From NCBI RefSeq assembly GCF_031769215.1, contig NW_026781898.1, positions 310,001 through 374,000 of the forward strand: 64,000 bases of DNA, read 5' to 3'. This DNA comes from Ylistrum balloti. Its lineage: Eukaryota. The notes beneath the pieces are model-generated. The model was not told where the DNA came from, did no database searches, and saw only the letters and a list, made by a program, of their open reading frames with translations. A program made the position numbers and the translations under genes. Positions 1 to 64,000 of this stretch are shown here, piece after piece. How positions within the stretch are numbered: the first letter of the stretch is position 1; every line of letters begins with the position of its first letter.

Positions 1-110
1 GTTTTAGAAGGCAGTTTAACAACACTTCTTGTGGTAAGGGGAGATAACTTTCGGGGACGTAAGGAGACTGACTGACTGTCATTACTTGGTTATGAAAAGA
101 AATTGAAGAA

Positions 111-650
111 GAATGTGTATACAAAATCGGATGCAAGGATTGCGACGCATCATATATCAGAGAAACAGACAGGAGTCGGGGTCCGGCTCAATGAACACGA
201 AAGAAGGCAAGAACTTCACTAGATAAGAGCGAAAACATTCACAGTTCCAGATCATTAAATCTGCACTTACAAATCATTCCACACAGCGAAATCATGTCAT
301 TGACTGGGAAAATAAAAAAAAATAGTCGACAGGGAAAACAACATTTTTTTTCAGACTGGATACGCCGCAGCGGGCCAGTACTGAATAGGACGAGTGGGGT
401 CAAAGACTCTCGCTTATTAAGACCAAGTGTTAAACAAAGCGTAGCCGAATTGACTACAGTACATGGTTACCACCTGGTGTATTATTTTGGTCTATAATCT
501 ATTTACCATCTCGTCACACTATTTTCGACCTTAGTGTTCATAGGATTATAGAGCAGCCGAAAAAGTTGGTCGATCCGTACCATCTCGTACACTACGTACG
601 TCAGTGCTAGTATGCTCAACACTGGTCATTTGTCTGACGAAAGTATATTG
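111..650 (+). mobile_element. Penelope-like retroelement relic (GIY-YIG endonuclease region plus 3' end), frameshifted
   Basis: From 111 it translates as ECVYKIGCKDCDASYIRETDR. After frameshifts it continues ..RLNEH..SALTNHSTQRNH and WIRRSGPVLNR. This matches the PLE GIY-YIG pattern (VYKIxCxxCxxxYIGETGR...NRDxG). It is homologous to 24858-25091 and 62978-63320. Confidence 0.8.
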
Positions 651-840
651 CTGTTTTATACCAATCATAACTTGATTTAAATCAAACTAAACGATTCATT
701 ATCAAAAGTGTACTTCGTCAGAAGGTACATCCATTTTAACGGCTAACCGTCCCCGTTTTATCCCCACTAAGCTGACGTCATAATGGTCGCACACTCGCAA
801 TGTCATTGATGGTACCTAAAAATTACACTTGTTTCACAAG

Positions 841-928
841 GTAGCACTACAGGGACCTGACACGAATTCTCAACGGTTAACATATTAAGTATGGATCGTG
901 GTTTGGGAAACCGTGTCAAGTCCCTGTG
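841..928. mobile_element. Small MITE-like relic with imperfect terminal inverted repeats; a related end is at 4338-4390
   Basis: actacagggacctgacacg (about 847) and cgtgtcaagtccctgtgg (about 912) are imperfect inverted copies. ggtggcactacagggacttgggccgaattctcaacgg at 4338 repeats the left end. Confidence 0.4.
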
Positions 929-1330
929 GATGGACGAATGAATAGACGCACAAGATTCCTCTGACGCCTATCTTCAGCTCACATTAGAAAACTCAATGCT
1001 AAAAAACAGCTGATTGAAGCAAGATCTGTTTCGACGTTACAGGAATGGACAGGTAACACACAGGTGCTTGCTTACGTCACAACCGTCTTCAACACGATGT
1101 ACCTTTAAGTACTTAAGTATCTTCCATGTTCGTATCAATAAAAACTGTTTCGTAGCAAGACATAAGGCTTGAAGAGCCAGTCTCGACAGAAAGCGGGCGT
1201 TATCATACCACGTAGTTTCTGTCGAGTGTTGGGCTGTATCAGTTGCGATGTGACGTGACGCCCCATCAGCTGATTCCTACATATGAAGAATGATATTGAA
1301 GAATTTGTATACTTTACTCACTGGGTCTCA

Positions 1331-2058
1331 ATCACTCCCGTCCGGTGATACATAGCCGAGATCCACCGTTCATACAAAATTGATTCCTCTTTACCCAAGA
1401 ATGCTTTAGGCCAAATTTGGACAACTTCCATGTAATCCTACAGAAGAAAAAGGATTTTAAAAGAATTTATTCTATTTCTCCTTTTTGGCCCTGCCCACCC
1501 GCCCCAAAGGGCCGAAACCAAACGTTTATTAAATACGTATTCCTCTTCATCAATGGATAATTCAAACAAAATATAGACAAAATCCATTCATTCCTACAGG
1601 AAGGGTTGATTCCCCTATTGGGTCCCGCCCCTCTGGCCCCAGGGAGTCGAGACCCATGGTTTATACAAAATTAATTTCTCTTCACCCAAGCATGCTTCAG
1701 ACCCATTTTGGACAATATCCTGCAATTCATGAAGAACAGCATAAATGAATATATTGTTCCCTATTTGGCCCCGCCCCTTTCGTCCCAGAAGCCTTACACC
1801 ACGATACATTCAAAAGTGACTGCTCTTTGCCCAAGCATGCTTCAGACCAAATTTGGACAATATCATGCAATTCTTAAAGAACAAGATATTTTTTATAGAA
1901 GATTTATACAAAACTGATTTATCTTCACCAAATGATGCTTCAGACCAAATTTGCCATTCATGACTAGTTGCATTTTTAAAAAAAAAAAAGTTGATAGACG
2001 ACGGACGCCGCGGTATCCCTGTAACTTACTTGACCCTTCAGGCCAGGTGCCATAAAAA
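1331..2058 (+). mobile_element. Non-autonomous DNA element with degenerate ~150-bp internal subrepeats (Helentron-associated/HINE-like bivalve repeat)
   Basis: The block tacaaaatt..ctcttcacccaagcatgcttcagaccaaatttggacaa recurs at about 1373, 1663, 1830 and 1920. There is a gacgacggacgcc tract at about 1998 and a 3' hairpin-like cttgacccttcaggccagg followed by an A-run. The family assignment is by resemblance only. Confidence 0.45.
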
Positions 2059-3271
2059 GGTGAAAACATTATTACCAGATTCAGTGTACTCCAGTGCCGG
2101 ATTTGGAGTTTACCATCTCAGCATCACATGGGGATGAGAGGAGGTATAGTAGATGTCTATAAAAATACACATAATTAGTGAAACCTTATCAAAATGATTA
2201 GTCACAGAAACAAGCATTGAGGAGTCAATCAACGAAAATACTCCTAAAACAATCTCAAATCAGTTTCCTTATAAGCCAACTTGAATAGACTGGTCTCAGC
2301 ACCGGCTAAATGCTTTCGTATATATGTCAACTATGAATTCCAACGTCAGAATATCTATTGCTTGATTTGACGTGTTAACTAAGTCTAATCAATTTGTAGG
2401 AGTTATTTCCCTTTACTAATAGGAGGTTTTCCTAATCTTTCTCCACTTCAATTTTTAACCATACATTTGAATTTAATATATTGGTCGAAGCTGCCTTCTG
2501 TATGCAAAGTCGTGTTCCATGTTATTTAGTTAAGTTATTTAACCTTCTAAATGAACAGTCTAATTATATTGATTACTAATGCATTTTAATTAGTGAAAGC
2601 CAATGGTATGATTTCAAAGTGTTTCTTTTTTTTAATTTTGTAAAAGGAAGGATAAATGTTGAGAGTTTTAACGTGTAACATTAAAAATGAATGGAGAGCA
2701 GTAGATATATATATAAATTTACACCACCGCTCTCGATTTAGATTTGTATTGGTTTTATGTTCTGTGTTTGTGCTGTAATTTATGTAATATTTGTGTCCAG
2801 ATAAAGGGGCAAGTTGCCTCGAACATTTGACAATTCGCTTGTCCGTACTGTTGCTATTACTTCATTGATCATATATATATCTTCACAGTGCATTTTTTAA
2901 AAACAGTGCATATTTTTATATACTATTTAAACATACAGAAACCAAAACATACCAGATTCTGAAGACTTTGTGCTGTGATGTTATGACATAAATACGATAA
3001 GGGAAAGTTAGATAAAAGAATATAAATCTAACTTAAAGCGACCATAATGTTAAAAAAACACTACGAGAAAACGATATAAAACGCTCTATTTTCCAATAGT
3101 ATGTTACAAAACTAAGACTTTCTGTTAATAACTAAAATTAAAAGTCACTGCAACCATTTTTATTGATATCTCAAAAATAAAGAATGTAAACATTGCGGTC
3201 CTGATCTAATTTATACATTATCGCTCGTAACCCTGATGCTGCATATGCGTATAAGCCTAGAAAGAAGCAAT

Positions 3272-3474
3272 ATGGAGGACGCAAATACGAAAAGGCGACG
3301 CGGACCTTAAAGTTACCTTACAGAAATTGCCAGAAAGCGTAAGAGGAAGGAGTCGGACCAGAAAAGAGGACAGGCAAGAATTTATATTTGACAGGAGATC
3401 GATAGATGGCGAAATATGAAGGAGGACCTTGGACTGAATACGGATTCGGAGTTTGCGAAGTTGCTGCTTGACTG
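3272..3474 (+). pseudogene. Decayed coding exon (frameshift plus in-frame stop), probably transposon-associated
   Basis: MEDANTKRR, then a frameshift to LTEIARKRKRKESDQKRGQARIYI*QEIDRWRNMKEDLGLNTDSEFAKLLLD, followed by a GT donor-like site. Confidence 0.45.
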
Positions 3475-5447
3475 GTTAGCTTAACGTATAACGTATCGGC
3501 CTGTCATTGATTATGATCCAATGTCGAGTGTTTGACGCGTGAGTATGTTATGAACAACACTACTAAAAGTGTTATCTGATAAATGTTGAATGAAAATAGT
3601 TGTGTTATTCGCTTGAATTTACTATCGACAACGTGTGTTTGTTGTTGACTGCAAGGTGGGACCCAATTAGGGGTATTCGTTCTAAGTGTAAAAATATGAC
3701 GGTACTGGTGTTACTGTAAGAATAACAACCGTGATGATAAACATAGCTTTCACAATAAACAGTGCAATATCTATTAATGTGTACAGATAAAGTATAAATT
3801 CCTGTACATTTCTGCACAATGAGTTTTTTCTTTTCCGATTGTATTTACCCCCTTTGGGGCCCACTAGTTTAGCGACCACGATTGACATAGATAATTCTCG
3901 CACGACAAAGCCAAAACAAAACGAATTAATAAGATGGATGGTTAGAAATTATATATTATAACACTATAGAATCATTTACTGCCAACAGGAATTAGCAGAA
4001 AGGCGCAAAAGCAAGTGTCATACATAAGACATGTGTGTTTGTTTACGTCGTAATCTGTTTTTTCTTTGCGGCGGATGTAAATGACTTCATCACGTGACAA
4101 GCCATGTGACCCACTCGGCTTTCTTCGAATTAAACCGAGCGTGAACATGATTATGAACAATAGTTAAGATAAACTATGTTCCGACGCCGAAAATATGTAC
4201 AAAAACAACAAATTTGACGTTATTGGCGCATGTATCGCTTTATTATGGATATATTTTATCATTCATAAGCCGAATTCTCCATTTCCCGATACTGAAATCT
4301 AAGGTAATAGCCGCTTTAAATTAAACTTCTTTCATATGGTGGCACTACAGGGACTTGGGCCGAATTCTCAACGGTAAATGTATTAATAGAAGATAAGTTT
4401 GGTTATCTAGATTTATTTCAATTTATATCAAAATATACTCACGGTGACCTTAACTTTCTACACACGATAAAAACTGTTCTAAATCGAAACATTTTTTTAA
4501 AGTATACGTTGCATATACATGTATCCGGGACTCGGAATTATTACTTGACCGTCATTTGATCGGTACTGTAAAATCAATTTTAGATATATTTGTATATCTT
4601 CTGTTTTTGAAGCAAACTTTTGCTGTTATAACAACACAAAAGTTCGTTTCATGAAATCAACAAATCATAGTTTGTCAAGGAGTGACGTAACCGGAAGTGA
4701 TCTTCAGGACCTAGCTCTGTAGTAATATTCTTTAAAAAAAAAACAGCTACCGTTAGATTTAAACACTTGGATGTTGTGGTTTTTTTCACGCATTCAAATT
4801 CAGAAAATAAAAAAGATATATGACGCATTTATTACGTATGCCGGTCGAGCAGGACAATTCAAGTAGTATTTAAATGGTATCTCTGTCACACCATCACGCT
4901 GTATAAGTAATATGTATCTTTTGCACGGCAATATTCAAATCATTTAAAGGATCATTAGCTCCACACGTACTTTTGGGCTCTTTGTAAAGACAAATTTAAA
5001 AAACACGCTATTCAATCTGATTTGGAACGGTAGGTCTAATCTTGTATGAAGGCCAGCCAGACTATTTCACGTCTTCGAAAATAAACGTTCTTTAAAACAT
5101 CCATTCAAGCATCGAATATATTTATCTGCCGAGTAGAATATATACATACAGGACTGGTAAATACCACGATTTATATTGATCTTTTGTCTATACATTCTCA
5201 ACAGTGGAAATTGCCCGCCTGAAACCATTGAGACATAGACAATCCCTGAAGCAATACACATAACTGTTTAATTTCAAAAGACCTATGAAAATTTGGAACA
5301 ATACCTCGCGTGTGTGATTCTATCGCAGGACTTCGTAGTCAATCGTCGGTATGTACACAGTGGTCGGGTTTTCCTTGTGACATACACTGTTTGGTTCAAC
5401 ATGGATTTAAAATTGTAGATGCTTGTTCAAAAAGTTTAAAAACAAAA

Positions 5448-7592
5448 ATGATCTACTGTTTTGACGACTTTCAGTTAAAACATCTTTGCGATGTCATTGA
5501 AGCTGAGCGCCGGGTCCGAGAAAGGCTTTACAACGAACTGACATGGACAAATGCTTGGTCACCAGGGGGTCGTACTCGGGGTCACAGACCCAGCTCTGGT
5601 AAGAGTCAAAAACAGGCACTGAAGAAACGACCATCATCTGCCCGGAAATACGATGATAGATGCGACTCTGATACATCACGTGACGAAGAATCTCTCGTGA
5701 AATATCGGCCAAGTTCCGCAAGACTTTCACGTGAGAAGGTTAAAGATGTTTCACGACGGAAGCCAAAATCTAATGTTTTGGAAAGTAGGTCTGAAGCATC
5801 GTATGAAGAGCGTCCACGTCTGAAAGACCGACCTCACTCTGCAAGGGAGTCCCGTGAAAAGGTGAAGGATACCGTGAAAAGAAAACCAAGGACACTTGCA
5901 TTCGAAATTGGATCCGAGTCAAAGTCTGTAGCTGTAAAATGGGGTTCAGACCCCCGGAATCTCTCAGTGACTATGGGAGACGGATATGGGAGAAAATCGC
6001 GAGCATCGAAAAATCCGGAACCGGAACATGACAAGTTTGTTATCAGTAACTTTGGAAAAGGGAGCTCATTCAGTGTGGATACAGGAAGAACATCAAAGGA
6101 CCCTACCAACATAACTATTGACAATGTTCGAAGGGGCTCATCCGCTCCTAAGGAAACACTTCGCGTGACCGGAGGAGGCACAAACGTCGTTATTCATAAT
6201 CCAAAAAGACCAGGTCTGCCCAGTAGAGGATCGAATACCATTCATGTAGCAAGCGGAAATTCCGATGTAGTAGTTCACAAACCACACAACCAGGACAGTG
6301 ATTCTAATCAAAGTGACATAATTCGTAAAGAAAGAAAGCCAAAGAGTTCTCTCAAAAAGATAAAGGACACAAGCAGCGATGTTTCTCAGAGATACAGTGT
6401 TATCAAATTTTCTGAAGACACGGGAACCCAAACGGCATGGATGGATACAGACCCAGATCAACAGCCTAATTCCAGTTCCGGTCCTCCTTCCCGGCGTATT
6501 AAATTCATGGGTGAGGATCGAACGCACCGGGAGTATAAAACCGCCTTCGTTGATGACCAGAAACTCGTCCGACCTATGACAGATGATGATATTCCACTCG
6601 TGGTAGAAGTCGTGCAACCTGATGAAGACGACCACGATGATGTAGATGAATACTCGGTACAAGAAAACGACCACAGACCGGAAGTTATACACTATATAGA
6701 TAAAACAGTGCCTGCTAGAGCTATCGAACCGTTCGAGCCAGTATTTATTCAGCCACATCCGGTATGGGAGGTAAGCATTTTTTTCACGAATCGACAGAGG
6801 AGTTTTGGGACATCAGTGCTTATGATATACTTATTTATACCTTAAAGTTATGCAACTACCCGGTTATCACTTTTAAAACATGTATAGGATTTAAAAATAA
6901 GTTTCCGTTTCATATGAAATTTTATGAAACGAGTTTTTAATTTTGTGTGAGCCTCGGGGAACTTCACTGGATAACAGGCGAATTATGTCCTATATCCAGT
7001 AGTATACGTGTATAATGACACTAAGAGGAGCTATGATTGGGTTAAGGTTTCCATTATTAATAAACAAAATCTTACATTCGATTCCATTCCTTGTAAGATG
7101 TATCAAACTAGTCACGAAAATTTCACTGTTATCAGTAAAATGGAATTTGATGAAGAGATATCCTGAAACTCTGATGTTGTCCATATTTCATCGATCAATT
7201 GTACTTCGGAACATTTGATTTTGGGAATTCTAGTTTGAATACATGGCGACTGTGTAACCACAGGTCGAAATTCTATGAATCAGATTAGTTGAGAAATGTC
7301 TTTGTTACATTCTAAATATCTATCAGGGACTGTTTATCCATAGTGTTCGTAACATCCTGGGCTTTTTTTCTAGCCGGAGATCAGAGAAAAACGCCCTGTC
7401 ACTCCGAAGAAGGTGATATCCCGACCGCCCCTCCCCCCGCGTCAGTACCGGCCCCTGGATGTGTATGACCGGAGGAGTGCTGATACCAATGACCGATTCT
7501 TGGTAGTTAAGACTCGGGCTCCGCCGAAGAAACCACCACGCCCACTAATTCACTACCACCAACATGATGACGCTGTTTTCTCTGTGTACTAA
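5448..7592 (+). CDS. Cluster gene G1: exons 5448-6770 and 7374-7592, about 513 aa, disordered Arg/Ser-rich protein with a GAS2-tail-like terminal motif
   Basis: Long ORF with aaaATG at 5448, donor GAG|gtaagc at 6771 and acceptor ttttttctag|CCG at 7373 (phase 0). Exon 2 reads PEIREKRP...RPLDVYDRRSADTNDRFLVVKTR...SVY*, which aligns with the G6 exon-2 motif PVKVYEHKRRTSVDDKFLFIKSR. AATAAA is at 8091. Confidence 0.8.
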
Positions 7593-8136
7593 TGAAAAAC
7601 GTTGCTTTCTCTGTGTAATAGGAAATGGTGTAGACTTCTCTGTGTACATACAAGGAATGATACAATTTCCTCAAACTCACCATTCTCAGCATAAGTTTAC
7701 GGTATAAACAAATGTACTACTTAGTTCTATGTATCTATTGTATCAAAATTGGTTTCTGGGCCGGAATATATCCATAGCAAACGTGAAATTATCTCATTTT
7801 CTTTAGTAATGAGACTTGTCTTATTCAATTTATCGACTAATGTACCATGTAGGTCAGACTAGACAAGATGTCGGAATCCACATACCTGTATTCACAGATT
7901 GGAGCGTATTTAGATATTTAACATGCACACATGTGTTGAACGCATGTAGCTGATGGAGAAATGAAAACGGGACTGAATCCTTTTCTGTTGGAAAAAATGG
8001 GCCAATTTTCATTTCATGTAGAATTATACTGTTCATCGTCCGTTTAAAAGCGACAGAATCAACACAGGACTGATTTTATACAACAAGAATAATAAAGATA
8101 TTATCACTGACTGCTTTATTCCAGAAAGTAGAAGTA

Positions 8137-9303
8137 ATACATAAACTTATATACAACATAAACTTATATACAACATAAACTTATATACAACATAAACTTA
8201 TATACAACATAAACTTATATACAACATGAAACTGATATACAACATAAAACTTATATACAACATAAACTTATATACAACATGAAACTGATATACAACATAA
8301 ACTGATATACAACATAAAACTTATATACAACATAAACTTATATACAACATAAAACTGATATACAACATAAACTGATATACAACATAAACTTATATACAAC
8401 ATAAACTTATATACAACATGAAACTGATATACAACATAAACTATATACAACATAAACTTATATACAACATGAAACTGATATACAACATAAACTATATACA
8501 ACATAAACTGTATATACAACATAAACTGATATACAACATAAAACTGTTATACAACATAAACTGATATACAACATAAAACTTATATACAACATAAACTTAT
8601 ATACAACATAAAACTTATATACAACATAAACTTATATACAACATAAACTTATATACAACATAAAAATTATATACAACATAAACTTATATACAACATAAAC
8701 TTATGTACAACATAAAACTTATATACAACATAAACTTATATACAACATAATACTTATATACAACATAAACTTATATACAACATGAAACTGATATACAACA
8801 TAAACTTATATATACAACATAAACGTATATACAACATAAACTTATATACAACATAAACTGATATACAACATAAAACTGTTATACAACATAAAACTGATAT
8901 ACAACATAAACTTATATACAACATAAACTTATATACAACATAAAACTGTTATACAACATAAACTTATATACAACATAAACTGTTATACAACATAAACTGA
9001 TATACAACATAAAACTTATATACAACATAAACTGATATACAACATAAACTGATATACAACATAAACTTATATACAACATAAACTGATATACAACATAAAC
9101 TTATATACAACATAAACTGATATACAACATAAACTGATATACAACATAAAACTTATATACAACATAAACGTATATACAACATAAACTTATATACAACATA
9201 AACTGATATACAACATAAACTTATATACAACATAAACTGATATACAACATAAACTGATATACAACATAAAACTGTTATACAACATAAAACTGTTATACAA
9301 CAT
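8137..9303. repeat. Minisatellite, ~17-bp unit AAACTTATATACAACAT (roughly 65-70 copies)
   Basis: Directly visible tandem array with 16-19-bp variants; it contains very little G on the + strand. Confidence 0.97.
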
Positions 9304-10134
9304 ATGCAATTAGTGGCATGCTTACAACTATTTTAGTACTACGAGATAAATATGTATGTTATTTTTACTGTATCGGTACCCTTGTTTCTAGTTGGTGTTG
9401 GGAACTCTTTGAAAAGACAAGGGTCCCTGTTGTTGTCCCCTTTTAAGGGTTAAAATCGGTTCCCGCTAAATTCGTACAAGGATATTTATAGAAGATATAC
9501 AGAGAGTGTAAAACATAGATAGTTGTTAGTATTGAATAAGTTGTTTATTATCTACAGACACCGCCAATAAAAAAACATTCTGAAGATACCAAATGTCGAC
9601 AGTAAATATGTAGCAATGTATCCCCATGGCTTTGACATTCATGGTTTTTGTAACTGATTCATTATCACTTTATATACGAAACGTTAAAGAGTAATGAAAA
9701 AAAAACTGATATAGAGAAAATTTAGAAACATTCAGGGACGACGAAATCCCGGAAAAAGCTTTCGATTTTGAACGCGTTCAACCTCAGGTTGTTTCATACG
9801 CAGTTTTATTATTATCATTATTTGTAAACTATAAAGCTGGAAATATACCAAACAAACTAGAAAACCTAACACTATATAACATGATAAGTATTATGTCATT
9901 GAATATGTTCAATTAAACAAGAAATGCTGTACTTAGAATGATTTCTGAGTTTGTCTTTGTTTAGTAGGATTCTGCATTCTGTGTGAGACAAAGTAGTCAT
10001 TTAATCAACACTTCGTGTAAAATACTAATTTCCACCTATGTTTGTCAACCTCAATCCAATGACGTCACACCGACAGGATGTTGTGGAATGAATGCTGAGC
10101 AATGCCGACAAGATGTGTGTTGTTAACTGGAAGA

Positions 10135-10982
10135 TGTGTGTCGCTAAGGGTCGGAATCCCATGGTTTGTAGACAAAATGTGTGTCGCTGAGGGTCGGAAT
10201 CCCATGGTTTGTAGACAGAATGTGTGTCGCTGAGGGTCGGAATCCCATGGTTTGTAGACAAAATGTGTGTCTCTGAGGGTCGGAATCTCGATGTTTGTTG
10301 ACAAAATGTGTGTCACTGAGAGTCGGAATCCCGAGGTTTGTAGACAAAATATGTGTCGCTGAGGGTCGGAATCTCGAGGTTTGTAGACAAAATGTGTGTC
10401 GTGAGGGTCGGAATCCCGAGGATTGTAGACAAACTGTGTCGCTGAGGGTCGGAATCTCGAGGTTTGTAGACAAAATGTGTGTCGCTGAGGGTCGGAATCT
10501 CGAGGTTTGTAGACAAACTGTGTGTCGCTGAGGGTCGGAATCTCGAGGTTTGTAGACAAACTGTGTGTCGCTGAGGGTCGGAATCTCGAGGTTTGTAGAC
10601 AAAATGTGTGTCGCTGAGGGTCGGAATCTCGAGGTTTGTAGACAAACAGTGTGTCGCTGAGGGTCGGAATCTCGAGGTTTGAAGACAAACTGTGTGTCGC
10701 TGAGGGTCGGAATCCCGAGGTTTGTAGACAAACTGTGCGTCGCTGAGGGTCGGAATCTCGAGGTTTGTAGACAAAATGTGTGTCGCTGAGGGTCGAAATC
10801 CCGAGGTTTGTAGACAAAATGTGTGTCGCCGAGGGTCGGAATCTCGAGGTTTGTAGACAAACTGTGTGTCGCTGAGGGTCGAAATCTCGAGGTTTGTAGA
10901 CAAAATGTGTGTCGCTGAGGGTCGAAATCCCGAGGTTTGTAGATAAAATGTGTGTCGCTGAGGGTCGGAATCCCATGGTTTG
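10135..10982. repeat. Minisatellite, 43-bp CpG-rich unit gtgtgtcgctgagggtcggaatctcgaggtttgtagacaaaat (~20 copies)
   Basis: Directly visible tandem array. It explains the overlapping repetitive ORFs at 10025-11029. Confidence 0.97.
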
Positions 10983-13900
10983 CTGACAAGTTGAATATCG
11001 TTTAAAAATGACTTCAGTGAATTAATCAACGACCACTTCCTGATAATTCGGGACTCGTTTGTAAAACAAGCATGTTAAGGAGAAAGGAGACGGTATATGC
11101 TATGCTCACATACGGAGTTTAACAAATAATACATGGTATAGAAGTCGCAATTCTTTACAATCTTGGGTCATGTCACGGGTGCACATAATGTAACCAGACA
11201 CACATTCAACGATTTTATCATTCCACAGACCAACAATATGTGACATAATGTGTAGTGCTCTCCCGTGGTATTGATTTAGCCTCCTTCCGGAATTGTTTAA
11301 TTAACAATACATGATGATCAGTGTTTAGTCAATAGTGGTTATTTTTATCGACGTAGTTGTTTACAGACTCACCGGCAAATAAAATATTGACATTTGAATA
11401 TAATGAATTTGTCTCTCAATGCTATTTTAGCTTCGTCAGTCTGCCGGTTGACTGTTCCGCCATTAAATGTCAGGTAGAACACAATTGTTCTGTACAAAAT
11501 CAGAAAGCATCACACGTATAGGAATATGTCAAAAAGACCAATACAAACGATACGACGAACGACAAGGCGAAAACACCGTTCACGAAGGTCTCATGAGAAC
11601 GAATGTCAGGGGAGACAACAGACAAAAATGCAACTTAACATTTGCCAACGAACATCAAGGGAGATAACCAGGAAGTCACGTTATGACCAAAAGCAAAGAA
11701 GCCATTACATACGTACATAAATACATTATTGCGAATTCCATGCATGACAGGTGCTAAGGGAGATAACTATTTGACACTGATCGATCAAATGATATAACGG
11801 TGCTTGAGACGAAATATTACTTTTTTGAAACAATATTGTTCAGTTTAGTGTAAATCAGGACGAAAACTTAAACACGTCTATAGGTGCTTCAGACAGAATT
11901 ATCATAATCCATTCCTGGAGAACGGAAATACCATTAGCGTCAGCAGTTTTCTTTAAGGAAAGATGGCGTTATAGATTTTGTATGCGAAAGGTATATCAAA
12001 CGCCACATGTACATAATGAATGTAAACTCTCGGTACAACAGCATGTGTGGTACACTGTTTATCTTTAAAAAAAAATTAACACCGTGTTAATTTATGGACA
12101 CTGTTCAATAGGGACACGCACGTGCCATCTCCGAAGCGACCAGACTGGGGGTAGTTTAGTTGTGTATTCTCGTTGACTGAACTCTAAACTAGCTAAAATC
12201 AACCAGTATCAGTATAAGCAATCGGTGGAAACCACGTGTCCCCAGCTGTGAGTGGCACCCGTCATAAACATGGTCACTAGGAAGGCAAGATTGCATTCAG
12301 CGGTCACATGCACGTGCGATCACGTGATAACAAGATAAGATGGTGGATAAGCATTGCCGAATGCTTAAATTCTTTGACATTTCTTAAATATATTGTCAAA
12401 TATTGCTCCAAGGTACTGTCTCATTTGTATTTTGAAGCCACATGTCATCAAGACGCCGTCCAGTAGGCCGAGTTCACTGGACTGATTGCCATTAGTGAGA
12501 TTTCGCTAACTTCAATCTACTGAATTAAGGACCAAATAAATAAAAAAAAACCCCGTTTACTTTGATCCTGTTCAGATGACTTATAAAGTCAAACTCCAAT
12601 GACTATTTTCATTTAACTAGACTGTTCTGTATTTATATCAAATATTTATAGGTTGTGGTTTCTAAATCGATTGTGATATTTCTGCCGGTAGATTGATGAT
12701 AAAGCCTCTTGCGAATTGATGGTTTACATGACATAGTGACGTAATGTTATTGATGTTAGCTACACAGACATTTCCGTACACATCATTTTATCTTATCGTC
12801 AATAGAATATCGGTTATAATGATAAAGGGCTTCTCTAGCTATCGGTGCCCCATCAGCTGTCCTGATGTACGAAAGATGACAGTTCAGAACGTCGTCCTAT
12901 GAAACGGAGACATGCACGTTAAACATACAATCAATGTCTTTGTGAACATTGGCATTTTCGGTTGATTACGTCGTTGCTATAAGCAATGCCTGCTTTATTT
13001 AATGACAAATTTAATTAAGTATTCAAAGTGTTATTTCTCCAAGAAAATGTGACATAGAATACTCAACATTACAGTTTGTTACGAACATGGTGTTATAATG
13101 ATATATTAAGTATATACCATTATTTTGATCAGATTTGTTAATGACGTCATAAACAATGGTTTGATGTCGCAAAATGACACTGATTTCGTGTGAGGAAAAT
13201 AACAGCAGCTTGATACGATGTTTACTAGATACATTAAATGTACATAACGCTTATCCCACCAATACATGCATATAACAACTGATCTAAAGAAAGATAAATC
13301 AATCTATGTATTAAAGACGAGTATATGTGACAATGGCTTTAAGAAACATCTGTTATAATCAGTATGACCTTATCAATGTGCCCCATCAGAATGCACTATT
13401 CTTATACAGATAATAATTTTATACCTATATATTATTTACTTGTATATATGTATAGACAAGCTATATTGATATAATTTCTATTCAAATGTAAAAATACAGG
13501 CAGTTCAGACGATTTAAGGTCTTGTAGAAATACAAATACATGAAACTTAGTATGTTGTAGTGAATCGTGACGGGTTTTTTTACAGCAGTGTACAACACTA
13601 ACGCCGGTATATATATTGTGTGTATTTGTAAGTAGGCCTATAGCTAACGGTTTATATTACAAGACCGTCTTGACTTCTCTGATAAGGTTCCAATAAAAAA
13701 GATTACAATTGTTTGTGCTAGCTTACCTACCTGGGGAAATTAATCTAACCGAATTACGACCGTATCAACAGTAAACTCGTTTATGGAGAAAATATGCAAA
13801 TAACATATTTCAGTCACGAAAAAATTGATTTCCTGTCGTAGTGGCCGTGGAGGATATTTTATGTATCAAAGCAAGACTCAAAGTGTTGTTGATGTTGGAA

Positions 13901-14318
13901 CGGATTGTCATTTACCTACCCACAGGTGAAGTAGTCAATTACGGTATAGGTGAGGGCATACACAGGTGCGTATATTGTGTACATCCGTCACTTGTTTGTG
14001 CTACACGGAACGTTTATAGAATCTCACGTTTTAAACCATATGGGTCATTAGTGGAATGTACAATGTATTATATATATACGTAGAAGCTTAGGTTGATAGC
14101 TGTATAAGGTCTCCCTGCTGGTTTAAATCATAGGAACTGTTAAGTATTATTGGACAACGAGATATACTTGGACAACAGGTGTGATATATATGTTTGCACG
14201 CGTGTTGGATTGTCTACCTGGTCAGTTTAAGGTGAATGTTTAAAACTAACAACCTCGGTCTGTAGTGGTTTGATACCGGCCGGACATGAGTTACAAGTGT
14301 TAACTATCTGGTAACATA

Positions 14319-15783
14319 ATGGTACAAGGAAACAGTTCGCCAAAACGTGTCATGTCGGCAAGTCGGCGGAAAAATCCGTCTCAGCTAGCCGAATCGGAGG
14401 CTAAAGAAACACCGCGACAGGCACGTGTCAAGAAATCGACTTCTAAATTTGAAAGAGGCGTACAAAATATGTTGGAAACGTCGGAGACGTTGGTTTCTGG
14501 GGAAAAGTCTGAAAAGAAATCGAGCAAAAACTCGAGAAAAAGTGAATATTCTAATGAAAAGCGTATAGTTAATTTAAAAGATGTGAAAAATTCTAGTGTA
14601 AAGGAAAATATCATTGGAAATGATAAACTTACTAGTTCCCCTAAACTTATAGCTAGTAGAGATTTACGGAAGGCGAGCATAGGGTCGCATGACAGTATGA
14701 GTTATCGCCCCTTGAGACCTGTTTCCGGTCCCAGTGACCGTCTCGTGAGACCTGGATCCGAGGATAGCGTAAGTTCGACAATCAGACAAGAAAGAGAAAG
14801 ACTGTCTTCCCGTAAGGACAGTTCTTACTCGACCTACATTGAGATTACCCATAATGCATCAGAGGACCTCATAGTGGTAGAAAACGCCGATTCCGATTGG
14901 TCTAACAGTGATGACCTTATTCCTGAAGTTGAGGAAGTCGATCTTCAAAAGTCAAAACCAAGTGCAAAACCGGAAGTTGATGAAAAAAAGACAGAGAAAG
15001 AATCAAATCGACGAAGAAAACGCCGACCAAGGACAAGGAAAAAGAAAGAGAAGCTAGGACGCAGGTCAAAATCAGCAAATGACGGGGACGAATTTAAAGC
15101 CCGTGCAGACCACGTGATTGTAACGGACTTGGAACATATTACACAGGAAGTTCCTGCTGAACCTGTCTATGTACCACACGATATATGGGTCGTAAGTACT
15201 CATTAAGTTACAGTTTTTACAGTAATATGTCTAAGATCAGCATGTTCAGAAAATTTGTGTTGTTGCTTCTCTATAAAAGTGTCATCTTTTAAAGTAAAAA
15301 TCTATTTTGTATAAGAAGTAAATAGTTTTTCCTTTAGAATTATTTTCTGTTTCTAAGCCCAAATTTACCATCCGTGCGTCTAGCGCAAAGTTGTTACTAG
15401 CAACAGGTGCCTCTCTATCTTGCTTACATGTCCTAATATGTATCAATCTTATTGCAAATGTTCCGATGTTATTTAGATTCCGCAACGTATAAAATTTCAT
15501 ATTAATAGTATACATATCTCTTCACTAGCCCAAACGACGCATGCGCGAGAAAGGCAAGCAGACGATGGTGCGTGTAGGAGGAGGTTTCATGGACTTGTCC
15601 TACTATTTACATCATCATGTACCAATAAAGGTTTATCAGCCAAAGCCGTACGCCCAGCTCTTCAACAAGCACATGTTTATGGTCAAGTCTAAACGTCCAG
15701 AATTAGCTACTGGCCATAAACACTATGATCGTCCAAGTTGGACGACCATGAACAAAGGATTCAAGGCCTTCGCCTGTATATAA
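14319..15783 (+). CDS. Cluster gene G2: exons 14319-15191 and 15529-15783, about 375 aa, disordered protein with a truncated GAR (GAS2-related) motif
   Basis: ataATGG with an in-frame stop just upstream, donor GTC|gtaagt at 15192 and acceptor cttcactag|CCC at 15528 (phase 0). Exon 2 contains TMVRVGGGFMDLSYYLHHHVP, resembling the GAR C-terminus VMVRVGGGWxxLxxYLxxHDP. Confidence 0.85.
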
Positions 15784-18057
15784 AACCACAGAGAAATCTC
15801 GAACGGATTGATATTTCTGAATGTTGACGTTAGCTGCCGAACATTACCGAGTATCAACGAGTATAAAGCAGTAATCTGGAAGCTCTGTGTAGTTCTTAAG
15901 ACAGTAAATGTAGTTATATGAGTGATAAAAATGTGCCATATATATATTATCTATGTTCTTACTCGTAGTAGTTTTGATTTGTTAATGATTGAAGGCGTAA
16001 TTCACAGATATCACGGGTCGTAGTGGCCCGAACCCCTATTACATCGTTGGTACGTGTTATAGAGAATATACTTATGTATTGTACAGTAATTACATTTATA
16101 AGTATGTATATTCACGTACCTGGCCCCTTTCAGAACTATCTCTAATTTACCTAGGTAGAATAGCATTTCGCATGAGTTAGCATGTTGTGTTAGTTTTGCA
16201 TTACCTTGAGCCGATTAGAATTACTGCCATTTTCCCCTTTAATGTATTTTCCCCTTTAATGTATATGCCCATAATGGAAGGCGTCGTACTCAAGTGTATT
16301 TGTTGACATTTGTCACGTGAATATTCAGTCAATTATCCAGTCACTTATATGGGTAATATATCGAACTCAATAAGATGATCTTCAATGTAAATTATATATA
16401 ATCAGGTAATACCATTCAATCAACCCATGTACCTGTATAGATTGATTAATTATAAACACAATTCAGTGATATCACATCTCATATCCAAATTAGTAATATA
16501 TTCTTTGAATGAAATTGATTTTTGTTTAGATTAAACACCTTGATGGAACTGTGTGTTATCTCCCGTTGAATTAGATGCATTTATTACGTACACAGGGAAT
16601 ACCTTTCATCCAGGCCATCTCAACCCTTGATTTCACTTTTTAAAAGAAAGATCCGAAATGTCTCGGTTGGTATCGTGTTAGAATTCCTGTATTTAATAAG
16701 GATTCTTTCTTTTTAAAGTTTAAAAAACATGTAATTTATTATAAATTAAAAACAAAATGGTTATATTAAGTCTATTTTTTGACGAGTAGATCATTTATGC
16801 CACTAAAACATCATATTCCTTCGGTGTTTAGACAAGGTCTTGATTCCCTAAATTGTCATTATTTTGTATCGTATGTTAACAGTACGTGTCCCTTGTTTCT
16901 ATGTTTATGCAATGCCAGATATACGAAGGCATATTTCTGGTATCGACTTACCAATTAACCATGCCCATTTGTCCATTTTTCAAAGATGTCGGCATAATGT
17001 AAAAAATGTAAATGTTATCATCATATATATATGTATATATATTTAAGTATATGTTTATAAATAGTTTATCATCCTTTATTTTACACTGTGTCGTCTTTAT
17101 AATGATATTAAATGGGTCATTCAGTTTGTAAGGGTTTCATTTAAGATTACCTTGTAAAATGTGAGAAAATCTTCTTCTTTAATTAAATCAAAATGATTAA
17201 AAACAAGTTGTTTCTTTCTGATTATTACGGACGGAAGTGAAACCAGACGGCTGACAGAAAAGCACAAAGGTTGGACAGCTGACATACCTCATCCGGCTCG
17301 TCAAGATGAAGGGCGCCATCTAGTTTACCAAAACTTTCACAACGGCATTAAAAATTTCTCTAATTTACGATACTTTTCCCGTCATAAAGTTTTGTCAACT
17401 TGCCAATATATGGAGCTTGATTTTTTAATTTAATGCTTAACATACATGTATTATGATTTGATAAAATCACGTATGTACACGTACGCATTCCGATAAAAAA
17501 ACCGTATCTTGAAAATTAGTAAATACATACTACGTCTGATCATCTATTCATTAAAAGCTTGCGATGATAAACTAGTAAACCATTAGAACAATCGTCGGCT
17601 TAGACACATACAGGGATGGTTCAACTTTGAGTAGTCTCCCTTATATATATACGGTAAAGTATTTAAAAGGGCAGAACAGAACTAGTTCCTTTTGCTATGG
17701 TTTGACAGAGACGTAAATATCACATATCTGAGTTCTGTACGTCTCTCGGTTTGGTATACTTCGACTGGGAGATGGATTATATACGGAATTCACTTATTTC
17801 AACTTATACATTCTGTAACAACGAAGGGCATTAAAACCCTAGTTTTAATTATTTACTGTTTATTACAAGCATATGATACCATTGATATGGAGGGACACAA
17901 AAACAAATCAAAAATAGAAAAGAAAATCACTAAATGAGTACAGTGGATCCATAATGTTACATAAAACCCAGTATCTTTTTTTTTATATTTTTATGTTTCG
18001 CCAAGATCTGCTGGTATCCGTGGACAGCAAGTGCCAACTTCACCTTAGAAATCACAG

Positions 18058-18760
18058 CGACTATACATATCAATCGGTAAACATGCCACAGTCTTGACTA
18101 TACATGTCAATCGGTAAACATGCCACAACCTTGATATACATTTCAATCGGTAAACATGCCAGAGCCTTGAATGTACATGTCAATCGGTAAACATGCCACA
18201 ACCTTGACTATACATATCAATCGGTAAACATGCCACAGCCTTGACTATACATGCCACAGCCTTGACTATACATGTCAATCGGTAAACATGCCACAGCCTT
18301 GACTATACATGCCACAGCCTAGACTATACATGTCAATCGGTAAACATGCCACAGCCTTGACTATACATGTCAATCGGTAAACATGCCACAGCCTTGACTA
18401 TACATGTCAATCGGTAAACATGCCACAACCTTGATATACATATCAATCGGTAAACATGCCACAGCCTTGACTATACATGTCAATCGGTAAACATGCTACA
18501 GCCTTGACTATACATGTCAATCGGTAAACATGCCACAGCCTTGACTATACATATCAATCGGTAAACATGCCACAGCCTTGACTATACATGCCACAGCCTT
18601 GACTATACATGTCAATCGGTAAACTTGCCACAGCCTTGACTATACATGTCAATCGGTAAACATGCCACAGCCTTGACTATACATGTCAATCGGTAAACAT
18701 GCCACAGCCTTGACTATACATGTCATTCGGTAAATATGCCACAACCTTGATATACATATC
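18058..18760. repeat. Minisatellite, 37-bp unit gactatacatgtcaatcggtaaacatgccacagcctt with 21-bp deletion variants
   Basis: Directly visible tandem array. Confidence 0.96.
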
Positions 18761-19596
18761 AACAAGTCATAATGAGGTTTCATGCCGGAATTTTTAAAGG
18801 GAAAGTAAGGAAAACTATTCAAGGCTATTTACTCCAGTAGAATTTGTTACAAATCATTTCCTTTCCAAACTATTTCACGCACGTAATCACATAATATACT
18901 GTAATGATGAAATGATTGATCAAATTAGTTTTCAAATTGCATTATCAACTGTGCTGATATGTGTTATGATGACAATACTGTCCTAGCGCTTTTATTCAGA
19001 AATTGTTTTTCTTTACGTAAAAATGAGTACAAATGAGTTTTCACATCTGTATTTTGGTTATAGAATTTTTTCTACATAGTATGAGCAATGTCCATGTTGT
19101 GAAAGGCGAATATCAATCTTCCGGACTTCCACAAGAAAGACTTTAAAACCAGTTTTGATCAAAGGGGAACAACTCAGTCTAGATTCTGTATAAAATCTAG
19201 ATTACAGAATCACGAAACTTGATGAATTATGGGGATAGTGCTACTTCATATGCGTATCTATATTTCAATATTTTGTTCGATCTGTTTAAACTTTCCTCAA
19301 CAGCCTCCAAGAATCAGCTGTATGTTGCAGTCTAATTCATTATTTGGCTTTAATGTATCTAGTTCTAAATTAACAATGAAATGTGATTTCTATTGTGTTT
19401 TTTTACAATCTTCTCGATATTGTTCTTTATGACGCGTATTCCTTGGGTATTTAAGGCTGCATACCCGAAGACTGGTGGTAAGTTTATGTCGAAATGTAGC
19501 AGTGACCCATAAGATAGGTCTAGCACAGTCTAAACCATGTAAGCACCCTGGTTCATCCCCGCCAAAGAAGGCAAATATGGTTCCATCAGCTGGAAA

Positions 19597-19910
19597 GATT
19601 ATGGTGTCAGTTTTGAATTGATTGAACACCCGTCTTATTCGCCTTATCTCTCTACATCAGACTTTCATCTACATCTGTATTTCCAAAATTAAAAAAGGCA
19701 ATTTTCAATGCTCACTTTCGGTCAAATGATGATGTCATACATGCAGTGAGGACTTTCTGAATGGTCAAGAAAAAGACTTCTTTAAAAGTGGCATCGCTGG
19801 CAGAAGTATATCGTATATTGAAAGCGATTGTGTTGAAAAATAATGCAATATGTCAGCCATAAGTCAAACCCTTAAATATGAGGCTCACAACTCATCAGTC
19901 AGCCCTCGTA
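19597..19910 (+). mobile_element. Mariner (Tc1/mariner) transposon relic: transposase C-terminus and right end
   Basis: IEHPSYSPYLSTSDFHL matches the mariner HPPYSPDLAPSDFHL motif. It continues FPKLKKAIFNAHFRSNDDVIHAV, then a frameshift to DFLNGQEKDFFKSGI...IESDCVEK*. It ends in cagccctcgTA, a TIR-like end with a TA site. Confidence 0.85.
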
Positions 19911-21441
19911 TACACAGTAAAGTATATCGAAATCGTAGTTTTCCGAGCTGTTATTGACATAGAGTGATCTCCCTTGTATATAAGATTTCCCCTGTATGGG
20001 ATTACTTGTCTTATCATGATAAACAACAGTTAAAGACAACAAAATTATGTATTTTGACTTTGCTATGATATTATAATTAGGATGATATCATTATACTTTC
20101 ATTTGTGAACGTTGAGCTTAGACAGACCTTGATTTTTTTTTCTAATTTTCATGTATAGAAATAATATTTGATACCAAATAAAGTGTTGCCATCGGATATA
20201 AATCGTGGTACAGGTTGAGTGGTATTGAGGCCCTGATAACATAACACTGATAGCGGTTATTGTCTGTGAAAAATAAAGCTATCGGAGCGACAAACCAGGG
20301 TCTCACATACAACAGCCCGAAAACAATAGCAACGTGACCGATATAGATCGCACGCGATGAAGCGACGTCATACAACACAATAGGTATATCTAATGTCTTA
20401 AGACAATGGCGGTGAATTATATATATCCGGATACCTTCGTCTAGGTGACGATAGGCTAGAATTAAGCTGCTAAGTGTTGTCTGCCATACTTGACGGAATA
20501 TTTACAACTGGAACTGGCTGGAGTTGGAAGAACGGGTTTGGAATTTCATTTTAGTCTTTTATATTCCGTTTGGTAGTTTTTCCATCGTAAATGTATATCT
20601 GAAGTGTCGAGTTTTTTTTAATAAGTTTATTAGATTATATTGTTCTTCAGGATATGCGTTGATTATGTATCGATTTAAAAACACCCTTCTAGTATACCTG
20701 TGACTGGCTTTGTGGATTAATGACAAAGAATGATGAAACATAAAATATTCACTTGGAGATAGGGTGGAGAACGGAAGCGCCATCGTCATCAAGGTCGTGT
20801 GGAAGTCTATTGTTATTGTTTTTATGTAATATATATATATAAATATATTGTTACATTCGGCTAACACGAGGTAATTTTGTTGCCAATAGAGAACAAACCA
20901 ACGTATCAACAGAAAAATCCACAGGACGAGTAATTCTGTAACAGGAAGGTGATAGAATAATGTGTGGTCGATATAAGCCAAAATGTTGTTTTAAGAATAT
21001 CCATTAGCAGCTATGAACAGGACAACTTGACAATTTTTGCCAGTAGATTTTTAAAAAAGATTATTAATCCTTATTGATTTCACTCTTACAAGACTCCACG
21101 ATTGAGACGTTTTAATGTCGGCGAATATATTCACAAGTCAAACATCTCGTATATTAAACAAATCACGACACAGACATGGAAAAGCAGACGACCTTTACGT
21201 ACGACGGTATAATCCGCGAGAATAATCAGATACCATGAACCATTTATATACATCAATGTATACATAATTTGATTGAATCAATCTGGGTAAAGGAACTGTA
21301 TATATGTGTACAAGAACGTCGAAACTGGAAATGAACGTGACAGCAAGAAAAACACTCCTCAGTTAGTTGTGTTTCTTTCTGAAATTTTCTTATGGAGAAA
21401 CTGAGTTTGATGTGAACTGAGTCCTTAGTAAACGAGCCGAA

Positions 21442-22329
21442 ATGGCTAGTGAGTTTTTCGCGAGGAAGTTAAATCTAGAGCTAGCTTTGAACCCGCTTTT
21501 CCATGGCCCACACGAGGAGTTAAGGGAGGAAACTCCCCCACCAAGGGAGGTCAAGGTCACTATAAAAAAGGATTTTACACAGAGAAATTATGGCAGCCAT
21601 AGCACCAGGAGTCAGTGGAAACTCAGCACCGAAAGTAATATAAACAGTTTTGAATTTAAGCATCGAAACCCAAAAGGTGTATACGACTTTCTTAAAGTAA
21701 AAATAGAACGCGAGAATGCCAGGAGTAAACGTGCTAAAATTAAAAAATCCACAGGCAAAGTTAAAAAGGTGGACGAGACAGAAAACGGAAATGGTGTTGA
21801 AAAGGAAGCACGTGAAGTCATTGTAGAAGCAGAATCAAATCCTCGTGAAACTGATAAAAATGGTGCTGAATCAGAAAATAACAACGACAAACAGTCAACA
21901 ACAAATAAACTGCCAGAAACCGGAAGTGAGAAGAGTGGAGTGGTACCAGAAATACTACATTATTCGGACGAGTTCACAGAGGGTCCGCTGGAGGTGTACG
22001 AACCTGTATTTGTGCGGTTTCCTGTGTGGAAGGTAACATAATTTGCTTTGAAAATTTGTGTTGTTTTAAAAAGTGGAATCTTTTCCGGATCTTTATGTAT
22101 GCGTCCCCTTTTTATTTGACTTAATCTACGATATAAAATTCCAGACAACGATAGCTTTGTTCTGAAATTTAACAACATTATAAATGAAATTGATAGTAAT
22201 AGCTTTTTTCCTATTTTCAATGTTTTATTAGGATACGTGTGTATTTGTATGATAATGGTCAGCTTCTGCTTCTTACAATACATTATATATTTTATTCTCT
22301 TTCAGCCAGCTAAACTTAATCACGACTGA
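21442..22329 (+). CDS. Cluster gene G3: exons 21442-22032 and 22306-22329, about 204 aa; the terminal exon is reduced to PAKLNHD*
   Basis: gaaATGG start, donor AAG|gtaaca at 22033 and a strong acceptor ttttattctctttcag|CCA at 22305. The exon-1 end EILHYSD...PLEVYEPVFVRFPVWK matches G1 (EVIHYID...AIEPFEPVFIQPHPVWE). The exon-2 assignment is less certain. Confidence 0.7.
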
Positions 22330-23289
22330 AGCAGTGACCAGTGTCCACAGTAACCCTTTGGAAGGATGAACGATCAAATCTTTTTAAAAAATTATGAAAC
22401 GTGTTTCTCATCTGGTTTGTATGTTCCCGGTAACAATGACCATGTCGTGGAGGCGTGCGGTTTGCATGTGTCAGTTTAAGCTGCTCTTTATTCCTGGGAT
22501 TTATTTTTAAACAAATTCATAAATGTTAGTGAAAAGCTAATGAAATATTGATGAACCGGTGATGTTACACCTGCTGTTGCCGTTGTATGTTTCTCAATTG
22601 TTTCATGTCACTGCTGTTTTGCTATTTATTTTCTCCGTTGCAAATCATCACCAGCGATTCGTTTTACTGTGAGTTAACAAAATAATAAGATCTGAATGAC
22701 TCTGTAAAATATAGCAGTTTGAATTGAGTGCTCTGGGCTATATTATCGTTATCCTTTATATAGATATCATAACACGACGTATACAATCACAAGGAGAAAA
22801 AGCGAGGATTTATGTACATAAGTTTGTTTATATAGATTTTTAAAAAAAGTTACAAATATTTTCATTGGTTTATTCTTGTATGTGTTCCCTGGTGTTACTT
22901 TTGTATGTCCATGTTTATCGTACTTGTTATAGAGGGTGTTCCCTGGGGTTTCTTTTGTTACAAATATCTGATGATTCGTTATTCTGACATAAAAATAAAT
23001 ACAAAAACGTGTATGTATTATTATTTATGACTGTTTCATCGGCATAAACTCCTACAAATTGCGTTGATTTATTGCGATTGCCCGAAACAGGTTTTTAGAT
23101 TAATTTTAGTGAGAACCTGCAAAGGCGTGCAGGAGGATTAAATTTTTAAAGGTAGACTATAAAAACCAGTTATATAGTAAGTGGCAGATGGATTCAATCA
23201 GAAGACTGAAAGAAATATACCCAAGCGGCAACCAGCTTTTAAATAAATCTTTGAAGATAAATATTTTCAATGAATTATTACGTTATAAC

Positions 23290-24850
23290 TAAAGAGGAAC
23301 CGGACGACTGGCGATAAGGTGTGGAGACCAGGGAGGAACCAGAGGACGACTGGCGATAAGGTGTGGAGACCAGGGAGGAACCAGAGGATGACTGGCGATA
23401 AGGTGTGGAGACCAGGGAGGAACCGGACGACTTGCGATAAGGCGTGGAGACCAGGGAGGAACCGGACGACTTGCGATATGGTGTGGAGACCAGGGAGGAA
23501 CCAGAGGACGACTGGCGATAAGGTGTGGAGACCAGGGAGGAACCAGAGGATGACTGGCGATAAGGTGTGGAGACCAGGGAGGAACCAGAGGACGACTGGC
23601 GATAAGGTGTTGAGACCAGGGAGGAACCGGACGACTGGCGATAAGGTGTGGAGACCAGGGAGGAACCGGACGACTGACGATAAGGTGTGGAGACCAGCGA
23701 GGAACCAGAGGACGACTGGCGATAAGGTGGTGAGACCAGGGAGGAACCGGACGACTGGCGATAAGGTGTGGAGACCAGGGAGGAACCGGACGACTGGCGA
23801 TAAGGTGTGGAGACCAGGGAGGAACCAGAGGACGACTGGCGATAAGGTGTGGAGACCAGGGAGGAACCAGAGGACGGCTGGCGAAAAGGTGTTGAGACCA
23901 GGGAGGAACCGGACGACTGGCGATAAGGCGTGGAGACCAGGGAGGAACCGGACGACTGACGATAAGGTGGTGAGACCAGGGAGGAACCAGAGGACGGCTG
24001 GCGAAAAGGTGTTGAGACCAGGGAGGAACCGGACGACTGGCGATAAGGTGTGGATACCAGGGGGAACCAGAGGACGACTGACGATAAGGTGTGGAGACCA
24101 GGAAGGAACCAGAGGACGACTGGCGATAAGTTGTGGAGACCAGCGAGGAAGCAGAGGACGTTTGATTTGGTATTGAACCCAATGAGAACTGGAAGACGGG
24201 TGATGAAATATTGAGGATGAAGGAACTGGAGGACGGGTCATGAGATCTGGAACCCATGGAGTTACCGGAAGTCGGGTGATGAAGTGTTGAGCCCATAGAT
24301 GAAATGGAGGACAGATAATGAGGTGTAAAACCCAAGGAGGAACCGTAGGACGGGTAGACACCAGAGGACGGGTGATGAGGTCTCAGGAACCCAAGTAGAC
24401 ACCAGAAGACGGGTGACGAGGTCTCAGGAACCCAAGTAGACACCAGAGGACGGGTGACGAGGTCTCAGGAACCCAAGTAGACACCAGAGGACGGGTGACG
24501 AGGTCTCAGGAAACAAAGTAGACACCAGAGGACGGATGACGAGGTCTCAGGAAACCAAGTAGACACCAGAGGACTGGTGACGAGGTCTCAGGAAACCAAG
24601 TAGACACCAGAGGACGGGTGATGAGGTCTCAGGAAACCTAGGAGGAAGTGAAGAACGGGTGATGAAATCTTGAATCCAAGGAGGAACCTGAGGTCTGAAA
24701 CTCAAGCAGGAAGCCGGGGAAGGATGATTAGGTTTGAAACTTTGAGTGTTCCGGGTGCTTTAAACCAAAGAGGAACCGGAAGACGGACGATGAGGTCTAG
24801 AACTAAAGGAGGAACCGGAAGATGGGTAATAAGGTCCGGAACTCTGGGTG
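23290..24850. repeat. Compound purine-rich minisatellite: 42/39-bp units (23290-24170), a related 41/42-bp unit (24354-24640) and degenerate copies between and after
   Basis: Unit ggaggaacc(aga)ggacgactggcgataaggtgtggagaccag; second unit gtagacaccagaggacgggtgacgaggtctcaggaacccaa. Confidence 0.95.
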
Positions 24851-24857
24851 TAAATTA

Positions 24858-25091
24858 GGATACCCTGCAGCGGGCCAGTATTGAACAAAGACGAATAGGG
24901 CATTGGTTCCGAATAACCGAATCGACTACAACACATTGTTACCATCTTGTGTACTTTTTCTATAATTTTTTTTACCATCTCATCACACTATTTTCTACCT
25001 TAGTGTGCATAGGTATGGAGTACAGTCAGTTGGTTCGTTACCATCTCGTGCACTACATAAGTCTTGTAAGCTTCACACTGGTCATTTGTCA
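24858..25091 (+). mobile_element. 5'-truncated Penelope-like fragment (end of the ORF plus 3' tail)
   Basis: Aligns by eye with 358-630. Shared blocks include gatac..gcagcgggccagta.tgaa, ttaccatctc.tcacactattttc.accttagtgt.cataggt and acactggtcatttgtc. Confidence 0.8.
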
Positions 25092-25995
25092 GTGTAGTCA
25101 TTGAAACATCACACTCACATCTTCTACTGGTTGTGTTATAAGATGAAGGTGACAGTGTAGTCATTGAAACATCCACATCTTCTACTGGTTGTGTTATAAG
25201 ATGAAGGTGACCGTGTAGTCATTGAAACATCCACATCTTCTACTGGTTGTGTTATAAGATGAAGGTGACCGTGTAGTCATTGAAACATCCACATCTTCTA
25301 CTGGTTGTGTTATAAGATGAAGGTGACCGTGTAGTCATTGAAACATCCACATCTTCTACTGGTTGTGTTTTAAGATGAAGGTGACCGTGTAGTCATTGAA
25401 ACATCCACATCTTCTACTGGTTGTGTTATAAGATGAAGGTGACCGTGTAGTCATTGAAACATCACACTCACATTTTCATCACACTCACATTTTCTACTGG
25501 TTGTGTTATAAGATGAAGGTGACCGTGTAGTCATTGAAACATCCACATCTTCTACTGGTTGTGTTATAAGATGAAGGTGACCGTGTAGTCATTGAAACAT
25601 CCACATCTTCTACTGTGTGTTATAAGATGAAGGTGACCGTGTAGTCATTGAAACATCCACATCTTCTACTGGTTGTGTTTTAAGATGAAGGTGACCGTGT
25701 AGTCATTGAAACATCCACATCTTCTACTGGTTGTGTTATAAGATGAAGGTGACCGTGTAGTCATTGAAACATCACAATCACATTTTCTGCCAGTTGTGTT
25801 ATAAGATGAAGGTGACCGTGTAGTCATTGAAACATCACACTCACATTTTCTACTGGTTGTGTTATAAGATGAAGGTGACCGTGTAGTCATTGAAACATCA
25901 CACTCACATTTTCTACCAGTTGTGTTATAAGATGAAGGTGACAGTGTAGTCATTGAAACATCACACTCACATTTTCTACCAGTTGTGTTATAAGA
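25092..25995. repeat. Minisatellite, 58-bp unit (63-bp variants) gtgtagtcattgaaacatccacatcttctactggttgtgttataagatgaaggtgacc
   Basis: Directly visible array with period 58 (e.g. 25213 to 25271). Confidence 0.96.
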
Positions 25996-27251
25996 CCTTT
26001 TATTTTGTTAACATTATCAAGCTAAAGATTATTCCGAATCATTCAATGGTGATCTAAGAATTGTCTACTTTGAGTCAAAGAATTGTCCAGAGTTAACAGG
26101 CGTGTTGTGTGATAATCGATATGACAGTTTGTCTCGATTTGTTTGTCCCTGTTATTATCTCGACGCATTTGTAAGTGACATAAATGTGTATATATGGTTT
26201 GAGAGAAAGGTAATGACATTCGTTCTAACAGCTAGGGTACTACAGACTGTCGTACTGACGTAACTGTTGATAGGACTTTATAACATACCCGGAGCATTAA
26301 TGCGGTTTCACGTGGTTTGTAATGGCAATAAAACACATTAATGATCGATACCTACCTGGTACACTTTTATGAAACGAAAGCAGATATTGTTGAGTGTGCT
26401 TGTAACAAGCCTGTTCAATACACACCTGATAGAAAAATGACATATTGGTGACTATCATTCTTGTTTAACAAAGCGTTAATCCGATTTTACTGAATTGCTT
26501 GTTGTATATATATGTATATAAGGTCGGATGGTATAGGGAGAGCATGATCGGACAAAAAAATGGTCTGGGTAGCAATATATTATCTTTATCACAAAGGGCA
26601 TTTAGCGAACTATACAATCATCTATTCAAGATTTTCAAAATCTTTTGTAACAATCACATTTTCATACTTATTATATATGTACTATCGGAAATCGATATGT
26701 TCACTTTCAATACCTTGGCTATGTTAATGTGAATAACTGTTGTTTTGTGAATGGGGCTTCTGTTTTCAAATCTGGATGAGGTCATTTTTATTCGTCAATA
26801 AACAGAGGTTGTTTGTGTTTACTCCTGTCGATATATATCTCACCTTACCTGTATTTCTCCACTTACAATGTACCTAGATATTTATTACGACGTGTTATCA
26901 CGAGGACAGGTAAGACACACGGATACATTCCCCGTGGCGTTCATTGCTATCAGTTCTAGAACAATTTTATTATGAACCCTCGCTGTAGCTAGCTCTCAAA
27001 CATTCTGGAATTTAAACGACAATTTGATATGTACGGATATAAACCTTCCCCGCACCTTGGTCACGGAGCGTGAGATACGTTTGTGTTTTACATTCCTTAC
27101 GATAGGATTGTGTAGGGTCTGATTGACCAGTTGAGTTGGTCAGTCCAGTCCACACGTGTGTGTATTCTTCGTGTCGTAATCAGCTTGTATTTAGCTGTTC
27201 TCTCCATAATCGACTTCTCTGTGACGCTCTACTTTCATTTCGATAACTACA

Positions 27252-28460
27252 ATGGCCACCATTGAGTGTTGGCAACCTTATACGTCTCTAGATCAACTAC
27301 TAACCTCCTCGCTAGTGCTGACGGATGGGGAGGAGGAGGTGGAGCACGTGAAACAAGAACTTCCCAGGTCTACCCGACGGGCAATTAAGTTCATACGTAA
27401 TCAGAAACTCCGCCCAAAACCTGGATTTCGACGACGGGAAACATGGCTTGAGAACCAGCTCTCATTATCAGCAGGAATTGACATTCTATATCACGATCAG
27501 GTGAAGAAAGACAATCGTGGGACTTTGCAGAGTCAATCTTCCCATTCACCAAGATCCTCCGAAGAACACAAAAACCGATGGATTGGGTTGGATTTATTAT
27601 TAGACCCAGGCATTCAGAATTCTTCCAAAAAACCGTCCAGGACACAACCGTCTAAGACTGTTGTTTACAAAAGGAAGAATTTAGATACACCTGTGTATCA
27701 TTTAAAACAACCCTTTGAACCTATCCCAGTATACGAACAGAGAAATGGAATAGGAAAGCGTAAAAGTAGAAGTCCTAGACATAGCAACACGATTAAACGC
27801 CTCGAAGACACAGATAGAAGCAAGAGTTTGGAAGACATTGATAAAAGTGAGAGTGTGCGTGATGGTTCTAAAGGAAACAACACAGGGAGCATCTCAAAAC
27901 CAAAAACCTACACCGAAATTCTTCATTACGTAGATGGGGCGACGTCTATGGGTGTCATCGATACGTTTGAACCTATCTATGTTATAAGCAGGAAAACAAA
28001 GGTATGTACACACAGACAGTGAAATGTTTTATATGTAATGCTTTACTGTAATCTGTAAACTTACGTCACAATGAACGGTGACGTCATAATTTAGTTTTAT
28101 AAAGGTCATATGTAATTGAAATAGTTTGAGTCTAATTCATTTTCTTTGTCAATTTTTCTTTTCTGTTCCAAATTTTCAAAAACTACCTCTCTTTATTTCC
28201 GGTTTTATTCTGTTTTTTATCCAAAATTAGTTTATTATGTGAATTAATTACGTACAGTGACTATTTACATTTTAGCAAACAAATGTAAGTTCATGCATGT
28301 CTTGTTTAGTTTCAACTATTATTATTTAATAGAAGGTACGTATGACATTGCCTTGGCGGTCATTTTTGTTTTCCATTAGGAGTTCAGCGTGTGCTCCTCC
28401 GATATAGAATCGTTAGGACTTGATACTTACCACAGTGACGTCACCAGTCAAGGTCACTGA
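27252..28460 (+). CDS. Cluster gene G4: exons 27252-28001 and probably 28380-28460, about 276 aa; no GAR motif
   Basis: acaATGG start, donor AAG|gtatgt at 28002 and acceptor tttttgttttccattag|GAG at 28379, giving EFSVCSSDIESLGLDTYHSDVTSQGH*. The exon-1 end EILHYVD...IDTFEPIYV matches G1 and G3. Confidence 0.7.
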
Positions 28461-31400
28461 AGACGGTAAATCTCATATAGAGCTGTTTTATATAGTATAC
28501 GTTACATTTTATATATATTTACTACATTTAATCATATAACAAGTCGAACTCGATATATCGAAGTCACATGGGTCATCATATATTTGTAATCTTCGAGATG
28601 TAAATGACTCCTTATATGTATCTAGGCCAATATTATACAAACATGAACAATGGCTGCTTCCTATCTAACATTTAATACTGAAGGTCTCAAAAAAATGTAT
28701 AAAAAGATGGATCGATTGGATGATGCGACTTCGAAATAGCGATTTCTTGCTACTTATAATACGTTACTAACTTAACATATTTTATTTCCGTCTGTCAAAA
28801 GATGTTCCACCGTCGGCACATTTCATTGTTTATGATGAAGATAGTGAGGATAATGTAAGATACATTATCCACGGGTGGCGTCGTGCTTTAGACAGACTAA
28901 GTAAATCATTTTTCATGTTTCCGCTTTCGACCATCTCTGGAAATTGTGTGGGGAGGGGGTGCATTTTGTTTTTATTTCATAGATCATTATTGAGAAAGTT
29001 TATATAAAGGAAATGTGGGTTTTTTCTTGCATGATGACGTAAGTATGAAAAATAGGACGGATTAGAATGAAAGTGGAAACAGATTTTTTTTCTTTCATGT
29101 AGAAAACTAATACGTTTTTCTTTTTCGTAATTATCCAGTGTAGCTATGGTGCTAGTAACAAAAGGTACGTTTTAGATCCGTTTTCATTTGGCCTTTATAT
29201 ATGCAACATATATACCGCTTTTTATTAAGCTTGGCATTTGCCTGTTCTATACTCCGCTTATTGTCACATCTGACCTCTAATTGAAAATCTAAATTACTGC
29301 ATGGGATCTAATATGTATGTATAACTCTTTGATGCGAATTAAAAGTCCTCTTATTTTGCGATAATCGCACGTCATCATACGGGACATCGTTTATATACCG
29401 ATATATAAGGAACTCATATATTTCCTTAGAAACGAGTTGAGAATCCTTTTTAACGAGGTTATAAGACTGAGCTAGATTCAGACATTCCGCAATGGTTTTA
29501 TCATATGTTCAATTGTTCATTGACTCTATCTCACGGTACTTTCTGGCTGAAGATCTCACGCCTGATTCGGTGCGTTCGATTAACATTTCATGACATCACA
29601 CTGTTGCGTCCTCATGCCTCATAATCAAGCTATGCGGAAATGTATACTGAAGTACGTGATATTATCAGAAATCCGGAGTTGGTATATATAACTTAATTTG
29701 TGACGAAACAACAAAATGAAAAAAACCCAATAAAAGTGTAGAGAATACTTTCAGTTGTAAGATAGTCAATAAGGACAAATTTGTACTTACAATAACGTGT
29801 ACGGAACAGTTAATCAATACAACAGGGATACCTTTATACCAAACTACTGTTGCGATATTGTAAAACATATTTCCCTTTTGTCATGCTTAAAATCCACCAA
29901 GTAACATGAAAATGCCAACATAACGATATTCAATAATCACGCCATTGTAACTTCCGCTTTCTTATCGGGTAGTTTTTCCTGTATTGTTTAGTGTTAGGTA
30001 AATATTTGAATCTCCTTTGGCGACGATATTAGATCGTGTCGATAAAGTCTAGATATAACACTCTAGTGGCAGTCATAATATGTACAATTTTCGTATTTTA
30101 CTCTTGACTGACATAAAATCTCGGGTATTTAAATGTCCGATAAGGGACGCATTTTTTCATCGTTCGTAAAGACACTTACAAGTATCCAAGTCAGATTATT
30201 TTTTTTATTTCTTAAAGAAATTCGCATGTATAGAGATAACTTGTTCAAACATCTTATAGCCATAAAAATTAAATGGGTTTAAACTTTTACATGTACGGGG
30301 CACTTTATATGAGCAGTGATACCATTACGATATCATCACCGAGAGGTACGCTATCGCAATAAAACGAGTACATGTGTTAGTTTTATTCCACCATTGTCAA
30401 TCCGCAATTATGCTTATAAATATTCCTTTCTACCTTCGTTTAATTCAGATTACAATCCATTCAATGACAATTTCTCTCGAGGTCATTCAAGAATTATATA
30501 ATTACTTGATTGGTACACTTAAAATCAAAATGGTATGATGACGTCATCTCCCGGTTTCAGTCCTGAACAGGAGCCAAGAGAAATAGCCACTTTCAACACT
30601 ATTCAGGAAAGTATAGAGTTGAAATTGTCAAGAACAACGAAGATTCCTTGTACACTGGTCTGCACAACTAACTACTTTTCCAGAATTTGTCCGAAATATT
30701 TTACATAAATTAACTGATTGCTTACATTCACATTTATACCCCAGTCTTAAAATTTGGTTCTACAACTGATAAACACACGATTTTAACAAATCGTGGAACT
30801 TATATATCTTTAATGCTATAAATCTGGAAGTCCGATATAGCGTTAATTACGCTAGATCTCTCCCCTTTCTTTTCTAGCTAGCATATTTTTTTGTTTTGTT
30901 TTGTTTTTTCTTCACAAATTGGATTTTTGTGACTATGTGTATAGGTCAGTGTGATTTATTATCACAAATATCGTAAAACTTTATCACCACTCTAGTCTTT
31001 TAGGGTTTTTAAGCTGTGACCTCGAATGAATGTAAAGCTATTCTTTGTATTCATTACGCTTATGGTTCTAAATATTATTTTGGTGACTTTTAAAATGTAG
31101 GTGATTTACCCCACACAGTTTGAACAATTTTATATACATAAGGATCAGGCAAAACAAGAAGACTCTGGGTATTTCTGTTCTTACGAAGAAGTTGTTTTAG
31201 AGTTTTAAACAAATTTTTATAAAAATTCTGCTAGGTTTGCTAAGCTATCACATTTTTAAGTGTATTTCTCGCAAAGTTCTTCAAAGATAGTTAAAGAAAT
31301 ACACATGACTTTTTGGGCTAACCAAATAACTTCATACAACATGTCAATCGGTGTATTTTTATCTTAATAACATTAAAATGCAATATTCTGTTTTGTCATT

Positions 31401-32246
31401 CATCTATTTTGATACATGTTTACATATAAACATGTATTATAAAGTTAACCTAAGCCACTGTTAAAAGGGAGAGGAATCACGAACAAAAATGAACTGCATT
31501 TTGTATATACTGTATATAAGAGGTATTCCGAGAGCTAGTCCAAATGGTTCAGAGTTTACAGAAAGTTTAACTATTCCGTCCTGGGGTAGACTGTTATAGA
31601 ATGTCACCCATTAATTTAGGAGGGCAGTATATCGATTGAATTAAATCAGCGTCACTTAACAATTGTTCTATGTATAATGGTGTCATATTACACAGGTTTT
31701 CAGATAAACACATGTATATTGTTATGAGTATCCGTGTGTTATTGAAATAGTGCAGTAATACTTGCCGATCGAATGTCATCTGACGCGATCCCCTGGACAA
31801 GGCTCACCGAGCAAAACCGTTCCTAACAAATCGCTTTGACTATCTAAGCGTATAGCGTTTATAACGTGGCCAATTATTCTCTGGGTCGGGTATATGTTTG
31901 TAACAAGTCGGTCCCCACAAAGCCGTATCTCTTATTATGCTTCTAGCCTTGGAAATGTAAGTGGTTCAATTTGGCAAATTAAGTATTCTATAGAATCGCG
32001 TGATTTTTGATCGAAACTTGACATAGATTACAATATAACATTCACACAACACCGAGTCTTCTAACATGGATTATTTAAATGTGTTGACGGTTTCTAAGTA
32101 CAGGATTACAAACTGTGGATTATATCACTGCCATTCCGAAAGTGTTTGTCACACGCGCGTCAGCACAAGCTACTTATACATTTTTTCGTTAGTCTCCAGT
32201 TTAACTAGTAAAAGTGGACGAATTCAAGGACATTGATGCTCTCAAG

Positions 32247-33743
32247 ATGAGGTTGTGTGAAGAGCTGAAACAATGGAAATTGTGTTTGCCGAACCAACCG
32301 TATATGTTACCAAACATGCCTAAAAAGAGGTGTCGGCGTCGAGTTAGGCGGAAACGGAAACCACCGGAACCACCCGAGAAAGTCATTGTCACTGTAAGTG
32401 ATGCAGGCACGCGGAAAGTTGCCGTGCAACGAGTGGTCCCAAAACGTGAAAAACAAGACTCGAGGAGGCTGAGAACAGAAGAAGGAGAAGGAGAAGAAAA
32501 TGGAACTGAAAAAAATCGTTCTCACAACATGTCTACACAAACTACATTTCATGACCTTGAGTTCCTCCTCACAGATCCCCGGATTCAGGAGACGAGGTCT
32601 AGGAGGGAAATGCTACCAGGCGAGGTGATCTACACCCGTAATACCGCTGCCCAGCGAACATACCGCACTGGAGACACAACTCTAAAAGTGGAACATCTGT
32701 CTACAGACAATATTGTCGTCCAAATTGACACGAACACCCCAGCGCGCGGACGATCGGATAATGGAAAAGTACGAGGAGATGGTCGAGAAAACCATGAAAA
32801 CGGACGCAAGGACATCGAGTGTGGAAAAAACGAAGAAAAGGATGAAGGAAAGATGAATGAAGAAAAAGACAAAAGAGACAAATCTAATGGTAAACAAACT
32901 ACATTTTCAAACGAAGCTGTCGAGATAATCACAGAAAAGACAGAGAGTACAACGAAGGTTCGCCCACCCAGCAAGGTAAGGAATTTACAACATTCCGTAC
33001 CTTATATACATTAAGCTTCATCGATTTCAAAATTAGCTTGGATTAAATATCAGTGTATTAAATACCACCAAAGTCGGTGACCAAATCATATAGGTATTAC
33101 TGATAAACATCGAGCTGGAATGGTACTTAATAACTCTATCGGGAACGCCATAGATAATGTATTTTCTAAAATCTGAAATTTTTTATGTTTGTGATCTGTC
33201 TTACCGTTATATTGTTATATTTAGTTATATTGTTTGTGGTTCTATCTATCATCTATTTATTATATAAACATTAACAACAACACCAATTACGAAATAATTT
33301 CTGTATGTGGTGATTTGAAGTAAAGAAAAAAGCAAACGATGGTGATAATTCTGTTAAAAGCGGTATTGTTATACTGTGGACGAATATTGTAAAGTTGTAA
33401 ACAAATTGGATTGAAATATAGAAATTGTACAAGTCCTTGTGTATATACTATCTGAACCTTTTGACACGTGTTTCAGGTGGCTAAAGCGTGCGGACATAGG
33501 CTACCTATGGTTCGCGTAGGAGGAGGGTGGATGGAAGTCCCAGATTATCTTCGTTTCCACGTGCCGATGCACGTGCATGTCGAAAATACAAAAGATGGAC
33601 AGGAAGGAAATGTGATAATAAGGTCACAGCGACCAAGGTCACAACTGTTCTCAAAGAAAGGAGAAAGTCCAAGCTGGACGGCCACATTAAGTAGAGGCAC
33701 AAAAGGGAGCGCTTCAACGACAATGAGACAAAGACTTGTATAG
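32247..33743 (+). CDS. Cluster gene G5: exons 32247-32975 and 33477-33743, about 331 aa, disordered protein with a truncated GAR motif
   Basis: First ATG is aagATG at 32247 (the ORF is open from about 32205). Donor AAG|gtaagg at 32976 and acceptor tgtttcag|GTG at 33476 (phase 0). Exon 2 contains PMVRVGGGWMEVPDYLRFHVP. Confidence 0.82.
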
Positions 33744-36700
33744 GAAAGGAAATTACGAGATACGGTGACGGATTGAGTTTTTGCGAGAAGCAAAAATAGC
33801 CATAATTATCACTGCACGACGATAAATAAGTCAGCGTGACTGTTTTTGGCGGTGTAAAACATGCCGATTTCTGTGTGACAGTTGACAGGCTGATGTGATG
33901 CGCAAAAGCAAAATATTTTGTATTTTTTTTTGTAAACGCTAAAGGTCACTGTAACCTTATGGTGGAAATAGTTTGACCTTTGTGTGAAAAAAAGTTGGTT
34001 TGCTTAAGTCACTGATGTAAAATGTATGTAAGTTCGAGAAAAGAATTGATAAGATCAACGTCAAGACTACCACAATGAACGGCATCATGGGATAGATGTC
34101 GGCACGTGACACAATACTGGAAGTTGATTGGATACTGTTTTGATCGGATGTTATTCCGATGAGAAAAGTGCGTGATGATACTGCAATTTTCTCCACAATG
34201 TTAGAATTATTTAGAACTATAATGTCCTAAAACTGCCATTTTCCTGCGGTGATGATCGTGTCATACTGCTGTGTCGAACGTGTTAAAAGTATGGTTTACT
34301 TATTCATTCAATGAATACAAAGAGTCGTATACGTGTATCATATCCCGTAACAGCGTTATAAGTCTGATTGATTCACTTTCATAATTCATATAAATAGACT
34401 AAGATGGTCACTATTCCATAACCAGAAGGTCGTTAGGTAAGTCCAAAGTGAATCGCTGGCGCCATTTAACTGGTGAACACTCATCTTCCTCTGATATTAC
34501 TAACTTCATGTTTATTCTAAACCTTACACTTCGTTTTAATTACTGTTTTAATAAATTTCTTTTTTTTCAATTTTTAAATGTCGTTGAATCTATTACACAG
34601 AGTTGTAGTGTGGAAAACTTTTTACACCGTACTACACTTAAAGGGAGGTAACCCTTATATCCAGTATGTACAAATGAACAACGTTAGAGAAGCAATCATA
34701 AGTCCTATAATATATCAAGCTAGCTTTATATATATTGCGTAATTGTACAAACAGCAATTATACATGTAGACGTGGTATAACATATTCTATGAAATTTCAG
34801 ATTATTCTGTAAATTTGAGAGAAATGAAAATACCCAATCTCCAATGTTGGAGTTCATAACATCTTTGAAGCGGTACGTTCTTCTATGGCGTACTTCAAAA
34901 ATCAAGTGACCATCGAAAACAAAATGGAATGATATTCCTTATTCTTTTATATTCAAGATGGCGACTGACAAGTATCACGGACAATGATCTGTAGGGTATC
35001 GTTTTCTCAATTAACTCTCTCACCTGACTATTTTTTTAAATAGTTACTCATTTTATGACTTGGTTGTCCTTTGGTAGGACAATTTACCCTAATAAATTGT
35101 TGGCGCCAAATGACGGACCTCCCATATCTTGTTCAGTGAGTTAGTCACCACGTACTTTAAAGAGACCCCGCTTCAATCAATCTAGTTAATATATAAATCA
35201 TCATTATATGATACATTTTAATGCTTCATGAAATATTGTACAATGATAACTTGTATTTAAATCAGACTGCGCTTCATGTGGAATCTCATGTTCAATTTAT
35301 TAGAAAAGATAATTGAAAAAAACTACGGTATTACATTATTTAAAAATTGAATTTCTGGATGAGTGCGGGTCAGAAAGATAGGATTTTATAGAGAAACACG
35401 TGAAACCTGAACCCCGAGTATACATACATGATATCTAATTTTGTAATGAATTCTTCTGATTCTTTTGGCTTTTATCTGATTATACAGGTTCAGGTGTGGC
35501 ACTAGACATTTAAATTTCAATTCATTTATCCGAAATATTTCACAACGAATCATTAAATCCGCTACAGACATAGCACTTATTAGAGGTAATTCTGTCTCTT
35601 AACAACAAAAATATTATGAAATAGACTAGTATTTTCAAAATTTAATTCAAAGATCAATTTTCGTCAGTCATTGGATATCTGACCATGTCCAAAAATATCT
35701 ACATATTGAAAACTAAAATGCATAATATGGGCCTACTTTTAAAGGAATTTTACAGAGGATAATTCGTGGTGGCCTTGGGATAAGTTTCGCCTACTCGCGA
35801 ATATACCGATATACATGTTATATTTTACAGCACCTTTACATGATTACCGCATGCTCACTTTCAAAAACTGTGTGGAATACTTTTAAGTTCAGTATATCAT
35901 ACCTTTAAATTTGTTGTATAACGATCTATAACCGGTTTTAAAGCTCGGCAATGTTCACCTGAACACTTAACTATTGTACATATATTTACCATCATCAGTA
36001 CTTGTGTGCCTGATCATTGTATAATTACATATACTCGTAACATGTTCACGTAGAATGGTTTATTTTGAGACAAAGGATACATATACAATGTACTAGGAAT
36101 GTCCTTTTTAAAAGAGACGCCTGCTCACACGGTTACAAAAGCCCTTTAAAAGGTCGCCCGTTTCGGTACCTACGTTTTAAAAGTCATTTCTGCCACAAAT
36201 AACAGTTCTTGAAAGCGACTTCCCTTCCGTAATATTACCTCTATAAAGCGATCACATGTCTGCATAAGTCACGTTAATAAAGCGGTCTCTGTCAATAGTA
36301 AAATAATACTTTATAAAGTGACCTGATCTTTCTACAAGTTACATCTGTGAATCGATTGTGTGTCGCTCTGCTGAAAACTTTCGTAGACCCGATTAAGGCG
36401 AACACCTAACTGAGGAAAACATGACTTGTACGTAGAAAAACGGCCACAAGGATGTATTGAAGCCGTTTCATATATCGTTTCATTTTCGCTGTCTGAATGC
36501 GTCAATTATATAAAGTGGCAGTATTTCTGTAATTATCATGTCTGCTAAGCTATCAGATGTCTGCACAGTATCAACCTCTATGAAGCGATCACATTTAAAG
36601 TAATCGTCTTTATGGTTAGGAAAAAAACCTGTATAAAACGACCAAATTCGAATCTGGGTCCCATGCAATGCTAATGTATTAGCTAAAAAAACTCTATAAA

Positions 36701-37350
36701 ACCCGATTTTTATGCGAATACATTTTATAATGTATAATAGCCTCTTTAATATATAGACATATTTTTGTATTGTATGATGTATATCATTTATACTGCTGAA
36801 ACCAAGTTTCTTGGGTATTATGCATTTTATATTATCCTTCCATTCGTCTTTCTCTCTGTCGGTCCGTCACTGTGTGTCACTGGTTGCTTGTAGTATATAT
36901 GATCGTCTTAAGATTTGGTTACCCCAATCAAGTTCAGAGTCCAAACGCTATAAACTGAAAGTCATCAAGGGTGTGAAATAATTTAACCAGCCAACTTTCA
37001 AAACACACGTTTATCGTTGTATATTGTACTTGAAGCAAGATAATGTATACCTATCCTATGCAGAAATGCTCCAGACCCTTTATCACATCTCTGTCGCCCT
37101 AGATGTCATTATTCTACGTCTTTAGATTCATCTATTTCTCACTAATATGAATGACGTTGCTGAATACAAAATTTGACCCGACAACTTCATGTTTGATCAA
37201 ATATTCATATCATATTTATAATTGCATACTTATTACATCCTTCTTTTACCCGTACGTTGTTTGATGAACCAAGATGTGTCACCCTCCGCCATACAAACTG
37301 TACGAGGGTGTAGAGTGATACATGTCTACTACTAGTGATCACAATGCCAT

Positions 37351-37403
37351 CTAACCTCACTCTAACCTCACATAACCTCACTCTAACCTCACTCTAACCT
37401 CAC
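37351..37403. repeat. Short tandem repeat, ~11-bp unit ctaacctcact (~5 copies)
   Basis: Directly visible. Confidence 0.85.
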
Positions 37404-38499
37404 CTATAGGACTAGAACAAATGGTCTTGATAGCAGGGTAGTCTAAACAGTGGGTGTGACAAAGCAAAGTTTCCCTGTGACCATTTTTGTCCGTATGTTA
37501 ACCATCATTGAATTAGTGTTTTTGTTTTACATAATGTTAAATACCCAGGAATTTGTCTGAAAAGCAAGATTGGCAATTGTATACACAGTAGATGTACAAG
37601 ATAGAATACACGGAAGGCAACTATGTGACCGGTCAGTGGTCTGATGAGCGAGGTAAAATTGAATGTTAAACTCGTCTTTAGGACTATCTTAAAAACTTGT
37701 GAGAGTTACTAGGAAGCGAGGTTTTACTGTACGTACGGCGGTCGCTATGCACAGGTACTTTTCCTGTTACTACCAATGATAACAAGTGTACTGCGGTCGC
37801 TATGTTCAGGTTGTTCCCCTGTAACTGATGGCATATACGCTAGAAAATCAATACTAGGGTGTATAGTGATATTTTCATCTTGATATCCGTACACCCTGGT
37901 CGCTATATTCAGGTTGTTCCTCTGTTATTGATAGCATACACATACTAGATATTCTCCGTGCTACCCTTTAATCTTGGTCGCTATGTACCAGTTGTTCCTC
38001 TGTTAGTTAATTGTACACGTACCAGATCAATACCATACACACATATGGCTTACTTTTGTTATTACCGCCGCCAATATGTTGACCATCACACTGAAAACCT
38101 CGTCAATATTGATCTAAAAACTAACAAGGGAAAATCATTTGACCGATCAGAGAAAATCTTTCGTACAATAGCGTAAGCGTGTGTGTACCTGAAATTGACC
38201 TACCCTGACACAACGGTACGAGACACCGATACTCCTACACGTATACACTATAGATATATTTATCTACATGTATGTGACAGGGTCTGTCGTCGCTAAGCTA
38301 AATAAGTAAGTGTCACTTGAAGAGAAGAACCCACAGGTGAACAGCGTGCTTAGCAAGGCCAAGTTTCAATGAAAATGTATAAACGACTATGGACATTTGC
38401 GTCGAACTGACAAACAAGATTTATAAGGGTGTGTATTAATGACATCTGATTCATGTGAAAGGTTAATTAGTCCGAACGGCAAAGAGACTGGATTTAGAA

Positions 38500-40053
38500 A
38501 TGTCTCTTCGAGAACATCGCGCTTCCTCGTCAAGGAGATCTCGGAAACGTGAAAAGGAGAGTGTGTCAGATGAATCCGGTGATGAAGGTCGTGTTTTAAT
38601 AAGGCGACGCCCTGCGTCGGCAAGTGATCTTCGACTGCCTGAATATCGTCATTACTCAGGCGATGATAAAACTCAAAAAAGGTTTTACAGGAAGGAGAAA
38701 AAGCTCACACGGGGCACCCAAGAGGAACGCACACTGGAATATGTCATGAGCAGTGGACAGCAAGAACAGCGCCGTCCTGTGACGAGGACGGCATATCAGA
38801 GTGACGGCGAGGAGATATATGATAGTGAGACCGGAAGTGAAAGTACCATCCGGCGCGTGAAGGAGCACATGCGTTACTATGCAACACAAAATACCCGAGC
38901 TGCGTCGGATATGGGCGACAGAGGCATCGTGTACTACAACGCGCGCAACCACGGCCGTGCGATGTCCGATGTCGGCACACAACTCGTGCAGCATGTGCAA
39001 CAGGACAGTATGCGAGAACACGGACGTGTTGGCAGGCCTGGGTCGGCATTCAGTCAACAGGTCATGCAGACAAGAGATGGTGACCGTCTTGTAGAGGTGG
39101 AAACAAGAGAGGAAGGCAACAAGATATATTATAACTACCGTCTAAAAGCGGAACCAAAGCCTCCTCCGGCCCCTGTAAGACATATGCGCCACGTGGGAGT
39201 ACAGATGACCACCAAATACGTTGCTGAGCAATCACCACCGGTCAAAACTAGGAATAGTGGCACGCAGACTACAGCCCCACCTCCGAAACCAAAACCCAAA
39301 CCTCAAAGACAGATATTAGTAGCTCGTCCTGAAACACCCCCTCCGCCACTTGAGGTTATGGAACCTGTACCTGCGGTGGTAAGTAGCCATAATAATAATT
39401 TCTGTGTCCTTTTTTTATGTTTTTATTGTGGTCATATCGCGAGTAAAGTTATTGACAAAAATGTATTATTTCTCTTATTTCCGAATCCAAATTTTGAAAT
39501 TAATAATCCTTTAATTATAGGTCCTATAGCATTCACAACTGTAAGAATAAGTTACAAATATCACTTACTGGTCTAACTCTTATGATCCGTATACAGGAAT
39601 TTAACTTTACTGACTCTTTGGCACGAAACAAATCCCGTGGTTTAGGAGTCTTAACCAACTAACATCTACGTTACTTCAAATTACTGCGAAACAACTCTCT
39701 TCATGCTAGTCACATACATTCGGAACAGATGATTCCCACCAATAATTCGGATAAAAACAATGTTTGTTCAAACCCAGTGATACAAATCCGTGTACATTAC
39801 CTTTTATATACTTGTATGTTTTATTTACTTTCAGATTCCCAAGGCCAAGTCGGTGATGGTACGTGTGGGAGGAGGTTGGATGAAAGTGGAGCATCACCGT
39901 AACCACCATATACCTGTCAAAGTTTACGAACATAAACGACGCACAAGCGTAGACGACAAGTTCCTTTTTATTAAGTCCCGGTTTGCTCGGAAGAAGAAAC
40001 AAGTACCCATAGCTTATAAAATGTATAGAGAAAAATTGGTGCTGGATAATTAG
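38500..40053 (+). CDS. Cluster gene G6: exons 38500-39378 and 39835-40053, about 365 aa, disordered protein with a truncated GAR motif
   Basis: gaaATG start, donor GTG|gtaagt at 39379 and acceptor ttatttactttcag|ATT at 39834 (phase 0). Exon 2 reads IPKAKSVMVRVGGGWMKVEHHRNHHIPVKVYEHKRRTSVDDKFLFIKSR. Confidence 0.88.
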
Positions 40054-42843
40054 TGCATTTCCATGTTAGGCTGTATTATTCAAATTAGAGCTTGTAGTCT
40101 TGCTCAATTATGATTCTGATAAACGCTTGATATTAACTTCCATTGGTCAGAAAAGGCCGTTCGGCTTTAGAATATTTTTGTATACATTTGTACTAACCAA
40201 CAATGATATTAACTACTGAAGTAAGGTTATTTTATCTCATTCATTCGGTTATGGTGTCTCGTATTCATAGTGTCAGGTCCCTATGTGATACCTACCTCGT
40301 CATTATAATGACAAGCCCCTGTGTAATGAAGCAAACATTTTAATATTCCCATGTAATAATGCTTCAAATACGCGAGGTGCTGTACCCAAGATGTACGTTT
40401 ATTTATTTTTTTTTCACTTTGCACTTTTTATCAGAATCATTTCGTTATACTGTAGTCATCTTTAAACCTTCCTCCGTGACTACAATGGAACCTCGTTTTC
40501 ATTTTTATCTGTCATGATGTCAATGGAAATCTATTTTTTCTGAAGGCTTAATTTTGATCAGAAAACATTTTATTCCTTTTTGAAGATTTTACCAGCCAAA
40601 AGAGGTTCCGTTGTATGTTACTTTACTTTAACCAAAATTTAACATGAAATAGATAGAATACTCATTTTCAATCTGAGTATGATTCAAGCCGTAGATATTA
40701 ATTTTGTTAATTATATAATTACAATGTATGTCGATTCTGTTCGTGCAATCAGCCATGTAGTAAATAAATAACAAGCAGTAGCGCGTAGTCTCGTTCGTCA
40801 GTTTCCGGCAGCTCCGCCAAACGACTTTATCCGGATATCTTCGGTCCTTCCCGGTGAGCACGTGAAAGGCCCGAAGATTCTGGAAAAGACGAATTGAACG
40901 GGATTATGAGTTATTTTGTAAATTGGGGACATTAAAGATTAAGTAATGTTTACATCGTTATATGGCAGTAACATATGTTGTTAGCCCAGTTTCGTGTTAA
41001 TTAAAATAATTGACAATCACCAAGTTTCTGACGTTTATTTCTATATATACTCCACGCTTAACACCCGCTTTAGCTTCCAAATGCCATTTCACATCACGCC
41101 ATGAAATTTGAATAATTGATTGTTGTTACTTGTTCTGTACTGTTGTTGTCATGTTATATATTTTTTACTTTTTTTCAAACGCCATCAGCAACTCCTCACT
41201 GAGTTAGATCTAATGAAAGTCATGGCGTTGCCCTTCCTGACACTGATAACGATGAGTTACAACTCAATCTTGATACCTTATTTTAATCCGTGATATTGAA
41301 CAAGCACCAGTTAATTAAATTGTAATGAGTCAAGCTTAAGAGAATCAGTTCAATTTTACATGACACCAGTAATACATGTATTAGGTAACAATCATACAAA
41401 GCCATTTCTAGCAATCACTACTGTCTATTGAAAAGTAATTTTAAGACAGAAATGGTTAAGATAGAACGTTCTTCCTTCAGCAGAAATGCAAGCCTACCCA
41501 GAGTCAGATGATACGTTGATAAACGTCGAAGGGTTTTGTAAAACTTCCTCGTACATAGCAAATATCTGTTATCAACTTTTTGAAAAGTAATTAGAGATGG
41601 AAAAAAATTATATACCCCCGTAACAATACCTATGGGTATCCTTGTTCTTTTTACTGGGACAGTCCTGCTGAAAACGGTCGGAGATTTGCCGAAAACGGCC
41701 GGAGATGTTGTAAACATTGTCGGAAAAACCCGAGTGATTCCTGGATTATATGTTTGAATATCACCAGCGATCGATATCGGTTAATAACGTGTACTTTGAT
41801 CGGGTTTGTGGATGATGTAACAAATACGCAATTGTATTTTTATAATCTCCTCACTATTCAAAGGCTGTTAATACACGCAGTACTCCTCCATTTGATGAGT
41901 GTTGTCAAGGCGACACAGCAACTGTACATATAATTACCATCAAAAAGAAATGTATTTGCTACTTCAAAACGGAGGTTTAAAAGATTGTAAACATGTCTCG
42001 TGAAGAAACCCTGTTAAACAGGTTTTCAATAATCACCGAATTATTCTAATCGTGTTATATATTAATAGATTTCATCAACAATATAACCTTTCTGGGGAGG
42101 AATGATTTGAATAGAAATGTGCTTGTAATGTTCAAATATTAATGAATCCGTTTTCCCAAAGGAATTCATCAAACGCGATATTGCGACGCGATATATGCTA
42201 AGGGTATTGAATGTCATCGAATTTTTGTACACAGTATACACGTGTAGGAGTCGTATAGGTGACATCTGACGCTTACATCTTCAGGGCACTGTATATATAA
42301 AATATAAATATCATTGTAGGGTGCTTACCATGTAATTATCTGTATACACTTACAACAAGGGACACTCTCGGATTTTACTTGGCTGTTTCCATTGACGTTA
42401 ATCCAAATTTAGCCTAAGTCGTTATGGAATGGCAAGTCTTAAAAGGACACGGTGGCCGAGTAATATAATATACGTAGGTGACAGCCCTGTACGAACCTTG
42501 TAGACCGATGTGTATACGGGTGGCAAGCAAACAAGGCATTAGGGAGGACTGGAAAACACTTAACCAAATATTGAACATTTCTCATTTGAAATACATACGT
42601 CAACACATAGGAGAAACATACCTTAGTGACGACCGAGTTTGACAACTGGATATCAATTTGTATCACAAATACGATTGGTTGTTGAAACCGAGAATACTTT
42701 AGTATATAGAAAGCCCATCGGTTTCAAGATTTCAAGGGATACGCTGAAAGTGTGCCATGAAAAAGACATGATGCATCGAATGAAGTGATTATTTTCGAAA
42801 GATTCTCTTGGATTAATACCATTCATAAGCAACATTTGACAAA

Positions 42844-45800
42844 ATGTCTCGCAGTGGACATAGGCGTGTATCCAGACAAAGTAGTATCCGGTCACAAAAC
42901 AGGAACCACTATTATTCAGACGCTTTCACAGACGATGACCGTCGTTACGTCGTTCGTGATGACGTCATGACTGACAAAGCGGCATGGGTGGAGGATTACG
43001 TGTATGGTCGGTCTAGAGGGAGCACGCGCCGACCCCAGTCTGCAATGCTGACCAGGACTGGGGGATATCGGCCTCAGTCCCCGGGACTCGTTGAAGTTGG
43101 GCGATATGAAAAAGATGGGAAAATTTACTGTGATTATCGAATGTCAGACGAAAATTATTCGGAGCCGGTTATTATCAAGCGATTGCCCGCTCCCCCACCA
43201 AAGGTCAAAGTTCGGAATGTCGGGGTACAGATGACCACGAATTATACCGTCCCACCCCCTAGAAAAGTTCCCACCAGGGACGCCTATACTCAGACCCGAG
43301 TGTCCACGCGCCAAGCCTACACACAGAGTAGGCCCTTGAAGACCCCCAAACCGAAGGAATCATCACCTATCGTGGTAATCCCACCCCCTTCTCCACCACG
43401 GACTCCATCACCCCCACCCCCTAAAGTGGAGGTAAGTTGATACCCCCATAACTAGTACTGTCAACGTGCAGTTGGTATTTAAACCTAATATATATCAAAA
43501 TCTGCAGACGTTGCTTAGATTTCGTTATTTTAACAATGAACATGTCGCGAGTAGATCGGGGAGGTTGGGAAAACTGCGGAAAGACGTATGATTTTGTTTA
43601 CTTTTTTATTTTATTTATCATAATAATAGTGCGGGGAGGGGGAGCGTTGCAGTCTCTAGATTTTAAATGCCCCCGGTATATGTTTACTTACAACATGCTA
43701 TGATGTATGACTTGTCATGATGAAGTGATACCTGTATCCAGGTGACTTTGATAAGTGATCCGTGTCGTCACACAGCTATGCCGTTATTGATAAAACATCA
43801 ATAAATCCGGGTTACAGAGGCTGATACGGAAAGGTATTATACAAATACTTGTCGACAAGCCAGTTCGTCAATCAATACTTCTCGGTCTGAATTAACCACA
43901 CGAAATGTGAAAATCGTTGCTGACATGCCAGTAATGTTTGGAATGTTTGATATTTCGTCCACGTTATTTACCTGTGAACATGTATTTTTAAAAAATAATT
44001 CTGCATCCGTTCCGCACGAGATTAAATCTGTATATAAAACAGGTATATATGTAACCTCTAAATTCATATGATTAACATAGGAAATGACACGCGTATAAAT
44101 ATTTAGTGCTCTCTCTCCGATCCTACAATAATTAGGTCTCATAACAATTCAGAATTATCTATTCGGTATCTATATTGCATCATCTTCCTATATAATTGCT
44201 GGTTGATGCTTACAACCCATCACTAGTTGCTACATTTGACCAAATATTGCTTTTGTATTCGACCAATGGTAAGCTTCTGCTCTAGAGCTGCTTATATTCA
44301 GGGACTAGATTGGGGACGTGTTACAGAACGTACCAGGCAGGGGCCTTTATTGAGATCATATTCAGATCTGTTGTAAGTAGTACTGTAATGATAGCCTGAC
44401 TGGAAGAAGACAGATTATAATTGTAAAGCTGAAACAAACGTCAGGAAAGTATATTATCGAAACTGATTCACAGTGACGATCGTTCGATCTGTGAAGCCTG
44501 TAGCGATGACAGTGAACATGGTTACAAGCCGTTCACTCTGGCCCCTGTGGTTGGCACGTTTTAGGTTTTAGGTGGAACTCAAGTGTTAAAAACTGAAATC
44601 TATATATTTGCAGTGACAACATTTGAAATAAGAGGTCACCGCTAAAGGTAATTTCAATCGATAATAGACCGTGGAACTCTTGTTCATGTATTTGTTTTAA
44701 CATGTGGATTTTAAATACAAGTAATTGTCAAAGATTGTCAATGAATATTTGACATTCAAATCTACACCTTAAGTATACAAGTTATCTATTACGAATATTG
44801 AGGGCATAATGAAATATGGGCAATTTGGATTAAAATTTTTCGAATCACTTTTTCAACGGAGCACTCAGAGCCACTGTATCATTATTCTTGACGCAAGTTT
44901 TCCTATTACACAGGTTATTTCACAATAATTCGGCGAGTTGTAACATGCCAGATGAAACATCGTATAAAAGACCTTTACAAACTGGTGAATTGGCCCCTTT
45001 GTACTTGTTGGTGTTCCGTTTTTAACACACGAACTTGTTCATTAGGTACATGACTTCAATTACTTGCATTCAATATATATGGTCACATTTTATTTATATA
45101 TTTGAACTGTTTCACCAACCTCTTAGGGAACAGTGTGTTTTACCTGATGGTTGATTGAGATGAATCGATTTATTGAGAGAAGATAATGATCTATTGTTGG
45201 AGATTGTTTAGGTTTACTACAGCATAGATTCAATCTATGGATAAATCCTAACTGATTTTGATGTAATATTCAAACGGAAATCTTTATGAAATACACAGCT
45301 AACCTTTCGTGACTGGCAATCATCACCTACATTGTGCTTATTTAAAGGCAGTAGTGTTTGATATAACTATGTTATTATTGTTCATATCAAGGTATTGTGA
45401 GAGTATTGATTGTTGGATTGTTGGAGTCAGTGTTATAAGAATATAAGCAGAAAAGAGCTATTGGTAAGCCGCCATATTTCTTGTGAACAGCAGTATGTTC
45501 ACGACAGATCAACACAACAAGCAAAGGTCAAAACGTAAATAAGTTCTTTACACTTTCTCGACTGGATCACATAGTATTTATATACGCGAGTAAATCTTCT
45601 TTTTATTGAAAATGAAACGTGTGTGAAGCTGGTGATGTAATATTGAGCTCTGAATTTCAATATTAAGAGTGTTCCTTGAGAAAAATAAATACAGATCGTA
45701 TAGCACGGTATTAAAGTATAATCTGCTTATAGCATATATACCAAGAACCGGTTTACAAAAAGCATTATTAGTATATATAATGTTCGTGGGCACAAACCTT

Positions 45801-46573
45801 GAAATTTTCATTTTTTCCTATTGATCTTGAAAAAGGAAATGCTCGATGCCTGGTTAATATCGATTAAATGTAAATATTGTACACGTAAATTAAGTTTTCA
45901 TTCATACAAGAAGCAATGTTGTCATTCTAAACTCAAAAAGCAAATAAACATGCTCTGAATATTGAGCAGAACTTAAAGTACAACCTTTTAAACGGTTTGT
46001 AAAAGAGTTAACTCCCTTTATTTTACCCACCACTAAAGAATGTCGCGTTATACTAGACATAGAGGAACATGAGACTTAACGTTTATCCAAAATACTATTT
46101 GTAATAAAACGTTTCAGCCTCCAAAGGCATCATGCATATCACTGTGTCGACGACAAGTAGGGTCCTGCTTTAGTAAAATTTACCTGCCCTTAGTACTATT
46201 TCTCTCCACTACCTGGCACTTTACGAAAATAAAACTGCTATACGTTCATGTCCATATAAAATCATGTTTAATCCTGATTGATCTTTTGCAGGAACCACAG
46301 TACATCTATGTGCCCAAGACTCGTCCGAAGCCGATCGTCGTCCGAACGGAACACACCGGACGTCCAGGCTACCTGGTTTCAGAGAGTAGAAAATCCTTGA
46401 CCAAGACCGTACCACTCAGGGTCATTGAATATGATAATAATAGAAGTCTGAAAGACAAGTATATGTACGTTCGGCCAAGTAGTGCGATCGGACGCAGCAA
46501 ACGAGTATTTTTGCCTTTGGGATACGAAATGTACATGGAACGACCATTTAAAATACCTGACTATCCAAGATGA
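42844..46573 (+). CDS. Cluster gene G7: exons 42844-43431 and 46292-46573, about 289 aa, closest paralog of G6
   Basis: aaaATG start, donor GAG|gtaagt at 43432 and acceptor atcttttgcag|GAA at 46291 (phase 0). It shares with G6 KIYCDYR/KIYYNYR, RNVGVQMTTNY/RHVGVQMTTKY, VPLRVIEY..KDKYMYVR/IPVKVYEH..DDKFLFIK and PLGYEMY/PIAYKMY. Confidence 0.8.
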
Positions 46574-46856
46574 TGCTTTATAGAGTGGAGTTAGTCCCCT
46601 TTGTTGTCCGCGATGTGGCGTATATGTTGTTAAGAGCGACACTCCACAAAAATAGTTAACTATAAGCCTTAACATAGTGACTAGGCGACGAACCCCTTGT
46701 AGATGTGGAGGAAAATCCAACTGTATACGAATTACAATATAGAACCTCACTACTGCGGAATGGTCGGCACCCGGTAAAGTCTGTATTCTGAAGATTTTTC
46801 GACCACTTTAATGGAAAATATTAGTAACGTGAATGGCCAGATAAAAGAAACTGTCA

Positions 46857-47110
46857 CTGATATCCGGAAAGTGAAATTTCTGGGAAATTGAGGTTGTATA
46901 CTAAATATCCGGAAAGTGAAATTTGTGGGAAATTGAGGTTGTATACTAAATATCCGGAAAGTGAAATTTCTGGGAAATTGAGGTTGTATACTAGATATCC
47001 GGAAGGTGACATTTCTGTGAAATTGAGGTTGTATACTAGATATCCGGAAAGTGAAATTTCTGGGAAATTGAGGTTGTATACTAGATATCCGGAAAGTGAC
47101 ATTTCTGGAA
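46857..47110. repeat. Minisatellite, 45-bp unit gatatccggaaagtgaaatttctgggaaattgaggttgtatacta (~5.5 copies)
   Basis: Directly visible. Confidence 0.95.
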
Positions 47111-49239
47111 CATTGGTGTTGTTAACTAACACCAGGAGGGTGAATTTTCTGGATGATAACTGATATCAACGCTATGTGGATTTATTTCATATAATAAATA
47201 TGCAGGTGATTAGTTCTTCATTACCGGGGTTCGGATTAACGAAAATTGTGTTGTACTGTTGCTTTGAGATTAAAGTTTCGGGGAAATCCAAATGAAAACT
47301 CTAAATGCCTCCTCAACAGGTGAGATATGTTCTGTCAAATACAAATTCATTGGGAAAAAGGAACATAGGTATTTTGAATACAACGTACTGGCGAGAAAAC
47401 AAACATGTGAAAATTTACAAACTTATTTATGAAATACCATTCGTTTCTAACACGGTGTCAGTTTTGCTGAAGAGGTCGGATATGTAGTTTGTTTACGTTA
47501 TCGGTATTATATGTATGTACATAACCTATCTTATTGTGTATAACAATAGAACTGTCTTTCCAATTAAAATCTCTCAGAAACGGTTGCATGTGTTCAGTTT
47601 TCTCCAGATGACGTACAAATGCATCTAGATATCAGAAAAATTTGGACGAATGATCTTTAACCCTCACACACATGTTAAGGTGTGTGTATATGTGACTTAT
47701 TTAATAACTTACCGATACAAAATCCTGATAGGGTATTCTGATAGGCCATGCTTCAGTCCGAAAATATCTCTTTATGTTATCGTTGTGGGACCACACTGGT
47801 CCTCCTGACGACTGTCCACTAGACAACTCCACATTATAATGACGTCAAACCTCGAAAAATATTACAAAACTAAGTACAAGTTATGCAAAGGAAATATAAG
47901 CATAACCTGGACTAATATGGCGAATGTCGTCTATAAAATCATCAGCATTTTAAAACAGGCGTAATGTTCAAGAAGTAAATATTTGAAAAATCGATAAGTA
48001 AAGGACACTCCTCCTTCTGGAACATGTGGTCTACTCCCAATTTTTTTTTATTTTGATCTTCGTGGAATTTAATGTTTCCCTCCTTCATGAGTGTTTTATA
48101 GTATATATATATATACGTAGGCATGTGTATGACAATCTTCCGACATCTGACCGTGCATGTTTGTTTTACAGAAAAGAGAACTTTATATTATCCTTTCATA
48201 CTGTTCCCAGTGTTTGACTCTAGATTCAAATCATTTCAAACATTGATACGTGTCATATATCAAATCGCTGTTATACAGCGGTACCATCTCACCTTGCTCT
48301 TTGTCCAAAAATTACACTACAGCTGTGAGTGATGGCTTTTCCACGTGGAATGCGTTTACCGAGAATGATGCTTCCAGGTGTATTGACGAGGTCATACAGG
48401 GTCATGACACCACCCACGTCACACCGACAGCCAAATAAACTGATAACCAATACACGATGTAGGAAGTGATAGTGTGACTCATCCCGCCATTCCATAAAAG
48501 AAGCACAAATTGTAATAATTCAAATACCGCTAATTCTTACTTTATGTTGATTTATCGATGCTAGAATAATTTGTCCAGTCTTTTTATGTTTTTATGAACA
48601 CAAACATATCAAATACTGGCTAGAGTACTTTAAAACTGGAGTGACCTAGGAACACTGACACCGGAATTCGTGCGAAACATAAAGGGATTTCATCTCCAAG
48701 GCATTCACTTTTAATCTAGTCGATCGAAACAAGGGCTCATTTCACACAACGTTGTGACATAATGTCTTTATATGTATCTCACGATTCATATAGGAACTTG
48801 ACAACCTTGTCATCAATTTCATCAATATTTTCTCCTACTGATATGCTATACTCTAAACTCACTGAACATGAAAGAGGCCCCCACATGTTTCCCAGCTCCT
48901 GAATGTAAAATTTAAGAATGATCGGTCCAGAACATCTAAGAAATAGCGATAATAAATCAAATAAATCCAATGCATGATCCTTTCAGACATTTTGTTTTTC
49001 TCCAGTCGGTCCTTAAAATGGACAATGCATAAGATGGGATAATAACTTATCAATCCCGAATCTCTCGAGAAATAGCATTAACAAGAATGGTCTAAAGACA
49101 GGTACGGGGTCAAAGGGCAATTACACGAGTGCGTCATCGAATTGGACTAAATTCTAAAGGAAGCTTGACAGCCAACACTGTATTATCTTTATGAGGTATC
49201 TACTGGCTGAATGATTTGCCTTCATTCTCTTCTATCCTG

Positions 49240-49950
49240 TGAACTGAACATAGAAAATATAGGCTATATGGGAAGCAAACATATCATGTTTTCCCGACCG
49301 ATCCTAAATAAGGAACCAACATATTTGAGACTGGTCCATTAGGTACATCCTATCACAGTCAAAATCCAAGATGGCGGCCTGTCAGTCATTTTGTGTTTGC
49401 GATCAGGAAACTACATATGAACTTCGAGAAATTGTCGGACTTTGACCTAGAAACACCTCTCTACCAAATAGTCTGCTTCTCGTTTACCAGGTTAAGTCTT
49501 AAATAGGTTTTGACAATTTGCCCTTGTGACCTTGAATATGGTTCAAGTTCATTTTTTTCAAACTTTGTCAGGCTTCATCCCTGAGGTCTACCAGCTAAAT
49601 GTCACGCTTTTGTGTCGTTTGGTTAATTAGAAAAAAATTGTTTAAATGTTTTGCGACCTCAAGGAAATTTCTTTCCACAAACTTTGTTTGGTTTCATCCT
49701 ATCAGCCAAAAACATGATTCTGCGCCTTTTGATTATTCATCAGAAGTTGTTTAAAGGTTTTAACATAATCGACCTGTAACCTTGAATAAATGTCAATGTC
49801 ACTTTTTTGCAAACTTTGTCGTGAGTCATTCGACAACCCACCAGCCAAATACCATGACATATGGTTGAGAAGAATTTGTTTAAATAAAATAGTTGCCATC
49901 AGACGGACAGACGACGGACGCACAACACACAAGTTCAATTAGCCCTTACT
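49240..49950. mobile_element. Degenerate non-autonomous DNA element relic
   Basis: It contains caaaatccaagatggcggc, repeated caaactttgt blocks and the gacggacagacgacggacgc tract (about 49903) also seen at about 1998. Boundaries are approximate. Confidence 0.4.
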
Positions 49951-50450
49951 GAGTTAACAAACTACTTTTCTCAAAATCCAGTATTGCCTCCAGTCGGTCA
50001 TCTTAATTTTCCTATCGGTCTGAAAAAAAGACAACACCACTTAGTTGAAACAGACATAGAAAAACTAATGATGAAGTTTAGAAGAGATCCAAGGGATCTT
50101 GGTGCCATCATTGAATGATTCATTGATTCTATCAACAACAAACTTCAACTGTCAAAATCCAGGACGGTCACCTGTTAGCCATATAGTTTCACTGGTAAGA
50201 CTTAAGACTGATTGATCATAACTAAGGAAGTCCAAGAAATATTTCTTCAGGACTTTTTATAAAACTGCAATAACATGGATTGTTTATGGACAGGTGAAGG
50301 TTGGTGTTGATGATGTACAAAATAAACCAAGAAAAACAAAAGATACAAAGATAATTTACTTATAGCACATGTGAAAGAAAACAAAGCACTAATCAATGTA
50401 ATGTTACAACACGATTATCTCGTTCATCTGTACACAGAGGGTTCAAACTC

Positions 50451-50650
50451 TAAGGGCATAAACATATATCGCCCTGGGCTTAAAGAACTAGGTCCAGTCT
50501 GTGCTGATAGGGCAAAATCATACAGCCCTGACTGTAAGGGCATCATCATGTCACCCTGTACTGTAAGGGCATAATCATATATCGCCCTTGGCTTAATACA
50601 CTGGGTCCAATCTGTGTTGTAAGGGCATAATCATATATCGCCCTGGGCCT
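50451..50650. repeat. Cluster of ~5 degenerate palindromic units AGGGC-N13-GCCCT
   Basis: For example agggcataaacatatatcgccct and agggcataatcatatatcgccct (twice). Confidence 0.75.
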
Positions 50651-53600
50651 AACCAATGTCGCCCCACAGACTCTGTATACTCTCATACAACCATCACAAA
50701 TCTATCAACAGTACTCGTAAATATCAACCCGTCTCATATATTTGACCTTTACGTGGCCACATCACTGACCTTTGATATCAAAATGAAATAATATGTCCTG
50801 CATATACAAATATGACACCCATCCCCAGCCGAAATTAAAGGCAATTACACATATCAATACATTACCACTAGAATATCTATCTTCTAAGTTATAAATACTG
50901 TATATGGTGATTAACTTTGTTATTGATAGCCCTGGCAGAAGAAATCATCATCACTTACAATGTCATCTATTATCACCTCAGGTAAAGTAGTAACCCTACT
51001 ATACCCATATACTCCCCTACTATGTCTTTATTAGCATGACATAATGAAGTGCTACATATTCATAATCAGAAGCTGGAAATTGAATAATGAATATTCATAA
51101 GCTATTGCACAACATATCAAAGAAGGTGGTTATTAAGCATGGAACATTCATAATGTTGTTGTACACCAGTATTTTAGTAAGTAAATGTTGAATATTTATG
51201 ACCAAACTGATGTAGTAAAATCAATAAAGCAATGTTAAGCAGTTTTGAATTTTTTCTATTATGTACAAGTACAAATGCCATTTGGAAAAAATGAGATCTT
51301 GACAAAGTCATACCAATCTACACTATAAAATTAATTTCATAAATATTTGTCCAGTGTGACAGTTTCCATCCTACAGTTAACAAGACTGCTATCAAATCAA
51401 CTTTACCATAAAACACAACAATATGCCTACATAGTAGTGACAGTGCTAGGAATCAGCTTGGAAAAATTTGGACAATTTTGTATTATTCATCCAGAGAAAA
51501 GTAATTGGAGAAATTAATAATAACAGCACATTCCAAATAGTTGCAAATAAATTGCATCAACACATTAACAAAACAATGTGTCACTTGAAACTTGATCCAA
51601 ACCAGAATTACAGCCTGTAATTAAACATCTATATTGAACAAACTCGAAAAGTTGTAAATTGGGAATCATTACATTTGCCAGAAAATTTTTACATGTTTTT
51701 TTTTTAAATAATGATTGACAAGAATCGTTTCAAGTTTGATGCAAACTTGTCTCATATTATGAAAATAACAATATATCCCTAATGAATACTGAGGTGGGGG
51801 TAAATGCTTATCAATGAATTCATCCATGGGTACTCTGCAAGAATGCACAAAATCTTTGTTCTTTCTGTGAAAAATACATTAATCAAAGAACAATACTCTC
51901 ATGTTGACTATATTTTACATTAAAACATTTTTCTAAATGACCTTCGTTTGTGAGCTACCTTACACATTAAACAAGTTGTCTGTATTATTTCCACCTTTTG
52001 CTTTACAATCACATTAACTCTTACATAACCAGGATGTAATAACTAACCTTTTTCAAAGTGTCAAAGTTACCATAATATTAATTTATAATCTAACCTTTTT
52101 CAAAGTGTTGTCTATGAACAAAGTTCAAATTATTGTTATAAAAGAAATCTATCATTTTTTTTGTATGACTCTACAGAAAAGGGTGGAAATGGCAGCATAT
52201 GCCCTTAAGTACTGCCTTTAAAGATAGAAGTGAACATAGGGTTTACCAAAGGTAGGTAACTAAGATTAAAGGGCTGAAAACATTTTTCAGTATCATTTCA
52301 CAAAAGCATCACTGTTATAGAGGAGGATAGGGCCTAGTTAGTTGTCAGAACTTGTGCCCAATCCCGTTGATTGTTCTTTAACCAATGAAATATATTTGAA
52401 CCAATAGTCTTTAAATCCATGCAGTACAAAAAGTGAACAAAGTGATGAATATATAAGTTATCAGTCTACATTACAATGATATCTCAGTGAAATCCAATAT
52501 GGTTTCTGTTGTACATATTTATGATTTATCTTTCAGAATACAATAATAAATGCATAAATAAACCAAATGCAATGATACAGAACATGTTCCGTCAAGTTAC
52601 CCAGTAACTTCCCGTTATTTTTCAGTCACAGTCATGTATGTCACAAATATGATAAATTCTGTAAGTATTAATGATCAATCAAATCTTTTCCACCAAAATT
52701 TCACCTTTGGTTAAAAAAACAAAATCAACATTGACTTCAAAATCATGACTTTGGGTTATTAAACTAATCAAATTCATTACTTATGGTAAGTATAATTACA
52801 TATGATATAAACTTTGTGACAATATCGCTGACTTAGCATGAAAGAAATGTCAAAATTTACACACAAATGAAGTAAAATATAATTGTAAAACACTTCATAC
52901 TTTGAAACAGAATGTACTATTAATATTCTTTTAAATTTACATCTGAATGATTTTACAAAAACTTTGATATCCATCTGTCTTCAAAGTTACAGAAGAAAAA
53001 GTTACAAATATACACAAATTCACCCTTCAAAATCAGACAAAGTTTCAGAATTAGGGCAGATGGTCAAAAACTTTTCCCTGATATAATTACTCCAATATTC
53101 ACAAAATGTTCAATATATATTAGTTTTCAAGAAAATCCAAAAAACGATAAGTAATCCAACAGAAATATGCAGTGAAACCTGTTTGGTCAAAGATCATGTG
53201 GACCAATATTGATCAGATACAATATCATGTTGAATTAGGCAGGTCCCAGTTTTCATATGATATGGAATTAACTTTGATTAAACAAGATGTCAGAACATAG
53301 AGGCATCCGATCAGGCAAATTTCACTGTATATAGTTAAGCCAAGTTAACTCAAATATGGACAAGATAAATGCATTATCTATTAAGAAATTTTGATGTTGG
53401 TCTGCCTTCTGCCTTACATGACAGAAAATGATCAGTCTTTTATTTTTTTTCAGTATATGAAATGCATAAAACACAAGGTCCCGAATGTATGTTCATCCTC
53501 AATATTTCCAATAATTTGAACATCATCCCTGCACACCTGAACATCTTTAATACAATCTTAATCTGTTTAATGTTTCATTAATGAGTATTCTAAAAATCCT

Positions 53601-54072
53601 ACAAATTTAAGTATTTAAGCTCTTATTTGTATTACAATTTACTGTGTGCTGCCAAATCCGATTTAAAGAAACATTTTGGAAAACAATCATTTGGAGCTGA
53701 TCATTTTTGAGTTCAGAAGGCTTTATACTGTTTAGCAAAGACAGAAATCACACCTCACTTTCCTTTCTCTCAATAAAAATCACAAAGTCTACTTAATTCA
53801 AATATCACAAATGAATATAATTCTGTACCGCATACATTGTGCATAATCACCAATGCACCATTTACAATTAGATAACACCATGTCCTGCAAACATTGTACA
53901 GAATCACACACGCACATCATGTTATCAGTAATGTGCACAGCATACATCATACTATTTAAGTTTAATGCTCCACATGGAGACTTGTTAGCTACAAAAGGCA
54001 AAGTAATTAAGAATGGAGACAAGATAAGTCACTATATCACAGTACCATTAGAAATACTGTTTGACATTCACA

Positions 54073-57000
54073 CTACATGGGAGGTTCTGTAAATAGTTTC
54101 ACTTTGTCTTCTACAACAGCAATGAGTTTCTTATTAAGTAGACGGTCAAAATGATCGTTAATGCTCGTGTGATGGTACATAGGGTGTACCAGAGATTCTG
54201 CTGGTACTACTGCTAATATACCAGCAAAGTCATGAACAAACTGGCACCTGAAAAGACAAAAATCAATGTCAAAATTTACAACATCTACCATGCCTTACTT
54301 ACTTAATTTCTGTATAAATGATCTTTTCTAACAATAGTCTTCAGTATCCCATTTATTAGTCAGTTTGGGAAGAGATATCAGAATATTTTTTGTGTAATAA
54401 TATGGTTCTAGCAGTTTTTTCATTTTTGCTTTTTTCAGTAATGTAAAAAAAAAAACAAGTGGATTATTATGTCAAGCAGATGAAGACAGTAGATAGCATC
54501 TTAAAAGAAAAACTTACCATATACTTTGTAGCTGGTTGTCTAGGTCTAGAGGAGACGTTTTTATGTAGAGAGTTTCACCCCTGTGTAGGAGACTACTGAT
54601 CACAGAACTGCCAAACTACAAAACAACACAAAGAGTAATACATCACAATATCATATTAGAACAGTGCCAACAATAACATTGTACTAGTATAATGAGATAA
54701 AATGCTTTTTTGCCTTCTATATTTTGGTTAGGAAAATCCACTTACTTTGTTCTGAATTGCGACAGCTACAGATTTGGACTGGTTACTACTAGATTCCTGC
54801 TGTAGTTCTCTGGAGAACTTGACAAGCGAGTCAAGATCACAGGTGTCCAATACTTGAGTAACAGGATTATGTAGAACCATCAGGCCCTGATCAAACAAAG
54901 ATTGAATGGACTCAAAACCATGTGGAATAAAGTAGTTAAAATCATTAATTTTATCATTGACTATCACACAACAAAACATATTGCCTTCACAAAAGAGTTT
55001 CCTCATGAAAATCGGTGTATTATCTCAAAACTGCAAGAAATATTTAGAACCATTTACATGTTGAATTGAAAATCAATTATGTTTTTCAGAGTTGATTTTT
55101 TATGTTATAAAACAACCATGATATCCCAGCAGAACACGGACAGGTCCACAAGCGCCCTGTTGTGTGGCTATACATGACTTAACCTTTGGTAAATTGACCT
55201 TTTGTCTACTTACAATTCACTTTGCCCTTGACTTAAATGATTCAAATGTCAAATCTATTTACTTTTATCTTTAAACAATTCACTTCTTGTTCAATTCTGA
55301 CAAACTTATCAATGTCAAAACAAAATGTTCATAATTGAATATTTACAAAATTTGATCTTGACCTTTGAACCAGTGAAATTGGGACTCTTTGACTTGGTTA
55401 CCTGGACTTTTAATCATCTAATGCATCAGAGTAAAGATACAAAATTTGACTTTGACCTTTAGACTAGCTGACAATGACCTTTGGACAGTTGACTCCTTGT
55501 TTATTCTGATCAACTTAGCTTCATAATGTCATCACAAAACATTCAGTGAAAAGACCCAAAATTTGACCTTGATCTACCGACCCTCATCTCTGACCTGATT
55601 TTTTGTCAGTTGAGTTGCTGTTAAATCATTACCAAACTTTGCTTCCTAATGTCATCACTACATGATCAGTGAAAAGATTACCAAACTTTGCTTCCTAATG
55701 TCATCACTACATGATCAGTGAAAAGATTACCAAACTTTGCTTCCTAATGTCATCACTACATGATCAGTGAAAAGATTACCAAACTTTGCTTCCTAATGTC
55801 ATCACTACATGATCAGTGAAAAGACCCAAAATTTGACCTTGATCTACCGACCCTCATCTCTGACCTGATTTTTTGTCAGTTGAGTTGCTGTTAAATCATT
55901 ACCAAACTTTGCTTCCTAATGTCATCACTACATGATCAGTGAAAAGATTACCAAACTTTGCTTCCTAATGTCATCATTACATGATCAGTGAAAAGATTAC
56001 CAAACTTTGCTTCCTAATGTCATCACTACATGATCAGTGAAAAGATTACCAAACTTTGCTTCCTAATGTCATCATTACATGATCAGTGAAAAGATTACCA
56101 AACTTTGCTTCCTAATGTCATCACTACATGATCAGTGAAAAGACACAAATTTGACATTGACCTAATGACCTAGCCTTCAGTATTTTTGAGAACTGGATAT
56201 ATTAACAAAATTTCATGTTAATCAGTCAACAATTGCTAAAATTATCAGCCAGGAACTGAATTTGTGGACAGCCAGATGGATGGACAGTGTTTACTACAGG
56301 GCACCCTCATCTCCAATACATGGACCTAATTATTTTTCTTTAAACAGCTCTTTCCGTAATGACAGACAATACTTCATGAACTGGTTCTCAAATTTATTCT
56401 GAGCCTTAATACAATGACCCCGCCAGATAACCTAGAACCTACAATGGAGATAACTCCTAACTTGAAGGAAACAATTACCAGTGTCACAAACTTCTAGTTA
56501 ACTGGTTATAGACCTTCGAGTGGCAGTGTGTTTTTAAAGAGCCATCAAGGAAAAAGGCTTCACAATCAATCTTATAGTAAGGTTATTACATCTGTATGTA
56601 CTAAGATAAAAATTTATGATTTTGATAAAATTATATCCAGAAACTGATTTTGAAATTTTAAAATAAAAATTTTTGAGTTACTTCAGACAAATGTTTAGAA
56701 ATCCATACACTTACCATATAGTATATGGCAATATTTCATAAAGACAAACAAAATATCAATGACATAGTTAGGAATAATAATATGACATGTGTCAGATCTA
56801 TATATATCTTACCTCCTCTTTCTGGTCTCTCTTGATGAGAGCTTGAAGATTTCTCAGGACAAATGAAATCAAACTTTCTGATAAATCCTGTAAATGAGAT
56901 AAATGTGTCAGTGATAAATCAGATTCATGTATATTGATATGTAAATCAATGGAAAGGTCTAAAATACTAATTAGTTACTCTGAGGTCATCATCACCTGAA

Positions 57001-60000
57001 ACCTGTTTTTAAATCATCACATGATTCAAGAAAATGCAATAGTTTAGTAGTTGGTGAGGAATGTGCAAACAAACTTATATACGGCAAATGTTTCAGTAAA
57101 ATGAGCCAAGAAAGTTGAATAAATTATTGTGGTATTGTGTGTACATCAACAGAAGAAAACTACCTGGTATATGTCAATCAATTTCAAATCTGGGTTTTCC
57201 AGACTACAAGCCAATGTGACTGCATATTAAAAGCTGACAGAAGGATGTATCATTTACAGTCTAAAAAAGGGGACAAAATAATTCTATATTTCAATATAAA
57301 GAAAGCATCCTTCAGAAATGATACTATTCAATATTTAATATAAAATTTGAAGTAAAATGAGATCATGACATAACTGTAAATCGAAGAGTATTACCTTTCC
57401 CAGTAAGGGAAGAACACGGGCAACCAGTTTTCTCCCTTTTCTCAATGACATCACAGATAGGAAGTGCTCAGAGCTGTTTTGATGAGTAAGGTAGCTGTGT
57501 AGACTGTGCAGTAGCTCTAATCTTTCAGTGGCCAGTGGTACCCTGTAACAGCAGAAAAATCTATAAAGTTGCATGTTAAAGGAAAATACTTCTCAATGTT
57601 CACAATATTTACTTTACACAATAATTGTAGCATGTAAAAAATTTTCCAATCAATCCACCAGCATCAGAATATCACTTACCCTTTGAGAAGGTAGGTCATC
57701 AGAAAAAATCTGAGTACAACAGTATGATACTCACCTAGACTCCTCCGGTAATGCTAATATCCTCTTCTCTATGTCATCCACCTCCAACAGCAAGTCATAG
57801 CCCTACAAAACCAAGGTTTATTCATAAAACTATCAAACTTGACTACATTTTGATGGAAACATTGAACTGTGATCAGGGTAAACAAACCAATGGATACATC
57901 AATATATCAGGGTCATCTCCTAACCAACAATACTCACTTTTGTTTATTAGTTTGACCAACTGGACCTGGATTGTTTGTTTATGAAATCAGAATGGTCCTA
58001 TTAGTCTTATTTTGCTTTTTGTTCTGTTGCTGGATTTATCACTTTGTAAACAGCTTGGGGCAATTTGAGGCTACCTCACTGACAATATACTTTATATTCT
58101 GACAAGCCCAATATTATCCTTGAAACGCTACAAGTGTTTACAAACTGGTTTTTCTACAAAATGAAAATGGCCCTACATTTAGCATTTTAGCAAGGGGAAG
58201 TAATCCAGAGTATTTGTGCTGTTTGTAACACGGACAATGACGGATGTATATAATCCTTATATTTATGAAATTCTTCAATATAATAGTCATCTTTATATCT
58301 TCTCACCTTTTCGATCTCCATGAGCAGTTGTCGTGATCTTCGTAACTCTTTACTAGTATTCTTACCATCAGAATCATCCAAACCATGAACATGTGACCTC
58401 ACATCAATTATCTGACGTGGATTGTGCACACTGGAAGTGGTTAGACGACCTAGAGAACCTTCAAACTGGGCTGAAAGCAATATATTATCCAAATAAATTT
58501 CTAAATTGACAAATCTATGGACGGATTTTTTCCCAAAAAACATTATCATGATGTTAAAATGTACTTCCCATGTGTTCCGACAATTTGATAACAGTTCTGT
58601 ATAAATTATTTCAAGAAAAACATTCAAGTGATCACAAAAATTTCCAAAAGAGCCTTGGCAATCCCAAGTGGTGGCCTATATTTACTTTTACTGGTCATTT
58701 TAAAACTTCTAATTTGCTCTTTAGATTAACCAAATAACAAAGAAAATTGTTTCAAGTCCTTCAGTTTTATTGATTTGTAAAAGACAGGTATTTTGTATAG
58801 CCAAGCCAGCATATTTTTACTCTGAAATCTTCATCAGATTGGTATTGTTTCATATTAATCTAATAACTTCTATCAAGGTCTAACCAACACTTAATGTGCT
58901 TGGGTAGTAATCTAAGGGCAGACAACTCAGTTTTGTACCCACCTGGTTTGTAAGCACGAGTTTCCAGCTTTCCAAGAGATGGGATAATCAGTTTTGGATC
59001 ATCTTCCTTGCTGCTAATGCCATTCTGTGTCATCTTCTGGCGCTCTAACATCTTCTTCTTTAACATGTAAGTCTGCAGTAAGGAAAATATTTCATAAGTA
59101 CACCATCAAAACATTTCAGAACTTTAGGACAGGGTGAGTAAAGAGGCTGATATACAATACTTATTACCAGACATGAACTTATTGTGGTAATTTTATATTC
59201 AAGTTTCACTAAATAAGGCATGTTATCGGCACTGACATGAATACTTTCCAGTCTCCTATGTACTGACACAAGAAAAAGAAAGGCATGTTATCGGCACTGA
59301 CATGAATACTTTCCAGTCTCCTATGTACTGACACAAGAAAAAGAAAGGCATGTTATAGACACTGACATGAATACTTTCCAGTCTCCTATGTACTGACACA
59401 AGAAAAAGAAAGGCATGTTATAGACACTGACATGAATACTTTCCAGTCTCCTATGTACTGACACAAGAAAACGAAAGACATGTTACAAAGTGCATCCCAT
59501 TCATTACTGAGGATGAATCAGGAAGCATCAGTACCATCAACACATTTATCAGCAATTAGGTAAGAAGCCTCCTTCAATTTTGCTGAATCATGATTATGAT
59601 CTTTAAGGAAAAGCTGGGTCTGTCGCTACAAACCCATTGGTGAGAAGGAAATTATCTACACAAAAGAATGCTTTATCCATGCTGATTTGCCTCTTCAATA
59701 CATAAAGTGTGCATTCTGCCATGTTTTTATTTCATCAAAACAAGGCTCATAAACTAGTCACTCAATATATATACTACACAGATATACTGTATAAGTATAG
59801 CAGAAAATATAAACTCACTGTGTAGTAGAAATCATCTAGATAAGGGTTGTCAGTTTGTAGCTGCATCAGTTGAATCTTAATGATCCAGTCTTTTTCTTTC
59901 TTCGTCATCAGACCAGCATACTCGTCAGAGGGCCGATTCTCCTGGTCATTTTGGTAGGAGTAGTAGCGACGATGATTGTTATGGTGGTCATAATTATTCC

Positions 60001-62418
60001 TTTGTTCATAACTGTTCCTGTCTCTGTTATCATAGTCATGGTCGTATCTGTTATCTCGATAACCTCTGAAAAGCAGATTGCAAACAAAATTTATCAAACT
60101 GTCATCAAAGTTATCATTAAAATTAATACTTAAAAATAAAAAAAACCTTTTTTTTACCTCCTCGACATTGTTTATTAGATATTTTTTTGAATAAGTACAT
60201 ATAAGTTTCAAAACTACAATTTTTTCTTTGATCGAAGTCTAATGTCAAAATATAGGTCACAGTAACCAACTTTTGATAAATGACACACCATCTCACCACT
60301 GTGAACCCATATCCCAAGTAGACAGTTCTAGTGACAAGTAGTGTAGGAGATAGAGCCCACTAAAGATAGCTGAGCAAGCCACAGAAGGATGGTTGGACAC
60401 AATGAAAAACTGGTTCATGGATGGGAGCTTATAAATATATGACTGATATATATTTTAACTTTGGAAATTGGGATAACCAGAGCCTTCTGTTTACCAAAAA
60501 GGTTATTAAACGAGAAAAAAACTTAAACATAAAAACCAAGAGAAACAGCCAAAGAACAGTACCTGTTATTATTGTTATGATATCCACGGTGGACTCCTCG
60601 CCCTCGATGGTACCGCTCTCCTTGAGGAGTGTATCGATCACCTTTGAGATGGTATCCTCTATCCCGTTGTGGAGTGTAACCATCACCCTGTGGAGGGTAG
60701 CCCCTCTCACCCTGATGCATATATCGATCACCTTGAGGATGTTGTCCTCTCTCTCCTGGAGGGTGTGTTGGATAGGGTCCCCTAAAATATATATTCAATG
60801 CAATGAAGATATCTTACTGATGGAAGCTGCTAGATTTATTTATTACTTCTACTACTTAGTTAGATTTTGCTCTTTAACACTGTTTTTTCAAAAATGACCA
60901 TTTACATATCTATTCATGGCAATCAGCTCAGGGGGCCAACACATAAATTTTGATGCAAAATCAAGGAGTGGGCATCTCATAGGGCAATGAGACAGTATTT
61001 GTTATCATTAAACATCAACAACAAACTGGTGACCCTAATACCAGACATGGATTTATTGTCAGATAATGGTTTAGACTGTCTTTCATCAAAATCTCCAACC
61101 TTTCACAAAGTACCTTAATACTAAAATATCTTGCTTCTAAAATACATCACACATAGGTTGAAGTATTATCCTACCTAGGGCCTGGACCTGCTGGACTGTG
61201 GTTGGGCCCAGAACTGTGATATGGCCCTCCTGGAGATGATCCTTGAGGGAAGTGACCACCAGGACTATTATTGTATGGACTCTGATTGGTTGGCGGACGT
61301 TGCTGGAGCTGTTGCCGTGGGATACCTATTGGTTGTGATGGCAACCTATTTCCTGTAAAGATGTAAGATATTTAGGTATTAGATTATTAATAACCAATCC
61401 AAAGAAAAAATGTACTATTGGCCACAACTAATTGCACCGAGATGTTTCATCTATTCATTTACTTTAATGAAATATGTCTAACTTTGTATCAAAGCATGAT
61501 TCAGACAGATCTTATTCTAATTTTGACAATTGTTTTCTATGGCATATATAATGCTGGTGCACCATACTTATGAATCCATCACACTGCTAACCTGCTGACG
61601 TTGTTTAATTATTTAGATTACAAGATTGATCTGTGTATGGTATATTACAGCATGACTATATATGGAATAATTGTCAAGACACATTGTATATTTGTTCTAG
61701 AATTTATCAATATCCATTTGCAGAAAACACTTTGATGTCATAAAGCATTACACAAGTCAAATCAATAACATAAGACAACACATAGTACATAGTTATAAAC
61801 AGGTGCTAGAAAGTCACAAACGTGCATAAATGTCGGAAAATTACGTAATACAGTAAAGTTACCAGCATTACACATATAACTGCTTCAATATTTTTTACAT
61901 GTCAAATTCTGACTTTACCAAACCAACTATCACATAAGAATTATATAATCATTTCTGGATTTAAAATACCAATACACCAAACATGATCAAAACAGAAGCA
62001 ACAAAGACCCTGCATCTCCAAGTAAAAGATTTTATTAATATCGGCAAGTGTGCGCACCGACACCTTTCATGGTCCATGAACCTAAATGACAACTCTTTAA
62101 CCTCTATAAATTCTAGAAAGATTATGGTTCCTAAAAGCTGTCCTTTTTGAGCCAATGTTTGTGCCAATTATTTAGAAATCTGCACAGATCTGACATAAGA
62201 GGCAAACCAGATAACCAGATTGCTGCATATCCTCATCTGAACTATGATATACTTCAAGTTATACATACCCATGGGGCCCATCATGGCACCTCGCGCATAT
62301 GGGGACATCATTCGCGTCGGAATTGGTGACTGAAAGCGGTTTGGTACCCCAGCCCCCGGGGGAGCCCCTGGTGGAGGTGATGGGGTCAACCTTGTAATAG
62401 GGGATATACCAGACATTC
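54073..62418 (-). CDS. PATL1: PAT1 homolog (Pat1/PATL1/HPat; decapping activator, P-body scaffold), 5' exons not found. Exons: 62269-62418, 61175-61352, 60563-60781, 59819-60065, 58943-59072, 58307-58470, 57735-57802, 57395-57542, 56813-56887, 54746-54886, 54518-54615, 54073-54247
   Basis: Signature PAT1 motifs are present: [62 protein letters not shown]|[42 protein letters not shown] and AIQNK|[14 protein letters not shown]. All 11 GT-AG introns are phase-compatible, giving about 596 codons. A Pro-rich N-terminal part is present. Confidence 0.95.
55545..56140. repeat. Intronic 49-bp minisatellite nested in a ~270-bp duplication, within a TE-like relic
   Basis: Unit accaaactttgcttcctaatgtcatcactacatgatcagtgaaaagatt. 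The block gacccaaaatttgaccttgatctaccg occurs at 55553 and 55823. Confidence 0.92.
59216..59480. repeat. Intronic 65-bp tandem repeat (~4 copies)
   Basis: aggcatgtta starts at 59216, 59281 and 59346, and a further copy follows. Confidence 0.95.
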
Positions 62419-62796
62419 CTGAAACAGATCCACAGCAGTCTACAACCTCTATATATGGGCAGTGTGAATACCAAACCTAGCCCATAATATCTGAACAATT
62501 TTTGAAATCTTAAAACATTTTTTTCTGGTTGGTAATGTCAATAGAATAGAAGTTCTTTTAAAATGAACACAGACCAATACCTTAACTTCAGCTTGCACCA
62601 GAAGTTGGGTGATGTATGAACCTTGCTCAACAGATGTGAAATGATTGTCACAGAAGAACAAGACAGGAAGCAAGAACAAAATCACATCCATAGCACCATG
62701 AAAACATGGGTACTCTAATTGGGCAATCCAGAAAGTTAACAATGAATTTGATGTAAGCAAAAAGAGGATTTACTGTGGTCATGGCATTGCAGGGGC

Positions 62797-62947
62797 CATG
62801 AAACCTCACAAGACACTCTAGTCTACCCTGAAACCTCACAAGACACTCTAGTCTACCCTGAAACCTCACAAGACACTCTAGTCTACCCTGAAACCTCACA
62901 AGACACTCTAGTCTATCCTGAAACCTCACAAGACACTCTAGTCTACC
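62797..62947. repeat. 30-bp tandem repeat tgaaacctcacaagacactctagtctaccc (5 copies)
   Basis: Directly visible. Confidence 0.95.
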
Positions 62948-62977
62948 TTAAAGATAAAACACCCAAAGAATGTCACA

Positions 62978-63320
62978 GAATGCGTATACAAAATCGGATA
63001 TTCAAACTGCTACGTGTCATATATTGGAGAAACAGGCAGGAGATTTTGGGTTCAACTCAATGAACATCAAAAAGACCCAGAATCCCAAGAATACAAAAAA
63101 ATTCACTAGATCAGAGAGAAACCTTTACAATCCCAGATCAAAAGATCTGCACCTACAGATCATTCCACACAGCAAAATCATATCAATGACTTGGAAAATT
63201 CCAAAATAGTTGACACAGAAAACAATGTTTTCAGACGGTTGGACAAGGAAACCATCTGGATACCCCGTAGCGGGCCAGTACTGAATAGGGACGAAGGGGG
63301 CCACAGACTTTCACACAATG
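62978..63320 (+). mobile_element. Penelope-like GIY-YIG relic (same family as 111-650)
   Basis: ECVYKIGYSNCYVSYIGETGRRFWVQLNEHQK, then after a frameshift SAPTDHSTQQNHINDLENSKIVDTENNVFRRLDKETIWIPRSGPVLNRDEGG. Confidence 0.85.
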
Positions 63321-64000
63321 ACACCTGGCTGTAACAAAGAAATGAACTCTAGCTTCTGATTCCTTTAAAGATGTTTAAGGATTTCAACACCTGGGACTTT
63401 GAAAGCTTAAGTCAACTGACCAAACAAATGATGAATGATGCACAATGGCTAATTCCTACCACATGTCATATGAAAAGGCAAATCAATTCAGCTCAGAAAA
63501 TCATTCTATATCATGAGAAAATACACACAACAGAAGATTATACAGGATATACAGCACACACTTAGCTTGATTCTCCAATTTTGAGACATTCCTAAGTCTA
63601 ACCTTTTTAAGTCTAAAATATACATTATCTTCATGGGAAATCTTAATCTTACAGTTAAAGAAGAAAAAAAACATTTCCCATTAAAATAACAAGATCAAAT
63701 TCTGATTTTTATTTTTGTTTCGTAATCCCACTCTCTACTGTCATCCTTCCTTTACCTAATCACTTTCCTATCTTTATTCCTATGCTGAAAGGCCAAAAGG
63801 AAGTAATATCGACCATAAAACCCATTGAATGTATTAAATTAATTACAGAATCTGCCTTTCAAGATGATAGACTTAGGATTTCATGTTTTCAAATGAAACA
63901 CAAGAATAATAAATACTGTAAGGCTTTTTTCTAGACTACTCTTGAGATTTAAAAGAAAACAAGAATTCTGAACAGTTCTCTACCAAAATCTGCACATAAA

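What the first reader, a model, noticed from the sequence alone, without database searches (positions are those of the whole stretch)
5448..46573. Tandem array of seven divergent two-exon genes forming an apparently unannotated family
Seven + strand units spaced 4-9 kb apart share one architecture: an ATG with a purine at -3, a 590-1320-nt disordered coding exon, a single phase-0 GT-AG intron and a short terminal exon. Overall similarity is low, so pipelines would call them unrelated low-complexity proteins. A network of short shared motifs on both sides of the intron nevertheless links all seven. The motif set (partial GAR, LC8-type sites, RPxS sites) points to microtubule, ciliary or sperm-flagellar roles; that functional reading is inference. 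This is the best candidate for an undescribed system in the window.
Basis: partly seen in the sequence, partly recalled or inferred. Interest (0 to 1): 0.9.

Follow-up and report, generated by a model that had tools for sequence, protein, structure and literature searches.

The report
Scallop gene array with GAS2-derived tails
Seven neighbouring two-exon scallop genes are a real, conserved family of mostly disordered proteins; most end in a small module copied from the last exon of the cytoskeletal linker GAS2, and five are already annotated as uncharacterised proteins.

Summary
The window is Ylistrum balloti contig JAUZWB010000739.1, bases 300001-364000. All seven + strand units exist at the stated coordinates, each with one phase-0 GT-AG intron.

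Five units (1, 2, 3, 5, 6) match recorded gene calls exactly. Units 4 and 7 are not on record for Ylistrum but are annotated in other scallops. All seven are collinear in Pecten maximus and under strong purifying selection (omega 0.08-0.22 in exon 1, 0.03-0.11 in five terminal exons).

The units are related, in two blocks:
- Units 2, 5, 6 and 7 are linked by the terminal exon.
- Units 1, 3 and 4 are linked by the motif at the end of exon 1.
- Units 1 and 2 bridge the two blocks only weakly.

The terminal exon matches only the last third of the Pfam GAS2 (GAR) domain plus a tail also seen in GAS2-like last exons. AlphaFold2 predicts a small beta-beta-alpha-beta-beta module.

A profile search of 1.84 billion proteins gave only 23 hits. 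One is an ark-clam gene with the same structure and a tandem neighbour.

TQT (LC8-type) and RPxS motifs are enriched and conserved. A cytoskeletal adaptor role is inferred, and a ciliary or sperm role has no support. Annotated isoforms in three other scallops splice across units.

The parts
5448..6770 (+). Unit 1 exon 1 (441 aa). It carries RPxSA x3, TGTQTA, then EVIHY.D and EPFEPVFI..VW at its end.
   Evidence: It equals the first 441 aa of LOC132552843 (P0006). omega = 0.08 against Pecten.
7374..7592 (+). Unit 1 terminal exon (72 aa). The MVRVGGGW strand has degenerated; PLDVY...NDRFLVVKTR is kept.
   Evidence: Recorded gene call 5448-7592, 513 aa. omega = 0.08.
14319..15191 (+). Unit 2 exon 1 (291 aa), ending in EPVYVPHDIW.
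   Evidence: LOC132552820 (P0011, 375 aa). omega = 0.20.
15529..15783 (+). Unit 2 terminal exon (84 aa) with MVRVGGGFMDL..YL.HHVPIKVY...NKHMFMVKSKR.
   Evidence: Pfam GAS2 25.7 bits, profile positions 42-68 of 69. omega = 0.03. AF2 module with pLDDT up to 87.
21442..22032 (+). Unit 3 exon 1 (197 aa), ending in PEILHYSDE...LEVYEPVFVRFPVWK.
   Evidence: LOC132552742 (P0012, 204 aa). omega = 0.15.
22306..22329 (+). Unit 3 terminal exon (7 aa, PAKLNHD). It may be a truncated remnant of the family's PK.K start.
   Evidence: Logan ORF P0018 reads across the junction as ...VWK|PAKLDHS with no intron.
27252..28001 (+). Unit 4 exon 1 (250 aa) with LDLLLDPGIQ, then TEILHYVDG...DTFEPIYV.
   Evidence: No Ylistrum protein was found for it. 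Orthologues are P0013, P0014 and P0015. omega = 0.10.
28380..28460 (+). Unit 4's own terminal exon (26 aa), unrelated to the GAS2-type exon.
   Evidence: Conserved in Mizuhopecten model P0013 and intact with an AG acceptor in Pecten.
32247..32975 (+). Unit 5 exon 1 (243 aa) with MSTQTT and LEFLLTDPRIQ.
   Evidence: Recorded gene call 32247-33743, 331 aa. 59% identical to Pecten, omega = 0.22.
33477..33743 (+). Unit 5 terminal exon (88 aa) with MVRVGGGWMEVPDYLRFHVP.
   Evidence: Pfam GAS2 23.0 bits, positions 47-67 of 69. 94% identical to Pecten, omega = 0.03.
38500..39378 (+). Unit 6 exon 1 (293 aa) with RRRPASAS, VGVQMTTKY, RNSGTQT, a proline-rich stretch and LEVMEPVPAV.
   Evidence: LOC132552832 = P0001 (365 aa). 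omega = 0.11.
39835..40053 (+). Unit 6 terminal exon (72 aa). This is the archetype: MVRVGGGWMKVEHHRNHHIPVKVYE...DDKFLFIKSRF..KK..P.AYK.YRE.
   Evidence: Pfam GAS2 26.7 bits. Top PDB sequence hits are the MACF1 and GAS2 GAR domains. AF2 pLDDT 72.
42844..43431 (+). Unit 7 exon 1 (196 aa), paralogue of unit 6 (VGVQMTTNY, YTQT, RRPQSA).
   Evidence: hhalign 6-7 gives 7e-17. Not among the gene calls in L001. The Pecten orthologue is P0024 (282 aa). omega = 0.08.
46292..46573 (+). Unit 7 terminal exon (93 aa). It starts with EPQYIYVPKTRPK, has a degenerate GAR strand, and carries KDKYMYVRPS. In other scallops it is also used as a 3' exon by upstream units.
   Evidence: Mizuhopecten P0004 and P0005 and Pecten LOC117326876 end in this exon.
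41891..42843 (+). Conserved non-coding block directly upstream of the unit 7 ATG. Similar blocks lie at 5226-5447, 13629-14318, 26889-27251 and 31857-32246. They are probably each unit's own promoter and 5' UTR.
   Evidence: blastn against Pecten gives 69-83% identity with no shared ORF, whereas introns and intergenic DNA do not align.

Best explanation
This is a conserved tandem array of seven paralogous two-exon genes of a bivalve-restricted family that has not been characterised.

Exon 1 encodes a basic, Ser/Arg/Lys/Pro-rich region that is mostly disordered. It carries conserved short linear motifs:
- repeated RPxS[A/E] sites,
- G[TV]Q[TM]T motifs of the LC8 (dynein light chain) type,
- EILHY.D,
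- EP.EP[VI][FY]V.

In units 1, 2, 5, 6 and 7 the terminal exon encodes a module of about 55 residues. It is homologous to the last exon of GAS2-like genes: the last strand and helix of the GAR microtubule-binding domain, plus the C-terminal tail. In units 1 and 7 the GAR strand has degenerated. Units 3 and 4 have short, different terminal exons.

Shown here: the gene models, collinear orthology, purifying selection, the partial GAS2 match, and the family's narrow range.

Inferred: the proteins work as cytoskeletal adaptors. The GAS2-type module would give self-association and/or contact with microtubules or GAS2, as the equivalent parts do in GAS2. The TQT sites would recruit LC8 dimers to pair the disordered chains. 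The RPxS sites would be regulated by kinases that prefer basic residues.
For: Gene models
- They equal the recorded products of 513, 375, 204, 331 and 365 aa.
- All seven are collinear in Pecten maximus LR736842.1.

Selection
- dN/dS is 0.08-0.22 for exon 1 and 0.03-0.11 for five terminal exons, at dS of about 1.
- Only exons and blocks just upstream of the ATGs align between the two species.

Kinship between units
- hhalign: 6-7 7e-17; 2-5 9e-11; 2-6 2e-9; 5-6 1e-7; 1-3, 1-4 and 3-4 about 5e-5.

GAS2 link
- Pfam GAS2 matches above the gathering score, but only profile positions 42-68 of 69.
- The best PDB sequence hits are the GAS2 and MACF1 GAR domains.
- GAS2-like last-exon fragments P0037 and P0039 score 43-47 bits on Pfam GAS2. 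They also carry the VYE...DKFLVIKSRY tail.
- Their homologous part begins 7 codons before MVRV, after what reads like a translated polypyrimidine tract and acceptor. The family's phase-0 intron lies at the same spot.

Fold
- AF2 predicts the same beta-beta-alpha-beta-beta module for u6 and u2, with block pLDDT up to 83-87.

GAS2 function (PMC12084551)
- beta3-beta5 and alpha2 of the GAR domain bind microtubules.
- Residues 277-314 are needed for dimerisation and bundling.

Range
- Only 23 hits at E<=1e-3 in 1.84e9 representative proteins.
- Tegillarca granosa P0027 has the same phase-0 two-exon structure and a tandem neighbour.
- That neighbour's mRNA, from a related clam, is an intronless contig.

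Motifs
- TQT occurs in 4 of 7 units (shuffle P = 0.0004); RPxS occurs 13 times against 1.7 expected.
- Both are conserved in orthologues.
- The u1 and u6 sites fit the LC8 preferences: Gly at -2 and an H-bonding residue at -4 (PMC6607443).
Against: - No expression, localisation or binding data could be reached, so every functional step is inferred.
- The module lacks about two thirds of the GAR domain and the DPC residues that end GAS2's GAR domain. It cannot be a normal GAR fold.
- Foldseek found no match for the model in the PDB or in Swiss-Prot AlphaFold models, not even GAS2.
- The link between {1,3,4} and {2,5,6,7} rests on weak scores (2e-3 and 0.017), plus position and gene structure.
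- Many TQT peptides do not bind LC8 (PMC6607443).
- That P0037, P0039 and P0040 belong to full CH+GAR genes could not be checked. They are not on record in the gene-position index.
Confidence: 0.6

Rival explanations
1. The array is one complex locus rather than seven independent genes. Several promoter-bearing first exons would be spliced to alternative downstream terminal exons. Because every intron is phase 0, every combination stays in frame. Unit 7's terminal exon would act as a shared 3' exon.
For: - Mizuhopecten isoforms P0004 and P0005 join u6 exon 1, part of the u6 terminal exon and the u7 terminal exon.
- Pecten LOC117326876 runs from u4 exon 1 to the end of the u7 terminal exon. Its recorded 327 aa equals u4 exon 1 plus the u7 terminal exon in frame.
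- Argopecten P0015 is similar.
- All seven introns are phase 0.
Against: - Each unit has its own conserved terminal exon under purifying selection.
- Each has a polyA signal 0.5-0.9 kb past its stop.
- Each has its own conserved upstream block.
- Pecten isoform X2 (P0014) reads the u7 exon out of frame through a 26-nt mini-exon, which looks like read-through noise.
- The internal donors needed in Ylistrum u6 are weak: aaa|GTGGAG and aaa|GTTTAC.
- These isoforms are automatic models.
Confidence: 0.2
2. The family is specifically ciliary or sperm-flagellar (axonemal).
For: LC8 is a dynein and axoneme component, and the GAR remnant points to microtubules. Atlas feature neighbours of u1 include the SPATA6 and CIMIP4/TEX33 clusters, but at scores of 0.64-0.73, below the tool's noise level.
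Against: - There is no strict X-box (RFX) site in the window. The loose matches lie at least 900 nt upstream of any ATG and are no denser near the units than elsewhere.
- No promoter word is shared across units and species beyond the null.
- LC8 has more than 100 partners unrelated to dynein (PMC6607443).
- No tissue data could be reached.
Confidence: 0.12
3. The units are not one family. Two unrelated sets of low-complexity genes ({1,3,4} and {2,5,6,7}) happen to lie side by side, and the bridging motifs are chance or convergence.
For: The bridging hhalign scores are weak (1-2: 2e-3; 1-6: 0.017), and the other cross pairs are not significant.
Against: - The gene structure, strand and intron phase are identical.
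- The bridging motifs sit at matching places. EP.[FY]V lies just before the intron or the PK.K start in all units.
- The u1 terminal exon aligns over its whole length with the others.
- The u3 terminal exon starts with PAK, like the family's PK.K.
- The array is conserved as a block in Pecten.
Confidence: 0.08

Closest known systems
GAS2 family (GAS2, GAS2L1-3; Drosophila Pigs) and the GAR domain of spectraplakins (MACF1, dystonin, Shot)
   Same: - The terminal exon carries the MVRVGGGW strand and the following helix of the GAR domain: Pfam PF02187 positions 42-68, and PDB hits 1v5r, 9kbw, 5ve9 and 5x57.
- It also carries a tail (VYE...DKFLxIKSR) that is present after the GAR end in the GAS2-like fragments P0037 and P0039.
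- The predicted tail beta-hairpin parallels the AlphaFold3 beta-hairpin reported for the GAS2 C-terminus (PMC12084551).
   Different: - There is no CH domain, and the first two thirds or so of the GAR domain are missing.
- H-x-P replaces the DPC that ends the GAS2 domain.
- The rest of the protein is a long disordered exon with other motifs.
- The genes have two exons and lie in tandem.
Disordered LC8 (DYNLL) client proteins with closely spaced sites, such as GKAP and ASCIZ
   Same: TQT or variant anchors sit in disordered sequence, often two close together. An example is R.VGVQMTT followed about 15 residues later by RNSGTQT in u6. This pair is conserved from scallops to other bivalves.
   Different: There is no sequence kinship with those clients, and binding is untested. 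The u7 site has a bulky Tyr at -2, which PMC6607443 lists as unfavourable.
Variable-first-exon clusters (protocadherin, UGT1A)
   Same: Several first exons on one strand each have their own conserved upstream block. Annotated isoforms in other scallops join an upstream first exon to the most distal 3' exon.
   Different: Each unit also has its own terminal exon and polyA signal. The shared-exon use is known only from automatic models and is partly out of frame.
SRRM1 (NCBI's automatic name for u6 orthologues)
   Same: Arg/Ser/Pro-rich composition only.
   Different: There is no PWI domain or any other Pfam match apart from the partial GAS2. The name reflects composition.

Membership tests
GAS2 / GAR-domain proteins | A complete GAR (GAS2) domain, Pfam PF02187, about 69 positions | tested here: not met
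   The matches cover only profile positions 42-68 (u2), 47-67 (u5) and 44-68 (u6). u1 and u7 have no match. Exon 1 has no GAS2 match.
GAS2 / GAR-domain proteins | An N-terminal calponin-homology (CH) domain (GAS2 family proper) | tested here: not met
   No Pfam CH match in any exon 1 or in P0006, P0012, P0013, P0025, P0027 or P0031.
GAS2 / GAR-domain proteins | The conserved HDPC end of the domain (linked to zinc binding in MACF1) | tested here: inconclusive
   The alignments show HH[IV]P where GAS2 has KHDPC, so there is no Cys. Which residues bind zinc was not checked here.
GAS2 / GAR-domain proteins | The same last exon: intron position and phase, and a C-terminal tail after the GAR end | tested here: inconclusive
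   P0037 and P0039 score 43-47 bits on GAS2. Their homologous part starts 7 codons before MVRV and they carry the DKFLxIKSR tail. Their loci could not be fetched, so the intron is inferred from the ORF read-through.
LC8 (DYNLL) binding partners | An 8-residue motif anchored by TQT in a disordered region, with favourable flanks | tested here: met
   The sites are u1 DTGTQTA, u5 NMSTQTT, u6 NSGTQTT and u7 DAYTQTR. They are enriched against shuffles and conserved. The criteria are from PMC6607443. The test is at sequence level only.
LC8 (DYNLL) binding partners | Physical binding to the LC8 dimer | not testable with these tools
   This needs ITC or a pull-down.
Variable/constant exon clusters | Alternative first exons spliced to shared downstream exon(s) | tested here: inconclusive
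   Cross-unit isoforms are annotated in Mizuhopecten, Pecten and Argopecten. No transcript data are available for Ylistrum, and every unit keeps its own terminal exon.
SRRM1 | PWI domain | tested here: not met
   No Pfam hit in u6 exon 1 at E<=1 other than a chance-level DUF5397 match (0.037, 14 bits, below its cut-off), and no PWI.

The most novel reading that the evidence does not exclude
The array is a combinatorial locus. Because all introns are phase 0, any of seven promoter-specific disordered 'heads' could be joined to any downstream GAS2-type 'tail' exon. That would give a tissue-tuned set of cytoskeletal adaptors, a protocadherin- or UGT1A-like logic applied to a module derived from GAS2. 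The cross-unit isoforms annotated in three scallop species would be the visible part of it.
Probability: 0.15. Interest if true: 0.65.

Novelty: new variant of a known kind. Interest (0 to 1): 0.45.

Why it matters
The array shows how the last exon of a cytoskeletal cross-linker (GAS2) can be detached and fused to new disordered first exons. In bivalves the result has expanded into a tandem family and has stayed under strong constraint.

The 55-residue module isolates the two parts of GAS2 that recent work ties to microtubule contact and to dimerisation and bundling. It is therefore a natural minimal construct for testing what those parts do on their own.

The family also gives a name and a model to a set of 'uncharacterized' and mis-named 'SRRM1-like' mollusc genes. 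It is not a new kind of system, and no function has been shown.

Tried and rejected
- **Pfam on all first exons:** nothing meaningful.
- **Rfam on the window:** no match.
- **Foldseek** of the terminal-module model against the PDB and Swiss-Prot AlphaFold models: no match with E below 1, and GAS2 was not recovered.
- **AF2 of the unit 2 C-terminal 140 aa:** the motifs at the end of exon 1 do not pack onto the module (pLDDT 55-69). The idea that they supply the missing part of the GAR domain is therefore rejected.
- **Promoter checks:** the X-box (RFX) scan and the search for promoter words shared across units and species gave nothing beyond the null.
- **Conserved blocks upstream of the ATGs:** checked for ORFs shared with Pecten; none found, so they are non-coding.
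- **ESM Atlas feature searches for u1 and P0025:** scores were below the tool's noise level.
- **The listing of cluster members:** switched off, so the source species of P0025/P0026, P0028-P0031 and P0037-P0040 are unknown.
- **The look-up of encoding contigs:** no record for P0005, P0014, P0026, P0037 or P0040.
- **Literature:** searches for the LOC identifiers, for 'VRVGGGW' and for SRR27896752 found nothing.
- **The search of earlier findings:** nothing.
- **From memory only:** vertebrate GAS2 ends in an '...NYLVVSASYK...' tail that resembles DKFLFIKSR. No tool gave me a full-length GAS2 sequence, so this is a lead and not evidence.
Full report
**1. The observation**

The window has no N. 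Seven + strand ORFs of 196-441 codons start at 5448, 14319, 21442, 27252, 32247, 38500 and 42844. Each has A at -3. Each ends at a phase-0 GT donor.

Each is followed, 273-2860 nt later, by an AG acceptor and a short in-frame terminal exon of 7-93 codons.

**2. Where the window comes from, and annotation**

Exon 1 of unit 6 finds a 365-aa protein at 100% identity: 'uncharacterized protein LOC132552832 [Ylistrum balloti]'. It is encoded on GCA_031769215.1 contig JAUZWB010000739.1 at 338500-360053 including flanks, so the window is bases 300001-364000 of that contig.

The gene calls recorded around it and around unit 2 have these ranges and product lengths:
- 5448-7592, 513 aa
- 14319-15783, 375 aa
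- 21442-22329, 204 aa
- 32247-33743, 331 aa
- 38500-40053, 365 aa

These are exactly my spliced models of units 1, 2, 3, 5 and 6. Unit 7 is not among the calls in L001, and no Ylistrum protein was found for unit 4.

The family is therefore not 'unannotated'. It is annotated as uncharacterised proteins. The unit 6 orthologues of Argopecten and Mizuhopecten are named 'serine/arginine repetitive matrix protein 1-like'.

**3. Orthologues and selection**

Three overlapping Pecten maximus loci (LR736842.1, 3.329-3.385 Mb) hold all seven units in the same order and on the same strand.

- Amino-acid identity is 59-85% for exon 1 and 79-94% for the terminal exons (the 7-codon u3 exon gave no tblastn hit).
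- Nei-Gojobori dN/dS is 0.08-0.22 for exon 1 and 0.03-0.11 for the terminal exons of u1, u2, u5, u6 and u7.
- dS is about 1, so the ratios are rough but far below 1.
- The 26-codon terminal exon of u4 is conserved in Mizuhopecten (P0013) and intact in Pecten.

At the DNA level only the exons and blocks of 200-950 nt just upstream of the ATGs align between the two species. Those blocks hold no shared ORF. Each unit therefore probably has its own promoter and 5' UTR.

**4. Are the seven related?**

I compared per-unit orthologue alignments with hhalign.

| Pair | P value | Region |
|---|---|---|
| 6-7 | 7e-17 | exon 1 and terminal exon |
| 2-5 | 9e-11 | terminal exon |
| 2-6 | 2e-9 | terminal exon |
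| 5-6 | 1e-7 | terminal exon |
| 1-3 | 3e-5 | EILHY.D...EP.EPVFV..VW at the end of exon 1 |
| 1-4 | 6e-5 | same |
| 3-4 | 6e-5 | same |
| 1-2 | 2e-3 | bridge between the two groups |
| 1-6 | 0.017 | bridge between the two groups |

The bridges are weak, but they are helped by position. An EP.[FY][IV] motif lies just before the intron, or just before the PK.K start of the terminal exon, in every unit. The u1 and u7 terminal exons also align end to end with those of u2, u5 and u6. Units 4 and 5 share L[DE][LF]LL.DP.I[QRKN].

I accept one family, with residual doubt of about 8%.

**5. The terminal exon**

Pfam GAS2 (PF02187) matches u2, u5 and u6 above its gathering score, but only at profile positions 42-68 of 69. 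The best PDB sequence hits are the GAR domains of GAS2 and MACF1, over VMVRVGGGW and the following helix.

Three hits of the profile search (P0037, P0039, P0040) match GAS2 much better (43-47 bits, from profile position 30 or 36). They also carry the family's downstream tail, VYE...[DN]K[FY]L.[IF]KS[RK]Y. In all three the homologous part begins 7 codons before MVRV, after sequence that reads like a translated polypyrimidine tract plus CAG. The family's phase-0 intron lies at the same spot.

I infer that the family's terminal exon is a copy of the last exon of a GAS2-like gene. I could not fetch those loci to prove it.

AlphaFold2 on a 23-row alignment predicts strand-strand-helix-strand-strand (mean pLDDT 72, core 83). 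A second run on the last 140 aa of u2 gives the same module (pLDDT up to 87) and leaves the motifs at the end of exon 1 unstructured. Foldseek found nothing similar.

In GAS2 itself, beta3-beta5 and alpha2 of the GAR domain contact the microtubule. Residues 277-314 are needed for dimerisation and for bundling of both filament types (PMC12084551).

**6. Range of the family**

A profile of twelve terminal exons, searched against 1.84 billion representative proteins, gave only 23 hits at E<=1e-3.

Besides scallop sequences there are longer proteins with the unit 6 layout: RPxSE repeats, VG.QMTT.Y, a TQT-like site, a proline-rich stretch, then the module (P0025/P0026, P0027, P0030, P0031).

P0027 is from Tegillarca granosa (GCA_029721355.1). 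Its gene has a 1494-nt exon 1, a phase-0 GT-AG intron, and a terminal exon that starts 9 codons before MTRVGGGW.

Ten kb downstream lies a second terminal exon. It is almost identical to the C-terminus of P0036, whose 1033-nt Logan contig has no intron. That contig is most simply a spliced mRNA of the neighbouring paralogue in a related ark clam.

Likewise Logan ORF P0018 reads straight across the unit 3 junction. The family, its intron and its tandem habit are therefore at least as old as the split between scallops and ark clams. Whether it exists outside bivalves is unknown.

**7. Short motifs**

TQT occurs once each in u1, u5, u6 and u7. Shuffles give 0.34 in total, P = 0.0004. RPxS occurs 13 times against 1.7 expected, and RPxSA 7 times against 0.07. 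The sites are kept in the orthologues.

The u1 (D-T-G-TQT) and u6 (N-S-G-TQT) sites fit the published LC8 preferences. The u7 site has an unfavourable Tyr at -2 (PMC6607443). That paper also stresses that many TQT peptides do not bind.

**8. Cross-unit isoforms**

- Mizuhopecten isoforms X2 and X3 join u6 exon 1, part of the u6 terminal exon and the u7 terminal exon.
- Pecten LOC117326876 spans from u4 exon 1 to the end of the u7 terminal exon. Its recorded 327 aa equals those two exons joined in frame.
- Its isoform X2, and the Argopecten equivalent, pass through a 26-nt mini-exon and read the u7 exon out of frame.

All introns are phase 0, so such joins stay in frame. Whether they are functional or read-through noise cannot be decided here.

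**9. Verdict**

The partial GAR, the LC8-type sites and the RPxS sites hold. 'Unannotated' does not hold, and the ciliary or sperm role has no support.

The best reading is a bivalve family of disordered cytoskeletal adaptor proteins that end in a module derived from the last exon of GAS2. The function is inferred. This is a new variant of a known kind and of moderate interest.

Noticed in passing
window 8139-9304, 10134-10989, 18059-18762, 23294-24160, 24354-24638, 25092-25995, 46860-47129, 55512-56143, 59215-59485, 62799-62947: The spacers between units are full of minisatellites (17- to 65-bp units, up to 67 copies). The 43-bp and 42-bp arrays create long spurious ORFs in several frames on both strands (10065-11029 and 23267-24443).
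   Followed up: partly
window 20258-20502 and 40995-41089: Two isolated blocks conserved with Pecten (72-74% identity) lie away from any exon, about 1.2 kb upstream of the unit 3 ATG and about 0.9 kb downstream of the unit 6 stop. They could be an enhancer, a 5' UTR exon or the end of a 3' UTR.
   Followed up: no
window 27252-28460 and 42844-46573: Units 4 and 7 have no gene call on record for Ylistrum, although both are conserved, under purifying selection and annotated in other scallops. They are probably gaps in the annotation.
   Followed up: partly
window 5448-6770 (unit 1), also 14319-15191 and 21442-22032: Unit 1 is not simply low-complexity. Its N-terminus and a central run of short strand-like repeats (VISNFGKGSS, TIDNVRRGSS, VVIHNPKRP, IHVASGNSD, VVVHKPHNQ) are almost invariant among scallops. 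Similar [IV]V[IV][EH]N-type words occur in u2 (IVVENADSD) and u3 (VIVEAESNP).
   Followed up: no
L006 (Tegillarca granosa CM056596.1) 6698-7033 and 23604-23813: Next to the ark-clam family gene lie an upstream fragment resembling exon 1 (VG.QMTT motif) and a second terminal exon downstream. The family is therefore tandem there too.
   Followed up: partly
P0027 and P0031 (non-scallop family members): Both carry a dense cysteine cluster in the disordered head (CCCCINICCC and CCGCVDIVVTSCC) that the scallop units lack. It may be a lipidation or metal site.
   Followed up: no
Pecten LR736842.1, about 3364115-3364140 (position 34692-34717 in my merged Pecten sequence): A 26-nt mini-exon downstream of unit 4 is used in Pecten isoform X2, and it shifts the unit 7 terminal exon into another frame.
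   Followed up: partly

What the first reader, a model, noticed from the sequence alone, without database searches (positions are those of the whole stretch)
15529..40053. Terminal exons look like a captured GAS2 last exon: a half-GAR with no CH domain
G2 (TMVRVGGGFMDLSYYLHHHVP), G5 (PMVRVGGGWMEVPDYLRFHVP) and G6 (VMVRVGGGWMKVEHHRNHHIP) match the GAR C-terminus (VMVRVGGGWxxLxxYLxKHDPC). The N-terminal GAR strands, the Zn-binding cysteines and the calponin-homology domain of GAS2/GAS2L/spectraplakins are absent. The downstream D[KR][FY][LM]x[VI][KR][ST] motif (G1, G6, G7) resembles the vertebrate GAS2 tail as I recall it (..HDPCRML..DNYLVVSASYKAKK). G6 exon 2 starts 7 residues before the Met, like MLHNKHV-M in GAS2. 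The inference is that exon shuffling fused a GAS2 terminal exon to a new disordered exon, which then amplified.
Basis: partly seen in the sequence, partly recalled or inferred. Interest (0 to 1): 0.8.

Follow-up and report, generated by a model that had tools for sequence, protein, structure and literature searches.

The report
GAS2 last exon reused in bivalves
A tandem cluster of scallop genes ends in a copy of the last exon of the cytoskeletal gene GAS2, which keeps the microtubule-touching hairpin and dimerising tail but not the rest of the protein. The family is shared by scallops, mussels, ark clams and pearl oysters and is under strong purifying selection.

Summary
The window is Ylistrum balloti (scallop) and carries seven tandem + strand genes. 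Each has a long, basic, disordered first exon and a short last exon behind a phase-0 intron.

- **GAR match:** the last exons of G2, G5 and G6 hit Pfam GAS2/GAR above the gathering score, but only profile positions 42-68 of 69.
- **Extent of homology:** profile-profile comparison with true CH+GAR GAS2 proteins gives E 3.5e-16. It covers exactly the GAS2 last exon, meaning the G-hairpin, helix alpha2 and the C-terminal tail motif.
- **Intron:** pearl-oyster GAS2 has the same phase-0 intron, 7 residues before the Met of MVRVGGGW. Capitella GAS2 has it at the homologous site after the conserved FIR, 6 residues before its Met.
- **Missing parts:** no CH domain or N-terminal GAR half is encoded anywhere in the 64 kb.
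- **Age and constraint:** the CH-less family forms one clade in scallops, mussels, ark clam and pearl oyster. Terminal-exon dN/dS is 0.03-0.11.
- **Origin:** in Pinctada a family cluster lies directly downstream of GAS2, which points to partial tandem duplication.

The retained residues are those shown in mouse GAS2 to contact tubulin, plus the counterpart of its dimerisation tail. Function is inferred: an actin-blind microtubule binder or bundler, or a GAS2 partner. This is a new variant of a known kind.

The parts
5448..6770 (+). G1 exon 1: disordered and basic, ending in the motif EVIHY...FEPVFIQPHPVWE, with donor GAG|gtaagc in phase 0
   Evidence: ORF and donor. 441 + 72 aa equals the 513 aa of the Mizuhopecten ortholog.
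7374..7592 (+). G1 last exon: tail-only copy containing DRFLVVKT, with no GGGW hairpin
   Evidence: Family HMM E 4e-4 over profile positions 27-64; acceptor shown.
14319..15191 (+). G2 exon 1, disordered
   Evidence: Mizuhopecten ortholog P0019 is 56% identical.
15529..15783 (+). G2 last exon: half-GAR (MVRVGGGF...YLHHHVP, Pfam stretch 15550-15630) plus tail (KHMFMVKSK)
   Evidence: Pfam 25.7 bits. 87% identical to the Mizuhopecten ortholog. The exon starts 12 residues before the Met.
21442..22032 (+). G3 exon 1, ending EILHY...YEPVFVRFPVWK
   Evidence: The Mizuhopecten ortholog is a 207-aa gene.
22306..22329 (+). G3 terminal mini-exon (PAKLNHD, then stop). G3 has no GAS2-derived module.
   Evidence: Conserved acceptor and peptide in Mizuhopecten.
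27252..28001 (+). G4 exon 1. No last exon of its own was found. In Pecten maximus the orthologous exon is annotated as spliced over G5 and G6 to the G7 last exon.
   Evidence: The arithmetic fits: 241 + 86 = 327 aa, sharing its end with the 282-aa G7 gene (196 + 86).
32247..32975 (+). G5 exon 1, disordered
   Evidence: Pecten ortholog P0022.
33477..33743 (+). G5 last exon: half-GAR (MVRVGGGWMEVPDYLRFHVP, Pfam stretch 33507-33569) plus a degenerate tail
   Evidence: Pfam 23.0 bits. dN/dS 0.03 against Pecten.
38500..39378 (+). G6 exon 1 (LOC132552832): disordered, carries the RHVGVQMTTKY motif, donor GTG|gtaagt in phase 0
   Evidence: P0001 is 100% identical.
39835..40053 (+). G6 last exon: the best-kept copy of the GAS2 last-exon module. 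It has the G-hairpin (VMVRVGGGW), a His-rich helix (EHHRNHHIP), the tail (VKVYEHKRR...DDKFLFIKSRF) and a family-specific end (VPIAYKMYRE).
   Evidence: Pfam 26.7 bits. hhalign to GAS2 gives E 3.5e-16. 64-90% identical in mussel, ark clam and other scallops. dN/dS 0.07.
42844..43431 (+). G7 exon 1: disordered, carries the RNVGVQMTTNY motif
   Evidence: E 1e-14 against G6 exon 1.
46292..46573 (+). G7 last exon: a degenerate copy that has lost the hairpin glycines and Trp but keeps the tail (DKYMYVRPS...GYEMYMER). It is used as an alternative last exon by G4 and G6 in other scallops.
   Evidence: Family HMM E 7e-3. Mizuhopecten isoforms P0004 and P0005. Pecten annotation.

Best explanation
**What is shown.** The window holds a tandem cluster of seven genes of a bivalve gene family. 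In the ancestral members the last exon is a duplicated copy of the last exon of GAS2. That copy was cut at the ancient phase-0 intron inside the GAR domain, just after the conserved Arg of ...FIR. It is joined to unrelated first exons that encode basic, disordered protein. The copy lacks the CH (actin-binding) domain, the first three GAR strands and the N-terminal CxC. It keeps the beta4-beta5 G-hairpin (R-V-G-G-G-W), helix alpha2 and the GAS2 C-terminal tail. The family predates the split of scallops, mussels, ark clams and pearl oysters. All exons are under purifying selection.

**What is inferred about origin.** The family most likely arose by partial tandem duplication of the 3' end of GAS2. 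It then amplified and diverged. G6 is conservative. G2 and G5 are divergent but keep the hairpin. G1 and G7 keep only the tail. G3 has lost the module.

**What is inferred about function.** The module is a minimal tubulin-groove-binding hairpin with a dimerising tail, and the basic disordered exon adds lattice affinity. These proteins would therefore bind and perhaps bundle microtubules without linking them to actin.
For: **Homology and its limits**
- Pfam GAS2 scores above the gathering score but covers positions 42-68 only, in G2, G5, G6 and most relatives tested.
- hhalign of the family against 15 true GAS2 proteins gives Prob 98.7, E 3.5e-16. P0001 residues 295-346 align to Pinctada GAS2 residues 271-327, and nothing upstream aligns.
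- True GAS2 of molluscs, brachiopod, nemertean, annelid and spider end in the same tail, [FY]LxIKS[KR]YK.

**Intron**
- Pinctada GAS2 reads ...ATCAGG|gtaggt ... ttgtag|TTTTTG. Its last exon starts FLKNRHLM-VRVGGGW.
- G6 reads ...GCGGTG|gtaagt ... tttcag|ATTCCC, starting IPKAKSVM-VRVGGGW.
- Both introns are phase 0, 7 residues before the Met.
- Capitella GAS2 has the intron at the homologous site, after FIR, 6 residues before its Met.
- Human c.616-2 and c.723+1 flank one exon.

**No hidden exons**
- Six GAS2 proteins hit the window only at the three last exons.
- A mussel mRNA contig has in-frame stops upstream of its ATG.

**Single origin, age and constraint**
- The family is one clade with support 97/91.
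- Members occur in Pecten, Argopecten, Mizuhopecten, Mytilus, Tegillarca and Pinctada.
- dN/dS is 0.03-0.25 with dS about 1.

**Origin**
- Pinctada GAS2 lies at 8,179,144-8,183,936. Family-type ORFs follow from 8,189,599 and P0051 lies at 8,195,590-8,199,407, all on the same strand.
- Bivalve GAS2 and the family share the stretch xP[VL]xV[FY]EH[KR]R.

**Function**
- In mouse GAS2, R252E raises the Kd from 0.69 to 47 uM and W257E raises it to 27 uM. G255, K266 and H267 also contact tubulin. Residues 277-314 are needed for dimerisation and bundling (PMC12084551).
- The family's invariant columns are R, V, G, G, G, M and P, with one His nearly invariant. These are the counterparts of R252, G254-256, H267 and P269.
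- AlphaFold2 models a hairpin, a helix and a tail beta-hairpin at pLDDT 75-80 in the hairpin and helix.
Against: - No binding, folding or expression data exist for any member. No RNA run is available for this species.
- The GAR fold is described as depending on zinc, and half of it is missing. The overall model confidence is only moderate (pLDDT 65), and Foldseek finds no significant fold match.
- The missing beta3 carries K237 and R242, which also contact tubulin.
- The residue after Trp is Met, as in MACF1-type GARs, not Asp as in GAS2. Trees cannot place the family relative to bivalve GAS2.
- Adjacency to GAS2 was seen only in Pinctada. In the scallop window GAS2 is not within 5 kb upstream of G1.
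- G1, G3 and G7 have lost the hairpin yet stay under constraint, so the hairpin is not the only selected feature.
Confidence: 0.7

Rival explanations
1. The half-GAR cannot bind tubulin by itself. The selected feature is the GAS2-type tail, which lets these proteins pair with full GAS2 or with each other. They would then act as CH-less partners or dominant-negative regulators of GAS2 cross-linking, or as scaffolds that bring the disordered exon to GAS2 sites.
For: The mouse GAS2 C-terminal region is necessary for dimerisation. G1 and G7 keep the tail but not the hairpin, and remain constrained (dN/dS 0.11 for G7 exon 2). Half of a GAR fold described as zinc-dependent is missing.
Against: The hairpin residues R-V-G-G-G are the only fully invariant block across 18 hairpin-bearing family members. 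That is not expected if only the tail mattered. The tail of the family has diverged from bivalve GAS2 and gained its own extension, VPIAYKxYRE.
Confidence: 0.2
2. The module has been re-purposed for something unrelated to microtubules. One possibility is a metal-dependent interaction through the new His cluster (EHHRNHH) that replaced the YLxxH helix in the G6-type members.
For: The four His residues at i, i+1, i+4 and i+5 are conserved from scallop to ark clam. The usual zinc ligands are gone. The first exons carry their own conserved motifs of unknown function.
Against: G2 and G5 keep the GAS2-like YL...H helix without the His cluster. The conserved core coincides with the tubulin contacts mapped in GAS2.
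Confidence: 0.07
3. The match is convergence or chance on a short glycine-rich motif, or the models are truncated and unseen upstream exons supply CH and the N-terminal GAR half.
For: Each Pfam hit covers only about 25 residues at 20-27 bits. G1 and G5 sit in ORFs that open with GTG, so their starts are inferred.
Against: The profile-profile E-value is 3.5e-16 over 51 columns that include the tail. The intron is identical in position and phase. A family cluster lies next to GAS2 in Pinctada. RefSeq models in four scallops start at an ATG in exon 1. The mussel mRNA has stops upstream of its ATG. There is no CH or N-GAR coding in the 64 kb.
Confidence: 0.03

Closest known systems
GAS2 (growth arrest-specific 2) of bivalves and other invertebrates, e.g. 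Pinctada imbricata P0082 and Crassostrea gigas P0085
   Same: The whole last exon corresponds. It starts at the same phase-0 intron and has the same order of G-hairpin, helix alpha2, V[FY]EH[KR]R and [FY]LxIKS[KR][YF]. The family shares the bivalve-specific EH[KR]R and the loss of the DPC zinc ligands.
   Different: The family has no CH domain, no GAR strands beta1-beta3 and no CxC. It has unrelated disordered first exons. Asp after Trp is replaced by Met. G6-type members have a His cluster in the helix and an added conserved C-terminal extension, VPIAYKxYRE. The family is multi-copy and clustered.
GAR domains of spectraplakins (MACF1/ACF7, Shot) and GAS2-like proteins (GAS2L1-3, pickled eggs)
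   Same: They share the VMVRVGGGW hairpin. MACF1-type domains also share the Met after Trp.
   Different: The one MACF-like sequence compared (P0066) lacks the GAS2 tail motif. The pickled-eggs sequence P0098 was cut to a 95-residue window, so its true C-terminus was not seen. The MACF-like sequence does not group with the family in the half-GAR tree. These proteins carry a complete GAR with zinc ligands.
Disordered microtubule-associated proteins that bind through short motifs, such as the tau/MAP2/MAP4 repeats (analogy only, from general knowledge)
   Same: A basic disordered chain combined with a short glycine-containing turn that would contact tubulin.
   Different: There is no sequence relationship. 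Here the motif is a fragment of a globular domain, and microtubule binding is untested.

Membership tests
GAR domain (Pfam PF02187 GAS2) | Profile match above the curated gathering score | tested here: met
   25.7, 23.0 and 26.7 bits against 21.3 for G2, G5 and G6 last exons. Several relatives fall just below the cut-off.
GAR domain (Pfam PF02187 GAS2) | Complete domain: N-terminal helix and strands beta1-beta3 (profile positions 1-41) | tested here: not met
   All family alignments start at profile positions 37-47. hhalign aligns nothing upstream of the last exon. Exon-1 ends compared with GAS2 give Prob 0.1%.
GAR domain (Pfam PF02187 GAS2) | Zinc site (CxC in the N-terminal half, D-P-C after helix alpha2; ligand identity is from my memory of Lane et al. 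2017) | tested here: not met
   The CxC region is absent. DPC is replaced by [IVT]P[VLIM]. Bivalve GAS2 itself has [RT]PV there while keeping CxC.
GAR domain (Pfam PF02187 GAS2) | Tubulin-contact residues of the G-hairpin and alpha2 (mouse R252, G254-256, W257, K266, H267) | tested here: met
   R, V and GGG are invariant. W is present in all but the G2 type, which has F. The His equivalent to H267 is nearly invariant. The mapping follows PMC12084551.
GAS2 protein family (CH + GAR architecture) | N-terminal calponin-homology domain | tested here: not met
   No PF00307 hit in any family member, whereas true GAS2 controls hit it. No CH coding in the window.
GAS2 protein family (CH + GAR architecture) | C-terminal tail after the GAR, needed for dimerisation in mouse GAS2 | tested here: met
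   The tail motif aligns with that of invertebrate GAS2. Dimerisation itself was not tested.
GAS2 protein family (CH + GAR architecture) | Phase-0 intron inside the GAR, after the conserved Arg of FIR, with the last exon starting about 7 residues before MVRVGGGW | tested here: met
   G6 and Pinctada GAS2 are identical in position and phase. Capitella has the intron at the homologous site, 6 residues before its Met. G2 and G5 last exons are 5 and 3 codons longer at the 5' end, still phase 0.
GAS2 protein family (CH + GAR architecture) | Binds microtubules and cross-links them to F-actin | not testable with these tools
   Needs co-sedimentation or imaging. Actin binding through a CH domain is excluded by its absence.

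The most novel reading that the evidence does not exclude
Half of a GAR domain that is described as zinc-dependent has become an autonomous module. The GAS2 tail would fold back as a beta-hairpin to replace the lost strands, and a new HHxxHH cluster would replace the lost zinc ligands. Together with conserved motifs in the disordered exon, this would define a bivalve-specific class of microtubule-associated proteins that inserts a G-hairpin into the tubulin intradimer groove without any actin link.
Probability: 0.25. Interest if true: 0.7.

Novelty: new variant of a known kind. Interest (0 to 1): 0.6.

Why it matters
This is a clean natural case of a protein domain split at an exon boundary, with one half kept under strong purifying selection. 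The family is shared by four pteriomorphian lineages, a depth I take from general knowledge to be several hundred million years. The half that survives is the part mouse experiments identify as the main tubulin contact, together with the counterpart of the dimerisation tail. The family therefore offers a natural minimal construct for asking what the G-hairpin and tail can do alone. It also documents the birth of a multi-copy gene family by partial duplication next to its parent gene. Finally, it gives a defined origin to proteins now labelled "titin-like", "SRRM1-like" or "uncharacterized" in bivalve genomes.

Tried and rejected
1. **N-terminal GAR half hidden at the end of exon 1.** The motif EILHY...EPVFV looked loosely like EGKYxIFGKxVFIR. 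hhalign of eight exon-1 ends against the GAS2 alignment gave Prob 0.1%, and Pfam found nothing in any exon 1. Rejected.
2. **A degenerate full GAR inside G6/G7 exon 1** (LVEV..GNKIYYNYRLK...VRHMRHVGVQMTTKY). hhalign of the full-length family against GAS2 aligned only the last exon, and the stretch is not conserved in mussel or ark clam. Rejected.
3. **Identifying the donor by phylogeny.** Trees on 68 and on 36 columns show the family as one clade but leave its position relative to GAS2 clades unresolved. The donor is therefore inferred from the tail, the intron, shared bivalve characters and synteny.
4. **Two long multi-hit proteins in the exhaustive search (P0023, P0028).** They read as secreted proteins with repeated beta-rich units and no RVGGG hairpin. 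I take them for bacterial false positives; this was not checked with Pfam.
5. **Expression in this species.** The only run holding the stretch is a DNA-type assembly.
6. **Fold search of the AlphaFold2 model.** Nothing was significant. There were only local matches to 9kbw and 5ve9 at the hairpin.
7. **Atlas search of the conserved central part of G6.** No usable hit.
8. **Literature and earlier scan notes.** Searches by terms and by locus or accession names found no paper on this family. The scan's earlier notes hold nothing here.
9. **GAS2 gene look-ups.** Ostrea GAS2 and Littorina GAS2 were not on record, and neither was the Mytilus family member P0008. No pectinid GAS2 was recovered, so the species' own GAS2 could not be examined.


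Full report
**1. What is in the window**

The window is from the scallop Ylistrum balloti. The first exon of gene G6 is 100% identical to NCBI protein LOC132552832 (P0001).

Seven genes lie in tandem on the + strand. Each has a long first exon that is net basic, rich in Ser, Thr and Pro, and poor in aromatic residues. Each first exon ends at an AG|GTAAG-type donor in phase 0.

Short last exons were found for six of the seven:
- G1: 7374-7592
- G2: 15529-15783
- G3: 22306-22329
- G5: 33477-33743
- G6: 39835-40053
- G7: 46292-46573

G4 has none of its own. The finding's coordinates run from the G2 acceptor to the G6 stop.

**2. The observation**

- Pfam PF02187 (GAS2/GAR) scores 25.7, 23.0 and 26.7 bits against a gathering score of 21.3. 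It covers only profile positions 42-68 of 69.
- No first exon hits any Pfam family.
- A profile of the family's C-terminal module, searched against all PDB sequences, finds only GAR structures: 1v5r, 5ve9, 5x57 and 9kbw.
- G1 and G7 last exons match only the tail part of the family profile, at E 4e-4 and 7e-3.

**3. How far the homology goes**

An exhaustive HMMER search with the module profile gave 56 cluster representatives. Among them are true CH+GAR GAS2 proteins of gastropods, a nemertean, an annelid and spiders.

These true GAS2 proteins end with the same elements as the scallop exon: LLKGKHLM-VRVGGGW, then xxYLxHHxP, then V[FY]E[FH]xR, a short linker, and [FY]LxIKS[KR]YK.

hhalign of the full-length family against 15 true GAS2 proteins gives Prob 98.7 and E 3.5e-16 over 51 columns. 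P0001 residues 295-346 align to Pinctada GAS2 residues 271-327, and nothing aligns upstream.

Six true GAS2 proteins run by tblastn against the window hit only the last exons of G6, G2 and G5. The best E-value is 1e-9.

**4. The intron test**

- **Pinctada imbricata GAS2** (P0082, with CH and a full GAR): residues 270-334 are the last exon. The junction reads ...CAAATCAGG|gtaggt and ttgtag|TTTTTGAAG. The intron is phase 0, and the exon starts FLKNRHLM before VRVGGGW.
- **G6:** the junction reads ...GCGGTG|gtaagt and tttcag|ATTCCCAAG. The intron is phase 0, and the exon starts IPKAKSVM before VRVGGGW. Both exons therefore start 7 residues before the Met.
- **Capitella teleta GAS2:** it has the same phase-0 intron after FIR, 6 residues before its Met.
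- **Short gene predictions:** many in the exhaustive search begin ...FQ|LLKGRHVMVRVGGGW. This is a translated polypyrimidine tract plus CAG acceptor, and shows the same boundary in further species.
- **Human GAS2:** c.616-2 and c.723+1 are the two splice sites of one exon (PMC11218307). That puts a phase-0 boundary after codon 241. I infer this is the same site, using the mouse numbering and the one-residue difference in protein length; I did not check it on sequence.
- **G2 and G5:** their last exons start 12 and 10 residues before the Met, still in phase 0. The Mizuhopecten and Pecten orthologs agree.

**5. Nothing is hidden upstream**

RefSeq models of the G6 orthologs in Pecten, Argopecten and Mizuhopecten start at the same Met in exon 1.

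A 2.9-kb Logan contig carries the complete mussel-type protein P0007 as one open frame, with in-frame stops upstream of its ATG. I read this as a spliced mRNA. One supporting point is that the Mytilus isoforms diverge exactly at the module boundary.

Two attempts to find a degenerate N-terminal GAR half in the first exons failed.

**6. Age, spread and constraint**

Named members come from Pecten maximus, Argopecten irradians, Mizuhopecten yessoensis, Mytilus californianus, Tegillarca granosa and Pinctada imbricata. There is also a second Ylistrum locus on another contig.

Their source names are "uncharacterized", "titin-like", "serine/arginine repetitive matrix protein 1-like" or, in UniProt, "GAR domain-containing protein".

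In a tree of the last-exon region the CH-less family is one clade (97/91) and bivalve GAS2 is another (98/100). G2 and G5 form a divergent subclade (99/98). The relation between the family and the GAS2 clades is unresolved. Adding a MACF-like sequence does not change this.

Between Ylistrum and Pecten, dS is about 1 for most exons. dN/dS values are:

| Exon | dN/dS |
|---|---|
| G5 exon 2 | 0.03 |
| G6 exon 2 | 0.07 |
| G7 exon 2 | 0.11 |
| First exons | 0.08-0.25 |

These are working genes.

**7. Origin**

On Pinctada contig VSWD01000007.1, GAS2 lies at 8,179,144-8,183,936. On the same strand there follow:
- an ORF of 507 aa starting at 8,189,599
- an ORF of 407 aa
- the family member P0051 at 8,195,590-8,199,407, whose last exon starts PPPGPSVL-IRVGGGW

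The 507-aa ORF and P0051 carry the family's first-exon motif.

Bivalve GAS2 and the family share xP[VL]xV[FY]EH[KR]R, where gastropod GAS2 has DP[IV]QV[FY]EF.

Retention of the intron argues for a DNA-level event rather than a retrocopy. I conclude that partial tandem duplication of the GAS2 3' end, joined to new first exons, is the likeliest origin.

This adjacency was seen in one species only. In the scallop window no GAS2 exon lies within 5 kb upstream of G1.

**8. The cluster is not seven simple genes**

In Pecten a 327-aa gene starts at the G4-type exon and ends where the 282-aa G7 gene ends, spanning G5 and G6. The arithmetic fits a shared 86-codon last exon: 241 + 86 and 196 + 86.

Mizuhopecten isoforms X2 and X3 join G6 exon 1, plus part of exon 2, to the G7-type exon. 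The two internal GT sites they would use are present in Ylistrum.

G3 ends in a 7-codon mini-exon that is conserved in Mizuhopecten.

**9. How it may work**

An et al. 2025 (PMC12084551) solved mouse GAS2-GAR on microtubules.
- The beta4-beta5 G-hairpin (G254-G256) enters the tubulin intradimer groove.
- R252E raises the Kd from 0.69 to 47 uM, and W257E raises it to 27 uM.
- G255, K266 and H267 also contribute, and so do K237 and R242 in beta3.
- Residues 277-314 are needed for dimerisation, bundling and nucleation.

All of these except K237 and R242 lie in the last exon.

In 18 hairpin-bearing family modules the invariant columns are R, V, G, G, G, M and P. The His equivalent to H267 is nearly invariant. 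Trp is replaced only by Phe, in the G2 type.

AlphaFold2 on the module gives a mean pLDDT of 65, reaching 75-80 over the hairpin and helix. It models a hairpin, a helix and a tail beta-hairpin. Foldseek finds no significant match, only local ones to 9kbw and 5ve9 at the hairpin.

I therefore propose an actin-blind microtubule binder or bundler. The main rival is a tail-mediated partner or antagonist of GAS2. Both are inferences.

**10. Novelty**

No paper on the family was found. It is a new variant of a known kind: a GAS2-derived family that keeps only the last-exon module.

Noticed in passing
window 39187-39300 (G6) and 43213-43300 (G7); also L006 and proteins P0012, P0014, P0018, P0051: The first exons carry a conserved bipartite motif: R[DN]VG[VC]QMxTx[YF], followed 15-25 residues later by R[DN]xxTQT. 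It is sometimes duplicated and is shared by scallop, mussel, ark clam and pearl oyster members. It matches no Pfam family or Atlas cluster.
   Followed up: partly
window 6690-6770, 15120-15191, 21960-22032, 27930-28001: The exon-1 ends of G1-G4 share a second motif, E[IV][IL]HYxD...[FY]EP[VI][FY][VI], which is conserved in Pecten and Mizuhopecten orthologs. The G7 last exon begins EPQYIYVPK. The motif is unrelated to GAS2 by hhalign.
   Followed up: partly
window 39886 and 39922 (inside G6 exon 2); 46292-46573: Two in-frame GT sites inside G6 exon 2, after WMK and after PVK, correspond to the joins used in Mizuhopecten isoforms X3 and X2 to reach the G7-type last exon. The Pecten annotation also splices the G4-type exon over G5 and G6 to that exon.
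   Followed up: partly
window 39877-39921: G6-type members replaced the GAS2 helix xxYLxHH by EHHR[NY]HH. The four histidines at i, i+1, i+4 and i+5 are invariant from scallop to ark clam. This may be a new metal site after loss of the usual zinc ligands.
   Followed up: no
window 8139-9304, 10134-10989, 18059-18762, 23294-24160, 24354-24638, 25092-25995, 46860-47129, 55512-56143, 59215-59485, 62799-62947: Many minisatellite arrays with periods of 17 to 65 bp fill the spaces between the genes. Several create long spurious ORFs on both strands.
   Followed up: partly
window 59774-60211, minus strand: This ORF has a weak match to the PAT1 family (Pfam E 0.0014, below the cut-off). It is probably one exon of a PATL1-like gene on the opposite strand, downstream of the cluster.
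   Followed up: partly
window 17685-17789, minus strand: A weak match (E 0.017) of the family profile's tail part lies in an intergenic stretch after G2. It could be a decayed exon copy or chance.
   Followed up: no
L005 5930-7764 (minus) and 10001-10808 (plus), Pinctada contig at 54.17 Mb: A second Pinctada locus holds two family genes head to head. The neighbour of P0018 also ends in a hairpin (YHYVRVGGGWKKVKH).
   Followed up: no
P0040 (Batillaria attramentaria, 652 aa): This gastropod protein carries two complete GAR-like domains in tandem, each followed by a GAS2-type tail. It is another unusual GAS2 derivative.
   Followed up: no
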